A stretch of 64,000 nt of DNA from Candidatus Micrarchaeota archaeon. GTDB taxonomy: Archaea; B1Sed10-29; JAJRYS01. How positions within the stretch are numbered: position 1 is the stretch's first letter; every line of letters begins with the position of its first letter. This document shows, one piece after another, positions 1 to 64,000 of the stretch. The stretch is taken from positions 96,001-160,000 of the forward strand of contig CAZXTN010000001.1 in assembly GCA_964643685.1 (NCBI GenBank). The letters are read 5' to 3'. The translations under genes and the position numbers were made by a program. The notes under the pieces are model-generated. The model saw nothing but the letters and a program-made list of their open reading frames with translations. It had not been told where the DNA came from and made no database searches.

Positions 1-2
1 TT

Positions 3-1148
3 GTAAAGCAGCCTGAGAAGGGACTGCATGAAAAAATTGCAGTATGCGACTTCCGTTCCTTATACCCTACTTTGATAATTGCTTATAACATTGACAAGAC
101 AACCTATAACAAGCCATGTAAGGATTACAACGTGTCTCCTAAAGGGCATAGGTTCTGCAAGAAGCCAATTGGCTTGATTCCAAAAATGCTTAAAGAATTT
201 CTTGAAAAGAGAATAGAAATAAAAAAGGAGATGAAAAAGTACAAGAAAGGAACTCCTCAATACAAGTTTAATTATTATAGGCAATGGGCTTTGAAAATAA
301 TAGCTAATTCTTCTTATGGTTACATGGTTTACGCTCGCGCCAAGTGGTACTCACGTGAAGCAGGTGAATCAGTTACTTCATGGGCGCGTGAAAAAATTCA
401 TGAGACAATAAAAAAAGCTGAACAAGAAGGATTCAGCGTCTTGTACGCTGACACTGACTCTGTTTTTTTAAAACTCGGTGACAGAAAAACCAAGCAGGAT
501 GTGTTTGATTTTGTTGAAAAAATAAATGCGAGTTTGCCAGAGGGAATGGAGCTTGAATTTGAAGGCTACTTCCCAAGAGGAATTTTTGTAAGCGGAAAAG
601 AAGGCAAGAGAGCTGTTAAGAAAAAATACGCTTTGATAAGAGAAGACGGCGGGCTTGAAATAAAAGGATTTGAATTAGTGAGAAGAGACTGGAGCAACAT
701 AGCAAAGGAAACGCAGAGGAAAGTAATCAAGGCAATTCTTGAACAAGGAAGCCCTGAAAAAGCAAAAGAGATTGTGAAAAAAACAATACAGGATATTAGG
801 GACAGGAAAATTGACTTGAAAGAATTTGTAATTTACACTCAGATTAAAAGAAAAATTGACAAGTATGAACAGCAGGCTCCTCATGTAAAAGCAGCTAAGA
901 AGCTGATTAAAGCAGGTTATAAAGTGAAAACAGGAACTATGCTTGAGTACGTGATAGTGCAGGGTTCAGGCAACATTTCAGACAGGGCAATTCCAATTCA
1001 ATTAATTGGAAACAAGAAGTATGACGCTGAGTATTACATTGAAAACCAAGTGCTTCCAGCTGTCATGAAGATAATAAGAGAAGTTGGGGTAACTGAAGAT
1101 GAGTTGAGGTACAAAGGCAAGCAAGAAGGGTTGAACAAATGGTTTTAA
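3..1148 (+). CDS. polB: Family B DNA polymerase, C-terminal part (5' end outside window)
   Basis: Frame open from base 3: DFRSLYP, KIIANSSYGY and YADTDS motifs, KKKYA; C-terminal PIP-box-like QEGLNKWF. Confidence 0.97.
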   Translation, partial: VKQPEKGLHEKIAVCDFRSLYPTLIIAYNIDKTTYNKPCKDYNVSPKGHRFCKKPIGLIPKMLKEFLEKRIEIKKEMKKYKKGTPQYKFNYYRQWALKIIANSSYGYMVYARAKWYSREAGESVTSWAREKIHETIKKAEQEGFSVLYADTDSVFLKLGDRKTKQDVFDFVEKINASLPEGMELEFEGYFPRGIFVSGKEGKRAVKKKYALIREDGGLEIKGFELVRRDWSNIAKETQRKVIKAILEQGSPEKAKEIVKKTIQDIRDRKIDLKEFVIYTQIKRKIDKYEQQAPHVKAAKKLIKAGYKVKTGTMLEYVIVQGSGNISDRAIPIQLIGNKKYDAEYYIENQVLPAVMKIIREVGVTEDELRYKGKQEGLNKWF

Positions 1149-1191
1149 AACAAAAAGGATTAAAAAGAAATTGAAAAGGAGATAATTGCAA

Positions 1192-2124
1192 ATGAACGAA
1201 GAGGAAATTGAATGGATTGAAGAAGAAGATCCTAACAGGTTTGATTATTACTTGAAAGCAGGTAAAGTAGCAGGTGAAGCTAGGAAAAAAGCAGCTTCTC
1301 TTGTCAAGCCAGGTAAGAGTGTTTACGAGTTAGTTGAAGAGGTTGAGCAATGGATTTTGAAACAGGACTGTGGTTGGAGCTTTCCAATTAACATTTCAAT
1401 AAACCACCAGGCAGCGCATTATACCCCTAAACTGAATGATGAATTGACATTCGGCGAAAATGATGTAGTGAAAGTTGATGTAGGAACTCATTACAAGGGT
1501 TATATTGGAGACACTGCTGAAACAGTTGACTTAAGCGGAGAAAATGGAAAGCTTGTTGAAGCAACTGAACAGGCGCTTGAAAATGCTTTGTCAGTGATAA
1601 AAGCAGGCATAGGCAGCCATGAAATAAGCAGGGAAATAGAGGAAACAATTAAAGAGTATGGTTTTAAGCCAGTTGAAAATTTAGGTGGGCATATGCTTGA
1701 ACAGTATGAGCTTCATGCTGGTTACTTCGTGCCTAATGTGGAGCAACAGGATTCATGGGAGTTGGAAGAAGGTTTTGCAATTGCGATTGAACCTTTTGCA
1801 TCAACTGGAAAAGGGCATGTAAGCGAAGGAAGTTACACTGAAATATTCACTTATGAGGGGGATGTGCTTACAAGAAACAGCACTGCAAGACAAGTTCTTG
1901 AAATTATAAGAAATGATTACCCTTCATTGCCTTTTGCTGAAAGATGGCTGGCTAAAAAATTCAAAGACAATGAATTTCAATTCAAGCTTGCTGTAAGGGA
2001 GTTAATGAAACTAGGTGCTTTGAAAGGATACCCAGTGCTTCAAGATGAAAAAAAATCGCTAGTAAGCCAAGCTGAAAAGACAATAATAGTTGAAAAAGAT
2101 TCATGCAGGATTACAACGCCTTAA
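1192..2124 (+). CDS. map: Methionine aminopeptidase type II
   Basis: AAHYTP, KVDVGTH..GYIGDTA, NLGGH, AIEPF and Q-x-E-x-T motifs. Confidence 0.95.
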   Translation: MNEEEIEWIEEEDPNRFDYYLKAGKVAGEARKKAASLVKPGKSVYELVEEVEQWILKQDCGWSFPINISINHQAAHYTPKLNDELTFGENDVVKVDVGTHYKGYIGDTAETVDLSGENGKLVEATEQALENALSVIKAGIGSHEISREIEETIKEYGFKPVENLGGHMLEQYELHAGYFVPNVEQQDSWELEEGFAIAIEPFASTGKGHVSEGSYTEIFTYEGDVLTRNSTARQVLEIIRNDYPSLPFAERWLAKKFKDNEFQFKLAVRELMKLGALKGYPVLQDEKKSLVSQAEKTIIVEKDSCRITTP

Positions 2125-2146
2125 AAAGAAACAGGTGTTTTGAAAA

Positions 2147-3004
2147 ATGAATTCAGATGAAAAAAAAGAAATGGTTCTTGAAATCTTTTTCCTGACTGCT
2201 TCAACTTTTTTATTCCTTTACTTTTTTTCAAAAACAGGCATAAGCTTTGACTACTCCTTTGACTTGACAAAAATGCAGGAGTTAGCAAGCACGGAGCTTG
2301 TTAAAAACTTAGCAGCTTCTGTTTTTTTCATTTCTTTCAGCATTTTTTTAATTAATTACTTCGCAAGAGGAATTGTAAAAAAAGAAAGAGCAGTGACTAT
2401 TACTTTAAGCATACTAACTGCCTCTCTTCTTTTTTATTACTTCAATGGATTGACAGAAGTAGGCATTGCAATGATTTTGTTCTACTGGATTGGGTTAATG
2501 TTCATCTCTGTCAAGACGCATAAGAAGCCGAAGAATGTCTGGGAAAAAATAGGAATTGGCTGGAGCCATTCCAAGAACATCACTCTTGCTCTTGCAATAG
2601 GAGGGCTTGTTGTTGGCTTGTATTTCACTAATGTTAACCTAAGCGAGTACCAGAATCTTGTTAAAGAATCAATAATAACAGTTTCAGTTGAAGCTTCTCA
2701 GCAGTTCATGCCTGAAGGCTATGAGTTAGATTCTTCAATTGCTTCAACGCAAAGAGCCTTGTTTGCTAGTTTAATTGAAGACATGCCCTTGTTTCAAAGT
2801 TTTTTAGACTCTCTTCCTTTGTTAACTGGCTTGATGCTGGCAAGCATAATTTACACAATAGGCAACATGACAATTCCCTTCATTACTTCTTTCCTGTGCT
2901 TGTTTTTAAAAACAGAAAAAGAACCTGAAGTGAAGTTAAAGCATAGGAAAGGATTGTTTGACAACGTGCCTGTTGAAGAAGAGGAAGAACGGCAAGAGCA
3001 GTGA
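2147..3004 (+). CDS. Hypothetical multi-pass membrane protein
   Basis: 285 aa ORF with GGTG RBS, about 6 hydrophobic segments and an acidic C-tail. Confidence 0.75.
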   Translation: MNSDEKKEMVLEIFFLTASTFLFLYFFSKTGISFDYSFDLTKMQELASTELVKNLAASVFFISFSIFLINYFARGIVKKERAVTITLSILTASLLFYYFNGLTEVGIAMILFYWIGLMFISVKTHKKPKNVWEKIGIGWSHSKNITLALAIGGLVVGLYFTNVNLSEYQNLVKESIITVSVEASQQFMPEGYELDSSIASTQRALFASLIEDMPLFQSFLDSLPLLTGLMLASIIYTIGNMTIPFITSFLCLFLKTEKEPEVKLKHRKGLFDNVPVEEEEERQEQ

Positions 3005-3051
3005 AAAAACTTTTTTCAATTTAATAAATTTTTTTATTGACTAAATAATTT

Positions 3052-3162
3052 GGGCCTGTAGCATAGTTTGGATTAATGCGCGCGGCTTCGGACCGCGAGA
3101 TCAGGGGTTCAAATATGCCTTGCGGATATTTCCGCATGCATGCGAAAATCCTCTCAGGCCCG
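3052..3162 (+). tRNA. tRNA-Arg(TCG) with T-loop intron at 59/60 (~3114-3148, 35 nt)
   Basis: Acceptor GGGCCTG/CAGGCCC; anticodon arm CGCGG-CT-TCG-GA-CCGCG; T-loop split TTCAAA|...CGAAAA|TCCTCT. Confidence 0.92.
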
Positions 3163-3280
3163 CTTCAACAATTGCAACTGATTCTGATTAGCAAGATTGA
3201 AAAGAAAAGGAAGAGAACAGAAAGAAGAAAAGGAAGTAAAACCTTTCTCCTTTCTTTCAGGGTTTCAGGAACTTGTTTTT

Positions 3281-3655
3281 TTAGATTGTTGCCAAGTCCC
3301 AGATTGTCTTTAAAGCGACAACAACTGCTGCTGGTGTTACGAAAGCCGCTATGTTGTTTATTATTGAAGCTAAAGGAACTCCAATGAATGGGATTAATGA
3401 TAATCCCCCTGCTGTTCCTCCAACTGCAACTAATGCGACTACTGCTAGCAAGAAAGCAGTTACGTCTTTTTCAACTAGGTTCAATAATCCTACAACAAGT
3501 CCTAGGATTACTAGGACAAGGATTACTGTTGCTGATGAGACGTCATCAAGCTGTCCTGCTGCAGACACTAATCCAGCAACTACAGCTATTAAGATACCTA
3601 GCAAGAATGCGTAGTATCCTATGTTGCTGTCGTTTGCTTTGCTTCTTCTAACCAT
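3281..3655 (-). CDS. Small hypothetical membrane protein (~4 TM)
   Basis: Uniformly hydrophobic ~124 aa ORF; TTTATAAA-like box upstream. Confidence 0.75.
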   Translation of the reverse strand: MVRRSKANDSNIGYYAFLLGILIAVVAGLVSAAGQLDDVSSATVILVLVILGLVVGLLNLVEKDVTAFLLAVVALVAVGGTAGGLSLIPFIGVPLASIINNIAAFVTPAAVVVALKTIWDLATI

Positions 3656-3729
3656 GTGTATCAATTAAAACAATAGATAAGCAGGGTTTATAAAGTTTTT
3701 TGTTTTTTAACGTCAAAAAGCGACAAAAG

Positions 3730-4557
3730 TTAGTTTTTTACAAGGATGTCAAATACAACTTGCACGACTGATGGCGAAAAAGGGCGGACAATTCTTTTAG
3801 AAATTATTTCAACCTCTTTTTTTTCTTTTTTTGCAATTTCCTTTATGCGTTTTTCAGAATCAGTATAAGGAAAGTCCTTTTTTGCGAAAGTGTAGAAGTG
3901 TATTATGCAATTTTCGCTAGCCTTCTCAAATGCCTTGCTTAGGAAATCTTCAGCTCCTTTTGGAAGGGGCATGATTATCCTGTCAAATTTAGGCAGTTCA
4001 TCAACAACTTCATTAACGTCTCCTAACACTGGTTTTATTACTTCCTCCATCTTGTTGAGTTTAATATTAGCTTTCAGGCTATTGAATGCATTTTCGTTAA
4101 GCTCAATGGCATAAATTAAAACTTTTTTATTTTTTTTGGCTATGACAAGTGGAAATGGACCTACTCCTGCAAACCATGCGCCTATTACTTCTCCTTCTTT
4201 GACTTGTTTTGCTATTCTTTCTCTTTCGTGGCTTAATCTTGGAGTGAAGTAAACTTTGTTTACGTCTAATCTCATTCTTACTCCTGATTCTTTATATTCT
4301 GTTTGTGTCGTGTTTTCTCCTGCTATCACTTCAACAGGGCGTATTCTGAAAACGCCTTGATGATGCCCTGCTCTTTTGCAGACTGTTTTAATGTTTTTGT
4401 TTAATTGAATGATTGCTTCTCCTATCTGTTTTTGTTTGTGTTGAAGTTCTGGGGGTATTTCAATTATTGCAATTGAACCTATTACGTCATAGCTTGTGAT
4501 TAATTTTTTCATTTCTTCTTCTGTGAGCTTGTCTTTCAGAAGTTCTTTCAAGTTCAT
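3730..4557 (-). CDS. Trm5/Taw2 (Met-10+-like) class I SAM-dependent tRNA-modifying transferase
   Basis: YDVIGSIAII, KVYFTPRLSHER, FAGVGPF SAM motif, DRIIMPLP, IIHFY. Confidence 0.9.
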   Translation of the reverse strand: MNLKELLKDKLTEEEMKKLITSYDVIGSIAIIEIPPELQHKQKQIGEAIIQLNKNIKTVCKRAGHHQGVFRIRPVEVIAGENTTQTEYKESGVRMRLDVNKVYFTPRLSHERERIAKQVKEGEVIGAWFAGVGPFPLVIAKKNKKVLIYAIELNENAFNSLKANIKLNKMEEVIKPVLGDVNEVVDELPKFDRIIMPLPKGAEDFLSKAFEKASENCIIHFYTFAKKDFPYTDSEKRIKEIAKKEKKEVEIISKRIVRPFSPSVVQVVFDILVKN

Positions 4558-4590
4558 AGTTTTATATTTACTCTCTTGATTAAAATAAAC

Positions 4591-5367
4591 ATGATGGATT
4601 GGTTGTCAGCTTATTTCATAGATCCTCTTGTAAAAGGCACAGGGTATAATATTGTTAACACTCTTTTTTTTGGAATTGTTTTTATAATTTTTTTATTTAT
4701 TATTGAAAAGGTTTCTGAGAAGATGAAAATAAAATTTGATGAGAAATTATTTTTTTCCCTTGCTCCATTTATAATTCTTGGGGGAGTTTTAAGGGCTTTG
4801 CAGGACACTGGTTTTTTTAATTTCTTGGGCTATTTCAGGTTCTTGTTTGTGACTCCTGGGATTTATTTTCTCATTTTTTCAATTGTTTTAATCAGCTTGT
4901 GGGTTGAGAAAAAAGGAGTTAAGAATTTTGCAGAGTTAAATGGAGTTGTGCTTGCTGCTTTTTTCTTAACAATTGCTTTGCTTGAGAGCAGGAATTGGAG
5001 CGGGTTTTTAATAGCTGTTTCCCTTGCTCTTATTTCTTTTTTTCTGAGTTTTTTGTTATTCAGAAAATTTCTGAAGTCAATGGAAGCTTGGACAGCTGTT
5101 TTTGCTCATTCGCTTGACGCTTGCAGCAGCGTCACTGCAATTTTAATTGTTGGTGGTTTTTGGGAGCAGCATGTGCTTCCTAAATTCTTATTGAATGCTG
5201 GGTTGTTTTGGCTGTTTATTCCATTGAAGATATTATTTGTTTTGTTTGTTTCTCGTTTTATTGAAGAAGAAAGCAGGGGTAATTGGAGATGGCTTTTTTT
5301 ATTTAGCTTAGTAGTGCTTGGCTTGGGGCCTGGAACGCGTGATGCTTTGGCAATACTTTTACATTAA
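4591..5367 (+). CDS. DUF63-like membrane protein
   Basis: GYNIVNT, GGVLRALQD, FVTPGIYF, AHSLD, EQHVL and LGLGPGTRD match my recollection of archaeal DUF63. Confidence 0.75.
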   Translation: MMDWLSAYFIDPLVKGTGYNIVNTLFFGIVFIIFLFIIEKVSEKMKIKFDEKLFFSLAPFIILGGVLRALQDTGFFNFLGYFRFLFVTPGIYFLIFSIVLISLWVEKKGVKNFAELNGVVLAAFFLTIALLESRNWSGFLIAVSLALISFFLSFLLFRKFLKSMEAWTAVFAHSLDACSSVTAILIVGGFWEQHVLPKFLLNAGLFWLFIPLKILFVLFVSRFIEEESRGNWRWLFLFSLVVLGLGPGTRDALAILLH

Positions 5368-5379
5368 AAAAGAGAGAAA

Positions 5380-5482
5380 TGCGCCTACCGGGAGTTTCAA
5401 GCACGAGAGTTGGTGCTCTTGTCTTGTTGAACCCGGTCCTTGAGCTTGGGAAGCTCACATCATACCTCTAGACTATAGGCGC
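5380..5482 (-). tRNA. tRNA-Gly(CCC) with 59/60 intron (5394-5425, 32 nt)
   Basis: Minus strand GCGCCTA...TGAGC-TT-CCC-AA-GCTCA...TTCAAC|...TGAAAC|TCCCGG-TAGGCGC-A; BHB helix TTCA/TGAA. Confidence 0.93.
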
Positions 5483-5554
5483 ATTAAACACTAAGATAAA
5501 TTAAAGAAAAAAGGAGTATAAAAAAATTAGGAGCAGGGAGAGTGATTATAAGAA

Positions 5555-5842
5555 TCACTCTATTACTTCTATTGTTCCTGTTTTTGGCACGTTTAGTTGG
5601 AGGTTGTTGTTCCATTCTCTTACGTATCCTCCTGTGATTTTGACTTTGTCTCCTGTTTTCAGCAGACTTGTCTTGTCTCCCCATAAAACGAGGACTATTT
5701 CTCCTGTGTCATCTTTTAGTGTTGCATTGGAGACTTTGTTTAAGCCGAATTTTGTGTTGACTTCTCTTGGTTCTGTTGTTTCTTTTACTTCTGCTTCTAT
5801 GTCTACGTCTTTCATGCCGTTTTGTATTTCATTTATTTTCAT
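5555..5842 (-). CDS. Single OB-fold ssDNA-binding protein (SSB/RPA-like)
   Basis: LKDDTGEIVLVLWG, GDKVKITGGYVREWNNNLQLNV OB-fold pattern; GGAGG RBS. Confidence 0.9.
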   Translation of the reverse strand: MKINEIQNGMKDVDIEAEVKETTEPREVNTKFGLNKVSNATLKDDTGEIVLVLWGDKTSLLKTGDKVKITGGYVREWNNNLQLNVPKTGTIEVIE

Positions 5843-5945
5843 TTTTAAAACTCCTCCTTGAATTAAAAGAATAAGAAAACTTTTTTCTTAACTTTTTTTT
5901 AAAAAAGAAAAAGAAAAAAGAAAGAAGTTAATCTCTTTCTTTTTT

Positions 5946-6158
5946 TTAGATTTTTCCTAAATTTTCAATGAAGAATTTTTTGATTTCTTCTTCATCTGGG
6001 AACCCTATTGCTGCTTTGTATCTTTTTTGTCCTGCTTTGTTGTAGAATCCTTTGCTTAGTGATATGAATTCTGCGTCTTCTACTTTTTTCCTTGCTATTT
6101 CAAGGAAGTTGTTTCCGTATTTGTATTCTTCTGCTTTTATTGTTTCATATTCTGGCAT
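5946..6158 (-). CDS. Small protein, possibly PC4-like ssDNA-binding fold
   Basis: 70 aa, GGAGTGA RBS; FISLSKGFY...G..RYK..IGF resembles the PC4 beta-sheet pattern. Confidence 0.6.
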   Translation of the reverse strand: MPEYETIKAEEYKYGNNFLEIARKKVEDAEFISLSKGFYNKAGQKRYKAAIGFPDEEEIKKFFIENLGKI

Positions 6159-6274
6159 TGTTAATTCACTCCTTTGGTTCCACAGTTCTGATGCGCGCTT
6201 AATGCGAACTGCTGTGGTTGTTGTGTGAATTGAGTAAATTGGTATATAAATACTTGACGATTAATAGAAATTGT

Positions 6275-7381
6275 ATGAAATTAGGGTTTGTTTTTGGCAA
6301 GAATTGGAAGCTTAGTTTGGCTGAACTGCTTGCTTTTTTTGAAAAAGAGGAAATTGAATGGAAGTTTGTTGACTTGACTAAGAAAGCGTTGGTTGTTGAA
6401 ACAGAAGTAGATCTAGGAGTAATAGACAAGCTTGGGGGAATTTTGAAGATTGTGTCAATTGAAGAGGAGTTCAGTTTCAGTGATTTAAAGAAACAGGATT
6501 TTGGCGAAGCAGTTAATTACCCTATTAGCGTTTATGGCAGTTATAAGTTGCTTCATAACGTGCGTAAAATTTTCAAAGTGATTCCGAAGGATGGAGTGCT
6601 GAGTGTGCGTGACAAGATAAGGAAGAAATGGAGTTATGAAAGTGCTTTGATTGTAACTCCTGATGAAAAATGCTATTATGGAGAAGTTGTAGCTTATTAC
6701 TCCCCTTATGAGCAGAAGAAAAGGGATTTGAACAGGCCTTACAAGGATTACTTAACAATCTCGCCTTCAAGGGCGATGATTTTAGTGAATTTAAGCAGGG
6801 CGAAGAAGAACTTATTGGATCCTTTTTGCGGTTTGGGAACAATTGCAATGGAGGCTATTGTGCTTGGCATTAAGAATATTTACATAAGTGACATTGACAA
6901 GAAAGTGTTAAGCAAGGCGAAGTCTAATTTAAAGTGGGCACAGAAGGAGTATGGTAAGATAAGCGTGCATGCTAAAGCAATGGATGCGCGTAACATGGAT
7001 TACAGGGGAATTGAGGCTATTGCAACTGAACCTTATTTGGGACCTGCTTTGAAAGAGAAGCCGAGCAAGAGAGATGCTGAGAAGATAGCAAAGCATTTGG
7101 AGGATTTGTATAGGAAGTTTTTCAACTCTGCTTATGATGTTTTGAAAAAAGATGGAAAGGTTGCTATTGTTTTTCCCGTGTTTAATGCTAAGAGAAGCAA
7201 GGTTTTTGTGAACAAGTTTTTCCCTGGTTTTGAGGTTGTTTATCCTTTTGATTCTATTCCTAAGAGGTACAGGGAAAGTTTAAAATTAACAAATCCTTTC
7301 ATTACAGATGAAGAGAGGGAAAAAGGCAAAGTTAGGAATGTAATAAGGGAGTTTTGCGTTTACAAAGTGAAAAAAAAGTAA
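6275..7381 (+). CDS. Trm11/TrmG10-like RNA methyltransferase
   Basis: LSLAEL N-terminus, RDLNRPY, LVNLS, LLDPFCGLGTI, IATEPYLGP. Confidence 0.8.
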   Translation: MKLGFVFGKNWKLSLAELLAFFEKEEIEWKFVDLTKKALVVETEVDLGVIDKLGGILKIVSIEEEFSFSDLKKQDFGEAVNYPISVYGSYKLLHNVRKIFKVIPKDGVLSVRDKIRKKWSYESALIVTPDEKCYYGEVVAYYSPYEQKKRDLNRPYKDYLTISPSRAMILVNLSRAKKNLLDPFCGLGTIAMEAIVLGIKNIYISDIDKKVLSKAKSNLKWAQKEYGKISVHAKAMDARNMDYRGIEAIATEPYLGPALKEKPSKRDAEKIAKHLEDLYRKFFNSAYDVLKKDGKVAIVFPVFNAKRSKVFVNKFFPGFEVVYPFDSIPKRYRESLKLTNPFITDEEREKGKVRNVIREFCVYKVKKK

Positions 7382-7397
7382 AGGGATGATGAGTTAA

Positions 7398-9635
7398 ATG
7401 AAGTACTTGAAATTTTTCGATGAGATTAGAAAAACAGATGTGGCAATAGTTGGAGGAAAATCAGCTAACCTTGGGGAAATGACTTCGCAGGTAATGGTTC
7501 CAGTGCCCTTTGGTTTCGCAACTACAAGCGACGCTTATTGGAAATTCATAAATGAAAACAAGCTGTGGCCGAAAATAGAAAGGGAGCTTAGGAAAGTGAA
7601 AAAGGCGAATGACACGAAGGTTCTTGAAAAAGCAAGTAAAAACATTCAAAAATTAATAAAGTCAGGAAAAATGCCTGTTGAAATGGAAAAAGAAATAATA
7701 CAGGCGTATAAGCAGATTGGCGGCGGTTTTGTTTCAGTGCGTTCATCTGCAACAGCAGAGGATTTGCCAGGAGCAAGTTTTGCAGGGCAACAGGAAACAT
7801 ACCTAAACGTAAAAGGAGAGAAGAAAGTGATTAAGAAAATAATTGAGTGTTATGCTTCTCTTTTTACAACGCGTTCTATTTTTTACAGAATGCAGAAGGG
7901 ATTCAGTCATGAAAAAGTTGCTTTAAGTGCAGCTGTTCAAAAAATGGTTAATTCAAAAGCAAGCGGGGTAATGTTCACTCTTGATGTGAGAAACGGGGAC
8001 AGGAGTAAGATAATAATTGAAGGAAGTTGGGGTTTGGGTGAATACATTGTCCAAGGAGTAGTGACACCTGATGATTACGTTGTTGACAAAAAAACAATGA
8101 AGATAGTGGAGAAGAAAATAAGCAAAGAAAAAAGAGTAATGCTTGTGCCTACAGCAAAAGGGGTTGAAGAAAAAAAAGTCCCTAGAAAACTGCAATCAAC
8201 TCCTGTTTTGACTCCGAAAGAAGTGAAGCAATTGGCTTATTATGCTTTGGAATTGGAAAAGCACTATAGAGTGCCACAGGATATTGAATGGGCTAAAAAC
8301 GAAGAAGGCCACTTGTTCATTTTACAAACTCGTCCTGAAACAGTGTGGAGCGAGAAGACAAAAACAGAGACAAAAAAGCTTAAAGGTAAAGTGATTTTGA
8401 AGGGATTGCCTGCTTCACCTGGTTTTGGAACAGGCACAGTGAGAATAGTTAAGGACATGAAAGACATTGACAAGGTGAAACCAGGGGACATCTTGGTAAC
8501 TAGAATGACTAACCCTGACATGGTTCCTGCGATGAAAAAAGCAGATGCCATAATTACAAATGAAGGAGGAGTGACTTCCCACGCTGCAATTGTTTCAAGG
8601 GAACTTGGAATTCCATGCGTTACTGGAACAGAAAAAGCAACAAAAGTATTGAAAGAAAAGCAGTTGGTAACAGTTGATGGAAACGAGGGATTGGTTTATG
8701 AAGGAGCAGTTGGAGAAGCAAAAAAACAACAATACAAGGATTACAGGACAAAAACAAAAATTTATGTTAACCTTGGAATTCCTGAAATAGCTGACAAAAT
8801 AGCAAAAAAACACGTTGACGGCGTTGGCTTAATGAGAGAAGAGTTCATAATAGCAACGTATATTAAAAAGCACCCTCTTTGGCTCATACAGCAGGGAAAA
8901 GAAAAAGAGTTTGTTGACAAGCTAGCTAAGGGAATTGAAAAGGTAGTGAAGGATTTCAAGCCACGTCCAGTCATACTAAGATTAAGTGACTTGAAGTCAA
9001 ATGAATACAGGGGCTTGGAAGGAGGAAAAAATTTCGAACCAGTTGAAGACAATCCAATGATTGGATGGAGAGGTTGTTCAAGGTACATCCACCCTGACTA
9101 CGAACCTGCATTCAGGTTGGAGTTACAGGCAATAAAAAAAGTTAGGAAAAAATACAAGAATCTTCACATAATGCTTCCTTTTGTAAGAAGCATAAACGAG
9201 TTGAAAAAAGTGACAGAGATATTGAAAAAAGAGGGGTTGGAGAGGAAAAAGGATTTCAAGCTTTACTTAATGGCTGAAATACCAGCAAACATTTTCCTAG
9301 CTGACTTGTTCTCACAGTACTGCGACGGGTTTTCAATAGGAAGCAATGACTTGACTCAATTAACTCTTGGCGTTGACAGGGACTCTGAACTCCTGGCAAA
9401 AATGGGTGAATTTGACGAACAAAACCTCGCAGTCAAGAGGGCAATAAGCCACTTGATAAAAACAGCACACAAGTACGGCAAAACAGTTGGAATCTGCGGG
9501 CAAGCTCCAAGCGAGTACCCTGAATTCACAAGATTCTTAGTAAGCAAGGGAATTGACACCATTTCAGTCAACCCAGATGTGATTGAAAAAACAAGATACA
9601 TCGTCCACGAAGCAGAGAAAAAATTAAAACGATGA
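7398..9635 (+). CDS. ppsA: Phosphoenolpyruvate synthase
   Basis: VGGKSANLGE, VRSSATAED, GGVTSHAAIVSRELG phospho-His, FSIGSNDLTQ, GICGQAPS. Confidence 0.97.
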   Translation: MKYLKFFDEIRKTDVAIVGGKSANLGEMTSQVMVPVPFGFATTSDAYWKFINENKLWPKIERELRKVKKANDTKVLEKASKNIQKLIKSGKMPVEMEKEIIQAYKQIGGGFVSVRSSATAEDLPGASFAGQQETYLNVKGEKKVIKKIIECYASLFTTRSIFYRMQKGFSHEKVALSAAVQKMVNSKASGVMFTLDVRNGDRSKIIIEGSWGLGEYIVQGVVTPDDYVVDKKTMKIVEKKISKEKRVMLVPTAKGVEEKKVPRKLQSTPVLTPKEVKQLAYYALELEKHYRVPQDIEWAKNEEGHLFILQTRPETVWSEKTKTETKKLKGKVILKGLPASPGFGTGTVRIVKDMKDIDKVKPGDILVTRMTNPDMVPAMKKADAIITNEGGVTSHAAIVSRELGIPCVTGTEKATKVLKEKQLVTVDGNEGLVYEGAVGEAKKQQYKDYRTKTKIYVNLGIPEIADKIAKKHVDGVGLMREEFIIATYIKKHPLWLIQQGKEKEFVDKLAKGIEKVVKDFKPRPVILRLSDLKSNEYRGLEGGKNFEPVEDNPMIGWRGCSRYIHPDYEPAFRLELQAIKKVRKKYKNLHIMLPFVRSINELKKVTEILKKEGLERKKDFKLYLMAEIPANIFLADLFSQYCDGFSIGSNDLTQLTLGVDRDSELLAKMGEFDEQNLAVKRAISHLIKTAHKYGKTVGICGQAPSEYPEFTRFLVSKGIDTISVNPDVIEKTRYIVHEAEKKLKR

Positions 9636-9642
9636 GATTAAA

Positions 9643-10815
9643 ATGCTTGGAATAAGTAAACGTGCAGAGAGATATGAAGGTTCCCCAATAAGAAGAATTA
9701 GCTCCATGCTTGAAAAAGCAGGCAATGACAAGTCAATCATAAGCTTTGGAGGAGGCGCTCCTTCACTCGCACCACCTAAAGAAGTTATTGACTACGTAGT
9801 TGAAAAACTTAAAGCAGAACCGCAACATTCAACTGCATATACATCAACTCCAGGACCAACACATACAAGAGAACTTATAAGCGAAGACCTGAAAAGAGAA
9901 GAAGGAGTAAACATACCAGCAGAGGAAATAATTTTAACAATAGGGGGAACAGAAGCGCTTTACGTTGCTTTTCAAACACTCATTAACCCAGGAGATGAAG
10001 TGCTTACCACTGACCCTGCTTATCTCGGCTACAACGAGCCAATAAAACTAGCAGGAGGAGTTAAAAAAACAATTCCAATTTACTGGAAAGAAAACTTTCA
10101 AATAAAAGAAGAAAGATTGAAAGAGGCAATCACAAGCAAGACAAAAGCAATGATTCTAATTTCACCAGACAACCCGACAGGAGCAGTGCAAGAAGAAAAA
10201 AACTTAAAAGCAATTGTTGAAATATGCGAAGATAAAGGAATATGGTTGATTACAGACGACATTTACAAGCACATTGTCTTCGAAGGAAAGTTCATCAACA
10301 CCAGGAAATTTGGAGGATACGAAAACACAATAAGTTTAGGCAGTTTTTCAAAATCAGCAAGCATACCAGGTGTAAGAATCGGCTATGCTTACGGGCCAAA
10401 AGAAGTGATTAAAAAAATAAGCGAGTTAAAACAAGCAACTAGCTTGACAGCACCTAAACTAGCAACTCTTTTCATAGATAAGTTCTTGGAAAACAACGCT
10501 GAAGTTAAGAAAAAATACTTATCTGAAATAGTTGTTCCAACTTACAAGGAAAGACGCGACTACATGGGCGAAATGCTGAAAAAATACACTGACTTGGAAT
10601 TCGCCACTCCACAAGGCGCTTTCTACTACTTCATTGACATAAGCAGGGAAGATGAAAAATTCAGCGACGAGTTGCTGAAAGAAAACATTGTAGTAATTCC
10701 AGGAAAGTACTTCGGTGAAAAAGGCAAAAACCACATACGCTTAACCTTCGTCTCTGAAACAAAAGAAAGAATAGAAAAAGGAATAAAAAAAATAGGGGAA
10801 AAATTAGCCCATTAA
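9643..10815 (+). CDS. PLP-dependent class I/II aminotransferase
   Basis: ISPDNPTG, DDIY, SFSKSASIPGVRIG (PLP lysine), PQGAFY. Confidence 0.93.
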   Translation: MLGISKRAERYEGSPIRRISSMLEKAGNDKSIISFGGGAPSLAPPKEVIDYVVEKLKAEPQHSTAYTSTPGPTHTRELISEDLKREEGVNIPAEEIILTIGGTEALYVAFQTLINPGDEVLTTDPAYLGYNEPIKLAGGVKKTIPIYWKENFQIKEERLKEAITSKTKAMILISPDNPTGAVQEEKNLKAIVEICEDKGIWLITDDIYKHIVFEGKFINTRKFGGYENTISLGSFSKSASIPGVRIGYAYGPKEVIKKISELKQATSLTAPKLATLFIDKFLENNAEVKKKYLSEIVVPTYKERRDYMGEMLKKYTDLEFATPQGAFYYFIDISREDEKFSDELLKENIVVIPGKYFGEKGKNHIRLTFVSETKERIEKGIKKIGEKLAH

Positions 10816-11463
10816 AATTACTCTTGTTTTTAAATCACTTGCTTCAACTAAAGACTTGAAACCACGTGCATTAGCAATTGTTTCTTTCAAAGTGCCGTAA
10901 TGCATTGGAATCACATACCTCGGCTGAAATGATTTAACTGCTTCAACTGCCTCTGCTTCATCCATTGTAAAAGTTCCTCCAATAGGCAACAAAGCAATAT
11001 CAATGTTCATTAAATTTTTCATTTCAGGTATGAAGTCAGTGTCCCCTGCGATGTAAATGCGCGTGCCATTCACATTAAAAATGTAACCATTGCCTTCTCC
11101 TTTTGGATGAAACACCTTCCCAGGCGCCCTGAACTTGTTAATATTATAAGCTGGAATTGACTCAATTTCAACTCCTTTAACTGAAAGCTTTTGAAAATTA
11201 GAAACAACTTCAATTTTTACTCCCAAGTCACTTAATTTCAAATTACAGAAAACAGGCGCCACAACAACAGTACCTTCCTTAATCAATTGCCTGATTTTCT
11301 CCTTGTCACAGTGGTCAAAATGCTCATGAGTAACAAGAATCAAATCAGCTTTCTCACAACCAGGAGTCAAAACAAAAGGGTCAGTGTAAACAACCAAACC
11401 ACTGCCTTTTATTTTAAAAGTAGCATGCCCAATCCATTCAACATCAACACTCATTAACTTCAC
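10804..11463 (-). CDS. Metallo-beta-lactamase fold hydrolase (UlaG-like)
   Basis: WIGHA, THEHFDH, IYIAGDT, LPIGG..TM, IPMHYG. Confidence 0.92.
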   Translation of the reverse strand: MKLMSVDVEWIGHATFKIKGSGLVVYTDPFVLTPGCEKADLILVTHEHFDHCDKEKIRQLIKEGTVVVAPVFCNLKLSDLGVKIEVVSNFQKLSVKGVEIESIPAYNINKFRAPGKVFHPKGEGNGYIFNVNGTRIYIAGDTDFIPEMKNLMNIDIALLPIGGTFTMDEAEAVEAVKSFQPRYVIPMHYGTLKETIANARGFKSLVEASDLKTRVILMG

Positions 11464-11580
11464 AAGACACCACCTTATTAGAAATTATATTTAATTTAAA
11501 TAAGTTAAAATATAAAAAACAATAAAAGAGCAACAAAATAAAAAGAAAAAACAGAACTGAAGGAGATATAAACCAAAAAT

Positions 11581-11686
11581 AGCCCTGTAGTCTAGTGGCC
11601 AAGGATGCGGGACTCTGGATCCTGCGACGCAGGTTCGAATAATTTTCGCTTTCAAAAGCGGAAAAACGAAAATCCTGCCAGGGCTA
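11581..11686 (+). tRNA. tRNA-Gln(CTG) with 59/60 intron (11640-11672, 33 nt)
   Basis: AGCCCTG/CAGGGCT acceptor; CGGGA-CT-CTG-GA-TCCTG; BHB helix TTCG/CGAA with AAT bulges. Confidence 0.94.
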
Positions 11687-11711
11687 TTCTCACTAAAAAA
11701 AAACAGGAAAA

Positions 11712-12302
11712 GTGAAAAAAATGGTGGACAAATACGAAGCACAAAAAAAGAGAGATGCTTTAGATGAAATAATTGCAAACGCTACACAAATAGAATGGGA
11801 AAAAGAATGGGAAGAAAGAGTTAGCAAAGAAGTTGCAGAAGCAAAAAAAAGAATAGAAGAAGAAATAGAAAAAAGAATAAAAAAAGGAGAACAACCGCAG
11901 AAAGTAATTGAAGAAATGGAAAACAAAATCCTCCCCAACGGAACAATACTAAAAGAAGAAAGAGAATGGATGAATCAGGCAATTGAAAAAGCCGAAGACA
12001 AAGCAAGATTAACAGAACAAGTAAGGAGAATAGAACAAAACCCAAACCTAAACAGGGACAAAAAAGAGCTATACAAAGTAGTAGCAGCAAGAAGAGTATA
12101 TCAAAAATGGAATAAAAAAGGAATGAACGCAAGAAATGAAACAGTGCCTAGGTTAGTAAAAGAAGCTGAAAAAGAAATTAAAAAGTGGGGCCCATTAGAA
12201 GCAATAAGGGGACCAGAAGAACAGGAAAAGGTAACAGAGTATAATAAAAAAAGAGAAAAAAAGAGAGGAGCAAAGAGAGGGAGTAGAAGGAGGCGTTTTT
12301 AA
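11712..12302 (+). CDS. Hypothetical charged helical protein with basic C-tail
   Basis: 196 aa E/K/R-rich ORF between tRNA genes; no recognisable motif. Confidence 0.65.
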   Translation: MKKMVDKYEAQKKRDALDEIIANATQIEWEKEWEERVSKEVAEAKKRIEEEIEKRIKKGEQPQKVIEEMENKILPNGTILKEEREWMNQAIEKAEDKARLTEQVRRIEQNPNLNRDKKELYKVVAARRVYQKWNKKGMNARNETVPRLVKEAEKEIKKWGPLEAIRGPEEQEKVTEYNKKREKKRGAKRGSRRRRF

Positions 12303-12303
12303 A

Positions 12304-12630
12304 ATGAGTAAATTATTAGATAAATTTAAGAGAATAAGAGAAAGAAAAAGAGCAAGGAGAGAGGACATAAAGCGTATTGAAAAAAACTTAGGGAAAATTG
12401 ACAGAGAGATAAGAGAAATAGAAAATGCTTTAAAAGGCGAGAGAAATTTACTTGAAGAAAGAGGAATGAAAGAGGATATGCCTGACTGGATTAAAGAAAA
12501 AATGGAAAGTGGAGTGGAACAAGAAGTAATTGGCATAGAAGGGAACCCTTCAGAGGTAATTTTAGAACAAAGGTTAATGGAACTTAAGAGAATAAGAAGG
12601 GGATTAAGAGAGGAGTTAAGTAGATTATAG
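12304..12630 (+). CDS. Hypothetical coiled-coil protein
   Basis: 108 aa, directly follows upstream ORF; the last base of its stop codon is the first base of tRNA-Val. Confidence 0.6.
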   Translation: MSKLLDKFKRIRERKRARREDIKRIEKNLGKIDREIREIENALKGERNLLEERGMKEDMPDWIKEKMESGVEQEVIGIEGNPSEVILEQRLMELKRIRRGLREELSRL

Positions 12631-12736
12631 GGCCCGTGGTCTAGTGGTTAGGAAAGCTGGCAGTGGAAAAGCTGTGGTTTTAGCAAACGTCGCCTTCACA
12701 CGGCGGAGATCGCTCGTTCAAGTCGGGCCGGGCCCA
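12630..12736 (+). tRNA. tRNA-Val(CAC) with D-stem intron (~23/24; 12653-12686, 34 nt)
   Basis: GGGCCCG/CGGGCCC; TCGCC-TT-CAC-AC-GGCGG; BHB helix GTTA/TAGC with GGA and AAA bulges. Confidence 0.9.
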
Positions 12737-12756
12737 CTTACAAAAAAACAAAAACT

Positions 12757-12801
12757 GCTTCCGTCTCCCAGGCCCAACTTCCTATGGGCGATCGGACAAG
12801 C
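12757..12801 (+). repeat. 10-nt copy of tRNA-Glu 5' end extended into an imperfect foldback hairpin
   Basis: GCTTCCGTCT equals 12827-12836; continues ...GCCCA-ACTTCCTA-TGGGC-GATCGGACAAGC. Confidence 0.6.
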
Positions 12802-12826
12802 CACACAAGGTGCCTTAAAAAAAATT

Positions 12827-12901
12827 GCTTCCGTCTTCTAGCTCGGTCAAGGATGAGGGACTCTCACTCCCTCGACGCGGGTTCAAATCCCGCCGGAAGC
12901 A
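12827..12901 (+). tRNA. tRNA-Glu(CTC), intronless
   Basis: GCTTCCG/CGGAAGC; AGGGA-CT-CTC-AC-TCCCT; GCGGG-TTCAAAT-CCCGC. Confidence 0.95.
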
Positions 12902-12964
12902 CTTAAAAGGAATAAAAAGCAGTGAAGGGTTTAAATCAGAGAAGAGAGTTAAAGAGGTATTAAG

Positions 12965-13408
12965 ATGGTTGATGAATTAGATTTGCAGATTTTAAGTATA
13001 CTTAGGAGAGATGCTAGGTTGTCTTATAGGAAGATAGCTGAGGAGTTAGGAGTAGCTACGGGAACTGTTCAGAATAGGATACAGAAAATGGAGCAGGAGA
13101 AGGTAATCACTGATTACCATGCAGGAATAGATTTAAGTAAATTAGGTTACAACATAGCTGCGATAATTGGAATATGTATTGATAGAAAAGAAGCAAGCAA
13201 AATAGAAAAAAAATTAGTCAAGCATTCAAATGTGTTTGCTGTTTATTCAGTAACAGGAGAGTATGACTTGTTTGTAGCAACAAGATTTAAGACAATGGAG
13301 GACCTTAATAATTTTATAAGAAAGGAATTGTCAAATGAATCAATACTGAAAACAAATACTTTCATAATATTAAACATTTCAAAAGAAACATACACCTTTC
13401 TAAAATAA
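12965..13408 (+). CDS. Lrp/AsnC family transcriptional regulator
   Basis: DELDLQIL..L..DAR.SY..IAEELGV HTH; VTGEYDL RAM domain. Confidence 0.95.
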   Translation: MVDELDLQILSILRRDARLSYRKIAEELGVATGTVQNRIQKMEQEKVITDYHAGIDLSKLGYNIAAIIGICIDRKEASKIEKKLVKHSNVFAVYSVTGEYDLFVATRFKTMEDLNNFIRKELSNESILKTNTFIILNISKETYTFLK

Positions 13409-13426
13409 AGAGGAGAAGATGAAAAA

Positions 13427-13885
13427 ATGGCAGAAGATGATTATATAATATTCGACGCAAAAGTAGGCAAATGGATAAGCATTAAAAAAATAAAAATAAA
13501 ACCAGACACAGAAAAAGCAGACGTAGCAAGACTCCTGGCAAGCATACATGACTCCATGCACAGGAAAATATGGGACTTCTTATCAGAAGAAGTAAACTTA
13601 AAAGAACTTGACGAAATAGCATATGAAATAACAGGAGCACAATTCGACAAGAAGAAAAAAACATACGTCGTAAAAGGAAGAAAATCAGAAGCACAAATAG
13701 CAGAAGCACTTGCAAAATGCAACTCCCCCTCAACGACAAAAAAGATAACAAAGTCTCCTAACAAGTATTACTTAGAAATAGCAAAAACTTACTTGACAAG
13801 AAAAGTCATCGACTTGCTTGGAGTAAGAATAGAAATAGACCCAAAAACAATTGAAAAATACATGGAACAAAAAAGCAAACTATAA
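13427..13885 (+). CDS. Conserved archaeal hypothetical protein (DUF2666-like)
   Basis: I.F.AK.GKW...KKIKI...TEK.DVARLLASI N-terminus resembles my recollection of DUF2666. Confidence 0.55.
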   Translation: MAEDDYIIFDAKVGKWISIKKIKIKPDTEKADVARLLASIHDSMHRKIWDFLSEEVNLKELDEIAYEITGAQFDKKKKTYVVKGRKSEAQIAEALAKCNSPSTTKKITKSPNKYYLEIAKTYLTRKVIDLLGVRIEIDPKTIEKYMEQKSKL

Positions 13886-13951
13886 AAAAAATCCTTTAAC
13901 AATTTCTTTTAAATACTAAAAAACAAACAAAAAATAGATAACACAAAAAAA

Positions 13952-14133
13952 GGGGCTATAGGGTAGTCATCGCTTACATTAAAAAAAAAGCGACTATAAT
14001 GGTCCATCCTTCCGGCTTTGGGAAAATTCTTCTCAACAGAAGAATTTAAAAACAGCCGGGGACCCCAGTTCGAACCTGCAATGAGTAAACTCACTGAGTT
14101 TTTCTCTTGCAAGAGAAAATCTGGGTAGCCCCA
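13952..14133 (+). tRNA. tRNA-Pro(TGG) with three introns: D-loop 13969-13999, 37/38 14023-14053, 59/60 14075-14119
   Basis: Removing three hairpin inserts gives GGGGCTA-TA-GGGTAGTCTGGTCCATCC-TT-CCGGC-TTTGGGA-GCCGG-GGAC-CCCAG-TTCGAAT-CTGGG-TAGCCCC-A. Confidence 0.9.
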
Positions 14134-14160
14134 TTAACAACTTCTCTAAAAAGAATAAAG

Positions 14161-14280
14161 TTAATTAAACAGAATACACAAGGGTTCCTTCTGCAACTAT
14201 GTTTACTATGCGTTTTGCAGAAGTTTCTTCTGCAACTGCGCTTGCTATGCGTTTTGCAGAAGTGGGGGAGCTTGGAAAAC
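14161..14280 (+). repeat. Degenerate copy of tRNA-Leu(TAA) upstream flank and 5' end, interrupted by two tandem 36-nt hairpins
   Basis: TTAATTAA..AGAA..CAAGGGT and GGAGCTTGGAAAAC match 14286-14328; units CTTCTGCAA...TTGCAGAAG at 14188-14223 and 14227-14262. Confidence 0.85.
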
Positions 14281-14303
14281 TCCCATTAATTAATATAGAA
14301 CAC

Positions 14304-14424
14304 GCAAGGGTGGCGGAGCTTGGAAAACGCGCAGGACTTAAGATCCGTACACAGGTTTTCAAACCTACCGGTTTGGTTATCCTGTGTCTCAGTGACTACG
14401 AGGGTTCAAATCCCTTCCCTTGCA
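14304..14424 (+). tRNA. tRNA-Leu(TAA) with 37/38 intron (~14343-14378, 36 nt)
   Basis: GCAAGGG/CCCTTGC; CAGGA-CT-TAA-G|...|A-TCCTG; long variable arm; GAGGG-TTCAAAT-CCCTT. Confidence 0.9.
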
Positions 14425-14603
14425 CTAATGGGTTTTATGCCCATGGGTTTTGATGCAACTTTTGTCAAAAGTTGCGTTTAAATCCCTTCCCTTGCACTTT
14501 GAAAAAAAATAAAGGGACTAAGCGAAGCGCATGTCGCTGGATTAAATGCAATTTTTGTTAAAAATTGCTGACAATCCCTTCCCTTGCACTAATGGGCTTA
14601 TGC
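14425..14603 (+). mobile_element. Two short palindromic inserts, each followed by a direct repeat of the tRNA-Leu T-loop-to-3' end (att-like)
   Basis: AATCCCTTCCCTTGCACT at 14409, 14481 and 14573; hairpins GCAACTTTT-GTC-AAAAGTTGC and GCAATTTTT-GTT-AAAAATTGC. Repeats are seen directly; mobility is inferred. Confidence 0.65.
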
Positions 14604-14620
14604 TTAATGGAGTTAATTTG

Positions 14621-14773
14621 ATGGGTAAGACTAAAAAAGATTTGAACAAACAAATGCAGTCAATTAAAAAAAGAATTGCTGAGTTAGAGGATAAAGCAAG
14701 AAAAGACCCTTTGAAGAAAAACAAAGCTTTGCATGAAGAACTAGCTAAATTAAAGAAAAAATTAAACAAGTGA
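14621..14773 (+). CDS. Small basic hypothetical protein (50 aa)
   Basis: MGKTKKDLNKQ...LAKLKKKLNK with GGAG upstream; helical pattern. Confidence 0.5.
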   Translation: MGKTKKDLNKQMQSIKKRIAELEDKARKDPLKKNKALHEELAKLKKKLNK

Positions 14774-14784
14774 AAAAGATAAGA

Positions 14785-15168
14785 TTAGATTTTTAGGGTT
14801 TTTTTAACAGCTTCTAATTCATTTTTAGGAATTCTCTTTTCAATTAAAAAATTATAAAAATCTACTTTAACCTTTCTAGGAAGCTTGTTAATATCCTGCG
14901 TTAAAAAGTTCCTCTTCAACCTAGTTTCTCTTAAAATTTGATTAGGATCAACTTTTGGAAGCAAAGTTGACATTGTTGCAAGATCTCCTGCTTCTCTTAT
15001 AGCAGAGTTGATGTCTCTCTGCATTTTTTCTTCTCTTAAATTCTTTCTTGCTTTTGAAAAAGAACGAGCCCATTTCCCATAAAGCCCCAATCTACCAGCT
15101 AAAGTAGCATCTTTAATTGCTTGACTAGCTGGGCTTCTACTACTCCTATTTTTACTTCTTGGTGCCAT
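14785..15168 (-). CDS. Hypothetical basic protein
   Basis: 127 aa ATG ORF with TTTAAATA box upstream; no recognisable motif. Confidence 0.55.
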   Translation of the reverse strand: MAPRSKNRSSRSPASQAIKDATLAGRLGLYGKWARSFSKARKNLREEKMQRDINSAIREAGDLATMSTLLPKVDPNQILRETRLKRNFLTQDINKLPRKVKVDFYNFLIEKRIPKNELEAVKKTLKI

Positions 15169-15225
15169 ATTCTTTTGTTAAGTTTTTTAAAGTATTTAAA
15201 ACCAAAACATAACAGAAAACTAAAA

Positions 15226-15407
15226 GCCTCGGTGGCTAAGACAGCAACAAAAACCAACTTTTTTGCTGTGGAAATGGTATAGCGCGTGCTTGGTAACTCT
15301 TTTGAAAAGGAAGAGACGAAAAGCACGAGGCCGCGGGTTCAATTCTGCGTTAAAAAAAATGAAAAAGAAGGAGTTTTTTTGCGCAGGTGAAAATCCCGCC
15401 CGAGGCT
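15226..15407 (+). tRNA. tRNA-Thr(GGT) with three introns: 15/16 15241-15274, 37/38 15296-15321, 59/60 15344-15393
   Basis: GCCTCGG/CCGAGGC acceptor; spliced D-arm GCTAAGTGGTATAGC; CGTGC-TT-GGT-AA-GCACG; T-loop BHB TTCA/TGAA. Confidence 0.9.
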
Positions 15408-15416
15408 CTTAACTAC

Positions 15417-15968
15417 TTATTCTTTAAGTGGAAGCAGTTCATTCAAGTTTTTTCTTTTGCCGTACCTGCCTATTGAATCATATGGCTTGCTTGCAGGTGT
15501 TTTTAATTCATGAAAAACCATTTTGCCAATAACCATTCCTTTAGTTAACACCACTTCAAAGGGACCTGAATTGCTGATTTCAAGAATTATTTTCCTTGCT
15601 TTTGGAATTCCATGCCCAGCGTGGATCAAAGGAGCAGTTTGCACGACACTTACCCCTACCCTAGCAAGCCCAGTGCGTCCAGTAATAAAACCACTGACAT
15701 CAAGAGGAATTGTAAATTTTTCAAGAGTACGTGCTAAAATAAAACTATTCGGCTTTAAAACAAAACCTTGCTTTGAAATACGTGTTTTTTTATAAAAAAG
15801 AGAGTAATCACTTACGCCTCTTGGATTTAACTTGCCTTGCTTGGCAATTGCTATTGCTGAATCCAAGTGAATCTTATAAGAATCAGGCTGCAAGTCTTTC
15901 TTGTTAAAAGGAGTTATTTTAAGCTTTTTAGAGTTAATTAATTCAAGAATGTCTTTATCAGAATACAT
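15417..15968 (-). CDS. dcd: dCTP deaminase family protein (divergent)
   Basis: SDKDI, LQPDSY.IHL, LKPNSFILARTLE, GRTGLARVG, ILEISN, GM.IG..VF. Confidence 0.85.
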   Translation of the reverse strand: MYSDKDILELINSKKLKITPFNKKDLQPDSYKIHLDSAIAIAKQGKLNPRGVSDYSLFYKKTRISKQGFVLKPNSFILARTLEKFTIPLDVSGFITGRTGLARVGVSVVQTAPLIHAGHGIPKARKIILEISNSGPFEVVLTKGMVIGKMVFHELKTPASKPYDSIGRYGKRKNLNELLPLKE

Positions 15969-16164
15969 ATAAATAAGAAAAAACCAAACAATGTTTATAA
16001 ACATTCGCTCATAAAATACAAATAAAAGGCAGGGACATGCAAACAATTAAAAAATTGTTTGAACCCCCTACATTATAAGACTGCTGTTAAAAATGCAGGG
16101 GTGCATGAACAAAGCAAGTTTGTTCAATCCCCAGCTTGCCACTATGACAAGCTATTAAGAACAA

Positions 16165-16389
16165 GCAGGGGTAGCCAAGAGGTCAACGGCGCCAGGTTCA
16201 GGTGAACTTCTTTCAAAAAGAAGTTCTGAAACGCCTGGTCTCTCAGTGAGTTCAAGGGTTCGAAAGCAGCCGTATCCGGCTGGCGGGCTAGACGACGTTC
16301 ACTTCGTTCAGTCGTCTGGTTTTCTTTTTAAAAAAGAAAAAGAGTCCGCTTTCAGCTGGAAACAGTTGACGGGAATCCCTTTCCCTGCA
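16165..16389 (+). tRNA. tRNA-Leu(CAG) with 37/38 intron (16203-16232, 30 nt) and long 59/60 intron (16265-16375, 111 nt)
   Basis: GCAGGGG/TCCCTGC; CCAGG-TT-CAG-G|...|G-CCTGG with BHB TTCA/TGAA; AAGGG-TTCGAA|...|T-CCCTT. Confidence 0.9.
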
Positions 16390-16425
16390 TTTATTTTCAA
16401 ATTACAAAAAATGAGTAAATGAAAT

Positions 16426-16500
16426 GCCGGGGTGGTTCAGCCTGCCCCTTTCTTTTAAAAAAAGAAAGCGACAAGTTCGCGGAAAGAAAAAAGGTTGAAA
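16426..16500 (+). pseudogene. Orphan tRNA-Met 5' exon plus a different intron-like sequence, no 3' exon
   Basis: GCCGGGGTGGTTCAGCC identical to 16516-16532; followed by 58 nt ending GTTGAAA (real intron ends GCTGAAA). Confidence 0.75.
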
Positions 16501-16515
16501 AACAATAGAAAAAAC

Positions 16516-16633
16516 GCCGGGGTGGTTCAGCCACTGCGTTGAAAAGATTTCAACGTGTTTTCAGCGCAGCTGAAATGGTTAGGACGCAAGACTCATAATC
16601 TTGAGATCGCTGGTTCAAATCCGGCCCCCGGCA
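16516..16633 (+). tRNA. tRNA-Met(CAT), elongator-type, with D-loop intron (16533-16575, 43 nt)
   Basis: GCCGGGG/CCCCGGC; CAAGA-CT-CAT-AA-TCTTG; strict BHB TCAG/CTGA, bulges CCA and AAT, outer stem CTGCG/CGCAG. Ile2(CAT) identity not fully excluded. Confidence 0.9.
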
Positions 16634-16640
16634 CTAAAAA

Positions 16641-16714
16641 AAGGGCTTTATACCCTTTTGGGTTTTGATGCAACTTTTGTTAAAAGTTGCCGAAGATCCA
16701 GCCCCCGGCACTAA
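16641..16714 (+). mobile_element. Palindromic insert followed by a copy of the tRNA-Met 3' end
   Basis: 16659-16690 matches 14444-14475 at 31/32 nt; ATCCAGCCCCCGGCACTAA repeats ATCCGGCCCCCGGCACTAA. Mobility inferred. Confidence 0.65.
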
Positions 16715-16781
16715 GAAATAAATGAAAAAAAGCCATAACAAAGCATTTAAATAATGCTTTAGATAAAAAAACATAGAAACC

Positions 16782-16924
16782 GCCGCAGTAGCACAGTCTG
16801 CAAGAAACGAAGTTTCTTGAGCTTCCACCTTGCAGGTGCAATGGTAGTGCGGCTGCCTTGTAAACAACCTTAAAAAGTTGTTCAGGACAGCAGCAGGTCA
16901 CCGGTTCAAATCCGGTCTGCGGCT
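16782..16924 (+). tRNA. tRNA-Thr(TGT) with 15/16 intron (16797-16841, 45 nt) and 37/38 intron (16863-16888, 26 nt)
   Basis: GCCGCAG/CTGCGGC; strict BHB GCAC/GTGC; GCTGC-CT-TGT-A|...|A-GCAGC. Confidence 0.92.
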
Positions 16925-17115
16925 CTACAATTTGTTGAACAAATTGTATTAAACAATCTATCTTCGGCGACAAGCGCCTTGATAGACTAGTTCAAACTTC
17001 TAACGAAGTTTGAAATCTTTTTTGCCTTACGGCAAAAAAATGAGCACTTCAGCAAGCTGAAGGGGTCAATTGATACAAACTTTTAAAGTTTGTTTTGCCT
17101 TACGGCAAAAAACAA
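16925..17115 (+). ncRNA. Candidate multi-hairpin structured element, copy 1 (tRNA-Thr trailer)
   Basis: First 31 nt identical to 17937-17967, then the same order of hairpins. Confidence 0.55.
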
Positions 17116-17157
17116 AAAGTGAAAGTAGCAAGATAAGAAAATAGGTGTTTTTTGAAA

Positions 17158-17472
17158 ATGATTAAGATATATAAGATACCAAATGAAAAACTGCAAGAAG
17201 CAAAGAAAGTGCTTGAAAACCCAGATGTAACAACAAACAATTGGGCTAGAAACGGCTACACACTAAGAGACGCTAAAATAATTGGCTTTGATGAAAACTG
17301 CAATTACCTATACGTAAAAGCAATTGAAGAATTCTTCCAACAAAACGAAAAACAAATAACAAGCATAGAAGGGGTTGCAATCTTGGAAGGAGAAGAATTT
17401 GAAAAAGTAAAAAACAAAATAGAGGAAGAGCAGGATTCAACAGCCTCAGGAATAGGAGCAATTTTCGGATAA
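17158..17472 (+). CDS. Conserved archaeal hypothetical protein
   Basis: GGTG RBS; W.RNGYTLRDA, YLYVKA, C-terminal A.GIGAIFG resemble a small archaeal family. Confidence 0.75.
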   Translation: MIKIYKIPNEKLQEAKKVLENPDVTTNNWARNGYTLRDAKIIGFDENCNYLYVKAIEEFFQQNEKQITSIEGVAILEGEEFEKVKNKIEEEQDSTASGIGAIFG

Positions 17473-17492
17473 AAAAAGAGAACAAGGTTAAG

Positions 17493-17565
17493 GGGCTCGT
17501 GGGCTAGTCTGGTATGCTCGGAGCTTCGGGAGCTCCTGACCTGAGTTCAAATCTCAGCGAGCCCA
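17493..17565 (+). tRNA. tRNA-Pro(CGG), intronless
   Basis: GGGCTCG/CGAGCCC; GGAGC-TT-CGG-GA-GCTCC; CTGAG-TTCAAAT-CTCAG. Confidence 0.93.
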
Positions 17566-17657
17566 GTTAACAAAAAAAACAGTTCAAAGAAAAAACAAGT
17601 TTGATAAGATACAATATTAATAAATAACAAAAATAAAAGAACAGATAATAAAAAAAT

Positions 17658-17768
17658 CCCGCTGTAGCTTAGTGGTAGAGCGCCTGGCTGTAGTATGGTT
17701 AAACGCGTGAAAAACGTGTTTTGCAGGTGGTCACCGGGAGATCGGGAGTTCAAATCTCCCCGGCGGGA
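17658..17768 (+). tRNA. tRNA-Tyr(GTA) with 37/38 intron (17694-17732, 39 nt)
   Basis: C1-G72 acceptor CCCGCTG/CGGCGGG-A; CCTGG-CT-GTA-G|...|A-CCGGG. Confidence 0.93.
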
Positions 17769-17808
17769 TTGCCTTTAAAAAAAGAAGAAAACATAAAAAA
17801 AGCAAAAT

Positions 17809-17936
17809 GCCCCGGTAGTCTAGTGGTTAGGATTCAGCCCTGTCGAGGCTGAGACTCGGGTTCAAAAGTGACTTTTCTTTTCAAAAAAGAAAAGACACCT
17901 GAAAAGAAAACACTACTGAAAATCCCGGCTGGGGCG
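17809..17936 (+). tRNA. tRNA-Asp(GTC) with 59/60 intron (17867-17922, 56 nt)
   Basis: GCCCCGG/CTGGGGC-G; CAGCC-CT-GTC-GA-GGCTG; TTCAAA|...TGAAAA|TCCCGG. Confidence 0.93.
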
Positions 17937-18222
17937 CTACAATTTGTTGAACAAATTGTATTAAACAGACCACACAAGGTAGTCTTATTCAAACTCTTTC
18001 AGAGTTTGAAATGTTTTTGCCTTCGCAAAAAAGCTTTGCTTCAAAGAAGGGTTGAAACAAAAATTATAAAAGACCCCTAAGAGAAGCACATGTGGTCTGC
18101 GAGGGAATCAGAAATTCCCTAGAAATCAATCGCCTAACGGCTCAAACGTTTTTCCCTAACAGGAAAAACTGAAAGGGGCAGCAAGTCCCCTGCGTTTCGG
18201 TGAGGATTCAGGCTGGGGCGCT
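17937..18222 (+). ncRNA. Candidate multi-hairpin structured element, copy 2, bounded by a repeat of the tRNA-Asp 3' end
   Basis: Same hairpin series as 16925-17115; GGCTGGGGCGCT at 17927-17938 and 18211-18222. Confidence 0.55.
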
Positions 18223-18251
18223 TTAGCTTTAAAGCAAAAAAGATACGAATA

Positions 18252-18265
18252 GAAAAGTATATATA
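18252..18265 (+). promoter_or_regulatory. BRE/TATA promoter of the rpoH operon
   Basis: GAAAAG-TATATATA about 60 nt upstream of the rpoH start. Confidence 0.55.
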
Positions 18266-18326
18266 CTTGGAAAGCAACAAAAGATACACCTATTTTTTTT
18301 CTATTTTTGGGCTGGGTGAAGTTAAT

Positions 18327-18560
18327 TTGAGCAAAAAAAAGATACTTGAGCATGAATTAGTGCCATTGCACGAGGTTTTACCAGAAGAAGAAGTTAGTCT
18401 TATTTTGAAGAAGTATGGAATTGCAAAAGAGCAGTTGCCTAAAATTTTATCAGATGATCCTGTTGTAAAAGCAATAGGAGCTAAAGAGGGGCAGGTTCTT
18501 AAGATTACAAGAAAAAGCCCAACTGTTCATGAAAGCATTTATTATCGTTTAGTGGTTTGA
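18327..18560 (+). CDS. rpoH: RNA polymerase subunit Rpo5 (H)
   Basis: HELVPLHEVL, QLPKIL.DDPV, ITRKSPT...YYRLV; TTG start after GGTGA. Confidence 0.96.
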   Translation: MSKKKILEHELVPLHEVLPEEEVSLILKKYGIAKEQLPKILSDDPVVKAIGAKEGQVLKITRKSPTVHESIYYRLVV

Positions 18561-18577
18561 ATAAAGGTGTTTGAAAA

Positions 18578-20050
18578 GTGTATCATTGGGAATTAGTTGA
18601 AGCATTGTTTAAAGAAAATCCATTGGTTAAGCAGCATATTGATTCTTATAACGAGTTTGTGAATAACAAAATTCACACTATAATACAAGAGTTAAATGAA
18701 GAGCAGAGTGAAAAAGAAAGAGTTAGGATAAAGTTTCATAAGGTAAGGCTTGAAAAACCAACTGTCATTGAAGCAGATGGTTCTAAAAGAAAAATAACTC
18801 CAAATGAAGCAAGGTTAAGGAACAGGAGTTACTCTGCATCTATGTATGTTGATTTAAGCATTATTGAAGAAGGAAAGGAAATTGACAGGGATGAGATTTA
18901 CATAGGAGAAATACCAGTGATGGTAAAATCAGATTTATGTCATTTGAAAGGATTGTCAAAAGAAGAGTTAATTGAAAAAGGAGAAGACCCATATGAGCAA
19001 GGGGGTTTTTTCATAATAAGCGGAAGCGAAAGAGTGCTTGTTGCAATTGAAGATCTTGCACCTAATCGTTTAATCATCTCAAAAGAAAACAAAGTAGGAA
19101 AAGAAATTGTAAGTGGAAGAATAACTTCTGTTAGAAAAGGATTCAGAGCAAGAACAGTGCTTGAAAGAAAAGAAGATGGAATAATGCACATTAGTTTCCC
19201 TGCTTCTCCTAAAAATTTAAACTTGTTCATGGTTTTAAAAGCACTTGGGTTTGACACCCCTAAGAAGATAAAAGAAGCTTTCTCAGATGACAAGCAAGTT
19301 ATAAACGACATTCTTTTAAATTTAGAGCAAATTGAAGCTAAAAACCAAGAAGAAGCAATTGACTACATTGGAAAAAAACTAGCAGCAGGCCAAATGGAAG
19401 AGTATAGAAAATCAAGAGCAAGATACGTGTTAGACAACTTCCTGCTTCCTCACTTAGGAGTAAGGGAAGAAGACAGGAAGAAAAAAGCGTATTACCTAGC
19501 ATCTGTAACTGAAAAAATGATAGAAGTAGCACAAGGAAAAAGAGAAGAAGACGACAGAGACAATTATACTAACAAAAGGTTGAAAATAACAGGAGTGCTC
19601 ATGGAAGAACTGTTTAGAACAGCCATAAACGCATTCATCAAAGACATAAAATACCAAATAGACAGGGCACATACAAGAGGCAGAAAAATGCAGATAAAAA
19701 CACTTACAAGACCAGATGCAATGACAGACAGGATAAGATTTGCAATGGGCACAGGACAATGGGTAGGTGGAAGAACAGGAGTTTCTCAATTGCTTGATAG
19801 AACAGCTTACATGGCAACAGTGTCACACTTAAGAAGAGTCCTCTCACCTTTGTCAAAAACCCAACAGCATTTCGAAGCAAGGGACTTGCACCCAACTCAC
19901 CTTGGAAAAATATGCCCAAACGAAACGCCAGAAGGACAATCAGTAGGGCTTGTTAAAAACCTTGCAATAGGCTGCTTCATATCCACAAAAGAAACACAAG
20001 GCTTGGAAAAAGAATTTTCAAAAATGGGCGTGGAATTAATAAAAAAATAA
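18578..20050 (+). CDS. rpoB2: RNA polymerase subunit B''
   Basis: QHIDSYNEF, GGFFIISGSERV, GRTGVSQLL, CPNETPEGQSVGLVKNLA. Confidence 0.97.
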   Translation: MYHWELVEALFKENPLVKQHIDSYNEFVNNKIHTIIQELNEEQSEKERVRIKFHKVRLEKPTVIEADGSKRKITPNEARLRNRSYSASMYVDLSIIEEGKEIDRDEIYIGEIPVMVKSDLCHLKGLSKEELIEKGEDPYEQGGFFIISGSERVLVAIEDLAPNRLIISKENKVGKEIVSGRITSVRKGFRARTVLERKEDGIMHISFPASPKNLNLFMVLKALGFDTPKKIKEAFSDDKQVINDILLNLEQIEAKNQEEAIDYIGKKLAAGQMEEYRKSRARYVLDNFLLPHLGVREEDRKKKAYYLASVTEKMIEVAQGKREEDDRDNYTNKRLKITGVLMEELFRTAINAFIKDIKYQIDRAHTRGRKMQIKTLTRPDAMTDRIRFAMGTGQWVGGRTGVSQLLDRTAYMATVSHLRRVLSPLSKTQQHFEARDLHPTHLGKICPNETPEGQSVGLVKNLAIGCFISTKETQGLEKEFSKMGVELIKK

Positions 20051-20076
20051 AAACACGAAAAAGAAGTGAAGATTAA

Positions 20077-21888
20077 ATGAAAAAAACAAAAGTGTACTTG
20101 AATGGAAAACTAATCGGATTCCACAGCAAACCGCAGGAATTAGCAGACTCAATAAGGCAAAAAAGAAGGCAAGGAGAACTGCCAGCAAACTTAACAGTCG
20201 TTTACTACGATGACTTGGATGAAATTTACATTAACACAGATGAAGGAAGAGCAATGCGCCCACTCATAGTTGTAAAAAATGGAAAATCAATGTACACTAA
20301 AGAACATGAAAAAATGATAAAAGAAGGTAAGATAAATTTCTCAGACTTAGTTAAAAACGGAGTAATAGAATACTTAGATGCTGAAGAAGAAGAAAACGCT
20401 TACATAGCATTGACAGAAAAAGAGTTAACAAAAGACCACACGCACTTAGAAATACACCCTTCATTAATGCTCGGAGCAGTTGCAGCAGTAGCTCCTTCAC
20501 CACAACACAATTCATCACCAAGGATAACAATGACAACAGCAATGCTTAAACAAGCATTAGGACAATACGCTTTAAACTACCAAATAAGGTCAGATACTCA
20601 GTCCCATATTATGTACTACACGCAAGAACCATTAGTGCAGACGAAATACATGAGCATAGTCGGGTTAGACAAAAAAGCAGCAGGACAAAACTTTGTAGTA
20701 GCAATAATGCCTTACTATGGATACAACATTGACGACGGATTAGTATTAAACAAAGCATCAGTAGAAAGAGGACTGGCAAGAACAGCTTACTTCAGAACAT
20801 ATGTAACAGAAGAAAGAACATACCCAGGAGGACAAAAAGACAAATTCCAGTTAATCAACCCAGAAGTACAAGGATACAGAGGAGAAGAGGCATACAAATA
20901 CCTAGATGACTACGGCATAGTAGAACCTGAATTCCACGTAAAAAGCGGAGAAGTAATAGTGGGAAAAACAAGCCCACCTAGATTCATAGAAGAAACAGGA
21001 GAATTTGGATTAATAGAAGAAAAAAGAAGAGAAAACTCACTAACAGTAAAATCAGGAGAACACGGAAAAGTAGACTGGGTGATAATCACACAAGGACAAG
21101 GAGGAAACAGGATAATAAAAGTAAGAACAAGAACAATAATGATACCTGAAATAGGAGACAAATTCGCAGCAAGACATGGACAAAAAGGAATCATAGGACT
21201 GCTAGCAGAAAGCAATGACATGCCATTCTCGGAAAAAGGAATAATACCAGACTTATGCATGAACGCACACGCAGTACCATCAAGAATGACAGCTTCATTC
21301 TTACTTGAATGCATAGGAGCAAAAAAAGTAGCATTAAAAGGAGAAATACAAGACGCAACAGCATTCGAACCAATAAACGAAGATGAGATAAAAAAAGCAT
21401 TAAAAGAATACGGCTTCAAAGAAAACGGAAAAGAAACGCTATACGACGGACTAACAGGAAGAAAAATAGAAGCAGAGATATTCACAGGGATAATATACTA
21501 CCAAAAACTAAAACACTTAGTAGCAAACAAGATACACGTAAGAGCAAGAGGACCAATACAAATACTAACAAGACAGCCAACAGAAGGAAGAGGAAGAGAA
21601 GGAGGACTAAGATTCGGAGAAATGGAAAGAGACTGCCTAATCGGACACGGAACATCAATGCTCCTCATGGAAAGATTACTAGAAGAATCAGACAAAGTAA
21701 CAGAACTAGTATGTTCAAAATGCGGAATGATAGCAATAGAAGACAAAATAAGAAAGAAAAAATACTGCCCAGTATGCGGCTCAACAGATGTAGTTCCAAT
21801 AGAAATGAGCTACGCATTCAAACTACTACTAAATGAAATGAAGTCAATGGGAGTATATCCAAAACTTGAATTGGGGGACAAAGCATGA
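20077..21888 (+). CDS. rpoB1: RNA polymerase subunit B'
   Basis: GDKFAARHGQKG, RQPTEGRGREGGLRFGEMERD, C-terminal Zn ribbon. Confidence 0.97.
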   Translation: MKKTKVYLNGKLIGFHSKPQELADSIRQKRRQGELPANLTVVYYDDLDEIYINTDEGRAMRPLIVVKNGKSMYTKEHEKMIKEGKINFSDLVKNGVIEYLDAEEEENAYIALTEKELTKDHTHLEIHPSLMLGAVAAVAPSPQHNSSPRITMTTAMLKQALGQYALNYQIRSDTQSHIMYYTQEPLVQTKYMSIVGLDKKAAGQNFVVAIMPYYGYNIDDGLVLNKASVERGLARTAYFRTYVTEERTYPGGQKDKFQLINPEVQGYRGEEAYKYLDDYGIVEPEFHVKSGEVIVGKTSPPRFIEETGEFGLIEEKRRENSLTVKSGEHGKVDWVIITQGQGGNRIIKVRTRTIMIPEIGDKFAARHGQKGIIGLLAESNDMPFSEKGIIPDLCMNAHAVPSRMTASFLLECIGAKKVALKGEIQDATAFEPINEDEIKKALKEYGFKENGKETLYDGLTGRKIEAEIFTGIIYYQKLKHLVANKIHVRARGPIQILTRQPTEGRGREGGLRFGEMERDCLIGHGTSMLLMERLLEESDKVTELVCSKCGMIAIEDKIRKKKYCPVCGSTDVVPIEMSYAFKLLLNEMKSMGVYPKLELGDKA

Positions 21889-24407
21889 TAGAAAAAGAAA
21901 TAAAATCAGTAAACTTCGGAATACTAAGCCCTGAAATGATAAGAAAAATGAGCGCAATAAGAGTAACTACTCCAGACACATACGACGACAGCGGATACCC
22001 AATAGAAGGAGGACTCATGGACTTAAGACTAGGAGTAATAGACCCGGGACTAAGATGCAAAACATGCGGAGGAAAAATGAACACATGCTCAGGACACTTC
22101 GGTTCAATAGAACTAGTAAGACCAGTAATACACATAGGACACATCAAAATGATAATGGGCTTACTTAAAGCAACATGCAACAAATGCGGAAGAATACTCA
22201 TCCCCCCTGAAAAACTAGAAGAAATAAAAAAACTAATGCTTGAAGAAGAAGACTTAGAAGAAGAAAAAATCCTCGACTTACTTGAAAAGTCAAAAAAAGC
22301 AACAAAATGCCCACACTGCGGAGCAAAACAAGGAAAAATAAAACTAATAAAACCAACAACATTCTACGAAGACGATCAAAGGCTATTCCCATCAGAAATA
22401 AGAGAAAGACTAGAAAGAATACCAGACGCAGACTTAAAATTAATAGGATTAAACCCAGAAAAAGCACGCCCAGAATGGGCAGTCCTAACAGTACTGCCAG
22501 TGCCACCAGCAACAACAAGGCCATCTATCACACTAGAATCAGGAGAAAGAAGCGAAGACGACCTGACACACAAACTAGTAGACATACTAAGAATAAACCA
22601 AAGACTAGCAGACAACATCGCAGCAGGAGCACCGCAATTAATAATAGAAGACCTATGGGACTTACTACAATACCACTTAACAACATACTTCAACAACGAA
22701 GTATCAGGAATACCACCAGCAAAACACAGGTCAGGAAGACCATTAAAAACCCTATTCCAAAGACTCAAAGGAAAAGAAGGAAGATTCAGGTGGAACCTTT
22801 CTGGAAAAAGGGTAAACTTCTCAGCAAGAACAGTAATATCCCCAGACCCAAACATATCAATAGAAGAAGTAGGAGTACCACAACAAATAGCAGAAGAATT
22901 AACAGTCCCAGTAATGGTAACAGAATGGAACAAAGAACAAATAAAAAAAATAATAAAAAGCGATGAATACCCAAAAGCAAACTACGTAATAAGACCAGAC
23001 GGCAGAAGAAAAAAAGTAACAGAACTAAACAAAGAAGAAATAATAGAAGAACTAGACATAGGCTACATAGTTGAAAGGCAACTAATGGACGGAGACATAA
23101 CAATATTCAACAGGCAACCATCACTACACAGAGTATCAATGATGGGACACAAAGTAAAAGTACTGCCAGGCAAAACATTCAGACTAAACGACGCAGTAGC
23201 AAAACCATACAACGCGGACTTCGACGGAGACGAAATGAACCTACACGTCCCACAAACAATAGAAGCACAAATAGAAACAGAAAAACTAATGGCAGTAAGC
23301 AAAAACATAATCTCAATAAGACAAGGAACACCAGACATATCAGCAAACCAAGACCACATAACAGGAGCACACCTACTAACAAGAGAAGGAACCTACTTTG
23401 ACAAAAAAACAACAGAATGGCTACTATCAGCAGTAGGAGTAAAAGAACTGCCAAAACCAGTGTCAAAAAACAAATACGCTGGAAAAGACATCTTCTCAAT
23501 GATAATACCAAAAGAAATAAACCTGAAATACAAATCAAAAATAGGAGAAATAGTCGAAATAAAAAACGGACAAATAGTAAAAGGAACAATGGAAGGACAA
23601 GGACTAAAAAACAACTTAATACTTGAAATAATAAACAAAAAAGGACCAGAAGCAGCAAGAAAATTCATAGACCAATCAACAAAACTAGCACTATACGCAA
23701 TAGTTCAAGAAGGATACACAATAGGATTATACGACTACGAATTGTCAGAAAAAGCACTAAAACAAACAGGAGAAATACTAACAAAAGCAGAAAAAGAAGT
23801 AGACAAATTAATAGAAAAATACAAACAAGGAAAACTTGAAAGAATGCCAGGAAAAACAACAGAAGAAACACTAGAAGACTTAATCATGCAAGTCCTATCA
23901 CAAGCAAGAACAGACGCAGGAAACATAGCAGGAGAAGACATGGGCATAAAGAACCCAGCAGTGTTAATGGGAAAAGCAGGCGTAAGAGGAAACATGCTAA
24001 ACGTAACACAAATGACAGCATGCGTAGGACAAACAGCACTAAGAGGAAAAAGAATACTAAGAGGATACAGAAAAAAAGCACTCCCATACTTCAAAGAAGG
24101 AGACATCTCAGCAAAAGCAAGAGGGTTCATAAGAAGCTCATACGTAGAAGGGCTCAACCCAATTGAATACTACTTCCACTCAATGTCAGGAAGAGACGGA
24201 CTAGTAGACAAAGGAATCAACACATCAAGATCAGGATACATGCAAAGAAGACTAGTAAACGCAATGATAGACCTCTCACTAAAAGAAGACATGACAGTAA
24301 GAAACGCAGCAGGAACAATAATACAATTCACATACGGAGAAGACGGAGTAAATCCGCAAAAAACAAAAACACAAAAAGCAATAAAAGTAGAAAAATTCCT
24401 TCAATGA
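21885..24407 (+). CDS. rpoA1: RNA polymerase subunit A'
   Basis: Catalytic YNADFDGDEMN; N-terminal Zn sites. Confidence 0.98.
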   Translation: MIEKEIKSVNFGILSPEMIRKMSAIRVTTPDTYDDSGYPIEGGLMDLRLGVIDPGLRCKTCGGKMNTCSGHFGSIELVRPVIHIGHIKMIMGLLKATCNKCGRILIPPEKLEEIKKLMLEEEDLEEEKILDLLEKSKKATKCPHCGAKQGKIKLIKPTTFYEDDQRLFPSEIRERLERIPDADLKLIGLNPEKARPEWAVLTVLPVPPATTRPSITLESGERSEDDLTHKLVDILRINQRLADNIAAGAPQLIIEDLWDLLQYHLTTYFNNEVSGIPPAKHRSGRPLKTLFQRLKGKEGRFRWNLSGKRVNFSARTVISPDPNISIEEVGVPQQIAEELTVPVMVTEWNKEQIKKIIKSDEYPKANYVIRPDGRRKKVTELNKEEIIEELDIGYIVERQLMDGDITIFNRQPSLHRVSMMGHKVKVLPGKTFRLNDAVAKPYNADFDGDEMNLHVPQTIEAQIETEKLMAVSKNIISIRQGTPDISANQDHITGAHLLTREGTYFDKKTTEWLLSAVGVKELPKPVSKNKYAGKDIFSMIIPKEINLKYKSKIGEIVEIKNGQIVKGTMEGQGLKNNLILEIINKKGPEAARKFIDQSTKLALYAIVQEGYTIGLYDYELSEKALKQTGEILTKAEKEVDKLIEKYKQGKLERMPGKTTEETLEDLIMQVLSQARTDAGNIAGEDMGIKNPAVLMGKAGVRGNMLNVTQMTACVGQTALRGKRILRGYRKKALPYFKEGDISAKARGFIRSSYVEGLNPIEYYFHSMSGRDGLVDKGINTSRSGYMQRRLVNAMIDLSLKEDMTVRNAAGTIIQFTYGEDGVNPQKTKTQKAIKVEKFLQ

Positions 24408-25547
<1,140 letters not shown>

Positions 25548-25566
25548 AAAAACAAAGGGATAAAAA

Positions 25567-25872
25567 ATGGACATCACAACAGCAATCAAAAGAATACTAA
25601 AAACAGGAAAAGTAGAATACGGCAGCAAAAAAGCAATAGAAAACACACTAACAGGAAAAGCAAAAGCAGTGATAATAGCTGAAAACTGCCCAAAAAACAC
25701 AAAAGAAGACCTAGAAACGTACACAAAGCAAGCAAGCATACCCCTAATAAAATACCCTGGAACAGCACTTGAACTAGGAGAAGTATGCGGAAGACCCCAC
25801 TTAATCGCAAGCATAACAATAATAAACGAAGGAGACGTTGACATCAAAAAACTAACAGAGGAAAAACCATGA
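25567..25872 (+). CDS. rpl30e: 50S ribosomal protein eL30
   Basis: TGKV.YGSK, ELGEVCGRP; operon position. Confidence 0.95.
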   Translation: MDITTAIKRILKTGKVEYGSKKAIENTLTGKAKAVIIAENCPKNTKEDLETYTKQASIPLIKYPGTALELGEVCGRPHLIASITIINEGDVDIKKLTEEKP

Positions 25873-26279
25873 TAAAATACACTCAAGAAGAAATACAACT
25901 AATAAACCACTTCGAAAAAGAAACAAGAACAACAGTAAAAGACTGCATAATAACACCTGAAAACATAACATTCATAGTAAAAAAAGGAGAGATAGGACAA
26001 GCAGTCGGAAAAAACGGCTCAATAATAAAAAAAATAAAACAAAAAATAGGAAAAGAAATAAACGTATACGAACACTCAGACAAACCAGAAGAATTCATAA
26101 AAAACCTTCTGTTTCCAGTAAAGATTAAAAACACAGAAATACAAAACAACACAGCAACAGTTAAAGTCGAAAAACAAGATAAAAAAAGAGCAATAGGAAA
26201 AGAAGGAAAAAAAATAAAAAAAGTAAAAGAAATAATAAAAAGACACTACCCAAACATAACAGAAATAAAAATAATATGA
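25869..26279 (+). CDS. nusA: Archaeal NusA (two KH domains)
   Basis: AVGKNG and AIGKEG KH motifs; conserved position. Confidence 0.93.
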
Positions 26280-26298
26280 AAAAGAGGATGAAAAAAAC

Positions 26299-26727
26299 AT
26301 GCCAGGAGAATTCGCAGCAAAAAAACTAGCAGATGACAGGCAACACTTCAGATGGAAAGATGTAAGATACCAGAAAAGAAAAAGAAGAGAAAGACACAAG
26401 GATACAGACCCATTAGAAGGAGCGCCACAAGCAAAAGGAATAGTAGTAGAAAAAAAAGGAGTAGAACAAAAACAGCCACACTCAGGAATAATAAAAGCAG
26501 TAAGAGTACAACTACTAAAAAACGGTAAGACAGTAACAGCACACGTACCAAGAGACGGAGCAATTAAATTCATAGACGAACACGACGAAGTACTAATAGA
26601 AGGACTAGGAGGCTCACAAGGAGGAGCAATAGGTTCAATGTGGGGAATCAAATACAAAGTAGTCAAAGTAAACGGAGTATCACTAGAAGAACTGAGAAAA
26701 GGAAAGAAAGAAAAAGCAAAAAGGTAA
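26299..26727 (+). CDS. rps12: 30S ribosomal protein uS12
   Basis: [22 protein letters not shown]. Confidence 0.96.
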
Positions 26728-26754
26728 GTAACTAAAAAAAGGAAAGGATGACAA

Positions 26755-27360
26755 ATGACACAACATGAACTCATATTCGGAAAATGGGAATCAAAAGCAA
26801 AAATAACAGACCCTGGAATAAGAAGATACTTGAATCTCGACGCAAGAATAGTGCTACACAATCAAGGAAGACACGCTAAAAAAACATTCGGAAAAACAAA
26901 AGTCCACATAGTAGAAAGACTCATAAACTCCTTAATGAGAGGAGGAACAGGCAGAAAAATAGGCGGAAAAGTAATCAGAGGCAGAGGAGGAACAGGAAAA
27001 AAAACAAAAATGCATGAAATAACAAAAAAAGCCTTTGAAATAATACACACAAAAACAAAACAAAACCCAGTAGAAGTGCTAGTAAAAGCAATAGAAAACG
27101 CTGCTCCAAGAGAAGAAACAACAAGAGTAAAATACGGAGGAGCAATCCAACACTTACCAGTAGACATAGCACCACAAAGAAGAATCGACTTCGCATTAAG
27201 AAACATTGCAAGAGCAGTGGCAATAAAATCATTCGACACCAAAAAAACAGCAGAAGAAGCACTAGCAGAAGAACTAATCCTAGCTTCAAAAAACGAGCCA
27301 AGCTCAAACGCAATAGCAAAAAAAATAGAAGTTGAAAGAATAGCAAAATCAAGCAGGTAA
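26755..27360 (+). CDS. rps7: 30S ribosomal protein uS7
   Basis: IVERLIN, AIENAAPREE, VDIAPQRR. Confidence 0.96.
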   Translation: MTQHELIFGKWESKAKITDPGIRRYLNLDARIVLHNQGRHAKKTFGKTKVHIVERLINSLMRGGTGRKIGGKVIRGRGGTGKKTKMHEITKKAFEIIHTKTKQNPVEVLVKAIENAAPREETTRVKYGGAIQHLPVDIAPQRRIDFALRNIARAVAIKSFDTKKTAEEALAEELILASKNEPSSNAIAKKIEVERIAKSSR

Positions 27361-27421
27361 AACTAAAAAAAAACAACAAAAACATGATTTTTCAAATTAA
27401 AAAAAAAGAGGATGTTGAATT

Positions 27422-29614
27422 ATGGGAAGAAAAGAACAAATGGCTGAAAAAGTGCACAAAATAATGCACGAACAAGAAAAAATAAGAAACATGGCAATAG
27501 TAGCACACATCGACCACGGAAAAACAACACTATCAGACAACTTAATAGCAGGAGCAGGCTTAATGAGCCAAGAACTAGCAGGCTCAGAAAGAGCAATGGA
27601 CTCCTACGAACTAGAAGCAGAAAGAGGAATCACAATCTTCTCAGCCAACATCTCAATGGTCTACCCATATAAAAACAACGAATACCTCGTGAACTTGATA
27701 GACACTCCAGGACACGTTGACTTCGGAGGAGGAGTAACAAGAGCAATGAGAGCAGTAGACGGAGCAATCGTCGTCGCCTGCGCAGTAGAAGGAGTAATGC
27801 CACAAACAGAAACAGTACTAAGACAAGCACTAAAAGAAAAAGTAAAACCAGTGCTATACATAAACAAAGTAGACAGGGCAATAAATGAACTGCAAATAAG
27901 CCCAGAAGAATTACAAAAAAGATTCGTCAAAATCATAGCAAAAGTAAACAACTTAATAAAAAAATACGCCATCGGCGACTTGAAAGAAAAATGGCAAGTC
28001 AGCGTAAAAGACGGTTCAGTTGCATTCGGAAGCGCTTACCACAACTGGGCATTATCAGCACCAGTAATGCAAGAAACAGGAATAGGATTCAAAGAAGTAT
28101 ACGAACACTGCCAAAACGACACACAAAAAGAACTAGCTAAAAAAATACCAGGATACAAGGCAATCCTAGACATGGCAATAAAACACCTACCAAACCCAAT
28201 AGAAGCACAAAAATACAGAATACCAAACATATGGGCAGGAGACAAAGAATCAGAGATAGGAAAAGACATGCTAACATGCAACAAAAACGGAAAAACAGCT
28301 TTAATGATAACAAGCATATCAATAGACCCACAAGCAGGAGAAATAGCAACAGCAAGAGTCTACTCAGGAACCTTGAAAAAAGGACAAAAACTACATTTAA
28401 TAAACTCAGTAAGAGACGCTGCAATACAACAAATAGGAATATACATGAACGACGGAAGAATCCAAGTACCAGACATACCAGCTGGAAACATAGCAGCAAT
28501 AATAGGATTAAAAGACGCATTCGCAGGAGAAACAGCAGCAGAAGAAAAAATAGAACCATTCGAATCAATCAAACACTACTCAGAACCAGTAGTCACAAAA
28601 TCAATCGAAGCAAAAAACCCAAAAGACCTGCCAAAACTAATAGAAGCATTAAGACAAGTAGCAAAAGAAGACCCAACAGTAAAAGTGCAAATCAACGAAG
28701 AAACAGGAGAACACCTCCTATCAGGAATGGGAGAACTCCACTTAGAAATACTTGAACACGTAATAAGAAAAGACAAAGGAGTAGACATTGAAACATCAAA
28801 CCCAATCGTAGTATACAGAGAAAGCTCAAACAAACTAGGAGACGAAGTAGAAGGAAAATCACCAAACAAACACAACAAATTCTACCTAACAGCAGAACCA
28901 CTCTCAGACAACATATACAACGCAATAGTAGAAGGTGAAATACCAGAAGGAAAAATCAAAAACCCAAAAGAACTAGCAGAAAAACTAAGAAACTTAGGAA
29001 TGGACAAAGACCAAGCAAAAAAAGTATGGCACGTTTACAACCATTGCATGATAATAGACGTTTCAAAAGGAGTACAAAACCTGCATGAAACAAGAGAACT
29101 AGTGATACAAGCATTCAAAGAAGCAATGGACGCAGGGCCACTAGCAAAAGAAAAATGCACAAAAGTACTAATCAAACTACACGACGCAGTCCTACACGAA
29201 GACGCAGTACACAGAGGACCATCACAAGTAATACCAGCAGTAAAAAGAGCAATACTCGCAGCAATACTAAAATCAGACGCAGTGCTCCTAGAACCAAAGC
29301 AAAAACTATTCATCTCAGTACCACAGGATTACATGGGAGCAGTTACAAACGACATACAAGGAAGAAGAGGACAAATCCTCGAAATGAACCAAGAAGAAGA
29401 CGCACTAACAATCCAAGCAAAAGTACCAGTAGCAGAAATGTTCGGATTCGCAGCAGCAATCAGATCAACAACACAAGGAAGAGCACTCTGGTCAACAGAA
29501 TACGCTGGATTTGAAAAAGTACCAAAACAACTGCAACCTCAAATAATAAAACAAATCAGAGAAAGGAAGGGACTAAAACCAGAACCACCAACAGCACAAG
29601 ACTTCCTATCATAA
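27422..29614 (+). CDS. fusA: Elongation factor aEF-2
   Basis: [21 protein letters not shown], diphthamide-site HEDAVHRG. Confidence 0.98.
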
Positions 29615-29657
29615 AAATAATATTAACATATGTTATAAAAAAACGGAGGTAAAAGCC

Positions 29658-30929
<1,272 letters not shown>

Positions 30930-30938
30930 AAAACCCAT

Positions 30939-30968
30939 GAAAAGGAGGTTATTTAAACCTCCTCTTTC
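30939..30968 (+). terminator. Stem-loop after tuf (possible terminator or processing site)
   Basis: AGGAGGTT-ATTTA-AACCTCCT followed by CTTTC. Confidence 0.45.
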
Positions 30969-31014
30969 AAAAAAAATAAACACTTAAAAAAAATAAACCG
31001 GTGAAAAAAACAAC

Positions 31015-31329
31015 ATGAGCCAAATAGCAAGCATAAAACTAGTAAGCCCAGAATACACAAAACTACAGAAAGTAAGCGAAGAAATAAAAGACATAGCTAA
31101 AAGAACAGGCGCAAAAGTAAAAGGGCCAATACCACTGCCAACAAAAAAACTAGTCATACCAACAATGAAATCACCATGCGGAGACGGCTCAAAAACATGG
31201 GAAAAATGGCAAATGAGAGTACACAAAAGACTCATCAACATCGTAGCAGACGAAAGAACACTAAGACAAATAATGAGAATACAAGTCCCAGACCAAGTGC
31301 ACATCGAAATTGAACTAAAATCAGAATAA
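31015..31329 (+). CDS. rps10: 30S ribosomal protein uS10
   Basis: GPIPLPTK, SPCGDGSKTWEKWQMRVHKR. Confidence 0.97.
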   Translation: MSQIASIKLVSPEYTKLQKVSEEIKDIAKRTGAKVKGPIPLPTKKLVIPTMKSPCGDGSKTWEKWQMRVHKRLINIVADERTLRQIMRIQVPDQVHIEIELKSE

Positions 31330-31380
31330 AAAAAAACACAAACTAATTCTTTAAAAAAACAGAAAAGAACAAGCTAATTC

Positions 31381-31388
31381 TTTATAAA
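31381..31388 (+). promoter_or_regulatory. TATA box of tRNA-Ser(TGA)
   Basis: TTTATAAA ending 30 nt upstream of the tRNA start. Confidence 0.65.
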
Positions 31389-31418
31389 CTTCAAATAACA
31401 TTTAGTATTAACATCAAT

Positions 31419-31546
31419 GCAGAGGTGGCAGAGTGGTAATGCGCTGGTTCACTTTCGCTCGGCGAAATGAACGACTGAACGGAGTGAGGCGAGTCTTGAA
31501 AACCAGTGTCCTCCGGGGCGCTAGGGTTCAAATCCCTACCTCTGCG
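31419..31546 (+). tRNA. tRNA-Ser(TGA) with anticodon-stem intron (~30/31; 31448-31493, 46 nt)
   Basis: GCAGAGG/CCTCTGC-G; spliced CTGGT-CT-TGA-AA-ACCAG; long variable arm; BHB CGCT/GGCG with GGT and AGT bulges. Confidence 0.92.
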
Positions 31547-31560
31547 CTTTACTTTTATAA

Positions 31561-31646
31561 TTTTACAGATTAAGTTGGTTACAAAATGAAATCAATCGCA
31601 AATAAAAGACATGAAGGCTCAAACTTTCATTTTTTATCTGTGAAAA
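31561..31646 (+). repeat. TCAATCGC...GCTCAA hairpin module upstream of Nudix gene
   Basis: Stems TTTTACAGAT/ATCTGTGAAA and AAAATGAAA/TTTCATTTT; relatives at 18122-18154 and 58459-58508. Confidence 0.8.
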
Positions 31647-31661
31647 TGGATGGTTAAAAAA

Positions 31662-32117
31662 ATGAAATACGAGTTGTTCAGAACATTTTTGAAAATCTGC
31701 AGGCACGAGTTTCCATTAGTAGGCGCAACTGCAATAATAACAAACAAGAAAAAAGAAGTGCTGTTAAGTAGAAGGAAAAAAAGCGGGTTGTTTTATCCTG
31801 GTTATTGGAACCTCCCAGGGGGCTTGATTGAAATAGGAGAAACAGCAACAAAAGCCCTTAAAAGAGAAGTAAAAGAAGAGATAGGAGTAGACATAAAAGT
31901 GAAAAAATACACTGGAAGGTATTATGAAAAAAATTTAATTAGAAACAAGAAAATATATTCTACAATTACCCTTCCTTTCTACGCAGAGATAATAAGAGGA
32001 GTTCCAAAACCGCTTGACGAAACAATTGACGTGAAATGGTTCAAACCAAGCGAAATAAGAAAAATGAAATTAGCTTACAATCATAAGGAAATATTAAAAG
32101 ACGAAAAAATAATTTAA
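31662..32117 (+). CDS. Nudix hydrolase
   Basis: Nudix box WNLPGGLIEIGETATKALKREVKEEIG. Confidence 0.93.
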   Translation: MKYELFRTFLKICRHEFPLVGATAIITNKKKEVLLSRRKKSGLFYPGYWNLPGGLIEIGETATKALKREVKEEIGVDIKVKKYTGRYYEKNLIRNKKIYSTITLPFYAEIIRGVPKPLDETIDVKWFKPSEIRKMKLAYNHKEILKDEKII

Positions 32118-32128
32118 AGGATATAAAA

Positions 32129-32185
32129 ATGTATGAACTTTTTGAACACAAGCAAACAAACTTGTTTGTTTGCGGTGTCGAATAA
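32129..32185 (+). pseudogene. Relic copy of archease first 7 codons fused to a hairpin (18-codon mini-ORF)
   Basis: ATGTATGAACTTTTTGAACAC (MYELFEH) versus gene ATGTACGAATTATTCGAACAC; then GCAAACAAA-CTTG-TTTGTTTGC. Confidence 0.7.
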
Positions 32186-32199
32186 TGAGGGATAAGGTT

Positions 32200-32613
32200 A
32201 TGTACGAATTATTCGAACACACGGCTGACATAGGCGTGCGCGGATATGGAAAAACAATTGAAGAAGCATTTGAAGAAACAGCAAAAGCAATGACATCAAT
32301 ACTAGTAGACCTGGACACAATCGAAGAAAAAAAGACAATTAAAATAGAAGCAGAAGCAGACACCCCTGAAGAACTTCTATTCGAATGGCTGAATGAAATA
32401 CTAGCACAAATAGACATTGAAGGGATGATATTTAAAAAATTCAAAATAACAAAACTAAAAAACAACAAGCTGGAAGCAGAGTTGACAGGCGAACAACTTT
32501 CACCTGAAAAACACCACACTAAAACGCAAGTAAAAGCAGCTACTTATTCACAGCTAAAAGTATACAAAGATGAAAACGGGCGCTGGATAAGCCAATGCAT
32601 CGTAGACGTCTAA
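32200..32613 (+). CDS. Archease
   Basis: YELFEHTADIG, VKAATY, C-terminal IVDV; directly upstream of rtcB. Confidence 0.95.
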   Translation: MYELFEHTADIGVRGYGKTIEEAFEETAKAMTSILVDLDTIEEKKTIKIEAEADTPEELLFEWLNEILAQIDIEGMIFKKFKITKLKNNKLEAELTGEQLSPEKHHTKTQVKAATYSQLKVYKDENGRWISQCIVDV

Positions 32614-32646
32614 AAAAAATCAAAAAAATTGGAGGTGTGCGGAAGT

Positions 32647-34080
32647 ATGGACTTAGCACAATTAAACAAAATATCAGAATACGAATGGGAAATAGAGCAA
32701 ACAGGAAACATGAACGTACCTGGAAAAATATTCGCTTCACAGTCACTAGTTGAAGCAATGGGAGACAAGGTAAAAGAACAGATTCAAAACGTGGCCCAAT
32801 TGCCAGGAATACAAAAAGCAGCAATGGCAATGCCAGACGCCCACTGGGGCTACGGGTTCCCAATAGGAGGAGTAGCAGCATTTGACCCTGAAGAAGGAGG
32901 AGTCATCTGCATGGGAGGAGTTGGCTACGACATCTCATGCGGAGTAAGGACACTTAAAACAAACATGACACTGGAGGAAATACAGCCTTACTTAGAGCCG
33001 CTAGCAGATGAATTATTTAAAACAGTACCAGCAGGGCTCGGAGTGCATGGAAAAATAAAATTAAACGTCGAGCAATTAGATGAAGTTTTAGTAAACGGAG
33101 CAGAATGGGTTATTGAAAAAGGATATGGCTTAGAAGAAGACTTGGAATACACTGAAGAAAGGGGAAAAATGGGAGGAGCAGACCCAACAAAAGTTTCATA
33201 CAAAGCAAAAAAAAGACAATTTAAAGAGATAGGAACACTCGGCTCAGGAAACCATTACCTAGAAATACAATACGTTGATGAAATCTATGATGAAAAAATA
33301 GCAAAAATGTATGGATTGGAAAAAAACCAAATAGTAATTTCACTGCATTGCGGTTCAAGAGCACTCGGACACCAAATAGGAGTTGATTACACAAAAACGC
33401 TGACAGAAGCAGCTGAAAAATACAAGCTAAATCTACCAGACAAAGAATTGGCAGCAGCTCCAATCAACTCGCCAGAAGGACAAGATTACTACGCTGCAAT
33501 GAAAGCAGGAGTAAACACAGCACTTGCAAACAGGCAAGTGATAGGTCACTTGGCAAGAACAGCATTTGAAAAAATAGTTCCAAACAGCGAAGTAAAAATG
33601 TTCTATGACATTTCACACAACACATGCAAAGAAGAAGAACATGTGATCGGCAACAAGAAAAAGAAATTATTCGTGCACAGGAAAGGGGCGACAAGAGCAT
33701 TCGGCCCAGGCAGAAAAGAACTGCCAAAAAAATACATGCAAGCAGGACAGCCAGTATTAATAGGCGGAACAATGGGAACATCTTCTTTCATTTTAGCTGG
33801 AACAGAAGAAGGAACTGAAAAAACATTCGGAAGCGCCTGCCACGGAGCAGGGAGAGGAATGAGCAGGAAACAAGCTAAAAAACAATTCCACGGAGAAAGC
33901 ATAGTAAGCCAGTTGAAACAGCAGCAGAAGATAATAGTAAAAGCCCATTCAGCAGCAGGAGTAGCTGAAGAAGCGCCAGGAGCTTATAAGAATGTAGAGG
34001 AAGTGGTAAATTCCGTGCATTACACTGGCTTAGCTAAAAAAATAATCCGCTTAAAGCCACTAATAAACATTAAAGGATGA
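32647..34080 (+). CDS. rtcB: RNA-splicing ligase RtcB
   Basis: MPDAHWGYGFPIG, GYDISCG, GSGNHY, HCGSR, HRKGAT, CHGAGR, EEAPGAYK. Confidence 0.97.
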   Translation: MDLAQLNKISEYEWEIEQTGNMNVPGKIFASQSLVEAMGDKVKEQIQNVAQLPGIQKAAMAMPDAHWGYGFPIGGVAAFDPEEGGVICMGGVGYDISCGVRTLKTNMTLEEIQPYLEPLADELFKTVPAGLGVHGKIKLNVEQLDEVLVNGAEWVIEKGYGLEEDLEYTEERGKMGGADPTKVSYKAKKRQFKEIGTLGSGNHYLEIQYVDEIYDEKIAKMYGLEKNQIVISLHCGSRALGHQIGVDYTKTLTEAAEKYKLNLPDKELAAAPINSPEGQDYYAAMKAGVNTALANRQVIGHLARTAFEKIVPNSEVKMFYDISHNTCKEEEHVIGNKKKKLFVHRKGATRAFGPGRKELPKKYMQAGQPVLIGGTMGTSSFILAGTEEGTEKTFGSACHGAGRGMSRKQAKKQFHGESIVSQLKQQQKIIVKAHSAAGVAEEAPGAYKNVEEVVNSVHYTGLAKKIIRLKPLINIKG

Positions 34081-34102
34081 AAAGCAGAAAGTAACAATAA
34101 CC

Positions 34103-34110
34103 TTTATAAA
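34103..34110 (+). promoter_or_regulatory. TATA box of the rpl3 superoperon (long leader)
   Basis: TTTATAAA about 200 nt upstream of the rpl3 ATG. Confidence 0.55.
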
Positions 34111-34306
34111 TAAGTCGGATTACAAATTATAACACCTACTTATGGTAAAACATGGTAGTCCGGCACTTTAAGGTTGTTTATTTTTTAAACCTGAGGCGTA
34201 TTTTTCAAAACGCTTGAATTTCAAAACTAGCAAGCTTCATGCTTACAAAAAATTAACTCAAAAAAAATCAAAGCATTGAATTAAAATTAATTGGTGAAAA
34301 AATCAA

Positions 34307-35296
34307 ATGGGAAAAAGAACAGGACCAAGACACGGTTCAAAAGCATTTTATCCAAGGGGAAAAGCTAAAAGGCAGTACGTTACAATAAACTCATACCCAG
34401 AATCAAGTAAAGCAAAGCTTCTCGGCTTTCCAGCTTACAAGGCAGGAATGACAAGAGCAATTGCAACTGAAACATATGAGCATTCTCCAAAATACGGAAA
34501 AGAAGTTGCAATACCAGTGACAATCCTAGAAGCACCACCAGTGTACGTATTTGCAGTAAGGCTTTATGAAAAAACAGCAGAAGGATTGAAAGCATTAACA
34601 GAAATTTACGCTGAAAAATTACCTAAAGAACTTGGAAGAAAAATAATCCTGCCTAAAAAATACGACTCTAAAAAAGAACTGGAAGAAGCTGAAAAACTCA
34701 TTGAAAAAACAGCTGAAATAAGAGCAGTTGTATGCACTCAGCCTAAAAAAATAAAACTCAAAAAAACACCTGAAATAATTGAAATAAAAATAGGCGGAGC
34801 AATAGAAGAAGCCTGGAATTACGCCAAAGAAAAGCTCGGAAAAGAAGTTCAAGCAAAAGAAGTCTTCGAAGAAGAAGGAAAAATGCTTGACATTGCAGGA
34901 GTAACAAAAGGAAAAGGAACACAAGGGCCAGTTAAAAGATTTGGAATAAAAGTACAAAGAAGAAAAGCACACGGCCACAGGAGACACCCAGGAGCAATTG
35001 GAGCATGGCACCCAGCAAGAGTACTATGGACCGCGCCAATGGCAGGACAAATGGGATATCAAAGGAGAACAGAACTCAACAAGCAACTTCTGAAAATAGG
35101 TGAAGATGGAAAAGAAGTAACACCAAAAGGAGGATTCACAAACTACGGAGAAGTAAACTCACCATACATCATGATAAAAGGTTCAATACCAGGGCCAAAA
35201 AAAAGACTGGTAATGACAAGAGAAGCAATCAGGAAACAAAAAGAAAAACCACTGCCAGCAATCAAAGAAATAATAACACAATCACAACAAGGATGA
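34307..35296 (+). CDS. rpl3: 50S ribosomal protein uL3
   Basis: PRHGS..FYPR, YKAGMT, TKGKGTQGPVKRFG. Confidence 0.97.
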   Translation: MGKRTGPRHGSKAFYPRGKAKRQYVTINSYPESSKAKLLGFPAYKAGMTRAIATETYEHSPKYGKEVAIPVTILEAPPVYVFAVRLYEKTAEGLKALTEIYAEKLPKELGRKIILPKKYDSKKELEEAEKLIEKTAEIRAVVCTQPKKIKLKKTPEIIEIKIGGAIEEAWNYAKEKLGKEVQAKEVFEEEGKMLDIAGVTKGKGTQGPVKRFGIKVQRRKAHGHRRHPGAIGAWHPARVLWTAPMAGQMGYQRRTELNKQLLKIGEDGKEVTPKGGFTNYGEVNSPYIMIKGSIPGPKKRLVMTREAIRKQKEKPLPAIKEIITQSQQG

Positions 35297-35339
35297 AGGG
35301 AAAATCAAACCCTTTCATTTGAAAGAAAAGTGAATGAAA

Positions 35340-36134
35340 ATGAAAGCAATTGTATATGACATTGAAGGAAAAGAAAAAGAAGAAATAGAACTGCCAGAAA
35401 CATTTGAAGAAGCAGTACGCCCAGACATAATCAAAAGAGCATTCTTATCAATACGTTCAAAAGCATACCAAATCAAAGGAACAGACCCACTTGCAGGACT
35501 AAGGACATCAGCAACATACATCTCCAGAAGAAAAAGAGTATACAGGACAGCAATGAACATCGGAAGAGCAAGAGTAACAAGAATAAAAGAACCAGAAGCA
35601 AGATGGGGAGCAGCAAGAAGAGCATCACACGTAGTAAAAGGAAGAAGAGCACACCCACCAAAAGCAGAAAAAAAAATACAAGAAAAAATAAACAAGAAAG
35701 AAAACAAGAAAGCAATACGCTCAGCAATATCAGCAACAGGAATAATAGAATGGGTGAAAAAAAGAGGACACTTAATCACAAAAATAAAACAACTGCCAAT
35801 AATAATAGAAGACAAATTCCAAGAAATCAAAAAAACAAAAGAAGCAAGAGAAGTGCTAAAAAAATTAAACCTCGAAGAGGACATAAAAAGAGCAGAGAAG
35901 AAAAAAATAAAAGCAGGAAAAGGAAAAACAAGAGGAAGAAAATACAAAAAGAAAAAATCAATACTAATAGTGATAAAAGAAGACAAAGGAATCAAAAAAG
36001 CAGCAAAAAACATACCAGGAGTAGAAATAGCAGAAGTGAAAGAACTTAATGCAGAACTGCTAGCACCAGGAGGACAACCAGGAAGACTCACAATATACAC
36101 AAAATCAGCAATAGAAGAAATCAAAAAAATGTGA
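35340..36134 (+). CDS. rpl4: 50S ribosomal protein uL4
   Basis: RPDIIKRA, KGRRAHPPK, LLAPGG.PGRLT. Confidence 0.96.
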   Translation: MKAIVYDIEGKEKEEIELPETFEEAVRPDIIKRAFLSIRSKAYQIKGTDPLAGLRTSATYISRRKRVYRTAMNIGRARVTRIKEPEARWGAARRASHVVKGRRAHPPKAEKKIQEKINKKENKKAIRSAISATGIIEWVKKRGHLITKIKQLPIIIEDKFQEIKKTKEAREVLKKLNLEEDIKRAEKKKIKAGKGKTRGRKYKKKKSILIVIKEDKGIKKAAKNIPGVEIAEVKELNAELLAPGGQPGRLTIYTKSAIEEIKKM

Positions 36135-36141
36135 TTGAAAA

Positions 36142-36390
36142 ATGATAATAAAATACCCTTTACTAACAGAAAAAGCAGTAGGGCTCATTGAAAAAGAAAA
36201 TAAAATAGCATTCATAGTCGACAAAAACGCCAACAAAGAAGAGATAAAAAAAGAAGTGGAAGAAAAATACGGCGTAAAAGTAGAAAAAGTAACAGTAGTA
36301 AATACTATGAAAGGAAGAAAAAAAGCATACATAAAGCTAAAGCCTGAATTCAAAGCAACAGACTTGGCTTTAAAACTCAAGATAATTTAA
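36142..36390 (+). CDS. rpl23: 50S ribosomal protein uL23
   Basis: [15 protein letters not shown]. Confidence 0.96.
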
Positions 36391-36403
36391 GGATGGTTGA
36401 AAA

Positions 36404-37114
36404 ATGGGAAAACCACTGATGACACAAAGAAGAGGAAAAGGAAGCCCAAGCTTCAAAGCACCTTCACACAGGTTCAAAACAGAAGCAAAATACAAAAAAG
36501 ACGCTGAAGAAACAATTAAAGCAGAAGTAATGGGATTCATAGACGACCCAGCAAGAACAACACTGTTAATGAAACTAAGATACGAAGATGGAGAAGAAGT
36601 GCTAATACCAGCTCCGGAAGGAATCAAAAAAGGAGACGAAATAGAACAAGGGGAAAAAGCAAAAATTAAAATCGGAAGCATCCTTCCTCTTGAAAAAATA
36701 CCAGAAGGATACCCAGTATTCAACATAGAATTAAGAGCAGGAGACGGTGGAAAAATATCACGCTCATCAGGAGCAGTATGCTATATAATATCAAAAGACA
36801 AGAAAAACGTGACAGTAAAACTGCCATCAGGCAGATTAAAAAAATTCCCTCTAAAAGCAAGGGCAACAATCGGAAACGCAGCAGGAGGAGGAAGAACAAA
36901 AAAACCAATGCTAAAAGCAGGAATTAAAAGAAAAAAGAGGAAAGCGAGGGGACAGCTCTACCCAATAGTAAGAGGAGTAAAAATGAACCCAATTGAACAC
37001 CCATACGGAGGAAAAGAACACCACGGTGCAAAACAAAGAAAAGGAAAAGGAGGAGCGCCAGGACAGCACGTCGGTTCATTCGGAGCAAAGAGAACAGGAA
37101 GAAGGAAAAAGTAA
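36404..37114 (+). CDS. rpl2: 50S ribosomal protein uL2
   Basis: QRRGKGSP, VRGVKMNPIEHPYGG. Confidence 0.97.
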   Translation: MGKPLMTQRRGKGSPSFKAPSHRFKTEAKYKKDAEETIKAEVMGFIDDPARTTLLMKLRYEDGEEVLIPAPEGIKKGDEIEQGEKAKIKIGSILPLEKIPEGYPVFNIELRAGDGGKISRSSGAVCYIISKDKKNVTVKLPSGRLKKFPLKARATIGNAAGGGRTKKPMLKAGIKRKKRKARGQLYPIVRGVKMNPIEHPYGGKEHHGAKQRKGKGGAPGQHVGSFGAKRTGRRKK

Positions 37115-37126
37115 GAGTGGTAATAA

Positions 37127-37516
37127 ATGGCTAAAAAAGAATTCACATACAGAGGAAAAAAACTTGAAGAGCTTCAAAAAATGGACTTGGAGCAATTCGC
37201 AGAATTACTGCCAGCAGCGCAAAGAAGAAAAATCAAAAGAGGACTGAAAGAAGTTGAGAAAAAATTAATAAAAGAAGCTGAAAAACACAAAGGACACAAG
37301 CCAATAAGAACACACGCAAGAGACATGATAATAATTCCACAATTCGTTGGAAAAAAATTCGCAATACACAACGGAAAAGAATGGAATATCGTTGAAATAG
37401 CCCCTGAAATGATAGGACATGTAATGGGTGAATTTTCATTAACAAGAAAGAAAGTAAGCCACTCAGGACCAGGAATAGGAGCAACAAGAGGAACAAAATT
37501 CACATCAGTAAAATAA
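37127..37516 (+). CDS. rps19: 30S ribosomal protein uS19
   Basis: RTHARDM, HNGK, MIGH..GEFS.TRK. Confidence 0.97.
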   Translation: MAKKEFTYRGKKLEELQKMDLEQFAELLPAAQRRKIKRGLKEVEKKLIKEAEKHKGHKPIRTHARDMIIIPQFVGKKFAIHNGKEWNIVEIAPEMIGHVMGEFSLTRKKVSHSGPGIGATRGTKFTSVK

Positions 37517-37532
37517 AATAAGTGATTGAAAA

Positions 37533-37967
37533 ATGCCATACTCATACCAGAAATCAGAGAAAAAAACAGCAAAAGCATACGGAAAAGAAATAAACGTGTC
37601 ATGGAAACAATGCAATGAAGTATGCAATTTCATTAAAGGAAAAAATGTAAACAAAGCAATAAAGTACCTCGAAAAAGTCACAAAAAAAGAAGAATTCATA
37701 CCATACAGGAGGTACGTAAAAGGAGTTGGACACAGGACAGGAGGACAAATAGGAAGATACCCAGTAAAAGCATCAAAAATAATAATAAAACTCCTTGAAA
37801 ACGCAAAAGCAAATGCAGAATTCAAAAACTTAGAAGCTGATAAAATGAAAATAGAACACGCATCAGCATACAAAGCAATGACGCTTGACAGAATAAAGCC
37901 GAAAGGGAGAGCAAAAACACACAACATTGAATTGACAAACATTGAAATAGTTTTAAAAGAGGCATAA
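37533..37967 (+). CDS. rpl22: 50S ribosomal protein uL22
   Basis: GRYPVKA, LLENAKANAE. Confidence 0.96.
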   Translation: MPYSYQKSEKKTAKAYGKEINVSWKQCNEVCNFIKGKNVNKAIKYLEKVTKKEEFIPYRRYVKGVGHRTGGQIGRYPVKASKIIIKLLENAKANAEFKNLEADKMKIEHASAYKAMTLDRIKPKGRAKTHNIELTNIEIVLKEA

Positions 37968-37971
37968 GAAA

Positions 37972-38859
37972 ATGATTGAAAAAAAATTCATAAAAGAAGC
38001 AATGAAGCGCTTGAAAGCAAAGCAATACATTGAAAAAAACCTTGAAAGAGCAGGAGTAGTTGACGTCAAAATTCAAAGGACAACAATGGCAACAAGAATA
38101 GGCATAATCGCAGAAAGGCCAGGCTTAGTTATAGGGAGAAAAGGAGCAGGCATAAAAGACATAGGCGAACAAATAGAAAAAGAGCTTGGAATAGAAAACC
38201 CACAAATAGAAGTCACAGACGTCAGAAAACCTAACCTTGAACCAAAAGTCATAGCAAATTACATCAAAAGCGCTTTAGAAAGAGGAAACAAGCCAAGAAA
38301 AGTAGCAAAATACGCTCTGTCAAGAATAATGAAAGCAGGAGCAATGGGAGCAGAAGTAATAATCAAAGGAACATCAGGAAAAGGAGGCAGAAGCAGAAAA
38401 GAAAGAGCCTTCGCAGGATACATGAAAAAAGCAGGAGATTCAGTAAAACAAGTAAAAGAAGCAAAAGAACAAGCAAAACTAAAACAAGGAGCACTTGGAA
38501 TAATAGTAAGAATAGTACCACCAGAAGTAATATTCCCGGACAAAATAGAAATCAAAAAAACAGGGCTTGAAGAAATCACAGAAGAAATAAAACCAACACT
38601 AGAAGAAAAACAAGCAGCTGAAATAGCAACAGAAAGCAAAGGAATAGAAGAAATAGCAGAAGAAGTAAAACCAACAAAAGCAGAAGAAAAAACAACAAAA
38701 GAAACACTAAAAGAAACAGCTGAAAAAACAATAGAAGAAGAAAAAAAAGAAAAAAAGAAAAAAACACCTGCAAAAGCAAAAGAAAAAACAGAAGAAAAAA
38801 AGACATCAACAAAAAAGAAAACAACAAAGAAAAAAACAAAAAAAGAAGAAAAAGAATGA
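37972..38859 (+). CDS. rps3: 30S ribosomal protein uS3 with long charged C-tail
   Basis: RPGLVIGRKG KH motif, AGAMGAEV; ~100 aa E/K/T-rich extension. Confidence 0.96.
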   Translation: MIEKKFIKEAMKRLKAKQYIEKNLERAGVVDVKIQRTTMATRIGIIAERPGLVIGRKGAGIKDIGEQIEKELGIENPQIEVTDVRKPNLEPKVIANYIKSALERGNKPRKVAKYALSRIMKAGAMGAEVIIKGTSGKGGRSRKERAFAGYMKKAGDSVKQVKEAKEQAKLKQGALGIIVRIVPPEVIFPDKIEIKKTGLEEITEEIKPTLEEKQAAEIATESKGIEEIAEEVKPTKAEEKTTKETLKETAEKTIEEEKKEKKKKTPAKAKEKTEEKKTSTKKKTTKKKTKKEEKE

Positions 38860-38865
38860 TGCTTA

Positions 38866-39087
38866 ATGGCAATATACAAAGCAAAAGAATTAAGAGCAAT
38901 GACAAAAGAAGAGCTTAATGAAAAGCTCCAGCAACTTGAAACAGAGTTAGGAAGAGAAAAAGGAGCAGTAGCAAGCGGAACAAAACCAGAAAATCCTGGA
39001 AAAATAAGAGAAATGAGAAAAACAATAGCAAGAATACTTACAATAATGAAAGAAAAGCAAAAACTAGAGGTGAAGCCCAAGAAATGA
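38866..39087 (+). CDS. rpl29: 50S ribosomal protein uL29
   Basis: NPGKIREMRKTIARILT. Confidence 0.95.
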   Translation: MAIYKAKELRAMTKEELNEKLQQLETELGREKGAVASGTKPENPGKIREMRKTIARILTIMKEKQKLEVKPKK

Positions 39088-39389
39088 GTAACATATGCCC
39101 AAAATGCGGGCTGCCAAAAGACATATGCGTCTGCGACGAAATAACAAAAGACAAAGAGAAAATAAAGATAAAAATCGAGCAGAAAAAATACAGAAAAAAA
39201 TACACGATCATAGAAGGATTTGACAAAGACACAGACATCAAAAAAATAGCAAAAGAACTTAAAAACAAACTCGCATGCGGAGGAACAGCAAAAGAGAAAC
39301 ACATCGAACTACAAGGAGACCACAGAGACAAAGTCAAACAAATCCTCTTAAAAATGAACTACACAGAAGAACAAATTGATGTTCAATGA
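39084..39389 (+). CDS. Translation initiation factor aIF1 (SUI1)
   Basis: CPKCGLP.DICVC, LACGGT, IELQGDH. Confidence 0.95.
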   Translation: MSNICPKCGLPKDICVCDEITKDKEKIKIKIEQKKYRKKYTIIEGFDKDTDIKKIAKELKNKLACGGTAKEKHIELQGDHRDKVKQILLKMNYTEEQIDVQ

Positions 39390-39649
39390 ACAAAAAAGAA
39401 ATCATACTAGGAGAAATAATTGGAAAAAAAGTAAAAATTACAAAAAGCACTTCAAAAGAAATGATCGGCAGAACAGGAAAAATAATAGACGAAACAATGA
39501 AAACAATCATAATAGAAGAAAAAGGAAAAAAAACAATAATTCCAAAAAAAGGAACAACATTTGAAATAGAAGGAGTTGAAATACAAGGAAAAGGAATAGC
39601 ATACAGGCCAGAAGAAAGAACCAAGAAAAACTGGAGGAAATTCAAATGA
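39386..39649 (+). CDS. rnp1: RNase P protein Rpp29
   Basis: E.IG, G.IIDET, IPK, RPEER; conserved position. Confidence 0.92.
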   Translation: MNKKEIILGEIIGKKVKITKSTSKEMIGRTGKIIDETMKTIIIEEKGKKTIIPKKGTTFEIEGVEIQGKGIAYRPEERTKKNWRKFK

Positions 39650-39909
39650 AAAAAAACACAAAAATCAAAGTAAGAGGAAACATAATAGAAGGAATAGTGG
39701 TAAGCACAAAGCCAAAAAACACAGCAATCATACAAAGAGAATACTTCAAGTTCATCCCAAAATACGAAAGATATGAAAGGAGAAAAAGTAAAATAAACGC
39801 TCATTTGCCAGAAGGAATGGAAGTAAAAGTAGGAGACAAAGTAAAAATAGGGGAAACAAGAAAAATCAGCAAAACAAAAAGCTTCATAGTCCTAGAAAAA
39901 ATAGAGTGA
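39646..39909 (+). CDS. rps17: 30S ribosomal protein uS17
   Basis: PKYERYERR, GETRKISKTKSF. Confidence 0.96.
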   Translation: MKKNTKIKVRGNIIEGIVVSTKPKNTAIIQREYFKFIPKYERYERRKSKINAHLPEGMEVKVGDKVKIGETRKISKTKSFIVLEKIE

Positions 39910-39916
39910 TGACAAA

Positions 39917-40315
39917 ATGAAAGGAATATCAACTAAAATCAACGGAGGATTGACAATCGGCTCAGTAATAAAAGTAGACGACAACTCAGGAGCCAAAAAA
40001 CTAAGAATAATAGGAAAAGAAGGATACCAAGGAAGAAGAAAAAGAATACCAGGAATAGGAATAGGGCAAATCTTCTTCGGCTCAGTCATCGCAGGAAAAA
40101 AAGACCTAAGGAAAAAAATAGTAAGGGCAGTTGTAATAAGACAAAGAAAACCTTTCAAAAGAGCAAACGGACTGACAGTCCAATTCGAAGACAACGCATG
40201 CGTAATAATCACAGACAAAAACGAGCCAAAAGCTTCTGAAATAAAAGGAGTAGTGGCAAAAGAAATAGGAGAAAAATACCCAAAAATATCAACAATCGCA
40301 AAAAACGTAGTATAA
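39917..40315 (+). CDS. rpl14: 50S ribosomal protein uL14
   Basis: DNSGAK, AVVIRQRK, FEDNACV. Confidence 0.96.
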   Translation: MKGISTKINGGLTIGSVIKVDDNSGAKKLRIIGKEGYQGRRKRIPGIGIGQIFFGSVIAGKKDLRKKIVRAVVIRQRKPFKRANGLTVQFEDNACVIITDKNEPKASEIKGVVAKEIGEKYPKISTIAKNVV

Positions 40316-40326
40316 AGTGATAATCA

Positions 40327-40683
40327 ATGACAATCGCAACTAAACCAAGAACGCAGAGAAGAAACTTGTACAACCTGCCAATGCACAAGAGAAGAAAACA
40401 AGTAAGCGCAGGGCTAAGTAAAGAATTGAAAAAAGAATACGGAAAAAACAGCGTGCCAATTGTAAAAGAAGACGTAGTCAAGATAATAAGAGGAGAATAC
40501 AAAGGAAAAAAAGGAAAAGTAGTAAGAGTAAACTTGAAAAACTATAAAATATACGTTGAAGGAATCACAGTAAAAAAACCAGATGGAAAAGAAGAACACA
40601 TTGCAATAAGCCCATCAAACGTCATGATAATAGAATTGAATTTAAAAGATGAGAAAAGAAAACAATCTATAAAGAGGAAATAA
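40327..40683 (+). CDS. rpl24: 50S ribosomal protein uL24
   Basis: KPRTQRR, LSKELK..YG, KOW motif, PSNVMI. Confidence 0.96.
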   Translation: MTIATKPRTQRRNLYNLPMHKRRKQVSAGLSKELKKEYGKNSVPIVKEDVVKIIRGEYKGKKGKVVRVNLKNYKIYVEGITVKKPDGKEEHIAISPSNVMIIELNLKDEKRKQSIKRK

Positions 40684-40685
40684 AT

Positions 40686-41405
40686 ATGGGAAGCAAAGGA
40701 GGAAAAAACCACTTGAAAAGGCTCGCGACGCCTAAAAAAGTAAAAATACTTAGAAAAAACACTGTCTGGACAGTAAGAGGAAACCCAGGAGCACACAAGC
40801 TCACAGAATCAGTGCCACTAACAACAATCATCAGAGACTACCTGGGATACGCAAAAACAGCAAAAGAAGCTGAAAAAATAATCAAAGAAAAAAAAGTATT
40901 AATTGACAAAAAACCAGAAACAAACCCAAAAAGAACAGTTGGATTCATGGACTTAATAGACATCCCCCTTACAAAAGAACAATACAGAGTAACGCTTGAC
41001 AACAAAGGAAGAATAATCCTCAAAAAAATAGAAAAGCCAACAGACTTCAAACTAGTCAAAATCAAAGGCAAAAAAATCCTCAAAAAAGGAACAACACAAC
41101 TAAACCTCCACGACAACAGAAACATACTCGTAAAAAACGACACTTACAAAGTAGGAGACGTCCTGAAAATAAAATTACCAAACCAAGAAATTGAAAAACA
41201 CTTGAAAATGGAAAAAGGAAACATAGCATATATAACAAAAGGAAAACACGCAGGAAAAACAGGAAAAATAACAAACATAGAAAAAGGAACCCTTCAAAGA
41301 AAACCACTAGTAACAATCAAAAAAGATGAACAAGAATTCACAACAAGAAAAGACAACATCTTCATCATAGGAGAAAAAACAAGCGAACTTGAAACGATAG
41401 AATAA
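40686..41405 (+). CDS. rps4e: 30S ribosomal protein eS4
   Basis: HLKRLA.P, PGAH, QLNLHD.RN, GKHAG. Confidence 0.96.
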   Translation: MGSKGGKNHLKRLATPKKVKILRKNTVWTVRGNPGAHKLTESVPLTTIIRDYLGYAKTAKEAEKIIKEKKVLIDKKPETNPKRTVGFMDLIDIPLTKEQYRVTLDNKGRIILKKIEKPTDFKLVKIKGKKILKKGTTQLNLHDNRNILVKNDTYKVGDVLKIKLPNQEIEKHLKMEKGNIAYITKGKHAGKTGKITNIEKGTLQRKPLVTIKKDEQEFTTRKDNIFIIGEKTSELETIE

Positions 41406-41425
41406 AAAAAAGAGATGAAAAACAA

Positions 41426-41917
41426 ATGATATCCATTGAAAAAGTCACAATCAACATAGGAGTCGGGCAAGCAGGAGAACAAATGGAAAAAGCCAAAAAG
41501 CTAATTGAAAAACTAACAGGACAAAAAGCAATAGAAAGGCACACACAAAAAAGAATACCAACCTGGGGAGTCAGAAAAGGACTAGCAATAGGAGCAAAAA
41601 CAACACTAAGAAAACAAAAAGCAGAAGAATTCCTAAAAAAATGCCTAGACGCAGTTGACAACAAAATCAAATCAAAATCATTCGATGAATATGGAAACTT
41701 CGGATTCGGGGTAAAAGAATACATAGACCTACCAGGAGTAAAATACGACCCAGAAATAGGAATGTTTGGATTCGACGTAAACGTGACAATGAAAAAATGG
41801 GGATACAGAAACACAAAAAGAAAAATAAAACAAACAAAAATACCAAAAAAACACAGGGTTACAAAACAAGAAGCAATTGATTACATGAAGCAAAAATACA
41901 ACGTAGAGGTGGAATAA
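41426..41917 (+). CDS. rpl5: 50S ribosomal protein uL5
   Basis: IEKVTINIGVG, GNFGFGVKEYID, YDPEIG. Confidence 0.96.
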   Translation: MISIEKVTINIGVGQAGEQMEKAKKLIEKLTGQKAIERHTQKRIPTWGVRKGLAIGAKTTLRKQKAEEFLKKCLDAVDNKIKSKSFDEYGNFGFGVKEYIDLPGVKYDPEIGMFGFDVNVTMKKWGYRNTKRKIKQTKIPKKHRVTKQEAIDYMKQKYNVEVE

Positions 41918-42091
41918 TTGACAAAAGTAAAAGAAAAGCAAACATACAAGCACCCAAGAGCAGGTGAACCAGGAAGATACTGCGAAATCTGCGGAAGAAA
42001 CAGGGGACTAGTAAGAAGATACGGCTTAACCTTATGCAGGCAATGCTTCAAAGCAAAAGCAAAAGAATTAGGCTTCGAAAAATACAACTAA
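41918..42091 (+). CDS. rps14: 30S ribosomal protein uS14 (Zn-binding; absent from ORF track, TTG start)
   Basis: Manual translation gives ...[38 protein letters not shown]; GAGGTG RBS. Confidence 0.95.
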
Positions 42092-42109
42092 AAAAAAGAG
42101 GGCTTAAAA

Positions 42110-42496
42110 ATGGCAGACAACTTAACAAACGCATTAATCAACATAAAAAACAACGAAAACGCTGGAAAAAAAGAGTGCATAATAAAACCAGCATCCAAGC
42201 TAATCGGAGGAGTGCTGAAAATAATACAAAAAGAAGGATACATCGGCAAATATGAATACATCGAAGACGGAAAAGCAGGACAATACAAAGTCCAGCTAAT
42301 AGGAAAAATCAACAACTGCAAAGCAATCAAGCCAAGATACGCAGTAAAAAAAGACGAGTATGCAAAATGGGAGCAAAGATACCTCCCATCAAAAAACTTA
42401 GGAATACTCATAATCTCAACACCTAAAGGGCTAATGACACAACACGAAGCAAAAAAAGCAGGAACAGGTGGAAAACTAATAGCATACATATACTAA
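42110..42496 (+). CDS. rps8: 30S ribosomal protein uS8
   Basis: [21 protein letters not shown]. Confidence 0.96.
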
Positions 42497-42513
42497 AAAT
42501 CAAGTGATAACAG

Positions 42514-43038
42514 ATGGTAAAATACGAAATTGAAATCCCAGAAGAAGTGGAAATAAAAATAGAAAAGAACAAGGTAACAGTAAAAGGACCACTAGGACAA
42601 GTTGAAAGGGAATTCAAACTAAACGGAATAAAAACAATACTGGAAAAAGACAAACTTACTCTTCAAAAAGAAGAAGCCAGAAAAAAACAAAAAGCATACC
42701 TTGGAAGCGTAAGAGCACACATCAAAAACATGATAAAAGGAGTAACAAAAGGACACACTTACCAGTTAAAAATAGTCTACAAGCACTTCCCAATAAACGT
42801 GGCACTGCAAGGAAACCAACTAGCAATCAAAAACTTCGCAGGAGAAAAAAAGCCAAGATTTGCAAAAATATTAGATGGAGTAAAAGTAGACATAAACAAC
42901 AACATAATAGAACTAACAGGAATAGACATTGAAAAAGTAGGACAAACAGCAGCAAACATAGAACAAAAAACAAGAATAAAAGACAAAGACATAAGAATCT
43001 TCCAAGACGGAATATTCATCATAAAAAAATCAAATTAA
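42514..43038 (+). CDS. rpl6: 50S ribosomal protein uL6
   Basis: VKGPLG, HFPI, VGQTAANIEQ, D.RIFQDGI. Confidence 0.96.
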   Translation: MVKYEIEIPEEVEIKIEKNKVTVKGPLGQVEREFKLNGIKTILEKDKLTLQKEEARKKQKAYLGSVRAHIKNMIKGVTKGHTYQLKIVYKHFPINVALQGNQLAIKNFAGEKKPRFAKILDGVKVDINNNIIELTGIDIEKVGQTAANIEQKTRIKDKDIRIFQDGIFIIKKSN

Positions 43039-43056
43039 TCCCGGTGAAAACAAAAA

Positions 43057-43521
43057 ATGATTAAAAAATTAAAAAAACCAAAATTCCACAGGCAAAACAG
43101 CCAAGTAAAAAAAAGACAAGGCACAAGATGGAGAAAACCAAAAGGAATAGACTCCAAACAAAGAGAAGGCCACAAATCAAGAGGAGCAAAACCAACAACA
43201 GGATACAGACAGCCTAAAAAAATAAGAGGACTCCACCCATCAGGATACGAAGAAATACTAATCACAAACTTAAAGCAAATAGAACAAATCAACCCAGAAA
43301 AACAAGCAATAAGAATAAGCTCCTCAATAGGAGCAAAAAAGAAACAAGAAATAGTGAAAAAAGTACAAGAGAAAAAAATCAAGATATTAAACCCAAAAAT
43401 AAACAAGAAAAAAACAAAAACAGCAGACAAAAAAGAAGAAACTGAAAAAAAGAAAGAGAAAGACGAAAAGAAAAAACAAGAAAAAGCAACTCCTGAAAAA
43501 GAAAAAGGTGAAAAGAAATGA
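43057..43521 (+). CDS. rpl32e: 50S ribosomal protein eL32 with K/E-rich tail
   Basis: WRKPKGIDSKQR, RGLHPSG. Confidence 0.96.
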   Translation: MIKKLKKPKFHRQNSQVKKRQGTRWRKPKGIDSKQREGHKSRGAKPTTGYRQPKKIRGLHPSGYEEILITNLKQIEQINPEKQAIRISSSIGAKKKQEIVKKVQEKKIKILNPKINKKKTKTADKKEETEKKKEKDEKKKQEKATPEKEKGEKK

Positions 43522-43961
43522 ATTTGAACCAAGTGAAAGAAATAGGAAAAAAAGTCTTAAAAGCAGGGAAAAAAAGAATAAAAATAAGAAAGCCTGAAGA
43601 AGCACTGCAAGCAATGACAAGAGACGATGTAAGAGACTTGGTTAAAAAAGGAGTTGTTGAAAAAAAGAAGAAAAAAGGAACAAGCAGAATAAGAGCAAAA
43701 AAAATAAAAGAACAGAAAAAGAAAGGCAGGAAAAAAGGAAAAGGAAAAAGAAAAGGAGCAACAGGAGCAAGAACAAACAAGAAAGAGAAATGGATGACAA
43801 AAATAAGGTCGCAAAGAAAATACTTAAGAGAAATAAAACCAAAACTAAAAGAAGACGCTTACAGAAAACTATACTTAATGTGCAAAGGAGGATACTTCAG
43901 AAGCAAAGCACACCTCAACCTGTACATAAAAGAAAAAAAATTATGGAAACAAAACAAATAA
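43518..43961 (+). CDS. rpl19e: 50S ribosomal protein eL19
   Basis: AMTRDDVR.L, KRKG..GAR, YRKLY..CKGG.F. Confidence 0.95.
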   Translation: MNLNQVKEIGKKVLKAGKKRIKIRKPEEALQAMTRDDVRDLVKKGVVEKKKKKGTSRIRAKKIKEQKKKGRKKGKGKRKGATGARTNKKEKWMTKIRSQRKYLREIKPKLKEDAYRKLYLMCKGGYFRSKAHLNLYIKEKKLWKQNK

Positions 43962-43973
43962 AAATGATGAAAA

Positions 43974-44438
43974 ATGGCAAGCAAAACAACATACAAGGTA
44001 AAATTTAAGAGAAGAAGAGAAGGAAAAACAGACTACGCAAAAAGACTAAGGCTGCTTAAAGGAAAAAAAGAAAGAGCAGTCATAAGAATAACGAACAACA
44101 ATGTAATCGTGCAAGTAATCAAATACGTGCCAAAAGGAGACGAGACAATAATAAACACAACAGCACTTGAACTAAAAAAATACGGATACAAAGGACACAA
44201 AGGAAACAAAAAAGCAGCATACTTAACAGGATACTTATGCGGCAAAAAAGCAGTAAAAAAAGGAGTAAAAGAAGCAATAGCAGACATTGGATTAAAAACA
44301 CCAGTGCACAAGTCAAACGTGTTCGCAGCAATAAAAGGACTCACAGATGCAGGGTTAAAAATGAATTACAAAGAACAAGCAATTCCTGAAGTAACTGAAA
44401 CCGAGAACATTAAAAACGAAATTGATAAAAAATATTAA
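43974..44438 (+). CDS. rpl18: 50S ribosomal protein uL18
   Basis: RRREGKTDY, AAYLTG, D.GL. Confidence 0.96.
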   Translation: MASKTTYKVKFKRRREGKTDYAKRLRLLKGKKERAVIRITNNNVIVQVIKYVPKGDETIINTTALELKKYGYKGHKGNKKAAYLTGYLCGKKAVKKGVKEAIADIGLKTPVHKSNVFAAIKGLTDAGLKMNYKEQAIPEVTETENIKNEIDKKY

Positions 44439-44449
44439 GGGATGAAAAA

Positions 44450-45079
44450 ATGAGAGAAAGAAGAAGAGTAGAAGAAAAAAAACCAGAATGGGTGCCTAAA
44501 ACAAAACTTGGAAAAATGGTTCAAAACAACGAAATAACAAGCATGGAACAGATATATGAAAAAGGATTGCCAATACTTGAACCTGAAATAGTAGACAAGC
44601 TCATACCAGACTTAGAAGAAGAAGTGCTTCAAATAAAAAGCGTTCAAAGAACAACAGACTCAGGAAGAAAAGCCTCATTCATGGTGACAGTCGCAGTAGG
44701 AAACAAAAAAGGATATGTAGGAGTAGGAACAGGAAAAGGCCTTGAAGTCCGCCCAACAATAGAAAGAGCAGTAAGAAACGCCAAAAAGAACATAATAAGC
44801 ATTAGAAGAGGATGTGGTTCATGGCAATGCGGATGCAATGAAGAGCACTCACTGCCACATAAAGTCAAAGGAACATACTCATCAATAAAAGTAGAATTAA
44901 TGCCAGCTCCAAAAGGAACAGGAATAGTAGCAGGTAAAAAAGCAGCGCAAATACTAAAACTCGCTGGAATAAAAGACGTCTGGAGCAAGACAAGCGGAAA
45001 CACAAGGACAACCTTCAACTTCGCAAAAGCAATAATAAAAGCATTAAAACAAACAAGAAAAATGAAAGTAAAAGAGTGA
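44450..45079 (+). CDS. rps5: 30S ribosomal protein uS5
   Basis: WVPKTKLG, RGCGSWQC, PAPKGTG. Confidence 0.96.
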   Translation: MRERRRVEEKKPEWVPKTKLGKMVQNNEITSMEQIYEKGLPILEPEIVDKLIPDLEEEVLQIKSVQRTTDSGRKASFMVTVAVGNKKGYVGVGTGKGLEVRPTIERAVRNAKKNIISIRRGCGSWQCGCNEEHSLPHKVKGTYSSIKVELMPAPKGTGIVAGKKAAQILKLAGIKDVWSKTSGNTRTTFNFAKAIIKALKQTRKMKVKE

Positions 45080-45086
45080 AAACAAA

Positions 45087-45530
45087 ATGACAATAGCAAT
45101 AATAAGACTAAGAGGGAAAGTAGGAGTAAATAAGGGAATAGAAGACACAATGCAAATGCTAAAACTAAAAGCACCTTACAACTGCGTAATAATACAAGAA
45201 AATCCTCAGTACAAAGGAATGCTTCAAAAAATAAAAGACTACGTGACATTCGGAACAATCACAAAAGAAACATTTGAAAAAATGCTATTCAAATGGGGAA
45301 GGGTGGAAGGAGACAAAAAAGTAACCCCAGAATACTTAAAAGAAAAAAACACAACACTGGAAGAGCTATTCACAGGAAAAAAGAAATTCAAAGAAGTGGG
45401 AATAAAACAGCCATTCAGGCTACATCCACCAACAAAAGGACTTAAATCAATCAAAAGACCATTCACAATGAAAGGAGACCTCGGAAACAGAGGAGATAAA
45501 ATCAACGAGTTACTTGAAAGAATGATTTAA
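45087..45530 (+). CDS. rpl30: 50S ribosomal protein uL30
   Basis: IAIIRLRG, KDYVTFG, FRLHPP, G.LGNRG..INELL.RM. Confidence 0.95.
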   Translation: MTIAIIRLRGKVGVNKGIEDTMQMLKLKAPYNCVIIQENPQYKGMLQKIKDYVTFGTITKETFEKMLFKWGRVEGDKKVTPEYLKEKNTTLEELFTGKKKFKEVGIKQPFRLHPPTKGLKSIKRPFTMKGDLGNRGDKINELLERMI

Positions 45531-45546
45531 AGAAAGTGATTAAAAA

Positions 45547-45981
45547 ATGACAACGAGACACAAAGCCAAAATAAGCAAATTAAGAGGCAAAAGAAGCCAC
45601 GCAAGAGGAAAAGCAAAAAGAGGAAGAGGACGCGGAAGCAGAATGGGCAGAGCCTCAGTAAAAAGAAGCCAAAGGAACATACAGCATATCATAAAATATG
45701 AGCCTGAAAGATTCCATCAAAAAGGATTCCATTCACTAAGCAAAAAACTAAAAACAATAAACGTCACAGACTTAGAAAAAATATCAGAAAAACAAAATAA
45801 AACAAGCTTCGCACTAAAAAACATCAAAGTCCTTGGTAAAGGAAAAATAACAAAAAAATTAAAAGTCACAGCAAGCGCTTTTACAAAAAAAGCAATGGAA
45901 AAAATAACCAAGGCAGGAGGACAAGCGATTGTCGCAAAAGGTGAAAACATTGGACTTGAAAGTACTGAAACCAATAATTAA
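45547..45981 (+). CDS. rpl15: 50S ribosomal protein uL15
   Basis: KLRG.RSH, KVLGKG, A.EKI..AGG. Confidence 0.93.
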   Translation: MTTRHKAKISKLRGKRSHARGKAKRGRGRGSRMGRASVKRSQRNIQHIIKYEPERFHQKGFHSLSKKLKTINVTDLEKISEKQNKTSFALKNIKVLGKGKITKKLKVTASAFTKKAMEKITKAGGQAIVAKGENIGLESTETNN

Positions 45982-47326
45982 AATGCTACCAGAAGTAACC
46001 AGCCCTGAAAAAAAACCAGTACTAAAACAAAGACTATACTGGGTCGGCTTTGCATTACTAGTTTTTGCAATTTTAGGTGTAACAAAACCAATAGGAGTCG
46101 CAGCAGTTGAACAATCAAACTATTTGCAGCAAATACAATTAATAACAGCTTCTAAAATAGGTTCACTTGCAACACTTGGAATAGGACCAATAGTAATGGC
46201 ATCAATAATACTCCAACTGCTAATGGGAGCCAAAATAATAGACATCAACCTGCAAGACAAAGAGCAAAAAAAGTTATACCAAGGACTTCAAAAAATAGCA
46301 GGCATACTATTCGCATTCTTTGAAGCAGGAATCTACGTAATGAGCGGATTCGTACCAGCACAACCAGGAATAATCAGCACCTTCTTCTTAATATTCCAAC
46401 TAGCATTCGCAGCAATAATCCTAATGTACTTAGACGAACTCATATCAAAATACGGAATCGGCTCAGGAATAGGGTTATTCATAGCAGCAGGAGTTTCATT
46501 TACAATAATATGGAGAGCGCTATCATGGGTAAAAGCACCAGGAACAATGACATACATAGGACTCATACCACAGTTATTCCAAGGGATAATGACAGGGAAC
46601 ATACCAGAAACAGCAATATTCCCATTAATATCAACAGTAATAGTCTTCCTAGCAGTAGTCTTCGCCGAATCCATGAAAATAGAAATACCTCTAACTTTCG
46701 GAAGAATAAAGGGATACGGAGCAAAATACCCACTTAAATTCTTATACGTTTCAAATATACCCGTCATATTCGCAGCAGCACTCCTATCAAACATACAGCT
46801 AATAGGAATAACACTACAAGGATTCGGATTCCCAATACTAGGACAATTCGTAAACAACAGACCAGTCAGCGGAATAGCATACTACCTAAAAGCACCATAC
46901 GGAGCATTAGCAAACCCAGCGCAGATAGCAATCACACTAAGCTCAACACAAACAATACTAAACATAATAGTTTACGCAATAGTATTAACAGTACTTTGCG
47001 TCATATTCGGAAAATTCTGGATAGAAATAAGCGGAATGAGCTCAAAAGAAGTAGCACAACAACTCCAGCAAGTAGGATTACACGTACCAGGATTCAGAAG
47101 AGACCCAAGAGTAATAGAAAGCGTACTAGACAGATACATCCCAATAATAACAGTAGTTGGATCAGCAGCAGTAGGACTACTTGCCATATTCGCAGACCTC
47201 ACAGGAGCACTTGGAACAGGTACAGGAATCCTCCTAACAGTAGGAATACTCTATAAGATGTACGAAGAACTCGCAGCACAACAAGCAGCAGAACTAATGC
47301 CAATGCTAAAAGGGTTAATAGGATAA
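45950..47326 (+). CDS. secY: Preprotein translocase SecY
   Basis: LGIGPIVMASII.QLL, GIGSGI.LFI, YVSNIPVI, PGFRRDPR; probable TTG start after GGTGA. Confidence 0.97.
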   Translation: MDLKVLKPIIKMLPEVTSPEKKPVLKQRLYWVGFALLVFAILGVTKPIGVAAVEQSNYLQQIQLITASKIGSLATLGIGPIVMASIILQLLMGAKIIDINLQDKEQKKLYQGLQKIAGILFAFFEAGIYVMSGFVPAQPGIISTFFLIFQLAFAAIILMYLDELISKYGIGSGIGLFIAAGVSFTIIWRALSWVKAPGTMTYIGLIPQLFQGIMTGNIPETAIFPLISTVIVFLAVVFAESMKIEIPLTFGRIKGYGAKYPLKFLYVSNIPVIFAAALLSNIQLIGITLQGFGFPILGQFVNNRPVSGIAYYLKAPYGALANPAQIAITLSSTQTILNIIVYAIVLTVLCVIFGKFWIEISGMSSKEVAQQLQQVGLHVPGFRRDPRVIESVLDRYIPIITVVGSAAVGLLAIFADLTGALGTGTGILLTVGILYKMYEELAAQQAAELMPMLKGLIG

Positions 47327-47339
47327 AGTGAAAAATAAA

Positions 47340-47813
47340 ATGGCAATAATAGAACTAACAGCATCAGGAACAGAAGTAACATTAATAGCAATAGCAATAA
47401 CTTTGCTAACATTCACAGCAAACAAAATATTTATCAACCAAGATGAATTTGAAAAAGTGCAAAAAAGAACAAAAGAAATAAACAAAAACATGAAAAAACA
47501 CGCAAAAACAACAGACGAAAACATAATGAAAAAAATAGAAGAAGAACAAAAAGAGCTAATGGAATTAATGAGCAAACAATTCAAAATGAGCATAAAACCA
47601 ATGATAGTGACATTAATCCCAATAATGATAATATTTACAGCAATAAAAGCAAAATATGACAAATCAGGAACAATAGCAACACTCCTTGGAATAAACCTCA
47701 CATGGTTCTGGTGGTACTTTGTAGTTGTAATCATAACAAGCTCAATACTTAACAAAGCATACACAGCAATAAGACAATACAAAAAAACAAAGAAAGCAAA
47801 GGAGGGAAAATAA
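47340..47813 (+). CDS. EMC3/TMCO1 (DUF106) family membrane protein
   Basis: TM, coiled coil, KPMIVTLIP, W.WWY; conserved position after secY. Confidence 0.88.
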   Translation: MAIIELTASGTEVTLIAIAITLLTFTANKIFINQDEFEKVQKRTKEINKNMKKHAKTTDENIMKKIEEEQKELMELMSKQFKMSIKPMIVTLIPIMIIFTAIKAKYDKSGTIATLLGINLTWFWWYFVVVIITSSILNKAYTAIRQYKKTKKAKEGK

Positions 47814-47814
47814 A

Positions 47815-48138
47815 ATGCCAAGACCAAGCGAAAGAACAACAAAAAGAAGAAAAATATACAAAAAGACACCAAAAGGAACAGTAAAAAAAATAGTCAAAAG
47901 AAGAACAACAACAAAAGCAAAATGCGCAATCTGCGGAAAAACACTACAAGGAGTAAAAACAACAAAAGGACTTGCAAAAACAAAAAAACGCCCAGGCAGA
48001 AAATACTCAGGACACTTATGCTCAACATGCACACAAAAAATCATAAAACTACAAACAAGAATAAACGAAGGAAAAATGTACAAAAAAGACGCTGACATAA
48101 AATACCAAAAATATCTAACAGGCAAACAAAAACAATAA
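47815..48138 (+). CDS. rpl34e: 50S ribosomal protein eL34
   Basis: KTPKG, CAICGK.L.G, RP.R.YSG.LC..C. Confidence 0.94.
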   Translation: MPRPSERTTKRRKIYKKTPKGTVKKIVKRRTTTKAKCAICGKTLQGVKTTKGLAKTKKRPGRKYSGHLCSTCTQKIIKLQTRINEGKMYKKDADIKYQKYLTGKQKQ

Positions 48139-48152
48139 AAAAAGATGAAAAA

Positions 48153-48713
48153 ATGCAAGTAACAATAGCAGGAGAACCAGGAGCAGGAAGCACAACAATA
48201 GCAAAAAAACTCGCAAAAAAAACAGGATACAAATTAATAACAACCGGAGAAATAGTAAAACAAATAGCAAAAAAACAAAACAAGACAATAGAACAACTCT
48301 GGCAAGAACAAGACAAAAACCCAAAAAAAGAAAAACAATTCAACAACAAAATAAACAAACAGCAAAAAGAACAAGCAAAAAAATACAAAAACGTGATAAT
48401 AAACGGAAAACTAAGCGCATACAACAACCCAAAAGCAGAACTCAAAATACTCCTAACAGCAGACATAAAAACAAGAGCAAAAAGAACAGCAAAAAGAGAC
48501 AAAAGAACAATAAAAAAACAACAACAAGAACTTGAAAAAAGAGAAAAAGAAGAAAGAACAAACTGGAAAAAAATGTACAAATTCGACTACGTAAAAGACA
48601 AAAACAAATACGACATGATAATAGACACAACAAACCTAACGCCGATAAAAATAACAAACGCAATAATAAAAGAAATAAAAAACATACAAGAACAAGCAAA
48701 AAGGAGGAAATAG
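48153..48713 (+). CDS. cmk: Cytidylate kinase (archaeal type)
   Basis: ITIAG.PGAG.TT P-loop, RAKR..RD, YD.IIDTT; conserved position. Confidence 0.85.
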   Translation: MQVTIAGEPGAGSTTIAKKLAKKTGYKLITTGEIVKQIAKKQNKTIEQLWQEQDKNPKKEKQFNNKINKQQKEQAKKYKNVIINGKLSAYNNPKAELKILLTADIKTRAKRTAKRDKRTIKKQQQELEKREKEERTNWKKMYKFDYVKDKNKYDMIIDTTNLTPIKITNAIIKEIKNIQEQAKRRK

Positions 48714-48715
48714 AA

Positions 48716-48982
48716 ATGGCAATCATAGAAAAAGGAAGAATCTGCATAATAACAAAAGGAGCAGACACAGGCAAAGAAGCAGTAATCAAAGAAGTAATAG
48801 ACAAGAACTTCGTAATAATCATAGGAGAGAAAGTAAAAGAAAGACGCTCAAACATCAAGCACTTGGAACCAACAGACAGGACAACAAATACAATGCCAAC
48901 ACCAAAAACAAAACCAGCAAAAGAAAAAAAGCCGCAGCAAACAAAAAAAGCAGCACCTAAAAAGGAAGAAAAGAAAAAATAA
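48716..48982 (+). CDS. rpl14e: 50S ribosomal protein eL14
   Basis: GRIC..TKG.D.G, IDKNFV, RR.NI.HLEPT. Confidence 0.93.
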   Translation: MAIIEKGRICIITKGADTGKEAVIKEVIDKNFVIIIGEKVKERRSNIKHLEPTDRTTNTMPTPKTKPAKEKKPQQTKKAAPKKEEKKK

Positions 48983-49023
48983 AAACCCAACAGCTACTTC
49001 TCTTTTTTCCAAGTGAATAAAAA

Positions 49024-49854
49024 ATGAAAGGAATAATAATCCTAGACAAGCCGAAAGGCATGACAAGCAACCAAACAAGTCTAGCAGTAAAGCAAATTCT
49101 AAACGAAAAAACAGCACACGTAGGAACACTAGACCCAAACGTAACAGGCATCCTGCCAATACTAGTAGGAAAAGCAATCAAACTGCAGGAATTTCTACAA
49201 GCACATGACAAAGAATACGTATGCATAATGAAAACAAAAGAAAAAATTCCAGAAGAGGAGATAAAAAAAACATTCGAAGAATTCACTGGAAAAATTTACC
49301 AAAAACCACCTGAAATAAGCGCAGTAGCAAAAAAAACAAGAGTAAGGAAAATTTACTCACTTGAATTACTGGAAACAAAAGACAACTTCATCTTATTCAA
49401 AACCTTCTGCCAGCACGGCACATACATAAGAAAATTAATCGAAGACTTTGGATTAATCTGGGGAACAGAAACAGAAATGATAGAACTCAGAAGAACAAAC
49501 GCAGGAGGATTCACAGAACAAGAAGCAGTAACTTTGCAGGAAGTCTTAGATGCTGTCAAATTAAAAGAAAAAAAACCAGAACTATTAAACAAAATAATCA
49601 AGCCAGTTGAATACGCAGTTAAAAGAATGCCCAAGGCAATAGTTAAAAACACAGCAGTTAAAAACATCCAAAACGGGGCGCCAGTATACTCAGCAGGAAT
49701 AATCGAATTAAAAGGAGACGTAAAACACGACAAGCCAGTGGCAATCTTAACGCAGGAAGGAAAGTTAATAGCAGTTGGAATAAGCTTGTACGATAAGCCA
49801 GAGACAAGGAAACATAAAAAAGCAATAAAAACAAAAAAAGTAATGAGAATATGA
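49024..49854 (+). CDS. cbf5: Pseudouridine synthase Cbf5/TruB with PUA domain
   Basis: LDKP.G.TS, HVGTLDP catalytic Asp, GTYIRKL, ELRRT. Confidence 0.93.
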   Translation: MKGIIILDKPKGMTSNQTSLAVKQILNEKTAHVGTLDPNVTGILPILVGKAIKLQEFLQAHDKEYVCIMKTKEKIPEEEIKKTFEEFTGKIYQKPPEISAVAKKTRVRKIYSLELLETKDNFILFKTFCQHGTYIRKLIEDFGLIWGTETEMIELRRTNAGGFTEQEAVTLQEVLDAVKLKEKKPELLNKIIKPVEYAVKRMPKAIVKNTAVKNIQNGAPVYSAGIIELKGDVKHDKPVAILTQEGKLIAVGISLYDKPETRKHKKAIKTKKVMRI

Positions 49855-50406
49855 GATATGACTACTATGATAAATTCATTGACAAAAAAACAATAGGGAT
49901 AAGAGACATAACTCCCATATTTTACAAAAAAAAAGGCATTCAACCAACTAATCAAAGACATGTCAAAACCATTTAAAAAACAAAAAATAGATAAAATAGC
50001 AGCTATTGACGCAATGGGATTTATACTCGGCTCAGCAATGGCTCTAGAATTAAAAACAGGATTTGTGCCAATAAGAAAAGAAGAAAGATTACCTGGAATG
50101 AAAAAAATAAGCACTTCATTCATAGATTTCAGCAAGAAGAAAAAAGCACTTGAAATAAACCAAGCATCAATTAAAAAAAATGAAAAAATATTAATAGTAG
50201 ATGACTGGATGGAAACAGGCTCACAAATAAGAGCAGCAATCAAGCTAATTCAAAAACAAAAAGGAAAAGTAATAGGCATAAGCCTCTTTGCAGCAGAAAA
50301 AAAAGAAGAAACAAAAGAACTGTTTGACAAATACAAAATAAAAGCAGTAGGAGTATTTGAAGGAGAAGAACTTGAAAGAATAAAAAAACAAATAAAAAGG
50401 TATTAA
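49851..50406 (+). pseudogene. apt: Adenine phosphoribosyltransferase-like gene with a frameshift near 49920-49934
   Basis: RDITPIF lies in the frame of ATG 49851; AFNQLI, IDAMGF, PIRK and LIVDDWMETG lie in the +1 frame; T4 and A9 runs at the junction. Confidence 0.75.
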
Positions 50407-50433
50407 GGAGTATAATAACTATAAAAAATAAAA

Positions 50434-50627
50434 GCGGTGGTCGCATAGTCCCTCGTAAAAACGAAGTTTTTTCGTTGGGTGCAATGGCTATTGCGCCAGC
50501 CTGGAAACAACCCATAAAAATACAAAAAGGTTGACTGCAAGCTGGTGTCCTCCGGGGCACGCGAGTTCAAGTTTGCGACAAGGTTCCCTCGTCGAACTTT
50601 TCGCAAGCGAAAATCTCGCCCACCGCG
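50434..50627 (+). tRNA. tRNA-Ser(GGA) with three introns: 15/16 50449-50484, 37/38 50507-50539, 59/60 50572-50613
   Basis: GCGGTGG/CCACCGC-G; CCAGC-CT-GGA-A|...|A-GCTGG; variable arm TGTCCTCCGGGGC as in Ser(TGA). Confidence 0.9.
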
Positions 50628-50650
50628 CTTTAGAAAGATAAATCAAAACG

Positions 50651-50658
50651 TTTATAAA
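50651..50658 (+). promoter_or_regulatory. TATA box of the rps13 operon
   Basis: AAAACG-TTTATAAA about 125 nt upstream of rps13. Confidence 0.6.
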
Positions 50659-50781
50659 TGAATTGAATTACAAATAATACACTTAAAAATTCTTTTTAAA
50701 AAAAGTCGGCGAGCTCCTTAAAAGCGATGACCTACTGGAAACAAAACTAATTCAAAAAAAAATTGGAAAAAAAGATGCAAG

Positions 50782-51363
50782 ATGGCTAAAGTTAAAGAAG
50801 TTAAAAAAGAAAAACCTAAGCAGGAAAAGCAGAAAAAGAAAATTGTCCAGGAAAATTCAGAATTTAAAGGAAGGTTAAGGATAGCTGGAAAAGAAGTAAA
50901 AGGGCAGTATTCTATTAAAAAAGCAATTAGTCAAATAAGAGGAATTGGAACTAATTTAGCTGACACTCTTGAAAAAATTATAATTAAAAAATTAAACCTT
51001 AAAGAAAATGAAAAAATAGGAAACTTGACAGATGAGCAGTTAGATGAACTTGAAAAAATAATAGCAAATCCGAAAGAAAACGGAGTACCTGCTTGGATGT
51101 TGAACAGAAAAAAAGACCCTGAAACAGGAGAAGATAAGCATTTAATATCATCAGATCTTGACTTCCAGAAAAAACAAGACATAAAAGGATTAATTAAAAT
51201 AAAGGCATACCGCGGAGTAAGGCACATGTATGGATTGACATCAAGAGGACAGAGGACAAAAACAAGCGGAAGAAAAGGATTAACTCTTGGAGTACAGAGG
51301 AAGAAAAACAAGCCTGCTCAGAAGAAGAAATCAAGCGGGCAATCAAGTGGAAAAAAGAAATAA
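50782..51363 (+). CDS. rps13: 30S ribosomal protein uS13
   Basis: IRGIG, P.WMLNR.KD.ETG, YRGVRH..GL..RGQRT. Confidence 0.96.
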   Translation: MAKVKEVKKEKPKQEKQKKKIVQENSEFKGRLRIAGKEVKGQYSIKKAISQIRGIGTNLADTLEKIIIKKLNLKENEKIGNLTDEQLDELEKIIANPKENGVPAWMLNRKKDPETGEDKHLISSDLDFQKKQDIKGLIKIKAYRGVRHMYGLTSRGQRTKTSGRKGLTLGVQRKKNKPAQKKKSSGQSSGKKK

Positions 51364-51376
51364 AAAAAGTGATTAA

Positions 51377-52144
51377 ATGGGTTCGCCAAGAAAACTAAGG
51401 AAAAAATACAACACCCCCTCACATCCATGGGAAAAAGAAAGAATAAAAGAAGAAAACAGGTTCCTTAAAGAATATGGGTTGAAAAACAAAAGAGAAATTT
51501 GGAAAGCAAAAACCATGCTTAAAAAGTACAGGCAACAAGCAAGAGAATTAGTAGGTTTGTCAGGAGAAGAGAGAAAAGAAGCTGAACAAATACTTGTGTC
51601 AAAACTTCAAAGATTAGGTTTACTGCAAAAAGAAGCAGGATTAGATGAAATTTTATCCTTAAAAGTAGAAGACTTGCTATCAAGAAGACTACAGACAATT
51701 GTATGGAAAAAAGGATTGGCATTAAGCCCAAAGCAAGCAAGACAATTCATAACACACGGTCATATCTCATTAAATGGAAGAAAAGTAACAGCACCTGGAA
51801 TGATGATAAAAGTAGAAGAAGAAAAAGAAATTGACTGGTATGGCAAACCAATTGAATTGCAGTACCCTAAAAAAGACACTACTCTTGAAGTAATTGAAAA
51901 AGAAGCAAAAAAAGACAAGGAAACGACAAAATTAGAAGAAAAAGCAGCTGAAGAAATAATTGAAGAAGAGCAAGCAAAAGAGGAGAAACAAGAGAAAGAG
52001 GAAGAAAAAGAAGCAGCTGAAACAGCAGAAGAAATTCAAGAAGAAAAAGAAAAAACAATAAAAGAAATAGCAGAAGAAGCAAAACCAACACCAGAAGAAA
52101 AACAAGCAGCAGAAGAGGTAAAAAAAGAAGCAGAAAGTGAATGA
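51377..52144 (+). CDS. rps4: 30S ribosomal protein uS4 with acidic C-tail
   Basis: [25 protein letters not shown]; ~90 aa E/K-rich extension. Confidence 0.96.
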
Positions 52145-52146
52145 TT

Positions 52147-52542
52147 ATGGCAGCTAAAAAAGACATTTGGGCAGTAGCACATATTTACTCATCAAAAAAC
52201 AATACAATAATAACAATAACAGACTTGACGGGAGCAGAAACAATAGCAAAATGCTCAGGTGGAATGGTTACTGACTCTCAGAGAAAAGAAGGAGCAGCTT
52301 CAACAGCAATGGTAGCAGCTCAAAAAGTAGCAGAAGTATGCAAAAACAGAAACATTTACGGATTACATATTCAAGTAAGAGCCCCAGGCGGACACAAGTC
52401 AAAAATGCCAGGACAAGGAGCACAAGCAACAATAAGAGCCCTTGCAAGAAGCGGAATAAGAATAGGCAGAATAGAAGACGTGACCCCAATCCCACATGAC
52501 ACGACACAAAAACCAGGTGGAAAAAGAGGAAGAAGAGTATGA
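52147..52542 (+). CDS. rps11: 30S ribosomal protein uS11
   Basis: [27 protein letters not shown]. Confidence 0.97.
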
Positions 52543-53132
52543 GCATGAAAATTGAAAACATAAAAGAAAAAGGAGACAAGATCACATTTACTTTAAAAGG
52601 ACCTGTTGAATTAGCAAACGCAATAAGAAGAACAGCAATGGCAGAAGTTCCAACAATGGCAATAGATGAAATAGACGTGTATGAAAATACTTCAAGCTTG
52701 TTTGATGAATTCATCGCCCACAGGCTAGGAATGATCCCATTAACAACTGACCTTAAAACATACGACATAAACAGCAAGTCAGAAAACAAAAAATCAGTCA
52801 TAATAAGTTTAGACATTCAAGGGCCAGGAGTGTTTTACTCAAAAGAACTTAAATCAAAAGACCCTGCAGTAAAACCAGTCTACGACACAATCCCAATAAT
52901 AGAATTAGCAGAAGGGCAAGCCCTTAGAATAGAAGCAAAAGCAAGACTAGGCAGAGCAAAAGAACATGCCAAGTTCCAATCATGCCTATGCTACTACAAG
53001 GAAAAAAAGCCAGATGAAGAATACCAAGTAACAATAGAAAGCTACGGAAACCACAAGCCTAAAACAGTGCTCGAAGAAACAATAAAAATACTGAAAAGCA
53101 AAGCAGAAGAACTTGAAAAGCAACTAAAATAA
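52539..53132 (+). CDS. rpoD: RNA polymerase subunit Rpo3 (D), short form without Fe-S insert
   Basis: ANAIRR...[24 protein letters not shown]. Confidence 0.95.
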
Positions 53133-53151
53133 CAAAAGGTGCTAAGTTAAA

Positions 53152-53487
53152 ATGAAAAAAGGAACAACTAACCCGGAATTAAAAAAACTCATAATTACCT
53201 TGAAAAAAACAAAAAAACCAGCATTCATAAAAATAGCTGAAATGCTGGAAAAGCCAAACAGAAAAAGGCCAGAAGTCAATTTATGGAAAATAAACAAACA
53301 CGCAAAAGAAGGAGAATTAATAATAGTGCCAGGAAAAGTACTTGCTCACGGTGAACTTACAAAAAAATTAACAATAGCTTCATTCAACGCATCAAAAAAA
53401 GCAATTGAAAAAATAAACAAAACAGGCAAATACATCAAAATACAAGATGCATTAAAAGAAAAAGCGAGAATAAGAATAATGGGATGA
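53152..53487 (+). CDS. rpl18e: 50S ribosomal protein eL18
   Basis: TNP.L, EVNL.KI, VPGKVL..G. Confidence 0.95.
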   Translation: MKKGTTNPELKKLIITLKKTKKPAFIKIAEMLEKPNRKRPEVNLWKINKHAKEGELIIVPGKVLAHGELTKKLTIASFNASKKAIEKINKTGKYIKIQDALKEKARIRIMG

Positions 53488-53494
53488 ACAAAAA

Positions 53495-53917
53495 ATGATA
53501 ATCATAGACGGCGAAAACAGCATAATGGGAAGACTCGGAGCAAAAGTAGCAAAAGAACTCCTAAAAGGAGAAGAAGTCAGAATAATAAACGCTGAAAAAA
53601 TAATCATAACAGGAAACCCAAAAAACACCGTGGAAAAATACATGCAAAGAAGAAACTTAAGAGACCCAGCAAAACCAGAAAAAAGCAGGAAAACACCAAG
53701 ACGCCCTGACTTATTCGTAAAAAGAATAATAAGAGGAATGCTTCCATACAAGTCAAAAAAAGGACAAGAAGCATACAGAAGACTCCTAGTGCACATTGGA
53801 ACGCCAAAAGAATATGAAGGAAAAGCAGTCAGAATAGCAGAGTCAAAATCAAACACAAGCGATTACAAATACATTACAATTGAAAAACTATGCAAAGAAC
53901 TAGGATGGAAAGGATGA
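53495..53917 (+). CDS. rpl13: 50S ribosomal protein uL13
   Basis: MGRL..VAK, NAEK..ITG, IRGMLP. Confidence 0.96.
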   Translation: MIIIDGENSIMGRLGAKVAKELLKGEEVRIINAEKIIITGNPKNTVEKYMQRRNLRDPAKPEKSRKTPRRPDLFVKRIIRGMLPYKSKKGQEAYRRLLVHIGTPKEYEGKAVRIAESKSNTSDYKYITIEKLCKELGWKG

Positions 53918-53922
53918 GAAAA

Positions 53923-54354
53923 ATGGCAGTAAAGAAAAAAGAAAAGATAGTAGTTACAAAAGGAAAAAAGAAAAAAGCAGTAGCAAGAGTAAGAATAAGA
54001 GAAGGCAAAGGAGCAATAAGAATAAACAGGAAGCTAATAGACTCAATTGAAGAAAATTACTCAAAAGAAGTCATACTTGAACCAATAAAAATAGCAGAAG
54101 AAGTGCTTGGAAACAACTTCTACGAAAAACTAGACATAAGCATAAACGCGCAAGGAGGAGGAATAATGGGCCAAGCACACGCAGCAAGAACAGCCCTAGG
54201 AAAAGCGCTTATAGAATGGACAGGAAATGAAAAACTAAAAGAAAAATACTTAGAATATGACCGTTCACTTGTAATAGATGACATAAGACAGAAAGAACCT
54301 AAGAAGTACTTAAGAAAAGGAGCAAGAGCAAAACCAATCAAATCATACAGGTAA
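53923..54354 (+). CDS. rps9: 30S ribosomal protein uS9
   Basis: GK.K.AVAR, GGG.MGQA.A.R, GARAK..KSYR. Confidence 0.96.
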   Translation: MAVKKKEKIVVTKGKKKKAVARVRIREGKGAIRINRKLIDSIEENYSKEVILEPIKIAEEVLGNNFYEKLDISINAQGGGIMGQAHAARTALGKALIEWTGNEKLKEKYLEYDRSLVIDDIRQKEPKKYLRKGARAKPIKSYR

Positions 54355-54367
54355 AGAGGTAAAAAAG

Positions 54368-54562
54368 ATGATAATACCAGTAAGATGCTTTTCATGCGGA
54401 AAGCCAATAGCACAACATTGGGATGAATACCAGAAAAAAATAGCTGAAGGCCAAACACCTGAAACAGCACTAAATGACCTGGGAATTGAAAGATACTGCT
54501 GCAGAAGAATGTTCCTCTCACACAAGGATTACCTGAAAGAAATAATCAAATACAAAAAATAA
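54368..54562 (+). CDS. rpoN: RNA polymerase subunit Rpo10 (N)
   Basis: IPVRCFSCGK, RYCCRRM. Confidence 0.97.
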   Translation: MIIPVRCFSCGKPIAQHWDEYQKKIAEGQTPETALNDLGIERYCCRRMFLSHKDYLKEIIKYKK

Positions 54563-54569
54563 AAAAAGA

Positions 54570-55748
54570 GTGTTTTCCTTGATAAAAAAAATAATAATCA
54601 GAAAAATAAAAAACTCAAAAAAAGAAGACACCATAGAAACAACAATAACCACAAACAAAGGAAAAACAAAAGCATCAGCTCCTTCTGGAACATCAGCAGG
54701 AAAACATGAAGTAAAAGCATACAACAAAACAATTGAAAACTCAATAAAAGAAGCAAAACAAGTTCTTCCGAAACTAATAGGCGAAGACGAAACAAACCAA
54801 GAAGAAATAGACGAGTTCTTGAAAAGCAACATAAAAAAGATAGGCGGAAGCATAGCAATAGCCACTTCAATAGCAATCGCAAGAGCAGGCGCAAAAAAAC
54901 AAAAAAAACAACTATACCAATACATCAACAAAGGAGAAGAATACTCAAAACCAATAATGCTAGGAAAATGCATAGGAGGAGGAGCGCATGCAAAAAACTC
55001 GACAACAATACAAGAATTCCTCAGCATACCCCTAACAGAAAACATGCGCAAAGCAGTGAAGATAAACAAGATAGTTCACAAAGAAACAGCAAGAATACTG
55101 AAAAACTACAAAGGATTCACTAAAAAACTAGACTATGAAGGAGGATGGACAGCAAACATAACAGACGAAAACGCCCTAGGAGTATTATCAAGCGCAATTG
55201 AAAGAACAAGCAAAAAAACAAAAACAAACATCGCGTTAGGAATAGACGTCGCAGCAAGCGAATTCTGGGACGGAAAAAAATACAAATACAAAAAACACTC
55301 AAAAACACCAAAACAACACTATGACTTCATAAAATACTTAATAAAAGAATATGACATTTACTACATAGAAGACCCATTCCATGAAGAAGACTTCAAGTCA
55401 ACAGCAAAGTTAACAAAACAATTCAAAGACAGGCTAATAGTCGGAGACGACTTGTTCACAACAAACCCTAAACGCCTCAAAAAAGGCATAAAATTAAAAG
55501 CAGGAAATTCAATAATAATCAAGCCAAACCAAATAGGCACATTGACAGAAGCTTATGAAACAGTTGAAATTGCAAAAAATAACGCTTACACGCCAGTGAT
55601 CTCGCATCGCTCAGGCGAAACCAAAGATCCAGCAATAGCGGATCTTGCTGTTGGATGGGGCATCCCTTTCATCAAAATAGGAATAAAAGGAAAAGAAAGG
55701 GAAGCAAAAACCAACAGATTGATAAAAATAGAGAAGGTGATGAAATGA
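54570..55748 (+). CDS. eno: Enolase (short, divergent)
   Basis: PSGTS.G.HE, DVAASE, IEDPF, VGDDLFTTN, KPNQIGT, SHRSGET. Confidence 0.93.
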   Translation: MFSLIKKIIIRKIKNSKKEDTIETTITTNKGKTKASAPSGTSAGKHEVKAYNKTIENSIKEAKQVLPKLIGEDETNQEEIDEFLKSNIKKIGGSIAIATSIAIARAGAKKQKKQLYQYINKGEEYSKPIMLGKCIGGGAHAKNSTTIQEFLSIPLTENMRKAVKINKIVHKETARILKNYKGFTKKLDYEGGWTANITDENALGVLSSAIERTSKKTKTNIALGIDVAASEFWDGKKYKYKKHSKTPKQHYDFIKYLIKEYDIYYIEDPFHEEDFKSTAKLTKQFKDRLIVGDDLFTTNPKRLKKGIKLKAGNSIIIKPNQIGTLTEAYETVEIAKNNAYTPVISHRSGETKDPAIADLAVGWGIPFIKIGIKGKEREAKTNRLIKIEKVMK

Positions 55749-56434
55749 AAAAAAATGAAAAACAGCAAACAGCCCCAGATGAAATGACAATAGAAAAATC
55801 CCTAGTGCCCCTTGAAAAATACCTGGAAGCAGGAGTGCACATCGGCTCAAAATACAAGTCAGGGCAAATGAGAAAATTCATATATAAAATAAGAAACGAT
55901 GGGCTCTGCATACTAAACATAAACGAGTTAAACAAAAGAATAGCAATAGCAGCAAAATTCCTGGCACAATACGAGCCATCAGACATACTAGTAGTAGCAG
56001 GAAGAAACTACTCACAAAAACCAGCAAAAGTATTTGCTGAAACAATCGGAGCAAAATATATAATAGGAAGATTCATACCAGGAACCCTAACAAACCCTGA
56101 AAACGAAAACTTCATAGAACCAAAAATACTATTCACAGCAGACCCACCAGTAGACAGGCAAGCAATAAAAGAAGCAAAAAAAGCAAAAATACCAGTAATT
56201 TCACTATGCGACACAAGCAATCTCACAAAAAACATAGACTTAGTAATACCATGCAACAACAAAGGAAAAAAATCAATAGCATTAATCTACTGGATACTAG
56301 CAAGAGAATACCTAAAACTAAAAGGAATCATCGAATCAGACAAACAATTTGAAAAAACACCAGCTGACTTCGAAACAAGAATAAAAAGAACAAACAAAGA
56401 AAGAGACACAAGAAGAAGATTCCAAAGAAGGTAA
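55745..56434 (+). CDS. rps2: 30S ribosomal protein uS2
   Basis: YLEAGVHIG, GRFIPGTLTNP, IPCNNKG. Confidence 0.96.
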   Translation: MKKNEKQQTAPDEMTIEKSLVPLEKYLEAGVHIGSKYKSGQMRKFIYKIRNDGLCILNINELNKRIAIAAKFLAQYEPSDILVVAGRNYSQKPAKVFAETIGAKYIIGRFIPGTLTNPENENFIEPKILFTADPPVDRQAIKEAKKAKIPVISLCDTSNLTKNIDLVIPCNNKGKKSIALIYWILAREYLKLKGIIESDKQFEKTPADFETRIKRTNKERDTRRRFQRR

Positions 56435-56450
56435 ACAAAAAACCTTCATC

Positions 56451-56468
56451 CCCTTTTTTTATTTATTT
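56451..56468 (+). terminator. Oligo-T tract terminator after rps2
   Basis: CCCTTTTTTTATTTATTT in an otherwise T-poor strand. Confidence 0.55.
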
Positions 56469-56524
56469 AAGCATAAATAATAAGTCTACTTCTTGTTTTA
56501 AAAAAAACAAAAACCTATAAACAA

Positions 56525-57748
56525 ATGAGTAAAATGAAAGAGTTAATCAGAAAACACGCCTTAAAAAACGCATTAGAACATGAAGGAAAAGCAGCACCAG
56601 GCGCAGTGATAAACAGGGTCCTAGGAGAAAACCCAGAGCTAAAAAAAGACATGAAAACACTAGGACAAGCAGTAAAACAAGAAATAGAAAAAGTAAACCA
56701 AATGACTCTAAAAGAAATAAAACAAGAGCTTGAACAAAAACACCCTGAACTGCTTGAAAAAAAAGACGAAGAAAGAAGAGACTTACCTGAACTGCCAGGC
56801 GACACTTCAAAAGTAGTCATGAGAATGGCTCCAAACCCAAACGGTCCACTGCACTTAGGACACGCAAGACAAGCTATACTCAACTGGTTCTACGTAAAAA
56901 AATACAATGGAAAATACATACTAAGATTCGACGACACTGACCCAAAAAACAAAGTGCCACTAAAAGAAGCATATGACTGGATAATAGAAGACCTAAAATG
57001 GCTAGGCATAAAACCCGACGAAATACTTTACGCCTCAGACAGGCTAGATCTTTACTACAAATACGCTGAAAAATTAATTGAAATGGAAAAAGCATACATC
57101 TGCACGTGCCCACCTGAAAAATTCAGAGAATTAAAAAACAAAGGAGAACCATGCCAATGCAGGAACCTGCCAAAAGAAGAGCAGATGAAAAGATGGAAAA
57201 AAATGTTCACAGAATACAAAGAAGGAGAAGCAGTATACAGAGTAAAAACAGACTTGAAAGACCCAAACCCTGCTCTGCGCGACTGGCCTGGATTTAGAAT
57301 AATTGAAAACAACAAACACCCACGCAACAAAAACGCAAGAGTATGGCCATTGCTTAACTTCAACTCATCAATAGACGACCACCTCACAGGAGTCACGCAT
57401 ATAATAAGAGGAAGAGACCTTGACTTCACAGAACACCAGCAAAAATACTTATACAATCACTTCAACTGGAAATACCCAGAAACAATAGTTACAGGAAAAC
57501 TAAACCTAGAAGGAGCAATACTAAGCTCGTCAGAAATAAAAAAAGGAATACAAGAAGGAAAATACACAGGCTGGGACGACAAACGACTAGGAACGCTAAA
57601 AGCATTGAGAAAAAAAGGACTAAAACCAGAAGCAATAAAACAACTAATCTGGGACCTTGGAGTCAGAAAAAACAACGCCACAGTAACATGGGCAAACATA
57701 GAAGCAGCTGCAAAAAAAGCAGAAAAAAACAAGACATACAAAGAATAA
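56525..57748 (+). CDS. gltX: Glutamyl-tRNA synthetase, apparently without C-terminal anticodon-binding domain
   Basis: APNPNGPLHLGH, LRFDDTDP, DDHL.GVTHIIRG, ILSSS, GWDD.RL.TL; only 407 aa. Confidence 0.9.
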   Translation: MSKMKELIRKHALKNALEHEGKAAPGAVINRVLGENPELKKDMKTLGQAVKQEIEKVNQMTLKEIKQELEQKHPELLEKKDEERRDLPELPGDTSKVVMRMAPNPNGPLHLGHARQAILNWFYVKKYNGKYILRFDDTDPKNKVPLKEAYDWIIEDLKWLGIKPDEILYASDRLDLYYKYAEKLIEMEKAYICTCPPEKFRELKNKGEPCQCRNLPKEEQMKRWKKMFTEYKEGEAVYRVKTDLKDPNPALRDWPGFRIIENNKHPRNKNARVWPLLNFNSSIDDHLTGVTHIIRGRDLDFTEHQQKYLYNHFNWKYPETIVTGKLNLEGAILSSSEIKKGIQEGKYTGWDDKRLGTLKALRKKGLKPEAIKQLIWDLGVRKNNATVTWANIEAAAKKAEKNKTYKE

Positions 57749-57751
57749 ACC

Positions 57752-57759
57752 TTTATAAA
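57752..57759 (+). promoter_or_regulatory. TATA box of the rpl7ae operon
   Basis: TTTATAAA just after the gltX stop, about 95 nt before the ATG. Confidence 0.6.
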
Positions 57760-57852
57760 TGACAAAATTGAAAAAAATAATACTCATTCTCAAAAAAAGC
57801 CAATGAGTTTTAAGCAGCGTAAAAAACTGCAATGAAAAAGGAGGAATTAAAA

Positions 57853-58221
57853 ATGGCAAGCCCATACGTGAAATTCAAAGTACCTAAAGAAATAGCAGAA
57901 CAAACATACCAAGCAGTTGAAAAAGCAAGAGACACAGGAAAAATCAAAAAAGGAGTAAACGAAGCAACAAAAGCAGTTGAAAGAGCAACAGCAAAACTAG
58001 TTGTGATAGCAGAAGACGTAGCACCACCAGAAATAGTTGCATACCTGCCAATACTCTGCGAAGAAAAGAAAATACCCTACACATTCATCCCAACAAAAAA
58101 AGAACTAGGAAAAGCAGCAGGAATAAAAGTAGGAACAACAGCAATAGCAATAATAGAAGAAGGAAGCGCAAAACAACTTGTTGAAAACATTGCAAAAAAA
58201 GTCGAAGAACTGAAAAAATAA
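57853..58221 (+). CDS. rpl7ae: Ribosomal protein eL8 (L7Ae)
   Basis: [22 protein letters not shown]; GGAGG RBS. Confidence 0.97.
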
Positions 58222-58236
58222 GGGGATGAATAAAAA

Positions 58237-58446
58237 ATGGCAGACGACGCAGTACCAGCACAAGTAATGGAAATAATAGGAAAAACCGGCGTACACGGCG
58301 AAATATGGCAAGTCATGGTAAAAATACTAGAAGGAAGAGACAAGGGGAGAATCATAAGAAGAAACGTAAAAGGACCAGTAAGAAAAGACGACTTGCTAAT
58401 GCTAATAGACACAGAAACAGAAGCAAAACCAATAAGAGGACGCTAA
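58237..58446 (+). CDS. rps28e: 30S ribosomal protein eS28
   Basis: [16 protein letters not shown]. Confidence 0.96.
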
Positions 58447-58449
58447 ATA

Positions 58450-58516
58450 GGTGAAAATAAATGAAATCAATCGCAAAAGAAGGATATGAAAGCTCAAGAT
58501 TTCATTTTCTTACTAT
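58450..58516 (+). repeat. Copy of rpl24e RBS/start fused to TCAATCGC...GCTCAA hairpin module
   Basis: GGTGAAAATAAATGAAAT versus GGTGAAAGCAAATGAAAT (58524-58541); stem AAATGAAATC/GATTTCATTT. Confidence 0.8.
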
Positions 58517-58534
58517 AAAGAAAGGTGAAAGCAA

Positions 58535-58717
58535 ATGAAATGTTCATTTTGTAAACAAGAAATACCAAAAGGAAGCGGAAAACTCTACGTGCTGAAAGAC
58601 GGCACTAGATATTACTTCTGCTCCAGCAAATGCCAAAACAATATGCTTAAACTCAAAAGAAAACCAAGAAAAGTAAAATGGATAACAAAAAAGAAAAAAG
58701 AGGAGAAAAAGCAATGA
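58535..58717 (+). CDS. rpl24e: 50S ribosomal protein eL24
   Basis: CSFC...I..G.G, FCSSKC, PRKVKW. Confidence 0.96.
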   Translation: MKCSFCKQEIPKGSGKLYVLKDGTRYYFCSSKCQNNMLKLKRKPRKVKWITKKKKEEKKQ

Positions 58718-59379
58718 CTAAAAACTACATATTCCTAGGAAGACCAGGTTCAGGAAAAGGAACATACTCAACAAAAGTAGCAAAAGAACTGAACATCCCA
58801 CACATCTCAACAGGAGACATCTTCAGAGAGAACATAAAACAACAAACAGAACTAGGGAAAAAAATACAAGAATTAGTAAAAGAAGGAAAACTAGTTCCAG
58901 ACGGGATAGTCAACGAAATAGCAAAAAACAGATTAGAGCAAGAGGACTGCAAAGAAGGATTTATACTAGACGGATACCCAAGAACAATACAACAAGCAGA
59001 AACACTAGACACATACAAAAAAATAGACAAAGTACTAAACATAGACGTTCCAGAAGAAGTAATCATAAGAAGAATAACAACAAGAAGAGTATGCAAAAAC
59101 TGCGGAGCTGTATACAACATACTGACACTAAAACCAAAACAAGAAGGAATCTGCGACAAATGCGGAGGAGAATTATACCAACGCCCAGACGACACAGAAG
59201 AAGCAGTAAAAATAAGGCTACAGGAATACGAAAACTTAACACAACCATTAATAAAATATTACGAAGAAAAAGGCATTCTCAGAACAGTAAAATACGACAA
59301 GTCCATGATACCAGAAGGAGAAATGGACATACCAATAGAAGTAATGCTTCAGAAGATACTAGACATTCTAAAACAATAA
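58714..59379 (+). CDS. adk: Adenylate kinase (bacterial-type, Zn lid)
   Basis: GRPGSGKGT, HISTGDIFR, GFILDGYPR, C..C...CDKCGGELYQRPDD. Confidence 0.95.
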   Translation: MTKNYIFLGRPGSGKGTYSTKVAKELNIPHISTGDIFRENIKQQTELGKKIQELVKEGKLVPDGIVNEIAKNRLEQEDCKEGFILDGYPRTIQQAETLDTYKKIDKVLNIDVPEEVIIRRITTRRVCKNCGAVYNILTLKPKQEGICDKCGGELYQRPDDTEEAVKIRLQEYENLTQPLIKYYEEKGILRTVKYDKSMIPEGEMDIPIEVMLQKILDILKQ

Positions 59380-59490
59380 AAAAACAACAGCAAGCAAGAA
59401 AGCAATTAAAAAAAAGGAATGTCCTCCGGCTTAACACCAAACAAAAACCAAGCTGAGGAACTAATTAAAAAAAGAAACAGATGAAAAAAA

Positions 59491-61221
59491 ATGAGCGTAA
59501 GATCACCAATAGTAACAGTGCTAGGACATGTAGACCATGGAAAAACAACCCTGCTAGACAAAATAAGAGGCACAGCCATAGCTTCAAAAGAAGCAGGAGC
59601 AATAACCCAACACGTAGGAGCATCATTCATACCCACAAGCGTGATAAAAAAGCAATGCAAAAAGCTCCTTGAAAAATACCACGTGGAACTAACAATACCT
59701 GGCCTCCTGTTCATAGACACGCCTGGACACGAAGCATTCACAAACCTCAGAAAAAGAGGAGGTTCAATAGCAGACTTAGCAATAGTAATAATTGACATAA
59801 ACCAAGGCATACAACCGCAAACAGTAGAATCAATAGAGATACTTAAAGTAAACAAAGTGCCATTCATAATAGCTGCAAACAAGATAGACTTAATCAACGG
59901 CTGGAACAGCCAGCCAGAAAAAACAATAATAGAATCAATAAATAGTCAAAGAGAATTCGTGCAACAAATAGTAGAACAAAAAATATACGAAATAGTAGGG
60001 CAACTAGCAGAACAGGGAATAAGTTCAGAAAGATACGACAGAGTAACAGACAGGACAAAAGAAGTCATGATAATCCCAGTATCAGCAAAAACAGGAGAAG
60101 GAATAGAAGAACTCCTCCTGACACTAGCAGGACTTTCACAAAAATACATGCTGAAAAAACTAGACATAGACACTGAAAAACACGCAAAAGGAACAGTACT
60201 AGAAGTGAAAGAAGCAACAGGACTCGGAACAACAATAGACGTCATAATATACGAGGGAAAAATACAGCAAGGAGATACAATAGCACTAGCAGGAAAAAAA
60301 GGCGCATTCACAACAAAAGTAAGAGCGCTTCTGGAACCAGCGCCGCTTGAAGAGATAAGGGATACTGGAAAAAAGTTCAAGTCAGTGAAAGAAGTGCATG
60401 CAGCAGCAGGAGTTAAGATATCAGCACCTGGATTAGAAGAAGCACTGGCAGGCTCTCCGCTGATAATAAAAGATAACGCAGAAGAAGCACTAGAAGAAGT
60501 AAGAAAAGAAGTTGAAAAAATAGAAATAGAAACAAAAGAAGAAGGAGTGATAGTAAAAACAGACGCTCTCGGCTCACTTGAGGCAATAGAAAAGCTGTTT
60601 AAATTGAACGGCATACCAATCAAAAAAGCAGAAGTAGGGATAGTTAACAAGAAAGACCTCACAGAAGCTGAGACAATCAAAAAACAGAACAGGTACTATG
60701 GAGTAATATTTGCATTCAATACAAAAGTGCCAGAAGAAATAAGACAAGAAGCGCACAAGAACAACATAAGAATATTTGAATCAAAAGTAATATACCAGCT
60801 GGAAGAAGAGTACAAAGAATGGAAAGAACAGGAAAAGAAAAAAGAAAAAGAAGAGCAATTAACAAATTACATCTACCCTGCAAAAATAAAAATATTGCCA
60901 GGACACATATTCAGAATAAGCAAACCAGCAGTAGTAGGAGTAGAAGTGCTAGCAGGGATAATAAAAAGCGACTACCCATTAATGAACGAGCATGGCGAAA
61001 CAATCGGCAGGATAAAAAGCATACAAAAAGAACAGCAGAAAGTGGACAAAGCAGAGAAAGGGGACAAAGTAGCAGTTTCAATAGAAGGAGCAGTTGCAAA
61101 CAAAAACATACACGCAAAACAGACCCTATTCACAGCAGTTCCAAAAGAACAGTTGTATGAAATAGAAGACAAGATAGAGGATAAGGAACTAATAAAAGAA
61201 TTGAAAAACATAAAAAGATAA
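59491..61221 (+). CDS. infB: Translation initiation factor aIF5B (IF-2)
   Basis: RSPIVTVLGHVDHGKT, DTPGHEAF, NKID. Confidence 0.97.
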   Translation: MSVRSPIVTVLGHVDHGKTTLLDKIRGTAIASKEAGAITQHVGASFIPTSVIKKQCKKLLEKYHVELTIPGLLFIDTPGHEAFTNLRKRGGSIADLAIVIIDINQGIQPQTVESIEILKVNKVPFIIAANKIDLINGWNSQPEKTIIESINSQREFVQQIVEQKIYEIVGQLAEQGISSERYDRVTDRTKEVMIIPVSAKTGEGIEELLLTLAGLSQKYMLKKLDIDTEKHAKGTVLEVKEATGLGTTIDVIIYEGKIQQGDTIALAGKKGAFTTKVRALLEPAPLEEIRDTGKKFKSVKEVHAAAGVKISAPGLEEALAGSPLIIKDNAEEALEEVRKEVEKIEIETKEEGVIVKTDALGSLEAIEKLFKLNGIPIKKAEVGIVNKKDLTEAETIKKQNRYYGVIFAFNTKVPEEIRQEAHKNNIRIFESKVIYQLEEEYKEWKEQEKKKEKEEQLTNYIYPAKIKILPGHIFRISKPAVVGVEVLAGIIKSDYPLMNEHGETIGRIKSIQKEQQKVDKAEKGDKVAVSIEGAVANKNIHAKQTLFTAVPKEQLYEIEDKIEDKELIKELKNIKR

Positions 61222-61242
61222 GCAAAAGGAGGAGTATGAAAA

Positions 61243-61638
61243 ATGAAAATAGTGATTTCAGATCCAAAAACAGGAAAAAGCTACCAAACAGAAATAGATG
61301 AAAACAAAAGCAAAGCACTATACGGCACAAAAATAGACGAAGAGATAGACGGAGCACTCATAGGACTAAACGGGTACAAGCTCCAGATAAGAGGAGGAAC
61401 AGACAAAGACGGATTCCCAATGAGAAAAGACGTGCATGGAACAGAAAGAAAAAGAATTCTAATCTCGTCAGGCCCAGGCTTCAAGAAAAAAAGGAAAGGA
61501 GAAAGAAGAAGAAAAGGAGTGAGAGGAAACACCATTTCAGAATTCATAGAGCAAGTCAATTTGAAAGTTGTTAAAGAAGGAAATAAAAAACTTGAAGAAG
61601 TATATGGAAAAAAAGAAGAAAAAAAAGAAGGTGAGTAA
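61243..61638 (+). CDS. rps6e: 30S ribosomal protein eS6
   Basis: ISDPKTG, IRGGTDKDGFPM, RRK.VRG. Confidence 0.96.
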   Translation: MKIVISDPKTGKSYQTEIDENKSKALYGTKIDEEIDGALIGLNGYKLQIRGGTDKDGFPMRKDVHGTERKRILISSGPGFKKKRKGERRRKGVRGNTISEFIEQVNLKVVKEGNKKLEEVYGKKEEKKEGE

Positions 61639-61640
61639 GT

Positions 61641-62834
61641 ATCAAAAAAGTAATTCAATCTGAAGTAAACATCGGAGTAGTCGGCCACGTAGACCATGGA
61701 AAAACGACATTAGTAAAAGCACTTACAGGAGAATGGGCTGACAAGCACTCTGAAGAAATCAAAAGAGGAATAACAATTAGATTGGGTTACGCAGAAGCTT
61801 CAATATACTACTGCAAAAAAAGCAAGAAGTACTCTCCAAAACAAGACTGCGGAAACGGAGAAAAAGGAGAATTTAAAAGAAAAGTGTCATTCGTAGATTG
61901 CCCTGGACACGAAACCTTAATGGCAGTGACAATGAGCGGAGCTTCACTCATGGATGGAGCAATACTCATAATCGCTGCAAACGAGCCATGCCCACAACCG
62001 CAGACAAAGGAACACTTGCAAGCCCTTAATATTTCAGGAATAAAAAACATTGTAGTTGTGCAAAACAAGATTGACACAGTTACAAAAGAAGAAGCATTGA
62101 AAAACTACAAGCAAATAAAAGAATTCTTAAAAGGAAGCATAGCTGAAAACGCTCCTATAATACCAGTAGCTTCAAACTATGGGTTGAACATAAGCGCTTT
62201 ACTTGAAGCAATTGAAAAAACAATACCAACTCCAAAAAGAGATGAAAAGAAAAATCCTAAAATGCTAATCGCACGTTCATTTGACATAAACAAGCCTAAC
62301 TCGGAAATAAAAAAACTAAAAGGAGGAGTAGTTGGGGGATCAGTAATTCAAGGAAAATTAAAAGTAGGTGATGAAATTGAAATTTCACCTGGAATAAAAG
62401 TAAATGGAAAATATTTGCCCCTTAAAACAAAAATAGTAAGCTTATCTACAAAAGAAGGACAGATTAAAGAGGCCCATCCAGGAGGATTAATAGGTGTAGG
62501 CACAACTTTAGATCCTTCACTAACAAGAGGAGACAATTTAATTGGAAACATTGTTGAATTGAAAGGAAAAACAACCAAGCCAAAAAACTCAATATTAATC
62601 AAATTCAAATTATTTGAAAAATTCAAGAACGAGCCATTGAAAAAAGGCGAAACAATTGTAATAAATTCAGGCACAACAACCACAATAGGAACAGTTGAAC
62701 ATGAAAACAGGAAAAAAGAAGAAGCTGAAATCAGCTTAAAAAAGCCAATATGCGCTGAGAAAGGAGACAAGATAGGAATTTCAAGAAAAGAAAGAAGATG
62801 GATTCTCATAGGACACGGAGAACTGTTGAAATGA
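61641..62834 (+). CDS. eif2g: Translation initiation factor aIF2 gamma (no in-frame ATG/GTG/TTG; probable ATC start)
   Basis: Frame extends upstream of the tracked ORF: QSEVNIGVVGHVDHGKTT, EEIKRGITIRLGY, DCPGHE, NKID; in-frame TGA at 61632. Confidence 0.93.
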   Translation: MKKVIQSEVNIGVVGHVDHGKTTLVKALTGEWADKHSEEIKRGITIRLGYAEASIYYCKKSKKYSPKQDCGNGEKGEFKRKVSFVDCPGHETLMAVTMSGASLMDGAILIIAANEPCPQPQTKEHLQALNISGIKNIVVVQNKIDTVTKEEALKNYKQIKEFLKGSIAENAPIIPVASNYGLNISALLEAIEKTIPTPKRDEKKNPKMLIARSFDINKPNSEIKKLKGGVVGGSVIQGKLKVGDEIEISPGIKVNGKYLPLKTKIVSLSTKEGQIKEAHPGGLIGVGTTLDPSLTRGDNLIGNIVELKGKTTKPKNSILIKFKLFEKFKNEPLKKGETIVINSGTTTTIGTVEHENRKKEEAEISLKKPICAEKGDKIGISRKERRWILIGHGELLK

Positions 62835-63196
62835 AAGTGATTATTGACACTAACGCATTTGCAATGATAGAACAATTCAAAATAGATTTGATTGAACAAA
62901 TCAAAAAAGAGATTCCAAACGCGGAGATAATCACAATAAAACAAGTGATAAGTGAATTGAAAAATTTGAAAGACAAAAAAGCAGCAAGATATGCTCTTGC
63001 TTTAATAGAAAAAGAAAAAATAAAAATAGAAGACGCAGGAGAAGGAAAAGCAGACGACGTGATAATCAAATATGCTGAGGAAAAAAAAGCAGCAGTTGCA
63101 ACAAACGACAAAGAACTTAAAAAAAGATGCATAGAAAAAGAAATTCCAATAATTTACATGAGGCAAAAGAAAAGAATTGAAACAAGAGGGATGTAA
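62831..63196 (+). CDS. PIN-domain protein (Fcf1/Utp24-like)
   Basis: VIIDTN, V..EL, ADD.I, VATND..LK; conserved position. Confidence 0.92.
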   Translation: MKVIIDTNAFAMIEQFKIDLIEQIKKEIPNAEIITIKQVISELKNLKDKKAARYALALIEKEKIKIEDAGEGKADDVIIKYAEEKKAAVATNDKELKKRCIEKEIPIIYMRQKKRIETRGM

Positions 63197-63199
63197 AAC

Positions 63200-63709
63200 A
63201 TGAATTACAAAACAATAAAATGGGGAAAAATTGAAGAATTGAATGTAATTATTGAAATTCCAAAAGGAAGCAGCAACAAATATGAGTACGACAAAGAAAA
63301 CGACTTGTTCAAACTTGACAGGACAATGCACTCAGCAGTATTTTATCCCTTTGACTACGGCTTCATTCCCGGAACAGAAGCAGAAGACGGCGATGCATTA
63401 GATGCAATAGTGCTCGTGGAAAAGCCTACTTTTCCAGGATGCCTTGTCAAAGCAAGACCCGTTGGCTTGCTTGAAATGGAAGATGAAAATGGAAAAGATT
63501 ATAAGATAATTACCGTGCCTATTGAAAAGATAGAGCCGAGAAAAGCAGAAATAAAAACAATAGAAAACTTAAGTAAACATGAAAAAGAGGAAATTGAAGA
63601 ATTCATGAAACATTACAAGGACCTTGAACCTAGGAAATGGGTTAAGATAACAGGCTTCAAATCAAAAGAAGAAGCAATTAAGATCATTGAAAAAAGCATA
63701 AAGGAGTGA
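63200..63709 (+). CDS. ppa: Inorganic pyrophosphatase (family I)
   Basis: IEIPKGS.NKYE, YPFDYGF, DGDALD, YKDLE. Confidence 0.97.
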   Translation: MNYKTIKWGKIEELNVIIEIPKGSSNKYEYDKENDLFKLDRTMHSAVFYPFDYGFIPGTEAEDGDALDAIVLVEKPTFPGCLVKARPVGLLEMEDENGKDYKIITVPIEKIEPRKAEIKTIENLSKHEKEEIEEFMKHYKDLEPRKWVKITGFKSKEEAIKIIEKSIKE

Positions 63710-63717
63710 AGATAAAC

Positions 63718-64000
63718 ATGTATGAATTGGTTACAATGAAGGACACTATAAGAATCCCGCCTAAACTGTTTTCAAAATCCCTTGAAGAATCAGCTGTAAA
63801 AGCACTTAAAGAAAGGTATGAAAGCAAAATAATCCCTGACTTAGGAGTAGTTATAACAGCAGTAAACCCAAGGGAAATAACAGACGGAAGAATCATCCCA
63901 GGAGACGGAGGGACTTATCACAACATAACTTTCGATTTGCTTACTTTCAAGCCAAAACCGCATGAAATAATAAAAGGAAAAGTCACTGAATTAGCTGAGT
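63718..64000 (+). CDS. rpoE1: RNA polymerase subunit Rpo7 (E'), 3' end outside window
   Basis: Manual translation MYELVTMKDTIRIPP...GRIIPGDGG...FKP...EII.G.V. Confidence 0.93.
   Translation, partial: MYELVTMKDTIRIPPKLFSKSLEESAVKALKERYESKIIPDLGVVITAVNPREITDGRIIPGDGGTYHNITFDLLTFKPKPHEIIKGKVTELAE

Follow-up and report, generated by a model that had tools for sequence, protein, structure and literature searches.

Short introns with mostly relaxed bulge-helix-bulge motifs interrupt 14 of 16 tRNA genes in a 64-kb window of a putative DPANN archaeon

Nearly all tRNA genes in the 64-kb stretch of DNA analysed here (the window), from an uncultivated archaeon, are interrupted. Are these functional genes whose introns are spliced out by proteins, or have they been destroyed by insertions? 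Sixteen tRNA genes with 16 different anticodons were mapped at positions 3052-50627, the same end points as in the first-pass annotation. Fourteen of them (88% of a partial sample) contained one to three short introns each; only Glu-CTC and Pro-CGG were uninterrupted in the window. None of the 16 anticodons recurred within the 64-kb window. Split or permuted tRNA genes were rejected, as the exons of all 16 genes were colinear, with spans of 73-225 nt. Members of the group I/II intron families were not found in the window with Rfam, either at the gathering score or at E≤10.

The genes are listed below with their introns, the ARAGORN score after splicing and the values for the bulge-helix-bulge (BHB) motif. 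The intron position labels follow our own cloverleaf numbering.

3052..3162, + strand: tRNA-Arg(TCG); 59/60 T-loop intron 3114-3148 (35 nt); spliced ARAGORN 122.8; BHB central pairs 3/4, outer helix 5 bp; cloverleaf pairing 21/21
5380..5482, - strand: tRNA-Gly(CCC); 59/60 T-loop intron 5394-5425 (32 nt); spliced ARAGORN 113.8; strict BHB 4,6,2
11581..11686, + strand: tRNA-Gln(CTG); 59/60 T-loop intron 11640-11672 (33 nt); spliced ARAGORN 124.9; BHB 4,5,0, seen in the local MFE fold
12630..12736, + strand: tRNA-Val(CAC); D-stem intron 12653-12686 (34 nt; 23/24 by BHB); spliced ARAGORN 119.1; strict BHB 4,3,6
12827..12901, + strand: tRNA-Glu(CTC); intronless; ARAGORN 116.8; Rfam tRNA 54 bits
13952..14133, + strand: tRNA-Pro(TGG); D-loop intron 13969-13999 (BHB 4,0,6), 37/38 intron 14023-14053 (3,7,10), 59/60 intron 14075-14119 (3,5,2); spliced ARAGORN 123.2
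14304..14424, + strand: tRNA-Leu(TAA); 37/38 intron 14343-14378 (36 nt); spliced ARAGORN 117.7; BHB 3,8,0; unspliced gene 45 bits in Rfam
15226..15407, + strand: tRNA-Thr(GGT); D-loop intron 15241-15274 (BHB 3,0,6), 37/38 intron 15296-15321 (3,5,7), 59/60 intron 15344-15393 (4,5,2); spliced ARAGORN 123.7
16165..16389, + strand: tRNA-Leu(CAG); 37/38 intron 16203-16232 (BHB 4,6,10), 59/60 intron 16265-16375 (111 nt; 4,5,0); spliced ARAGORN 121.3
16516..16633, + strand: tRNA-Met or Ile2 (CAT); D-loop intron 16533-16575 (43 nt); spliced ARAGORN 120.3; BHB 4,1,12
16782..16924, + strand: tRNA-Thr(TGT); D-loop intron 16797-16841 (BHB 4,0,7), 37/38 intron 16863-16888 (4,5,1); spliced ARAGORN 123.7
17493..17565, + strand: tRNA-Pro(CGG); intronless; ARAGORN 118.3
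17658..17768, + strand: tRNA-Tyr(GTA); 37/38 intron 17694-17732 (39 nt); spliced ARAGORN 118.7; Rfam 55.5 bits
17809..17936, + strand: tRNA-Asp(GTC); 59/60 T-loop intron 17867-17922 (56 nt); spliced ARAGORN 123.1; strict BHB 4,5,3, also found in the MFE fold
31419..31546, + strand: tRNA-Ser(TGA); anticodon-stem intron 31448-31493 (46 nt); spliced ARAGORN 119.8; BHB 4,1,7
50434..50627, + strand: tRNA-Ser(GGA); D-loop intron 50449-50484 (BHB 4,9,2), 37/38 intron 50507-50539 (2,8,5), 59/60 intron 50572-50613 (3,5,2); spliced ARAGORN 117.3

The total number of inserts was 22, and 15 of these were at non-canonical sites. Eight were in the T-loop at 59/60 (Arg, Gly, Gln, Pro-TGG, Thr-GGT, Leu-CAG, Asp and Ser-GGA), seven at 37/38 (Pro-TGG, Leu-TAA, Thr-GGT, Leu-CAG, Thr-TGT, Tyr and Ser-GGA) and five in the D-loop, immediately 5' of G18G19 (Pro-TGG, Thr-GGT, Met, Thr-TGT and Ser-GGA). 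The remaining two were in the D-stem (Val) and the anticodon stem (Ser-TGA). The first-pass annotation had reported the same 14 of 16 interrupted genes, 22 introns, 15 non-canonical sites and distribution over sites, and its genes, coordinates and counts all matched ours. The D-loop introns can be placed only to within 1-4 nt, with several solutions giving acceptable D-arms. The inserts were found at three structurally equivalent hot spots and two stem sites, a concentration that random insertion would not yield. Intron length was 26-111 nt (median: 35.5 nt). The G+C content was 60.8% in exons, 39.8% in introns and 36.1% in the window, meaning that only the exons resisted the A+T drift of the genome.

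After removal of the inserts by coordinates, all 16 genes were called by ARAGORN with scores of 113.8-124.9, the range of the two intronless genes (116.8 and 118.3). Our own cloverleaf scorer found 20-21 of 21 pairs in 15 of the 16 genes; Leu-TAA was not solved by this scorer and its call rests on ARAGORN. As a control, splicing and scoring was applied to 150 random 140-nt coding windows: none scored above 43, while the real genes scored 52-54. A whole-window screen for acceptor stem and T-arm retrieved 16/16 genes. The same screen gave 19 further rows, all overlapping protein-coding ORFs and with scores ≤48 (for four of the 19, the best among the arrangements covered by the search). Presumed identity elements were kept: C1:G72 in tRNA-Tyr, A1:U72 in tRNA-Gln, U73 in both tRNA-Thr, and G73 in both tRNA-Ser and in tRNA-Asp.

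With unspliced sequences, ARAGORN at default settings identified two of the 16 genes correctly and produced one miscall with a false 4-base anticodon. With its intron option, six of the 16 genes were called. Rfam touched 5/16 loci at the gathering score and 10/16 at E≤10. The expectation that default annotation would likely miss many of these genes, voiced in the first-pass annotation, was thus borne out.

The surroundings of tRNA-Tyr and tRNA-Asp could be compared between genomes. The order tRNA-Tyr (with canonical intron), tRNA-Asp, tRNA-Lys, rpoH was kept in two distant archaeal genomes (L001 and L002), where the canonical intron of the syntenic tRNA-Tyr is 48 nt long. In the alignment, the tRNA-Asp of the window corresponded to the intronless tRNA-Asp of L001 and L002 plus a clean 56-nt T-loop insert. 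The clade of the window's RpoA' (support 100/99) also contained three proteins with the label Candidatus Micrarchaeota and one with the label DPANN group. Micrarchaeota labels were spread over more than one clade of the RpoA' tree, and kinship with ARMAN-2 itself is not implied. Judged by this tree, the host is a DPANN archaeon in a clade with Micrarchaeota-labelled RpoA' relatives.

The central helix of the BHB motif was fully paired (4/4) at 14 of the 22 junctions, and 21 of the 22 combined at least three of four central pairs with a flanking helix of ≥2 bp. Under the rigid 3-4-3 geometry, six junctions were strict BHBs and the other 16 were relaxed. Decoy junctions (shifted by ≤12 nt) gave means of 1.65 with 4/4 pairs, 2.53 with at least 3/4 pairs and a flank, and 0.04 strict motifs. 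None of 1000 decoy sets attained any of the observed values. Some boundaries, mainly in the D-loop, were picked partly on BHB quality, and the BHB statistic is inflated for those five. In unconstrained local MFE folds, the BHB was present in 5/22 cases and absent in 17/22; the outer helix was complete (5/5 pairs) in 13/22. The Ser-GGA 37/38 intron had only two of four central pairs (CTGG/ACTG). This mismatched helix had already been pointed out together with those of Arg (TTCA/CGAA) and Pro-TGG (TTTG/AAAA), both of which were found with 3/4 pairs. The T-loop introns of Leu-CAG and Asp had a 21-nt hairpin in common (95% identity).

Two genes of the splicing machinery were found in the window:

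32170..32613, + strand: archease; Pfam Archease E 1.2e-45, full profile
32629..34080, + strand: RtcB; Pfam RtcB E 7.6e-168, profile positions 1-426 of 426; NCBIfam RtcB models match

Both are intact and full-length, adjoin each other (32170-34080) and are a predicted ligase pair. RtcB is the tRNA-splicing ligase that joins exons with 2',3'-cyclic phosphate and 5'-OH ends; archease is presumably its cofactor. An EndA domain was not found among 86 window ORFs scanned with Pfam, nor in eight unannotated window ORFs at relaxed thresholds, two of which were also searched by PDB phmmer. As 16 of the 22 motifs are relaxed, a splicing endonuclease of broad specificity is likely, as the first-pass annotation had proposed (a relaxed EndA), and it would be encoded outside the window.

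In summary, the exons reassemble to canonical tRNAs, the BHB pairing at the junctions is far above chance and ligase genes are present. We therefore read these loci, with a probability of about 0.88, as functional archaeal tRNA genes with protein-spliced BHB-type introns, in a DPANN archaeon of a Micrarchaeota-labelled RpoA' clade. Transcription, cleavage, ligation and broad endonuclease specificity are what we infer from the sequence. Each interrupted gene would be transcribed as a precursor, in which each exon-intron pair could fold into a 4-bp helix with a 3-nt bulge on either side, often in a relaxed form only. At 37/38 and 59/60, the outer helix would be provided by the anticodon stem or the T stem, respectively, and the 3' end of the intron would base-pair with positions 32-35 or 54-57, the first four of the loop. 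For D-loop introns, the outer helix would mostly be missing, with a long intron-internal hairpin instead. EndA would cut both bulges, and the RtcB and archease of the window would join the exons.

Partial exon copies were found beside two of the genes:

16426..16442, + strand: 17-nt duplicate of exon 1 of tRNA-Met, located 90 nt upstream of that gene; its end coincides exactly with the D-loop splice site
16696..16710, + strand: duplicate of the 3' exon of tRNA-Met, located 77 nt downstream of the genuine one
14476-14496 and 14572-14588, + strand: two extra copies of the tRNA-Leu(TAA) T-loop/3' exon
14444..14475, + strand: 32-nt hairpin module at the Leu(TAA) locus

The module matched 16659-16690 at the tRNA-Met locus with 97% identity (blastn E 1.6e-12) and 14537-14568 with 75% identity. 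Before the Met 3' exon copy, 4+2 nt could base-pair with the T-loop (3/4 central pairs, outer helix 5 bp; read by hand). The flanking exon copies and the hairpin module common to the Met and Leu(TAA) loci hint at ongoing intron turnover. An integrated mobile element of the SSV-/pNOB8-type was considered and rejected: direct repeats are present, but the spacers are only 60-90 nt long and without integrase. None of nine ORFs matched integrase or phage-like proteins in PHROGs, and no Pfam integrase domain was found in the window. A tRNA-Asp remnant with an internal deletion (18199-18221) was also seen; it looks quite unlike the interrupted genes.

The exon copies also allow another intron count. 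For tRNA-Met and tRNA-Leu(TAA), the distal 3' exon copy could be used as well or instead, with extra long 59/60 introns at 16620-16696 (Met) and 14411-14574 (Leu), each containing a 3' exon copy; the number of introns would then be 24, not 22. By hand count, the distal Met copy has 3/4 central pairs and a 5-bp outer helix, with a central helix identical to that of the accepted Arg intron, and its use would change a T-stem G-U pair to A-U. The third Leu(TAA) copy likewise has 3/4 central pairs and 5 bp by hand count, and the acceptor-stem and T-arm screen lists both the proximal and the distal arrangements. However, all pairings of the distal copies were counted by hand from the sequence, and the second Leu(TAA) copy has only 2/4 pairs in such a count. 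The proximal copies are complete contiguous T arms with 3' ends, and end-processing should release the tRNA first. Use of the distal copies is unlikely.

Two further readings concern the function of the genes. Most inserts may be spliced, with poor or absent splicing for one or a few inserts whose motifs are the most relaxed, leaving their genes impaired. The candidates are the Ser-GGA 37/38 intron (2/4 pairs), the Arg 59/60 intron (mismatch, no inner helix) and the 111-nt T-loop intron of Leu-CAG. The 16 non-strict motifs and the 17 local MFE folds without BHB fit this picture. On the other hand, the exons of the candidate genes are as intact as the rest, and the window offers no replacement for Ser-GGA, Arg-TCG or Leu-CAG. 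In addition, enzymes of the (alpha-beta)2 and epsilon2 types cleave motifs without one helix (hBH and HBh'; PMC3239211). We consider such impairment quite improbable. Still further from what we expect, and very improbable, is that insertions have turned the interrupted genes into pseudogenes, and that intronless copies in other parts of the genome do the work. The window covers only 64 kb of that genome, and the partial tRNA copies and the tRNA-Asp remnant show tRNA debris in the region. Against this, the exons are undecayed (20-21/21 cloverleaf pairs in 15/16 genes, ARAGORN scores like intact genes), their G+C content is 60.8% vs 36.1% for the window, and the inserts are found at BHB-competent sites only. 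Moreover, 14 simultaneous pseudogenes with 14 anticodons in a neighbourhood of core ribosomal and RNA polymerase genes would be implausible, and tRNA sets are non-redundant in most archaeal chromosomes, as stated in PMC3293823. Functional, spliced genes thus remain the preferred reading.

How does this locus compare with known systems? Heavy intron loads in Thermoproteales and ARMAN archaea had been named as precedent in the first-pass annotation, and PMC3239211 and PMC4033280 uphold it. ARMAN-2 (Candidatus Micrarchaeum acidiphilum) is a DPANN archaeon, in keeping with the Micrarchaeota labels in the RpoA' clade of the window. In ARMAN-2, 56% of tRNA genes are disrupted (PMC3239211), and a precursor with a 59/60 intron was cleaved in vitro by its three-unit epsilon2 EndA (Fujishima et al. 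2011, PMC3239211). Common to both are varied non-canonical sites including 59/60, relaxed motifs (hBH in ARMAN-2) and several introns per gene. The differences are in the proportion of interrupted genes (14/16 here, 88% of a partial sample, vs 56%) and in the T-loop introns, which are 32-111 nt long here vs 13 nt for the tested ARMAN-2 59/60 intron.

Thermoproteales with (alpha-beta)2 EndA have multiple-intron tRNA genes (Sugahara 2008, Fujishima 2010, summarised in PMC4033280), and disrupted tRNA genes reach up to 87% in archaea with this enzyme (PMC3239211). The window resembles them in having up to three introns per gene, and it resembles their extremes, with multiply interrupted genes >50% (PMC4033280) and disrupted genes up to 87% (PMC3239211). 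While similar intron sequences occur across tRNA genes in Thermoproteales, only short common pieces (the 21-nt hairpin) were found here. Thermoproteales are a hyperthermophilic, G+C-rich crenarchaeal group, whereas the window has 36% G+C and comes from a putative DPANN archaeon. A further difference is that split or permuted genes were not seen in the window.

In Caldiarchaeum subterraneum, repeats of tRNA fragments at tRNA-Thr(GGU) were linked to intron gain via an integrating mobile element (Sugahara et al. 2012, PMC3293823). Direct repeats of the tRNA 5' or 3' end beside the gene occur in both cases, and there they were tied to intron gain. The Caldiarchaeum repeats flank a 1.8-kb recombinase-encoding insert, whereas the spacers here are 60-90 nt and no integrase or phage-like protein was found; one spacer module is present at two different tRNA genes, unlike in Caldiarchaeum. 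DPANN lineages with an alpha4 EndA carrying the L3 loop were described by Kaneta et al. 2018 (PMC5829648), who read incomplete tRNAscan-SE 2.0 tRNA sets as a sign of undetected disrupted genes. The window is the type of locus predicted there. Intron-rich tRNA genes are a known archaeal peculiarity, and the window is a new, unusually dense case of it.

Sixteen tRNA genes were mapped by reading intergenic sequence of the window and computing splice solutions. They extend from position 3052 to position 50627. Twelve of the 16 form one 6.4-kb cluster (11581–17936) directly upstream of rpoH-rpoB-rpoA, and the remaining genes lie at 3052, 5380 (minus strand), 31419 and 50434. No anticodon is repeated among them.

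Glu-CTC and Pro-CGG are the only two of the 16 genes without an interruption, and the other 14 contain 22 inserts of 26–111 nt (median: 35.5 nt; sum: 894 nt). This corresponds to 88% of genes interrupted (14/16), 5/16 multiply, and 1.4 introns per gene. Three genes (Pro-TGG, Thr-GGT and Ser-GGA) carry three inserts each, one apiece in the D, anticodon and T loops, and two genes (Leu-CAG and Thr-TGT) carry two. The most frequent site was position 59/60 of the T loop (8/22), followed by the canonical position 37/38 (7/22) and the D loop (5/22). The D-loop inserts are located immediately 5' of the conserved GG; in our own cloverleaf numbering, three of them follow base 15 and two follow base 17. 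One insert interrupts the D stem on its 3' strand (tRNA-Val) and another the anticodon stem on its 5' strand (Ser-TGA). The first-pass annotation had counted the introns by hand; its numbers for each of the five sites and its end points of the gene set were identical to the computed ones, and the three central helices it described as mismatched were present in the computed junctions. One boundary was revised: the D-loop insert of Thr-GGT was moved from 15237–15269 to 15241–15274. The D stem then has 4 bp, and the ARAGORN score is 123.7 instead of 113.9.

When the inserts were removed by their coordinates, ARAGORN called all 16 genes with the expected anticodons and scores of 113.8–124.9. The two uninterrupted genes scored 116.8 and 118.3. 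With unspliced input, three of 16 were reported, one of them with a false four-base anticodon. Our own cloverleaf scorer gave 52–54, with 20–21 of 21 stem pairs, for 15 of the 16 genes. For Leu-TAA it favoured an incorrect solution, and this gene is based on ARAGORN and Rfam. In 150 random coding windows of 140 nt, the same scorer (free ends, up to two BHB-filtered introns; BHB, bulge-helix-bulge) never exceeded 43.

The whole window was also screened for a 7-bp acceptor helix beside a T arm, contiguous or split. All 16 genes were recovered by this screen, which is blind to introns disrupting the TTCRA motif of the T loop. Nineteen further hits were obtained, and every one overlapped a protein-coding ORF. 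They were rejected as hidden tRNAs, as their scores were ≤48 (4 of the 19 searched in part) compared to 52–54 in the real genes.

The G+C content was 60.8% in the exons, 39.8% in the introns and 36.1% in the window. The tRNAs further carry what we take to be archaeal identity elements: C1:G72 in tRNA-Tyr, A1:U72 in tRNA-Gln, U73 in tRNA-Thr, and G73 in tRNA-Ser and tRNA-Asp. The tRNA genes are probably alive; we count as evidence the G+C content of the exons, the distinct anticodons, the conserved synteny (see below) and these presumed identity elements.

It had been predicted from the sequence that default annotation would miss many of these genes, and standard searches indeed recovered 2–6 of the 16. 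ARAGORN in default mode found 2/16 correctly and produced one miscall; with introns allowed, it found 6/16. Rfam touched 5/16 loci at the gathering score, two of them just partly, and 10/16 at E≤10. Lowering the ARAGORN threshold led to false genes inside rpoB and elsewhere. Even the uninterrupted Pro-CGG (17493–17565; ARAGORN score 118.3) was missed by the Rfam tRNA model at E≤10. For DPANN genomes of this kind, claims on completeness, codon usage or 'missing tRNAs' would be wrong if made without BHB-aware searches. Undetected tRNA genes in DPANN genomes were already suspected in the part of Kaneta et al. 2018 (PMC5829648) considered here.

For each junction, a BHB geometry of two 3-nt bulges, each cut after the second base, was assumed, and base pairs were counted separately for the central helix (4 bp), the outer and the inner helix. 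All four central pairs were present in 14 of the 22 junctions, three or more central pairs together with a flanking helix of at least two pairs in 21, and the strict BHB form in six. For decoys, in which the junction pairs were shifted randomly by up to 12 nt, the three counts averaged 1.65, 2.53 and 0.04, and none of 1000 decoy sets reached any observed count. Two findings argue against too simple a reading. In the D-loop introns, an acceptable D arm is obtained with several boundaries, and BHB quality helped to choose between them; hence, the D-loop sites and their share of the BHB statistic are soft. Unconstrained local MFE folds contained the BHB motif in only 5/22 cases and the full outer helix (5/5 pairs) in 13/22. 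Because of the low number of BHB motifs in the folds, pairing geometry with decoy controls was used instead.

The T-loop introns have a common layout. The T stem serves as the outer helix, bases 54–57 pair with four bases near the 3' end of the intron, and bases 58–59 fall in the bulge. This layout at 59/60 mirrors that of the anticodon arm at 37/38. Ordinary archaeal BHB splicing is the probable mechanism, here at an extraordinary density.

The 86 ORFs annotated with Pfam describe an archaeal core region. It encodes PolB, a Trm5/Taw-like methyltransferase, rpoH-B''-B'-A'-A'', EF-2, EF-1alpha, a large ribosomal protein cluster, SecY, Cbf5/TruB, the RNase P protein p29, GluRS, aIF5B and aIF2-gamma. 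The ligase that would join the exons, RtcB (E 7.6e-168), and its partner archease are adjacent and both full-length (32170–34080). A domain of the splicing endonuclease EndA was absent from the window, according to Pfam on the 86 ORFs and to Pfam (E≤1) and NCBIfam on eight unannotated ORFs; a phmmer search of the PDB with two unannotated ORFs gave no EndA match. A relaxed EndA in this organism, as proposed in the first-pass annotation, is a reasonable expectation, since 16 of the 22 motifs are not strict. The other parts of the first-pass interpretation are supported.

Two further observations concern the gene neighbourhood. The aIF2-gamma frame (61635–61850) has no stop from 61635 onwards, and the GTPase G1 motif is encoded ahead of its first ATG/GTG/TTG (61782); the true start would therefore either use an unusual codon or be coupled to the stop codon of S6e a short way upstream. 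Between 20000 and 64000, the plus strand is extremely A-rich (AT skew of 0.44–0.59 per 4-kb window), and nearly all genes are on this strand.

The best named relatives of RpoA' are labelled Candidatus Micrarchaeota (67–57% identity), Diapherotrites (62%) and DPANN group (59%). The closest RpoA' proteins are 91% and 87% identical, and protein relatives at 87–93% identity exist overall (RpoA' 87–91%, RtcB 93%). In a maximum-likelihood tree of 22 RpoA' sequences, the window falls in a clade (100/99) with three sequences labelled Micrarchaeota and one labelled DPANN group, adjoining a clade labelled Diapherotrites. Further sequences labelled Micrarchaeota lie elsewhere in the tree; the depositors' labels are therefore inconsistent. 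RtcB matches were uninformative for taxonomy, with labels ranging from Euryarchaeota to Nitrospirota, as was EF-2 in the ESM Atlas.

A scan of genome contigs with RpoB'' yielded only two syntenic loci, L001 and L002. Their RpoB'' identity is just 39–40%, which makes them too distant for covariation analysis. The order tRNA-Tyr, tRNA-Asp, (tRNA-Lys), rpoH, rpoB'' is common to the window and both loci, with rpoH of the relatives represented by an rpoH-sized ORF. Both relatives have a canonical intron in tRNA-Tyr and none in tRNA-Asp, and in the alignment the tRNA-Asp of the window equals the relatives' gene plus a clean 56-nt insert within the T loop. Accordingly, on this alignment the canonical intron of tRNA-Tyr looks old, and the 59/60 intron of tRNA-Asp looks lineage-specific.

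In the relatives, two distant archaea, the genes run tRNA-Tyr, tRNA-Asp, tRNA-Lys, rpoH. Positions 17937–18266 of the window were compared with L001:431–584 and L002:6804–7147; in the window, the tRNA-Lys slot is filled by a 286-nt element and an internally deleted tRNA-Asp remnant (18199–18221). A 'copy' downstream of tRNA-Asp was considered as a second 3' exon and rejected; it is a D-arm piece fused to a 3' acceptor piece, i.e. a deleted remnant. No convincing tRNA-Lys was found in the window with blastn-short (tRNA-Lys of L002 as the query) or with an anticodon-arm pattern search.

Partial copies of tRNA exons were found on the same strand as their parent genes (Leu-TAA, Met, Glu and Leu-CAG) and at most 170 nt away from them.

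Partial exon copies near tRNA genes (same strand as the parent gene)
12757–12768: short 5' copy of tRNA-Glu, preceding the gene
14262–14282: copy of a D-arm piece of tRNA-Leu(TAA), upstream
14476–14496 and 14572–14588: two T-loop/3' exon copies of tRNA-Leu(TAA), downstream
16095–16102: 5' copy of Leu-CAG, 8 nt, preceding the gene
16426–16442: copy of exon 1 of tRNA-Met, 17 nt, 90 nt upstream, ending exactly at the D-loop splice site
16696–16710: copy of the 3' exon of tRNA-Met, 77 nt downstream

A search with 12-mer seeds that tolerated one mismatch placed five copies of at least 15 nt within 170 nt of their own gene; by our own count, the rest of the window, both strands included, gave six matches of this kind to non-tRNA DNA. 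Between the first and the second 3'-exon copy, the Met and Leu loci have homologous spacers, although their exons differ. These spacers contain a 32-nt hairpin (14444–14475 and 16659–16690) with 97% identity, and a third copy (14537–14568) has 75% identity. Each of the hairpin modules directly precedes a copy of the 3' exon of its host gene. Ahead of the distal copy at Met and of the third one at Leu, 4 + 2 nt could pair with the T loop, with three of four central pairs and a 5-bp outer helix (read by eye). The second Leu copy has two of four central pairs only.

It is possible, if rather unlikely, that the window catches tRNA-intron turnover in the act, with a hairpin-bearing spacer of ~50–60 nt (14425–14475 and 16634–16690) at two unrelated genes, tRNA-Leu(UAA) and tRNA-Met, in each case flanked by two copies of that gene's 3' exon. 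A gain would mean that a 59/60 intron is born when the 3' exon is duplicated, with a mobile spacer between the copies. In the case of a loss, an old intron would have received a new contiguous 3' exon ahead of it. The integration model of Sugahara et al. 2012 (PMC3293823), in the part of it considered here, fits the exon repeats, but neither the tiny spacers nor the shared module. No integrase or phage-like protein was found close to the tRNA cluster (9 ORFs with 0 families in PHROGs; no integrase domain in Pfam). If true, turnover of this kind would be a DNA-level route without a nearby integrase and unlike both published models (intron transposition and large-element integration). The exon copies and the shared spacer provide a testable handle on the gain or loss of non-canonical introns.

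Other repeated elements were observed in the window. Two hairpin-rich elements, 16925–17135 (~210 nt) and 17937–18222 (~286 nt), begin at the nucleotide that follows the discriminator base of Thr(TGT) and Asp, respectively. Both open with the same 31 nt, including a 23-nt palindrome found at those two places only. Their fold z-scores are −7.0 and −5.3, and neither matched an Rfam family above noise. Three places on the plus strand (18123–18145, 31589–31622 and 58464–58497) share an 11-nt motif and, behind it, a small hairpin whose loop is conserved. One copy is located between the S28e and L24e genes and one after tRNA-Ser(TGA); 0 of 100 shuffles gave any match. A tandem pair of hairpin-capable 39-nt units (14184–14261; 87% identical) is located upstream of Leu(TAA), flanked by a promoter-like stretch and by the copied D-arm piece. 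Finally, an A/T hairpin of ~21 nt is present in the T-loop intron of Leu-CAG (16320–16340), in the spacer after the upstream Met exon copy (16448–16468) and in the T-loop intron of Asp (17873–17893). These copies share 86–95% identity (blastn E 9e-6 to 1e-4), and their common origin is uncertain due to the low sequence complexity.

Among the papers searched, there was no tRNA-intron census for Micrarchaeota beyond ARMAN-1/-2 and Mancarchaeum. Kaneta et al. 2018 (PMC5829648), in the part considered, report that tRNAscan-SE 2.0 misses complete tRNA sets in DPANN lineages. In the sections of Fujishima et al. (PMC3239211) used here, up to 87% of tRNA genes are disrupted in archaea with an (alpha-beta)2 EndA, and an epsilon2 EndA cuts a disrupted tRNA precursor in vitro. 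For Thermoproteales, the corresponding part of Fujishima and Kanai 2014 (PMC4033280) describes genes with up to three introns, multiple interruptions in over half of the genes in extreme cases, and introns that resemble each other in different tRNAs.

With the 88% load, the connection between endonuclease variants of DPANN archaea and disrupted tRNA genes becomes stronger. The EndA of this organism is worth studying, as its predicted substrates comprise 59/60, D-loop, D-stem and anticodon-stem sites and a doubly mismatched central helix. The 16 genes are a sample of the genome only; in this sample, the 88% matches the highest whole-genome figure in the cited parts of these works, but it comes from a low-G+C DPANN archaeon. 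The tRNA introns of the window are of a kind already known and represent a very dense example within the known range.

Follow-up and report, generated by a model that had tools for sequence, protein, structure and literature searches.

The window, a stretch of 64,000 nucleotides from contig CAZXTN010000001.1 of a Candidatus Micrarchaeota archaeon, carries the genes for tRNA-Leu(TAA) and tRNA-Met(CAT), each followed by a short hairpin module and a further copy of its own 3' end. Two classes of module were distinguished and searched for with separate models, R2 for class I and R1 for class II (a module of ~92 nt). The features considered are the following.

14176-14296, + strand: partial copy of the 5' part of tRNA-Leu, CAAGGGTT ... 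GGAGCTTGGAAAAC (repeat families; C1:110267; partly read by eye)
14304-14424, + strand: tRNA-Leu(TAA), complete, with a canonical 36-nt intron; T60 at 14411, discriminator at 14424; Rfam tRNA 45 bits
14430-14482, + strand: class I module, copy 1 (R2, E 3.6e-11)
14483-14498, + strand: 3' exon of tRNA-Leu, downstream copy 1, T60 to discriminator plus 1-2 nt (C1:110481-110498)
14513-14574, + strand: class I module, copy 2 (R2, E 2.8e-12), tail TGACAA
14575-14599, + strand: 3' exon of tRNA-Leu, downstream copy 2 (96% over 27 nt)
16426-16470, + strand: copy of the tRNA-Met 5' part (first 17 nt at 16426-16442, C1:112426-112442, spacing 90) with an A/T hairpin module, TGCCCCTTTCTTTTAAAAAAAGAAAG
16516-16633, + strand: tRNA-Met(CAT), complete, D-loop intron present, T-arm uninterrupted; T60 at 16620; partial Rfam match 16569-16633
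16643-16696, + strand: class I module, Met copy (R2, E 1.5e-13)
16697-16714, + strand: 3' exon of tRNA-Met, downstream copy, plus CTAA; the only difference is A in place of G at position 63
17809-17936, + strand: tRNA-Asp (anticodon GTC, by eye) with a true 59/60 intron (RNAfold of T-arm plus intron)
18071-18222, + strand: class II module with a copy of the 3' exon of the tRNA at 17809-17936 (R1, 78.9 bits)

The pattern TGGGTTTTGATGCAACTTTTGTYAAAAGTTGC matches the window at exactly two places, 14444-14475 and 16659-16690, both on the + strand, and gave no match in 100 dinucleotide-preserving shuffles of the window. The two matches differ at one of their 32 positions (C/T, in the loop), just as an earlier note on this DNA had stated. 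That note had also placed a GGGyTTTATrCCC mini-hairpin ahead of each module and the host's own sequence from T-loop to 3' end behind it, and both were located. The mini-hairpins are GGGTTTTATGCCC at 14430-14442 and GGGCTTTATACCC at 16643-16655. The Leu 3' end TCCCTTCCCTTGCAC, with its original at 14411-14425, is repeated at 14483-14497 and again at 14575-14589, and the Met 3' end TCCGGCCCCCGGCACTAA at 16620-16637 recurs as TCCAGCCCCCGGCACTAA at 16697-16714.

Copy 1 behind tRNA-Leu consists of the mini-hairpin, the segment TGGGTTTTGAT, a palindromic hairpin (14455-14475) and the tail GTTTAAA; the Met copy has its mini-hairpin, a palindromic hairpin at 16670-16690 and the tail CGAAGA. Copy 2 starts with a first hairpin of the 'hp1' type, GGGACTAAGCGAAGCGCATGTCGCT, which class II also carries. 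It contains, at 14537-14568, the diverged third copy of the module (75% identity), for which the note had described a compensatory stem change. This change is found in the palindromic hairpin at 14548-14568, where the stem GCAATTTTTG/TAAAAATTGC stands against GCAACTTTTG/CAAAAGTTGC in the other two copies, a C-G pair having become T-A by changes on both sides. Downstream copy 2 of the Leu exon also repeats the trailer CTAATGGGC, the beginning of another, decayed module. The partial Leu 5' copy is broken by a 39-nt tandem repeat (14184-14261), and the A/T hairpin module of the Met locus also lies 3' of a 5' exon copy at C1:166248. T-rich stretches occur between tRNA gene and exon copy.

Both host genes were called by ARAGORN without the modules, the Leu host as tRNA-Leu(taa) with intron i(40,36) and the Met host as tRNA-Met(cat) after its D-loop intron was taken out. 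The single difference in the Met copy (CCAGC versus CCGGC, correctly described beforehand) converts the T-stem U.G pair to U-A, and ARAGORN still called tRNA-Met(cat) when the first 3' exon was swapped for the downstream copy. At the class I copies of the window, and at all 10 of the genome, the upstream T-arm carries no interruption or is already complete. Public contigs at 12835-15939 and 12887-16285 (both perhaps from the source sample) and at 16569-16752 (from a separate study) span the repeats with zero differences to the window. At the tRNA-Asp locus the class II module proper covers 18071-18206, followed by a decayed exon copy at 18207-18222 with two differences; the same arrangement of module and exon copy is found at the orthologous locus of genus g5, and hence in two genera.

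Modules in the genome and in other archaea

The genome (G000; 695 kb, 91.75% complete, with ~8% missing) contains 10 good class I copies and 14 class II copies. A repeat of upstream host sequence lies 3' of the module in 10/10 of the former and 10/14 of the latter, so that the proposed tie between module and duplicated tRNA ends holds elsewhere in the genome. These host repeats are 10-41 nt long and enclose inserts of 53-272 nt that lack an ORF, while the modules, themselves modular in build, measure 55-140 nt. Affected are 16 of ~38 tRNA loci, and the targets comprise at least 16 different tRNAs and three protein genes. The only sequence common to the tRNA targets is the T-loop; there is no single att core across the family.

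At the tRNA genes, the exon copy is a second copy of the last 14-17 bases of the tRNA and usually ends 0-4 nt past the discriminator, although some repeats reach far into the trailer (C3:79637, C2:73663). The left end of the insert is undefined and occupied by 4-40 nt of variable, A-rich filler. Flanking repeats were also found at the 3' ends of three protein genes, including a perfect 38-nt repeat at C3:44258, and 11 of the 12 differences between these repeat copies keep the peptide or the stop codon. Split (trans-spliced) tRNA halves were considered for the exon copies and ruled out, because a contiguous, complete tRNA gene adjoins every one of them.

Over the exon, 14 of 18 downstream copies in this genome are identical to the first copy. 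Decay is seen as mismatches in the copies at Met, 18207-18222 and C7:12195, as a 5-nt deletion in the C9 copy and in one copy that lacks positions 61-65. The differences at 18207-18222 and C7:12195, and those at loci L021 and L038 of a related genus (G004), break the T-stem. All six point differences in tRNA copies fall on T-stem positions 61-65 and none on the acceptor strand. In this respect, the repeat copies seem unlike simple neutral relics.

The related genus G004 is syntenic with the window. There, a true 59/60 intron interrupts the orthologous tRNA-Met and no module follows the gene, and tRNA-Met and a neighbouring tRNA have a nearly identical intron in common. Its tRNA-Leu likewise lacks a downstream module, and a reversed class II module lies there beside a 5' exon copy. 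A repeat of ~65 nt occurs at locus L036 of the same genome. The tRNA-Ile gene is associated with class II in G000 and with class I in another genome, G003, where the exon copies are strongly diverged. R1 matches were obtained in 5 of 61 relatives, G000 counted among them, and in 17 of 41 genomes around G044; the class II core was present in 22 of ~100 genomes searched. In another archaeal MAG, a class I copy with exon copy stands behind tRNA-Val. The downstream Met copy was unmatched by the tRNA-Met of the 40 relatives searched, and the class II core pattern, run against the viral contigs of IMG/VR, had a single match, which was not the module. Rfam 15 gave only tRNA matches over the window at gathering score and left the module unmatched; at E<=1, four module-bearing loci yielded only tRNA and chance matches.

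Fold and predicted splice-acceptor geometry

The class I stem shows compensatory changes in two of nine pairs. A comparison of 27 class II copies, drawn from at least six genomes, gave 94.4% pairing, versus 83.6% in shuffled controls; 11 of 16 pairs are changed on both sides, and the covariation score was reached by none of 500 shuffles. One U.G pair is unchanged throughout (26 of 26 sequences), which assigns the fold to one strand. The class I core together with ATCC forms an imperfect palindrome of ~40 nt (80%), and inverted ends are not evident in class II.

Some of these modules reside in true introns. tRNA-Gln(ttg) was called by ARAGORN once a 157-nt intron at 59/60 alone was taken out, and class II makes up the 3' 90 nt of this intron, sharing its first hairpin and tail with class I. 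In G044, class II lies within a canonical intron, and the class I hairpin was detected within a 44-nt tRNA-Ser(gga) intron, at the canonical position, in an Aenigmatarchaeota MAG and thus in another phylum. Class I as a 59/60 intron was encountered in none of the genomes searched.

The module tails have the form YGAR-NN|T, in which YGAR pairs with T-loop nucleotides 54-57 and is followed by two nucleotides and T60. Tail and T-loop together would form a stem, a 3-nt bulge and a 4-bp helix, as in real 59/60 acceptors; for the tRNA-Gln intron, RNAfold predicted a T-stem of 5 bp, with AC|T as the bulge and TTCG/CGAA as the helix, and the other real 59/60 introns gave a matching fold. The note had likened the Met tail to such acceptors, whose predicted geometry the module tails share. 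When positions -6 to -3 of 17 downstream copies were compared with the host T-loop, nine paired at 4/4 and four at 3/4 positions, with a background rate of 2.1% for 4/4 pairing; the remaining four carry a copy of the T-loop in place of its complement and pair at 2/4. In the arrangement behind a tRNA, the 5' splice site would be placed in a large loop with no 3-nt bulge, and a fold in which the 5' strand of the T-stem is made to pair with the downstream copy is 0 to 3 kcal/mol less favourable than the free one. The genome encodes a splicing endonuclease, EndA (a single tRNA_int_endo match at C1:21078-21338, scoring 115.8 bits, within an ORF of 170 aa).

Candidate origins of the modules and exon copies

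With moderate confidence, we regard the modules as very small mobile elements of intron-like character, which insert at the T-loop and generate the exon copy as a by-product. The ORF-less hairpin modules sit within and beside tRNA genes of this 0.7-Mb archaeon and of other archaea, and on this account the right end of each module would build, with the T-stem of the tRNA, a predicted acceptor for the archaeal splicing endonuclease. Inside the T-loop a module would be a real intron, as class II is in tRNA-Gln. The loci in the window may reflect an arrival, or a resolution, that spared the gene: the tRNA is complete, the module follows directly, and the extra 3' exon at the module's right end (from T60 to the discriminator, plus 0-4 nt) would be left over from the event. 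Spread would be a polar process at the DNA level, anchored at the right end, in which the T-arm-like end of the module is joined to the conserved T-loop, with host recombination or template switching as the most likely route. On the left, an illegitimate joint would fall just beyond the gene end, and copies landing inside a gene would survive because they can be spliced. The variable repeat lengths count against this reading, and template switching would account for them only with assumed breaks at gene ends. Other points against it are the large loop around the 5' splice site, the four copies with a T-loop copy in place of its complement, the lack of a class I 59/60 intron in the genomes searched, the confinement of point differences to the T-stem and the peptide-preserving differences at protein genes.

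A more far-reaching version, which we put forward only tentatively, would see in the loci frozen intermediates of archaeal tRNA intron birth that operates without a transposase, a counterpart of the eukaryotic introners shared horizontally among phyla of the same habitats. Here, too, host recombination or template switching would place a copy of a structured module at a tRNA, with the universally conserved T-loop as anchor. If both joints were homologous, a 59/60 intron removable by EndA would result; if the left joint fell just behind the gene, the module would be appended along with another 3' exon. Were the inner exon copy to decay afterwards, it could merge with the module to make a longer intron.

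The earlier note had offered two readings of the loci, relics of a mobile T-loop intron or an extremely small att-bounded island family. The former is the better supported. Acceptor geometry, class II in the tRNA-Gln intron and the Met intron of G004 speak for it, whereas class I does not appear as a 59/60 intron in the genomes searched; moreover, 'relic' undersells a family that is active, genome-wide and present in several phyla. Integration by a tyrosine integrase with crossover in the symmetric T-arm, either of mini elements bounded by att sites or of larger elements now reduced to CIME-like deletion remnants, would have the element bring its own 3' exon and displace the original exon to the far end. 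A duplicated tRNA 3' part beginning in the T-loop is the classic footprint of archaeal integration (PMC3293823). Polarity of the arrangement and the cross-phylum distribution, which suggests horizontal transfer, fit such a scheme, and so do the protein-gene repeats, whose copies differ almost only at synonymous sites (11/12); gene ends that phages bring as replacements differ from the original almost only synonymously. For the most part, however, this idea is unsupported, and we hold it to be distinctly unlikely. A search for PF00589 (Phage_integrase) found nothing in G000 and was positive in 14 of 14 control genomes. The inserts are short and free of ORFs, the targets number at least 16 tRNAs plus protein genes without a T-arm-like core, and a reversed module accompanies a 5' exon copy in G004. 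Further, the module covaries as a single-stranded fold and also occurs as a real intron, the one IMG/VR match was not the module, and the Met copy is unlike the tRNA-Met of the 40 relatives searched. Two integrase-like traits are left over, the polar arrangement anchored at the right end and the almost entirely synonymous differences of the protein-gene repeats.

A MITE-like, non-autonomous DNA transposon served by a transposase in trans is unlikely. The enzyme would nick at (R)AA|TC(C), a motif that T-loops offer, with a long, variable stagger and leave the exon copies as target-site duplications; only insertions that can be spliced out, or in which the duplicated stretch extends to the gene end, would survive. 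Direct repeats at tRNA 3' ends, at the 3' ends of three protein genes and at a 5' exon with reversed module are consistent with it, as are the many copies patchily distributed across phyla and the resemblance of the ~40-nt palindrome to terminal inverted repeats; selection for intact genes would account for repeats that always reach the gene end. Against it, repeat length is not fixed (10-41 nt in G000, ~65 nt in G004), the left end of the insert dissolves into filler, and the invariant U.G pair and the G.U pairs point to a single-stranded fold of one strand rather than to sites recognised by a protein on duplex DNA. G000, at 91.75% completeness, gave no match for RVT_1, Phage_integrase, Cas1, Y1_Tnp or DDE_Tnp_1; the transposase families tried were only DDE_Tnp_1, Y1_Tnp and the TnpB Zn-ribbon, the last with a sub-threshold match. 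A mobility enzyme might nevertheless lie in the missing ~8% of the genome or come from a virus, a point that weighs against the intron-like reading.

The downstream exons might instead be functional, EndA splicing A59 of read-through precursors to the downstream T60 and so supplying an alternative or back-up 3' exon, for example after 3'-end damage. Predicted acceptor geometry in 13/17 copies (3/4 or 4/4 paired) would suit such a role, as would the tRNA-Met that ARAGORN accepts with the U-A pair of the downstream copy, the invariant acceptor-strand part, the identical copies (14/18 in G000) and the tRNA-Asp arrangement kept in two genera. Nevertheless, we consider it very improbable in view of the differences that break the T-stem at four loci, the copy without positions 61-65, the heavily diverged copies of G003, the modules in reverse at 5' exon copies and behind protein genes, the T-rich stretches between gene and copy, and the lack of a canonical 5' bulge. 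Independent tandem duplication or slippage at each locus, with no mobile element, could explain the three tandem exon copies at the Leu locus and the repeats deep in the trailer at C3:79637 and C2:73663. It is scarcely credible, since the spacer is shared: the same 30-55 nt, with compensatory changes, recur at 10 different tRNAs and in other genera and phyla.

Relation to known systems

Prokaryotic MITEs and REP-type palindromic repeats are likewise small, ORF-less, intergenic, hairpin-forming and present in many copies. The modules differ from them in their variable flanking repeats, in having one defined end and no cognate transposase found, and in doubling as spliceable introns. Casposon insertion at the 3' end of a tRNA duplicates 14-15 bp of the target, and the duplicated segment T60-N73 is 14 nt at the same place. 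Unlike casposons, the modules have variable repeats, no genes in the inserts and no clear terminal inverted repeats, and Cas1 (PF01867) was found in none of five module-bearing genomes. Introners are eukaryotic transposons that create spliceosomal introns and are tolerated because their ends supply host splicing signals. The module ends would also supply such signals, so that insertion in genes would be tolerated; here, however, a protein endonuclease acts on a bulge-helix-bulge and the targets are tRNA loops. To our knowledge, no transposase is known for the modules, in contrast to introners.

In Thermoproteales, non-canonical tRNA introns spliced by EndA at bulge-helix-bulge (BHB) motifs have been transposed between tRNA genes (Fujishima et al., 2010, as cited in PMC4033280). 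As far as that account goes, the two systems have in common similar short sequences at 59/60 of different tRNAs and an intron end that pairs with the exon to form the acceptor. By comparison with the same account, our modules lie mostly outside and behind the gene with a duplicated exon, occur also at protein-gene ends and in reverse orientation, are modular with 55-140 nt and cross phyla. For Caldiarchaeum, the integration of a plasmid or virus at tRNA genes was described to leave a tRNA-fragment repeat, and a connection with the gain of introns was proposed (Sugahara et al., 2012; PMC3293823). A direct repeat of the terminal tRNA part flanks the insert in both cases and is tied to intron gain, but the insert reported there is 1.8 kb long with a recombinase, whereas dozens of loci here carry 53-272 nt with no ORF and no integrase found (PMC3293823).

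By what route archaeal tRNA introns come to occupy new positions is an open question; a 2026 preprint on Asgard tRNAs concludes that 'how they arrive remains open' (10.64898/2026.10.13.758758). The modules may be a snapshot of intron spread. Dozens of such snapshots are available from G000 and related genomes, as true introns, as insertions behind the gene with exon copy and as empty sites at orthologous tRNAs of related genera, and since the same module families occur in these three states, the question is directly testable by comparative or population genomics and EndA assays. The class II core adds at least one widespread structured archaeal RNA/DNA motif absent from Rfam. The loci also matter for annotation: ~40% of the tRNA loci in this genome come with pseudo-exons, and most intron-rich tRNAs escape standard finders. 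In the window, at least 10 tRNA genes are present, three of which were found by ARAGORN.

Hairpin modules at two tRNA genes and throughout the genome

An earlier note had described one short string behind two different tRNA genes, followed each time by a repeat of the host's own 3' end. This description of the loci is correct, and the pattern proves larger than reported. The 32-nt string is present exactly at 14444-14475 and 16659-16690 (0 of 100 shuffles matched). A third copy, 14537-14568, shares 75% identity, and a matched change in the two arms of the stem preserves its palindrome. Behind each module stands the host's own sequence from T60, the first tRNA nucleotide after the 59/60 splice position, to the discriminator plus 1-4 nt. 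Two such exon copies belong to tRNA-Leu and one to tRNA-Met; the latter differs from its host by a single G-to-A exchange, and the Met-copy variant TCCAGCCCCCGGCA was not found in the 40 relatives searched.

Module hosts and associated 5' copy in the window
14304-14424, tRNA-Leu(TAA), module host
16516-16633, tRNA-Met(CAT), module host
16426-16470, upstream 5' copy of tRNA-Met with A/T hairpin

The source genome, G000, is an archaeal assembly of 695 kb in 12 contigs (C1, C2 and so on; 36% GC, 91.75% complete), of which the window covers C1:96001-160000. Independent public contigs, among them one of 184 nt from a different study (16569-16752), cross the repeats with 0 differences, so that the assembly is not at fault; the finding is real.

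Further copies in G000 were sought by BLAST, a direct-repeat scan and two covariance models. The small class I module, with the palindromic hairpin GCAAyTTTTGTyAAAArTTGC as its core, is present in 10 good copies, and the related, larger class II module in 14 copies of about 92 nt each; the first hairpin of class II (GAsCACT...GTGGTC) and its tail recur in some class I copies. A repeat of host sequence follows all ten class I modules and 10 of the 14 class II modules, the matching stretch lying 53-272 nt upstream. The four class II exceptions comprise a true intron, a diverged repeat at a protein gene, a degenerate repeat and a single copy with none at all. Of the about 38 tRNA loci that ARAGORN, Rfam and inspection together gave for G000, 16 have a 3' exon copy downstream, two tRNA loci being counted twice owing to an apparent overlap between contigs C8 and C1. 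Upstream of five tRNAs there is, in addition, a copy of their own first 9-19 nt with a further conserved A/T hairpin behind it.

The apparent overlap became visible as fuzzy-pattern matches at constant offset between C8 and C1:~80800-101500 (for example C8:5078 = C1:80867; C8:25166 = C1:100955); C8 thus seems to repeat a stretch of C1, either by assembly redundancy or as a real repeat. Within the 64-kb window, ARAGORN reported 3 tRNAs and Rfam 5, and at least 10 are present at 12630-17940, most of them with 1-3 introns. A 39-nt tandem repeat (14184-14261; two copies, 87% identical) lies within a partial 5' copy of tRNA-Leu upstream of the real gene.

Anatomy, targets and distribution of the modules

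The repeats begin in the T-loop between positions 53 and 60, mostly at T60, and usually end just beyond the gene (0, 0, 1, 1, 1, 2, 2, 2, 2, 3, 4, 7, 10, 15, >25 and >50 nt past the discriminator). Pooled identity between copies is 96% over the first 15 nt and 47% over the next 15, and then falls to the background of 28%. A general gradient of co-conversion along the repeats is unsupported, since most repeats end sharply. The right end of the module is constant and resembles the 5' half of a T-arm (GCGGTTCGG in class II, GGGTTTTGA in class I); the left side is preceded by a variable, A-rich filler, 4-40 nt long. Module GC is about 57-61% versus 36% in the genome, and no Rfam family matched the modules in a search of the window and of four module-bearing loci. 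Across 27 class II copies from at least six genomes, stem positions are paired in 94.4% versus 83.6% after shuffling; the stems covary, with two-sided changes in 11 of 16 pairs, and one U.G pair is the same in all 26 of 26 sequences. It follows that the fold is that of one strand; this argues for RNA or single-stranded DNA rather than for a protein site on duplex DNA.

Class II modules also lie behind protein genes, at C3:44258-44349 (minus strand), C3:66384-66475, C6:626-761 (minus strand) and locus L048 of another genome searched, G090. The repeats on either side of them comprise the last ~10 codons together with the stop codon, and one of these repeats is perfect over 38 nt. Counted over three protein genes, the repeat copies show 12 differences, 11 of which leave the peptide unaltered or exchange one stop codon for another.

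Protein genes with differing repeat copies
C6:736-1266, ScpB-like gene
C3:64020-66377, ValRS-like gene
G090, a further protein gene

The six point differences among the tRNA exon copies are all located at T-stem positions 61-65, the acceptor strand being free of them, and one copy lacks exactly this segment. Differences confined to the T-stem or synonymous do not fit the neutral decay of a fresh duplicate, and nothing else speaks as strongly for one copy having been foreign or brought in by an element. The absence of the Met variant from the 40 relatives searched, however, runs against such an origin.

Of 61 relatives sampled, G000 included, 5 contain class II. The genome G004 represents a different genus of the same family, and its contig C36 shows synteny to the window. 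There, tRNA-Met is interrupted by a true 45-nt 59/60 intron, and no module follows the gene. The tRNA-Leu(TAA) of G004 is devoid of a downstream module; a reversed class II module separates this gene from a copy of its own first 21 nt. In both genera the tRNA at 17809-17936 is accompanied by class II and an exon copy; only in G000 does it contain a 59/60 intron. tRNA-Ile is associated with class II in G000 and by class I with decayed copies in the relative G003. Farther away, class II occurs in 17 of 41 genomes (1-2.5 Mb, 47% GC) around the unrelated G044; its positions there are 3' of tRNAs, where the repeat takes in the whole T-loop, and also within a canonical intron and downstream of protein genes. 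A pattern scan of GTDB for class I returned 28 stretches, most of them chance palindromes in bacteria; five were archaeal and four relevant. These include a core behind tRNA-Val with a T-loop-to-3'-end copy in another archaeal MAG, and one inside a canonical intron of tRNA-Ser(GGA) in an Aenigmatarchaeota MAG. The IMG/VR scan with the class II core pattern gave one match, which we attribute to chance because the module's third hairpin is missing.

Relation to 59/60 introns

The modules are best filed with mobile archaeal tRNA introns, as intron-like mini-elements with exon duplication. The real 59/60 introns of G000 fold into a 5-bp T-stem, a 3-nt bulge with T60, a 3-4-bp helix, a second bulge and the intron helix, the 3-4-bp helix being formed by T-loop nucleotides 54-57 and the last intron nucleotides. 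Module tails (CGAAGA, TGAAGC, TGAGGA, TGAAAC and others) place a complement to TTCR where real introns have theirs. This pairing is complete (4/4) in 9 of 17 downstream copies and 3/4 in four more, with a background of 2.1% for 4/4, the 17 copies being related and hence not independent trials. In tRNA-Gln(UUG) (C1:166404-166657) a class II module makes up the final 90 nt of a 157-nt 59/60 intron; ARAGORN recognises this tRNA after removal of that intron alone, and the gene is also trailed by a further class II copy and an exon copy. Two neighbouring tRNAs at G004 locus L018 (1860-1905 and 2640-2685), tRNA-Met among them, contain nearly the same 45-nt 59/60 intron, TCyGyGGTGAAAsGCATTTCACCGAGCTTTTCACCGCTGGTGAAA, and this is a clean case of one intron in two tRNAs. 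By eye, 2-3 of about 10 introns have starts suggestive of decayed exon copies.

At the copies behind genes, the 5' site would have no canonical bulge, and the alternative pairing costs 0-3 kcal/mol (RNAfold). A self-contained BHB in class I, in the register GGG-UUUU-GAU-hairpin-CGAA-GAU-CC, fits on paper, but RNAfold prefers a continuous GGGUUUU/AAGAUCC helix. G000 has a single EndA gene of 170 aa (C1:21078-21338). PMC5829648 reports that, in DPANN lineages, heavy tRNA disruption goes together with alpha4-type EndA that has an extra loop. In the openly accessible literature searched, hairpin modules that duplicate exons next to tRNA genes of archaea did not come up.

Two further families were seen at tRNA genes. 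At least five different tRNAs share a second 59/60 intron family of ~100-120 nt (AGCAGCCGTATCCGGCTGGCGGGCT...GTCCGCTTTCAGC...), rich in GC and with a strong fold (-51.7 kcal/mol for the window copy plus T-arm). A third module family stands directly 3' of tRNA ends and reads CTACAAwyT..AArTTGTAT, then CTATCTTCGGC...GATAG, then AGTTCAA...; its two window copies are 92% identical across 48 nt.

Copies of the two further families
Second 59/60 intron family: window 16170-16390; C6:17236-17345; C6:36290-36375; C9:5950-6050 (minus strand); C1:32380-32480 (minus strand)
Third module family: window 16926-17000 and 17938-18010; C6:36625-36720; C7:12215-12260; C3:54800-54880 (minus strand)

Movement of the modules

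RVT_1, Phage_integrase, Cas1, Y1_Tnp and DDE_Tnp_1 were not detectable in G000 while controls matched, and a TnpB Zn-ribbon match (23.6 bits) stayed below the cut-off. Y1_Tnp occurred in G005 alone and DDE_Tnp_1 in G003 alone, and hence neither tracks the modules. The proposal of the earlier note that the modules might be att-bounded islands is argued against by the absence of matches to these enzyme families in G000, by the tiny, ORF-less inserts and by the many different targets. Contigs of four DNA runs over the region contained no joint removing a module; the joints in them stem from other organisms' tRNAs or from repeats. Reading the modules as MITEs fails, as the repeat length is variable and the left end undefined.

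Insertion is polar, the constant right end always abutting the gene-internal border of the partial copy. At several junctions (for example C2:1776, G044 L022 and G004 L036) 4-6 nt are common to the module and the host T-arm, and at G004 L036 the left joint also shares GGGAGG. Since reversed and protein-gene cases exist, the duplication is a DNA-level event independent of tRNA splicing. On the basis of the polarity, the T-arm-like right end and the short junction identities we favour host recombination or template switching, by which the module would be copied while anchored in the conserved T-loop, with a left joint that would arise illegitimately at the gene end.

In the class II copy at C1:32130-32319 (minus strand), the loop of the last hairpin harbours a class I-type unit made up of the first and the palindromic hairpin. 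A ~45-nt insert is common to this copy and those at window 18071, C3:26784 and C6:626; modules therefore insert into each other.

Follow-up and report, generated by a model that had tools for sequence, protein, structure and literature searches.

The analysed window is a stretch of 64,000 nt of AT-rich DNA (GC content about 36%), the plus strand of which is strongly A-rich. It encodes core archaeal genes, among them a split rpoB, rpoA, EF-2, EF-1alpha, ribosomal protein operons and SecY. The best named matches of its EF-2 were proteins of Ca. Micrarchaeota at 74% identity, closer relatives (77–83% identity) being known as proteins only, and a search of the genome collection with RpoA′ returned Micrarchaeota MAGs as the best loci, at 58% or less. 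Judged by the EF-2 and RpoA′ matches, the organism is a Micrarchaeota-like DPANN archaeon. A set of 80 related loci (1,328,735 nt, 1.33 Mb) served for comparison; no synteny with the tRNA cluster of the window was detected in the RpoA′ loci. Between positions 20000 and 64000, the plus strand carries nearly all genes, the AT skew is about 0.4–0.6, and the coding strand displays very strong purine loading. An N-terminal truncation of eIF2-gamma was suspected and ruled out, its frame being open from 61635.

The number of tRNA genes recovered in the window varied with the method: default ARAGORN reported 3 and Rfam at its gathering score 5, while our own scan for acceptor stems and T-arms identified 16. 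Fourteen of these 16 genes are interrupted, with at least 22 introns in total, located in the D-loop, anticodon loop and T-loop; some D-loop coordinates are approximate, including those that entered the 22-intron shuffle test reported below. Because a permissive scan for bulge–helix–bulge (BHB) motifs yields many spurious multi-intron solutions, only the solutions with the fewest introns were kept. A T-loop intron at position 59/60 was found in half of the mapped genes (8/16), all sharing the junction pattern TTCRAA / ... YGAA-AA / T. The same pattern recurs in about a dozen tRNA genes of related DPANN loci, where a few of the 18 ARAGORN-confirmed candidates look like a tRNA followed by a downstream fragment with no intron.

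The tRNA-Leu(CAG) gene (16165–16389, plus strand, 225 nt), detected by the acceptor/T-arm scan and ARAGORN, carries two introns. Its exons occupy 16165–16202, 16233–16264 and 16376–16389, the last base being the discriminator A. The first intron (16203–16232, plus strand, 30 nt; ARAGORN i(40,30)) is a canonical 37/38 intron with a strict hBHBh′ motif, comprising a 4/4 central helix (TTCA/TGAA), an outer helix of 5 bp and an inner helix of at least 8 bp. The second, at 16265–16375 (plus strand), is a 111-nt insertion at 59/60 of the T-loop, as the initial annotation had proposed; its coordinates and sequence proved correct. ARAGORN calls tRNA-Leu(cag) once this insert is removed, and removal of both introns restores a canonical 84-nt class II tRNA-Leu(CAG).

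In the BHB of this T-loop intron (hereafter the Leu intron), the central helix is 4/4, pairing 16259–62 (TTCG) with 16370–73 (CGGG) through two G·U pairs, the 3-nt bulges lie at 16263–65 and 16374–76, and the 5-bp T stem serves as the outer helix. The inner helix is not flush (h2 = 0): it starts after one G/A mismatch, continuing with CAGC/GTTG, and the motif is therefore of the relaxed form. Since GAA is repeated at both junctions, cuts from 56/57 to 59/60 give the same product; 59/60 is the sole cut position that fits the BHB motif in this gene, and the GAA repeat is explained by the BHB register. The restored cloverleaf, the two 3-nt bulges flanking a 4-bp helix and the recurrent insertion site are all features of archaeal BHB introns. 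In the same register, seven other genes of the window (Arg, Gly, Gln, Pro(TGG), Thr(GGT), Asp and Ser(GGA)) carry T-loop introns, each a single rod of 32–56 nt. The Leu intron is thus predicted to be a large but ordinary member of the protein-spliced archaeal kind.

Hardly any credence is due to the alternative that tRNA-Leu(CAG) is a decaying relic from which the 111 nt are no longer spliced. In its favour, tRNA fragments abound in the cluster, the BHB has an imperfect inner helix, and the insert contains an oligo-T tract, TTTTCTTTTT, that could serve as an archaeal terminator. Against this, the exons are intact, the acceptor and T stems are perfect, the central helix and bulges sit in the exact register of the seven other genes, and no second tRNA-Leu(CAG) exists in the window. 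T runs of 5–7 nt occur on the coding strand inside tRNA introns at 15375–15381, 16320–16328 and 14095–14099; given their resemblance to archaeal termination signals, either read-through is efficient or termination differs in this organism.

Micrarchaeota are known for introns of this type, and the tRNA introns of Ca. Micrarchaeum acidiphilum ARMAN-2 provide a close parallel to the Leu intron. [quoted passage not shown] As in ARMAN-2, many tRNA genes are disrupted here, some by several introns, and the 59/60 introns share with reported examples such as that of pre-tRNA-Cys(GCA) the phylum-level group, the T-loop insertion point and the relaxed BHB (PMC3239211). Unlike the 13-nt ARMAN-2 example, the Leu intron spans 111 nt and bears a branched apical domain (PMC3239211).

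No Rfam family was detected in the Leu intron at E-values up to 5, it contains neither TGATGA nor CTGA, the C and D boxes that would mark a box C/D guide, and the phage collection held no match to it. In blastn searches of the 80 related loci with the intron and its inner domain, the best E-values were 0.054–0.10, and a second copy of either was absent from the window and from these loci. MITE-like elements would be recognised by multiple copies, by terminal inverted repeats more extensive than the fold requires and by a target-site duplication; no near-identical copies that would mark a MITE- or IS-derived intron were found. No orthologous tRNA-Leu(CAG) or tRNA-Ser(TGA) gene, and no tRNA-Leu(CAG) with a T-loop intron, was detected in the 80 loci. 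Two candidates called tRNA-Ser(tga) by ARAGORN, in loci L011 and L013, were re-read as tRNA-Thr(TGT) with long canonical introns.

The minimum free energy (MFE) structure of 16265–16375 computed with RNAfold (−42.9 kcal/mol, z = −4.28; none of 200 shuffles was as stable) contains exactly the nested hairpins listed in the initial annotation. Two outer hairpins, 16267–72/16277–82 (CAGCCG/CGGCTG) and 16352–58/16363–69 (TCAGCTG/CAGTTGA, one G·U), flank a 7-bp stem, 16283–89/16343–49 (GCGGGCT/AGTCCGC, one G·U), which encloses two further hairpins: 16290–96/16311–17 (AGACGAC/GTCGTCT, with a 14-nt loop) and 16320–28/16332–40 (TTTTCTTTT/AAAAGAAAA). When the whole pre-tRNA is folded, pairing between the two outer hairpins can instead produce a long basal rod, topped by the 7-bp stem with its two apical hairpins. 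Folded separately, the inner 67-nt domain (16283–16349, plus strand), i.e., the closing stem and the two apical hairpins, reaches −22.9 kcal/mol, and the remaining outer 44 nt reach −20.3. This architecture agrees with that of a normal rod intron plus an additional tip domain, and the folds make the inner 67 nt a candidate secondary insertion at the tip of a simpler rod. A single UUU bulge with no partner bulge flanks the inner domain at 16350–52. A search for a nested BHB around the domain gave two trivial candidates only, both inside hairpins.

The second apical hairpin (16320–16340, plus strand) belongs to a recurrent T-rich/A-rich type. Three sites in the window (16321, 16449 and 17874), all within the tRNA cluster, fit the pattern TTTCTTTT-N(0-8)-AAAAGAAA, against an expectation of 0.03, and none of 100 shuffles gave three occurrences; TTTCTTTT itself is found only nine times on the plus strand of the window. 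The recurrence that had been reported from the sequence at about 16449–16467 and in the Asp intron was thereby recovered, and it is non-random. Of the two further copies, both on the plus strand, one (16448–16468) belongs to no current intron and lies in the spacer 3′ of a duplicated first exon of tRNA-Met (16426–16444), and the other (17872–17894) lies in the 56-nt T-loop intron of tRNA-Asp(GTC) (17867–17922). A fourth hairpin of this design is found in the T-loop intron of Pro(TGG) (14100–14119). Four of the five loci with a perfect 8-bp hairpin of a pyrimidine and a purine arm are tRNA introns or the Met relic.

The first apical hairpin contains a 17-mer (16299–16315, plus strand), made up of 12 nt of the 14-nt loop and 5 nt of the 3′ stem arm, that matches the reverse complement of 31471–31487 (numbered on the plus strand) at 16 of 17 positions, as claimed at the outset. 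This partner lies in the intron of tRNA-Ser(TGA) (31419–31546, plus strand; Rfam tRNA, 45.6 bits), which ARAGORN reads as a single intron of 46 nt, i(31,46). The Ser intron can be placed at 32/33 (31450–31495) or at 31/32 (31449–31494), and its BHB is weak, the former placement having a central helix of 3/4, an outer helix of 2 bp and an inner helix of 0. Similarity between the two introns ends abruptly on both sides of the 17 nt, and the flanks are unalignable. Because both ends of the Ser intron can pair, its start, GTTCACTT, has an 8/8 match to the Leu loop in direct orientation as well.

Against the whole window on both strands, BLAST rated the match as marginal, with E-values of 0.079 and 0.031. 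With up to 3 mismatches allowed, the Ser segment is the sole other match to the 17-mer in the window (0.22 expected), and two matches were obtained in 0 of 100 shuffles. When the Leu intron was shuffled and compared with the 15 other pre-tRNAs, 18 of 1000 trials reached the score of the match. In an all-versus-all comparison of the 22 mapped introns (908 nt), 16/17 was reached in only 5 of 1500 shuffles, with 17-nt windows restricted to those with at least 6 G/C, a filter chosen after the match had been seen. The best other intron pair reached 14/17, as did 62% of the shuffles. Across 4565 nt of tRNA-associated non-coding DNA, the pair is the sole non-palindromic long-range inverted match of at least 15/17; inverted sharing of modules is therefore not general here. 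A third copy was absent from the window (up to 3 mismatches) and from the 1.33 Mb of the related loci (up to 2 mismatches), where the 2 matches at 3 mismatches and 26 at 4 are at chance level (about 33 expected by our own arithmetic), and blastn of the Ser intron against the same loci returned nothing at E-values up to 1.

These figures bear on the possibility that the match is a coincidence, the Leu intron being merely long and structured and its T-rich/A-rich hairpin reflecting the ease with which T-run/A-run stems evolve in AT-rich RNA. The marginal window-wide E-values, the freedom of the first reading to compare anything in 64 kb, the missing third copy, the lack of similarity beyond 17 nt and the unremarkable next-best intron pair all lend themselves to such an account. 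It becomes harder to uphold when only introns are compared, and the match falls within sequence of other introns, which makes up roughly 1% of the window, and has no equal in the tRNA-associated DNA. We regard coincidence as possible but doubtful: the match is probably, though by no means certainly, not due to chance. The initial annotation had staked its claim on further copies and on significance; no further copies were found, and the match is nominally significant. It is thus an isolated, nominally significant oddity.

Since its one mismatch, a U in Leu opposite a G in Ser, is a U·G wobble, the match equally describes RNA complementarity. The predicted Leu/Ser duplex comprises 18 bp (16 Watson–Crick and two G·U pairs; local energy −30.7 kcal/mol) and lies largely between unpaired loops of the two introns, 12 of the Leu bases being in the 14-nt loop and 11 of the 17 Ser bases being unpaired in the MFE fold. 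The exposed Leu loop, possibly on an excised circle, could thus pair with the intron of the Ser(TGA) pre-tRNA for a function. The sharp edges of the match recall guide–target pairs, the 5′ splice site of the Ser intron, with its weak BHB, is hidden within a hairpin which formation of the duplex would open, and the tRNA-Trp intron of Haloferax acts as a methylation guide (PMC4090602). Like that box C/D guide intron, the Leu intron would have bases that pair with another RNA segment (PMC4090602); unlike it, the Leu intron has neither a C nor a D box, and its would-be target is another intron. We nevertheless consider a functional pairing very unlikely: it would have no known mechanism, one wobble-compatible mismatch is weak evidence, and whole-molecule duplex energies are uninformative. 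The latter were discarded as evidence after 22 of 500 shuffles did as well, because long spurious pairings dominate the RNAduplex energies. More improbable still is the specific form in which the 14-nt loop is a trans-acting antisense element that, once excised and perhaps stable as a circle, would open the Ser hairpin through the 18-bp pairing and let the weak BHB form. If true, the intron of one tRNA would help the splicing of another pre-tRNA, and the 17-mer pair bears on whether introns interact by base pairing. The 17-mer itself may equally be a short DNA-level copy or the product of selected complementarity.

The initial annotation had gone further and taken the inverted orientation to favour DNA-level insertion over simple reverse splicing. 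This argument proved weak, as five of the matched bases belong to a palindromic stem: because 5 of the 17 lie in a stem arm (AGACGAC/GTCGTCT) that reads alike on both strands, orientation rests on 11 of 12 loop bases. Hairpin loops can moreover be inverted between their arms, and small inversions arise at such loops. To our knowledge, reverse splicing is no established route for protein-spliced introns in any case, and intron gain is already supposed to occur at the DNA level (PMC4090602). The broader proposal, that introns grow by accreting modules, was borne out in part. The Leu intron is composite, its inner 67 nt fold on their own and the T-rich/A-rich hairpin recurs. Module accretion in the Leu intron is plausible, as an inference from one sequence. 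The 17-mer match, probably real but isolated, is no proof of general accretion and says little on orientation-specific insertion.

Other shared modules provide a stronger case than the 17-mer. A 32-nt piece, consisting of GGTTTTGAT and a 9-bp hairpin, recurs with 97% identity at 14444 and 16659, where it adjoins tRNA-Leu(TAA) and tRNA-Met; each copy sits just upstream of a second 3′ exon copy of the preceding tRNA. The underlying motif consists of GGTTTTGRT and, 3′ of it, a hairpin of 9 bp in which CTTTT/AAAAG is invariant and the outer pairs co-vary; the window carries it at 14446–14476 and 16661–16691, with a diverged copy at 14539–14568. It also occurs in two distant Micrarchaeota MAGs, in which the long canonical tRNA-Thr(TGT) introns are marked by it at both ends, in inverted arrangement (L011: 4825–4855, minus, and 4893–4922, plus; L009: 2963–3005, minus, and 3035–3083, plus). 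Compensatory stem changes are seen in L011 and L009, and in the window the motif marks relic 3′ exons. Among 40 GGTTTTGRT sites in 1.39 Mb, four carry the hairpin, and a covariance model of the motif also matches L009 and L069 with E-values of 0.003–0.007.

Locus L069, from a Woesearchaeota MAG, contains two tRNA genes (L069:2418–2620 and L069:5526–5715) with T-loop introns of 93 and 84 nt. These introns align over their whole length, with a mean column identity of 80% including the exon flanks, and the pair is a clear instance of intron copying between genes in DPANN. Fujishima et al. reportedly described, in 2010, transposed intron families of Thermoproteales with near full-length similarity in the same orientation. 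As in those families, introns of different tRNA genes in the window have sequence in common and gain at the DNA level is assumed; unlike in those families, only 17 nt are shared here, and inverted. Similarity of about 70–80% or more over most of the intron, as would mark a family of the Thermoproteales type, was not found for the Leu intron.

Copies of terminal tRNA exons are scattered through the cluster at 12757–12768, 14484–14495, 14576–14587, 16426–16444, 16698–16709 and 18208–18219, each 70–290 nt from the gene it matches. The 5′ exon copies are those of Glu and of Met, the latter stopping precisely at the D-loop intron site and continuing 2 nt further as in the spliced form. The 3′ exon copies derive from Leu(TAA) (two), Met and Asp; they start at T-loop position 60 and extend a few bases into the downstream flank. 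With the distal Met copy, the T stem would be all Watson–Crick. These copies resemble remnants of earlier gene versions that bore introns, or of integration events. Similar direct repeats of tRNA end fragments beside intron-bearing tRNA genes are reported from Caldiarchaeum (PMC3293823). In that case, the repeats flank a 1.8-kb element with a recombinase (PMC3293823); here they are 70–290 nt apart with no gene between them. The duplicated terminal exon pieces show directly that the DNA around these tRNA genes is turned over. Relics, motif and L069 introns agree with DNA-level turnover of the kind already supposed in the field (PMC4090602; PMC3293823); an inverted insertion is not singled out by them.

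From these modules one could argue that the introns are built of small mobile hairpin units that insert at the DNA level either way round, with the Leu intron as a stack of them. The domain architecture of that intron, the T-rich/A-rich hairpin in three places, the GGTTTTGRT hairpin near Leu(TAA) and Met as well as at the ends of the tRNA-Thr(TGT) introns of two MAGs, and the full-length homology of the L069 pair are all in keeping with it. BHB rods have inverted-repeat ends by construction, however, hairpin arms read alike on both strands, and the tRNA-associated DNA of the window holds a single non-trivial inverted match. [quoted passage not shown] We therefore consider a general system of mobile modules unlikely.

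Instead, we favour, with middling confidence, the reading that 16265–16375 is a BHB intron with an extra tip domain and that the 17-mer is, most simply, an isolated DNA-level patch. On folding of the pre-tRNA-Leu, T-loop bases 54–57 would pair with the last bases of the intron and expose the two 3-nt bulges beside the T stem. A splicing endonuclease of broad specificity would cut both bulges, after which RtcB and archease would join the exons and probably circularise the intron. The intron would owe its length, twice that of its neighbours, to the self-folding 67-nt domain at the tip of the rod, of whose two hairpins one would be the T-rich/A-rich motif recurrent in the cluster and the other would hold the 17 nt that match the Ser(TGA) intron in inverted orientation. 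The patch itself may have been copied at the DNA level, e.g., by templated repair, a template switch or a flipped hairpin loop.

Both joining factors are encoded in the window. The gene for the tRNA-splicing ligase RtcB lies at 32629–34080 on the plus strand (Pfam PF01139, E = 7.6e-168), and that for archease (Pfam PF01951, E = 1.2e-45) just upstream, at 32170–32613. Of 76 purine-rich ORFs with a length of 90 aa or more, 52 were scanned, and no splicing endonuclease gene was detected in these. The tRNA-Ser(TGA) gene, whose non-canonical intron is weakly structured, precedes the archease and RtcB genes by about 620 nt, with a NUDIX gene in between (31419–34080).

With respect to how archaeal tRNA introns arrive and grow, the window combines introns, duplicated exons and a hairpin motif common to several genes and genomes. 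With sister genomes, the rod and tip domain of the Leu intron and the exon relics would give gain, growth and loss as presence/absence events.

Further repeated elements occur beside the tRNA genes of the cluster. Directly after tRNA-Thr(TGT) and tRNA-Asp, an element of about 110 nt is common to 16925–17040 and 17937–18040; it has no Rfam match and consists, in order, of a near-palindrome (ACAATTTGTTGAACAAATTGT), a hairpin with compensatory changes and a T-run/A-run hairpin. The region 5′ of tRNA-Leu(TAA) (14184–14300) contains hairpins in a 39-nt tandem repeat, together with a diverged copy of the D-arm. Two mini-helices 5′ of tRNA-Leu(CAG) (16030–16135) each display an acceptor-like GCAGGG start, a hairpin and an AAYCCCC end.

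Follow-up and report, generated by a model that had tools for sequence, protein, structure and literature searches.

Module A, the hairpin-rich DNA that directly follows the tRNA-Thr(TGT) and tRNA-Asp(GTC) genes in the 64,000-nucleotide stretch analysed here (the window), is, with a probability that we put at about 60%, a unit of a palindromic mosaic DNA repeat—composed of A, two companion modules B and C, and smaller pieces—that is specific to its lineage, is spreading, and is co-transcribed as a disposable 3' trailer. The unit is present in multiple copies placed mainly at gene ends, is a mosaic from copy to copy, has companions that duplicate their targets, and, in the form defined by the covariance model R1, is missing at syntenic sites of related genera. 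The repeat family would have colonised the few places that a very compact archaeal genome (695 kb, or ~0.7 Mb; assembly 92% complete) tolerates, namely the first bases past gene ends; at the window loci, A would have been placed after CTA, the ancestral trailer of tRNA-Thr and tRNA-Asp, to be transcribed within the 3' trailer and then removed by RNase Z, harmlessly and with no evident function of its own. We infer that the copying takes place at the DNA level, for which a candidate route would be template switching during replication, from one hairpin-rich repeat to another via short microhomologies (A-rich or TA); the alternative candidate is an enzyme, either unrecognised or external. If this reading is true, these sequences constitute one more palindromic mosaic repeat family, though an unusual one in its ~0.7-Mb archaeal host, its base-precise fusion to tRNA 3' ends, its companions that duplicate tRNA exons, and the failure to find a known mobilising enzyme.

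Structure of the loci behind tRNA-Thr and tRNA-Asp

All the features of the two loci lie on the plus strand. The tRNA-Thr(TGT) gene (16782..16924) has introns in the D-loop and the anticodon loop and the discriminator T at 16924 (Rfam tRNA match at 16832–16921, ARAGORN at 16838–16925, exon ends assigned by reading), while tRNA-Asp(GTC) (17809..17936) has a T-loop intron at about 17866–17922 and the discriminator G at 17936 (partial Rfam tRNA match at 17809–17862, exons by reading). Both window copies of module A begin one base past the discriminator, and at those positions, 16925 and 17937, the identical 31 nt reported in a preliminary description of this DNA are indeed present: the window has exactly two occurrences of the 31-mer (16925–16955 and 17937–17967; 0 matches in 100 shuffles), and its 21-nt core has only these two sites in the whole genome.

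The Thr copy of A (16925..17041; R1 score of 99.9 bits, and fold) consists of CTA, the hairpin h1 (16926–16948), the linker ATTAAACA, and the hairpins h2 (16957–16986), h3 (16991–17014), and h4 (17018–17039). Behind h4 comes module C (17036..17093; nhmmer C1:113036–113093, E 5.6e-16), formed by an h2-like hairpin, TTGATAC, and an h1-like hairpin, and then, by sequence comparison, a second copy of h4 (17093..17112; the first at 17020–17039), h4 itself being the target duplicated around C. The same duplication underlies the repetition of TTTTGCCTTACGGCAAAA at 17020 and 17093 already noticed in the preliminary description, which repeat is exact over 20 nt and 87% identical over 31 nt.

The Asp copy (17937..18033; R1 score of 92.6 bits, and fold) has CTA, h1 (17938–17960), the linker, h2 (17967–17985), h3 (17988–18010), and h4 (18014–18031). 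It is followed by a spacer (18034..18070) bearing CTTCAAAGAAGGG, probably a shortened C-like hairpin to judge from the alignment of C; by module B (18071..18205; nhmmer C1:114071–114203, E 5.8e-22), with three hairpins, an optional inserted piece, and GCGTTTCGGTGAGGA as its end; and by a degenerate second tRNA-Asp 3' exon (18206..18222) identical to 17922–17938 at 15 of 17 positions (family D4: 17917–17938 versus 18201–18222, 82% over 22 nt).

The interval 16925–18120, once proposed to be a single element, thus holds A+C, a 104-aa gene, three tRNAs, and A+B, the order across it being tRNA-Thr, A+C, the 104-aa gene, tRNA-Pro, tRNA-Tyr, tRNA-Asp, and A+B. The motif CTTC..GAAG-GG that had been listed among its shared features probably corresponds to the C-like hairpin of the Asp spacer, other features of that list falling in B and C. 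AGACCACA (17967) and TGTGGTCT (18091) are complementary, but the long-range pairing suggested for them is unnecessary, both being within local hairpins: 17967–17985 constitutes h2 of A, and 18091–18098 closes the first hairpin of B, which hairpin is formed likewise in other B copies.

Fold and variation of module A

Module A extends over about 100–120 nt and is made up of four perfect hairpins plus a conserved single-stranded linker, (T/C)AT(C/T)AAACA. Upon folding, the Thr and Asp copies each formed four local hairpins in the same order, in agreement with the order originally described behind the two tRNAs, with an MFE of -40.4 kcal/mol (z -9.2) for the former and of -26.9 (z -4.2) for the latter; in each case, 0 of 200 shuffles equalled the native value. 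The module carries as a signature a hairpin followed by ATCAAACA.

In the aligned copies the stems are kept and the loops differ, as had been observed for the window pair, and double changes occur in 19 of the 27 pairs of the module, with 0 of 500 shuffles reaching as high a count. Covariation and further copies, for which the preliminary description had called, are therefore both present. Together with the strong folds, the absence of a match to known families, the start of A right behind the discriminator, and the RNase Z encoded in the genome, this covariation speaks for the reading favoured in that description, in which A is a trans-acting structured ncRNA cut from the tRNA precursor by RNase Z. 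We nevertheless consider a dedicated trans-acting ncRNA unlikely, and its release from a tRNA precursor in that manner very improbable. The 13 copies of A differ in every hairpin sequence and have the architecture alone in common; among 344 stem cells there are 327 Watson–Crick pairs, 1 G·T, 5 A·C or C·A, and 11 further mismatches, so that G·U pairs are nearly absent; folding of the minus strands is equal to that of the plus strands or even stronger; the best partner copy changes from hairpin to hairpin, each hairpin having its own genealogy; two copies stand behind protein genes; and the unit is missing at the same loci in related genera, with no R1 copy in 29 of the 30 other genomes of the class. 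The part played by RNase Z finds support only trivially, in that any trailer following a tRNA would be cut off. Under our preferred reading as a DNA repeat, the seemingly compensatory changes in the stems would come from the swapping of whole palindromes and from palindrome correction instead of from selection on an RNA; as a practical warning, covariation among paralogous palindromes, even in 19 of 27 pairs, is by itself no proof of a functional RNA.

The sequence preceding h1 in the 13 aligned copies is CTA, TAG, CTAG, TTAG, TGAA, or GCG. The left flank always has a TA (CTA, TAG, TTAG, TGA, or TAA) with no duplication, but CTT or CTA is in any event the usual sequence after the discriminator of this genome's tRNAs. 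Module A lacks terminal inverted repeats and, at the Thr, Asp, and thermosome sites, is not flanked by a duplicated target, which weighs against our preferred reading. Nested insertions involve the copies at C7:12208, C4:21, and C1:66089, and C6:17363–17546 is the only locus bounded by two inverted A units (composite).

Copies of module A in the genome

The covariance model R1 found 13 copies of module A in the 695-kb genome (E <= 2.4e-6), a number that, with the two copies behind protein genes, is at odds with a two-copy, tRNA-specific RNA gene. In nine copies a tRNA 3' exon lies no more than 4 nt from the start (Thr, Asp, Arg-CCT, Ala-GGC, Ala-TGC, Asn, and three others), two more begin at most 3 nt past the stop codons of a PAC2-family gene and the thermosome gene, and the remaining copies are one in tandem and one inverted. 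The junction is very precise (discriminator plus CTA or TAG), and in 12 of the 13 instances the upstream gene and the copy have the same orientation. These last two properties, along with the recurrence in four genera of a signature of a hairpin plus ATCAAA, could all three reflect function.

Such a function might be exerted in cis at the 3' ends of highly expressed genes, where A, being co-transcribed, would serve to stop transcription, to block 3' exonucleases, or as a processing platform, possibly after exaptation from a repeat as reported for the bacterial REP/BIME; we regard this alternative as possible though rather doubtful. The 12 co-oriented copies starting 0–4 nt past the end of the upstream gene, the tRNAs and the thermosome as hosts, and the run of T4–T6 in h4 are all consistent with it, as are the hairpins that stand right behind many tRNA discriminators in related genera as well (8 of 26 flanks in G001, and the trailers of G002; see below). 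Yet h4 is absent in two copies, the majority of the genome's tRNAs have no module A at all, the stems show no tolerance of G·U, and the unit occurs also in inverted form, as C, and as an intron. Moreover, A is no replacement for the native T-rich run of the thermosome gene because that run persists downstream of A; and the syntenic thermosome and Asp sites in four of four relatives, as well as the Thr site in three of the four, have no A as defined by R1.

Modules B and C, direct repeats, and tRNA introns

Module B gave 15 model matches, 11 of them with E < 1e-9, while C, present in at least 8 copies, corresponds to one half of A in reverse complement. Both B and C lie between direct repeats, 17–60 nt long, that copy the 3' end of the gene upstream, be it a tRNA or a CDS, more than 15 different targets, CDS ends included, being so duplicated, with a sequence that differs from target to target. 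Among the tRNA-associated direct repeats, 10 of 13 begin at (A)ATC(C/T) in the T-loop, which position is the site of the genome's T-loop introns; in addition, the 5' exon of tRNA-Met is duplicated exactly as far as its D-loop intron site. The introns of this genome's tRNAs lie in the D-loop, the anticodon loop, and the T-loop and belong to sequence families common to different tRNAs, the end of B resembles the D-type T-loop introns (..GGTGA(A/G)(A/G)A ahead of the 3' exon), and the genome encodes both RNase Z, at C5:30092–30976, and the splicing endonuclease EndA, at C1:21078–21338. The idea that the D-type introns begin with a fossil 3' exon was discarded since the bases concerned are paired with a stretch further along in that intron.

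These coincidences with splice positions, together with the fact that A-like units are real introns in two relatives, G015 and G003, would fit an origin at the RNA level, in which the modules are RNAs resembling introns and processed by the splicing endonuclease and a ligase, and the flanking duplications are RNA-defined units—the 3' exon between the T-loop splice position and the end of the transcript, or the 5' exon up to the D-loop intron site—returned to DNA via RNA-templated repair; B or C plus a duplicated exon would then represent T-loop introns in the making, and A an element of this kind at the tRNA 3' end. We judge this origin improbable in view of the 60-nt repeat behind tRNA-Ile, which extends past the T-run into the downstream DNA, of the direct repeats of B at CDS ends, where there is no splice site, of the lack of a duplicated exon at most A sites, and of a genome in which no reverse transcriptase was found.

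A further explanation takes the modules to be scars of site-specific integrative plasmids or viruses, with the duplicated tRNA 3' ends as attL and attR and with A, B, and C as arms that survived an internal deletion. The Asp locus, where the order is tRNA 3' end, A, B, and second 3' end, has the appearance of such a scar, as does one tRNA with three tandem 3' exons; in a near-identical metagenome contig, furthermore, the tRNA fragment is separated from the A pair by unrelated DNA in which there is a small DNA-binding-like ORF, and integration at archaeal tRNA genes that leaves fragments behind is described in PMC3293823. An origin of this kind is nonetheless very hard to uphold: no tyrosine recombinase was found, the more than 15 targets, CDS ends among them, would each require a matching attP, the duplications vary in length from 17 to 60 nt, and the viral contigs searched did not contain the module.

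The same evidence allows a tentative extension of the preferred reading, one that we think has a minor though real chance of being correct. A, B, and C may be the vehicle of archaeal tRNA intron gain, as self-copying hairpins that enter the loops and ends of tRNA genes and that, where an exon is duplicated (tRNA-Asp, tRNA-Met, and about 10 other tRNAs), would yield a T-loop or D-loop proto-intron removable by a splicing endonuclease of broad specificity, the unit being already a true intron in relatives; no transposase would be needed for this process, since template switching at hairpin-stalled forks or RNA-defined exon units might suffice. One sequence family occurs in three states—a 3' trailer, an insertion with a duplicated exon, and a true tRNA intron in relatives—and its main value lies in the possible view of how archaeal tRNA genes acquire introns. 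The route by which those introns arrive is still open according to a 2026 preprint (10.64898/2026.10.13.758758), and this clade provides dated, alignable insertions on which that question can be tested.

Related genomes, metagenomes, and viruses

In all four family relatives the stop codon of the thermosome gene is followed by a short T-rich trailer with no A, and the sequences read behind tRNA-Asp contained no hairpin unit matching A in any of the four. The distance from tRNA-Thr to the orthologous 104-aa gene is 31–40 nt in three of the four; the Thr site is not empty in every relative because G002 carries an h1-like hairpin plus AATCAAAAAAC, an A-like half, directly downstream of its tRNA-Thr. 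As these relatives are of other genera, a loss of A in them is formally possible. Along with the mosaic copies, one of them nested, and the target duplications of the companion modules, the missing R1-defined A at those syntenic sites fits the other suggestion of the preliminary description, that of a larger member of a mobile family.

A BLAST search with A against 60 relatives returned, outside its own genome, a single 33-nt match and nothing else. Similar architectures are found in the clade. In G015 the canonical intron of tRNA-Arg(TCT) consists of an A-like unit (52 bits), and in G003 a unit of h1 plus linker is inside a tRNA-Thr intron. In G001, TA, a hairpin, and GCAT(A/T)(A/T)AC come right after the discriminator in 8 of the 26 tRNA flanks read, which look-alikes are homologous to A in architecture only because R1 gives them no score, and the tRNA trailers of G002 contain a hairpin followed by TATCAAAAG.

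The h3 hairpin pattern was met at 2 loci in genome contigs and 4 in metagenome contigs, with true copies of A in L057 alone, which metagenome contig is 98% identical to C6:17354–17571. In viral contigs three patterns gave 2, 0, and 48 loci, respectively, none with an R1 score at E <= 0.01. The sequencing runs listed for this genome comprised eight of DNA and none of RNA. The contigs of four metagenome runs provided no clean presence/absence joint for A over 12500–18500, and this lack of polymorphism weighs against the preferred reading; those contigs break at the 31-mer repeat, and the joints listed match other genomic copies of the modules.

Mobility enzymes and known RNA families

Nine protein families were searched, namely EndA, RNase Z, and seven families of mobility enzymes. 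PF01797 (Y1 transposase/TnpA/RAYT) gave no match at E <= 0.1 in the 92%-complete genome (control positive in 7 of 14 genomes), and none to PF00589 (tyrosine recombinase; control positive in 14 of 14) or to PF01867 (Cas1), hence no sign of a casposon-like integrase; the reverse transcriptase, DDE_Tnp_1, and rve likewise had no match in the 92%-complete genome. The best hit to PF07282 (TnpB zinc ribbon), 23.6 bits in a 94-aa frame, is below the cut-off of 26.3. The failure of these seven families to reveal a mobilising enzyme weighs against the preferred reading.

The comparison with Rfam and IS-end RNAs that had been advised for these loci gave no match. At gathering scores only the tRNAs were recovered in the whole window, and when 16400–18400 was scanned up to an E of 5, nothing outside the tRNAs was close to a gathering score and HEARO did not match. 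Other candidates were likewise set aside: neither A copy has the RUGAUGA/CUGA pair of a C/D box sRNA, and C, despite loose look-alikes, is a hairpin; a hammerhead-like core in B proved, on reading, to be an incomplete motif; and a pairing of A with C in the manner of split-tRNA leaders and trailers is not favoured by the h1 subtypes at the Thr locus, which are not complementary. Literature searches, supplements aside, on DPANN tRNA introns and MITEs, intron transposition, and palindromes behind archaeal tRNAs turned up no account of such elements.

Comparison with known systems

Close parallels exist with the RAYT-associated REP/BIME of bacteria, for which roles in termination and in mRNA stability have been proposed (PMC2817692, PMC3733652, PMC8266576). 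Both are short extragenic palindromes at gene 3' ends, many per genome, with a short conserved tag by the hairpin; both also form mosaics in the two orientations, here with 13 copies of A, 15 matches of B, and at least 8 copies of C as the inverted A half. Unlike the GTAG or CGTC tag on a 20–40-nt palindrome that characterises REP/BIME, the tag here is (C/T)TA(G/C), and the archaeal host, in which a Y1/RAYT gene was not found, the four-hairpin unit fused to tRNA 3' ends, and the tRNA intron in relatives are further points of difference.

Yeast mitochondrial GC clusters, Allomyces double-hairpin elements, and sponge hairpin repeats, all of them mobile repeats of small, AT-rich organelle genomes, share with our modules the tiny gene-dense genome, the intergenic or intron sites, the kept hairpins, and the variable loops; in these organelles, too, palindromes merge and shuffle with no known encoded transposase and by a copying mechanism described as unresolved (PMC4478555). 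Unlike those mitochondrial repeats, the modules here are tied precisely to tRNA 3' ends and have long gene-end duplications.

As with integrative archaeal plasmids and the Dictyostelium TRE retrotransposons, for which tRNA genes are safe havens, mobile DNA is tolerated beside tRNA genes in a compact genome and tRNA 3' parts are duplicated (PMC3293823, PMC5391098), although those elements are kilobases long and have their own integrase or reverse transcriptase. Unlike the remnants of integrative elements, the modules have no single fixed att core, the duplicated sequence differing per target.

With the non-canonical tRNA introns of archaea and their intron transposition, the modules share intron families common to different tRNAs and A-like introns, as in G015 and G003; unlike such introns, the window copies start past the discriminator, outside the tRNA, and copies follow protein genes as well. 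That intron transposition is associated with the Thermoproteales.

A classical MITE has terminal inverted repeats and a short duplication of fixed length, whereas the Thr and Asp copies have neither. Palindromes and MITEs derived from IS200/IS605 are, like these modules, non-coding and hairpin-rich, and module A, which stands next to a short TA-containing motif with no target duplication, may resemble them in their insertion 3' of a fixed tetra- or pentanucleotide without such a duplication. Unlike them, the family is in a genome where TnpA was not found and TnpB scored below threshold only, matches neither HEARO nor Rfam, and has, around B and C, duplications that are long and variable. The linker of A contains TCAA and the inverted C contains TTGAT, two words that we take to resemble the cleavage or target words of IS608 and ISDra2.

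Distribution of module A in the genome

The genome of this archaeon (695 kb in 12 contigs, 36% G+C, 92% complete), whose DNA is contained in hydrothermal-vent metagenome runs, encodes an archaeal splicing endonuclease, a thermosome, a PAC2-family protein, and RNase Z; by its size and gene content the organism may be DPANN-like. The tRNA genes are heavily interrupted; in the window, which spans C1:96001-160000, ARAGORN detected three and the Rfam model five, with more being recognized on reading the sequence. Contig C8, of 25.8 kb, repeats C1:75876-101373 (in the window, 1-5373) to 99.95%, which duplication is either assembly redundancy or a strain variant and doubles two tRNA matches in the genome-wide counts; since C8 holds no copy of module A, the count of that element is not inflated.

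Module A—a four-hairpin repeat (h1, linker, h2, h3, h4) of about 100-120 nt—had been proposed as a new structured RNA fused to the 3' ends of tRNA-Thr(TGT) and tRNA-Asp (window 16925-17041 and 17937-18033, respectively). The observations underlying that preliminary description were borne out: the 31-mer identical in both copies is found at 16925 and 17937 and nowhere else in the window, and had no match in any of 100 shuffles; the copies start one base past the discriminator of tRNA-Thr(TGT) and tRNA-Asp(GTC); each contains four local hairpins in the same order, a fold of which shuffles fall far short (z -9.2 and -4.2); and the repeat in the Thr copy at 17020 and 17093 is real, its sequence being that of h4.

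That A is modular and dispersed was evident at once from BLAST and nhmmer against the same genome. With R1, a covariance model from the alignment of nine copies, 13 copies were found at E-values from 8e-16 to 2.4e-6, the next match (E 0.009) being an antisense overlap. Nine start no more than 4 nt from a tRNA 3' exon—those of Thr, Asp, Arg-CCT, Ala-GGC, Ala-TGC, two C6 tRNAs, one at the beginning of C4, and Asn, the last sitting behind a duplicated exon. Two begin at most 3 nt from the stop codons of the PAC2-family and thermosome genes, one follows the PAC2 copy in tandem, and one is inverted, having h4 in common with a forward copy (C6:17363-17546). The metagenome contig L057 (positions 1-496) is 98% identical to C6:17354-17571, which is that convergent pair; the DNA upstream of its tRNA 3' fragment is unrelated and has, on the minus strand, a small ORF that is winged-helix-like. 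L057 could represent another strain in which this tRNA received a larger insertion.

Comparison with related genomes

When 31 genomes of the class were searched, this one included, with 120-150 first-look candidates scored per genome, R1 found no copy in 29 of the 30 others or, under the same limit on candidates, in 16 of the 17 others of the order. The single outside match (52 bits), in the relative G015, is a canonical-position intron of tRNA-Arg(TCT) composed of h1, CATCAAAAGA, h2, and an h4-like hairpin; and in genus G003 an h1+linker unit lies within the tRNA-Thr intron. This link of module A to tRNA introns is the reason for further interest in the element.

The family's other four genera retain the order tRNA-Thr, conserved 104-aa gene, tRNA-Tyr, tRNA-Asp, rpoH. 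The 104-aa protein (MIKIYKIP...GIGAIFG; window 17158-17472) has no Pfam family, and its orthologues, 57-72% identical, occupy the same place between tRNA-Thr and the next tRNA in all four. From tRNA-Thr to that gene, G001, G004, and G003 have 31-40 nt without a hairpin unit; the G002 locus contains CTT, an h1-like hairpin, and AATCAAAAAAC. At tRNA-Asp, reading of the sequences revealed no hairpin unit matching A in any of the four: in G001 the sequence continues straight into the rpoH promoter region, in G004 a B-like module and a second 3' exon are present, and in G003 other modules and a second 3' end. The thermosome stop codon is followed in all four by a short T-rich trailer; in the present genome A lies between the stop and the T-run. 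As the trailer CTA is common to G001 and this genome, CTA is ancestral and A proper begins at h1; many tRNAs of this genome have CTT or CTA after the discriminator. A look-alike family in G001 (TA, hairpin, GCAT(A/T)(A/T)AC, hairpin) stands behind 8 of the 26 tRNA flanks read and is unscored by R1.

Covariation within module A

In the alignment of the 13 copies—fitted to the model, and thus favouring pairing—95.3% of the cells pair. Both sides change in 19 of 27 pairs, which number was reached by none of 500 shuffles, the slid controls giving at most 8. Watson-Crick pairs occupy 327 cells and G·T 1, with 5 cells of A·C or C·A and a further 11 of other mismatches; the change is one-sided in 1 cell versus two-sided in 72. 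The reverse strands fold equally well or better (-45.3 vs -40.4 and -32.3 vs -26.9 kcal/mol), and each hairpin of a copy has a different nearest relative; those of the Thr copy are Asp for h1, C6:36626 for h2, Arg for h3, and Ala-GGC for h4. Quasi-palindromes can undergo templated correction. The pattern is that expected from the exchange of whole palindromes together with such correction, and not from stepwise compensatory evolution of one RNA; we therefore do not read the covariation as selection on RNA.

Module A is genuine and strongly structured, had no earlier description in the libraries searched, and is most readily accounted for as a mosaic DNA repeat that spreads and is co-transcribed as a disposable trailer, rather than as a dedicated noncoding RNA. 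The closest known systems are REP/BIME, IS200/IS605-derived palindromic elements, and the hairpin repeats of organelle genomes; by tag sequence and enzyme, A does not qualify for either of the first two. Among the abstracts, outlines, and passages of the literature consulted, none described tRNA-tail repeats of this kind in archaea.

Modules B and C and the copying of gene ends

Two further modules accompany A, whose families we modelled with nhmmer. B (15 matches, 11 with E < 1e-9) has three hairpins and terminates in ..GCG(G/T)TTCGGTGA(G/A)GA; the sequence TGTGGTCT at 18091, for which the preliminary description noted a possible long-range pairing with 17967-17974, closes the first hairpin of B, as in the other B copies. 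C, for its part, is the reverse complement of one half of A (h1, linker, h2), as indicated by antisense matches on A copies. On either side of most B and C copies stand direct repeats (17-60 nt) that copy the 3' end of the upstream gene, whether tRNA or protein gene; the tRNA duplications begin at the T-loop ATCC in 10 of the 13 cases read. The C of the window (17036-17093) sits between two copies of h4, so that the duplicated 'target' is the end of tRNA-Thr plus A; behind the B (18071-18205) comes a tRNA-Asp 3' exon for the second time, in slightly decayed form (18206-22 vs 17922-38).

Family searches of this genome found no Y1 transposase, tyrosine recombinase, reverse transcriptase, Cas1, DDE_Tnp_1, or rve, and only sub-threshold matches to the TnpB zinc-ribbon family; self-BLAST found no multi-copy element longer than the modules. 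Either the enzyme belongs to an unrecognised family or is external, or the copying is enzyme-independent. We favour replication template switching among hairpin-rich repeats, by which the modules would be copied, because A-runs, TA, or ATC are found at the junctions; because the duplicated stretches are long, differ in length, and have one end fixed at a T-loop ATCC matching the end of B and C; and because similarity of the 5' parts is greatest between neighbouring copies (31/31 nt identical between Thr and Asp, at a distance of 1 kb; 0.94 identity between C6:15575 and C6:17363, at 1.8 kb). A bolder alternative is an RNA-level route in which exon-unit duplications would arise via the splicing machinery, in favour of which the tRNA-Met 5' exon is duplicated 90 nt upstream exactly up to the D-loop intron site (16426-16442 vs 16516-16532).

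The tRNA-Met 3' exon is also duplicated, 80 nt downstream and behind a C-type module (16617-16634 vs 16697-16714), which copy would give better T-stem pairing than the first. At C6:36285-36734 one tRNA has its 3' exon in three tandem copies, with two B modules between and then A, in what looks like tandem accretion at one site. The stretch 18199-18211 (GGTGAGGATTCAG), made up of the last bases of B and the first of the second Asp exon, matches the D-arm/anticodon-stem region of tRNA-Asp (17825-17837, GGTTAGGATTCAG) at 12 of 13 positions, which may be chance or a trace of junction formation.

Intron families and shared hairpins

Seven different tRNA genes share, with one further fragment at the end of a contig, a structured intron in the T-loop (D type, about 110 nt) that begins with CAGCCGTATCCGGCTGGCGGGC directly after GGTTCRAA, contains internal long-range helices, and had no Rfam match (window 16166-16390, in tRNA-Leu CAG; C1:32499(-), C2:13289, C2:39880, C6:17239, C6:36297, and C9:6044(-)). 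The hairpin CTTTTCTTTT..AAAAGAAAAG occurs in the D-type introns, upstream of tRNA-Met (16449-16467), and in the tRNA-Asp T-loop intron (17874-17892); in G002 (loci L061, L067, and L165) it stands directly behind tRNA discriminators, so that one hairpin type is common to introns and flanks.
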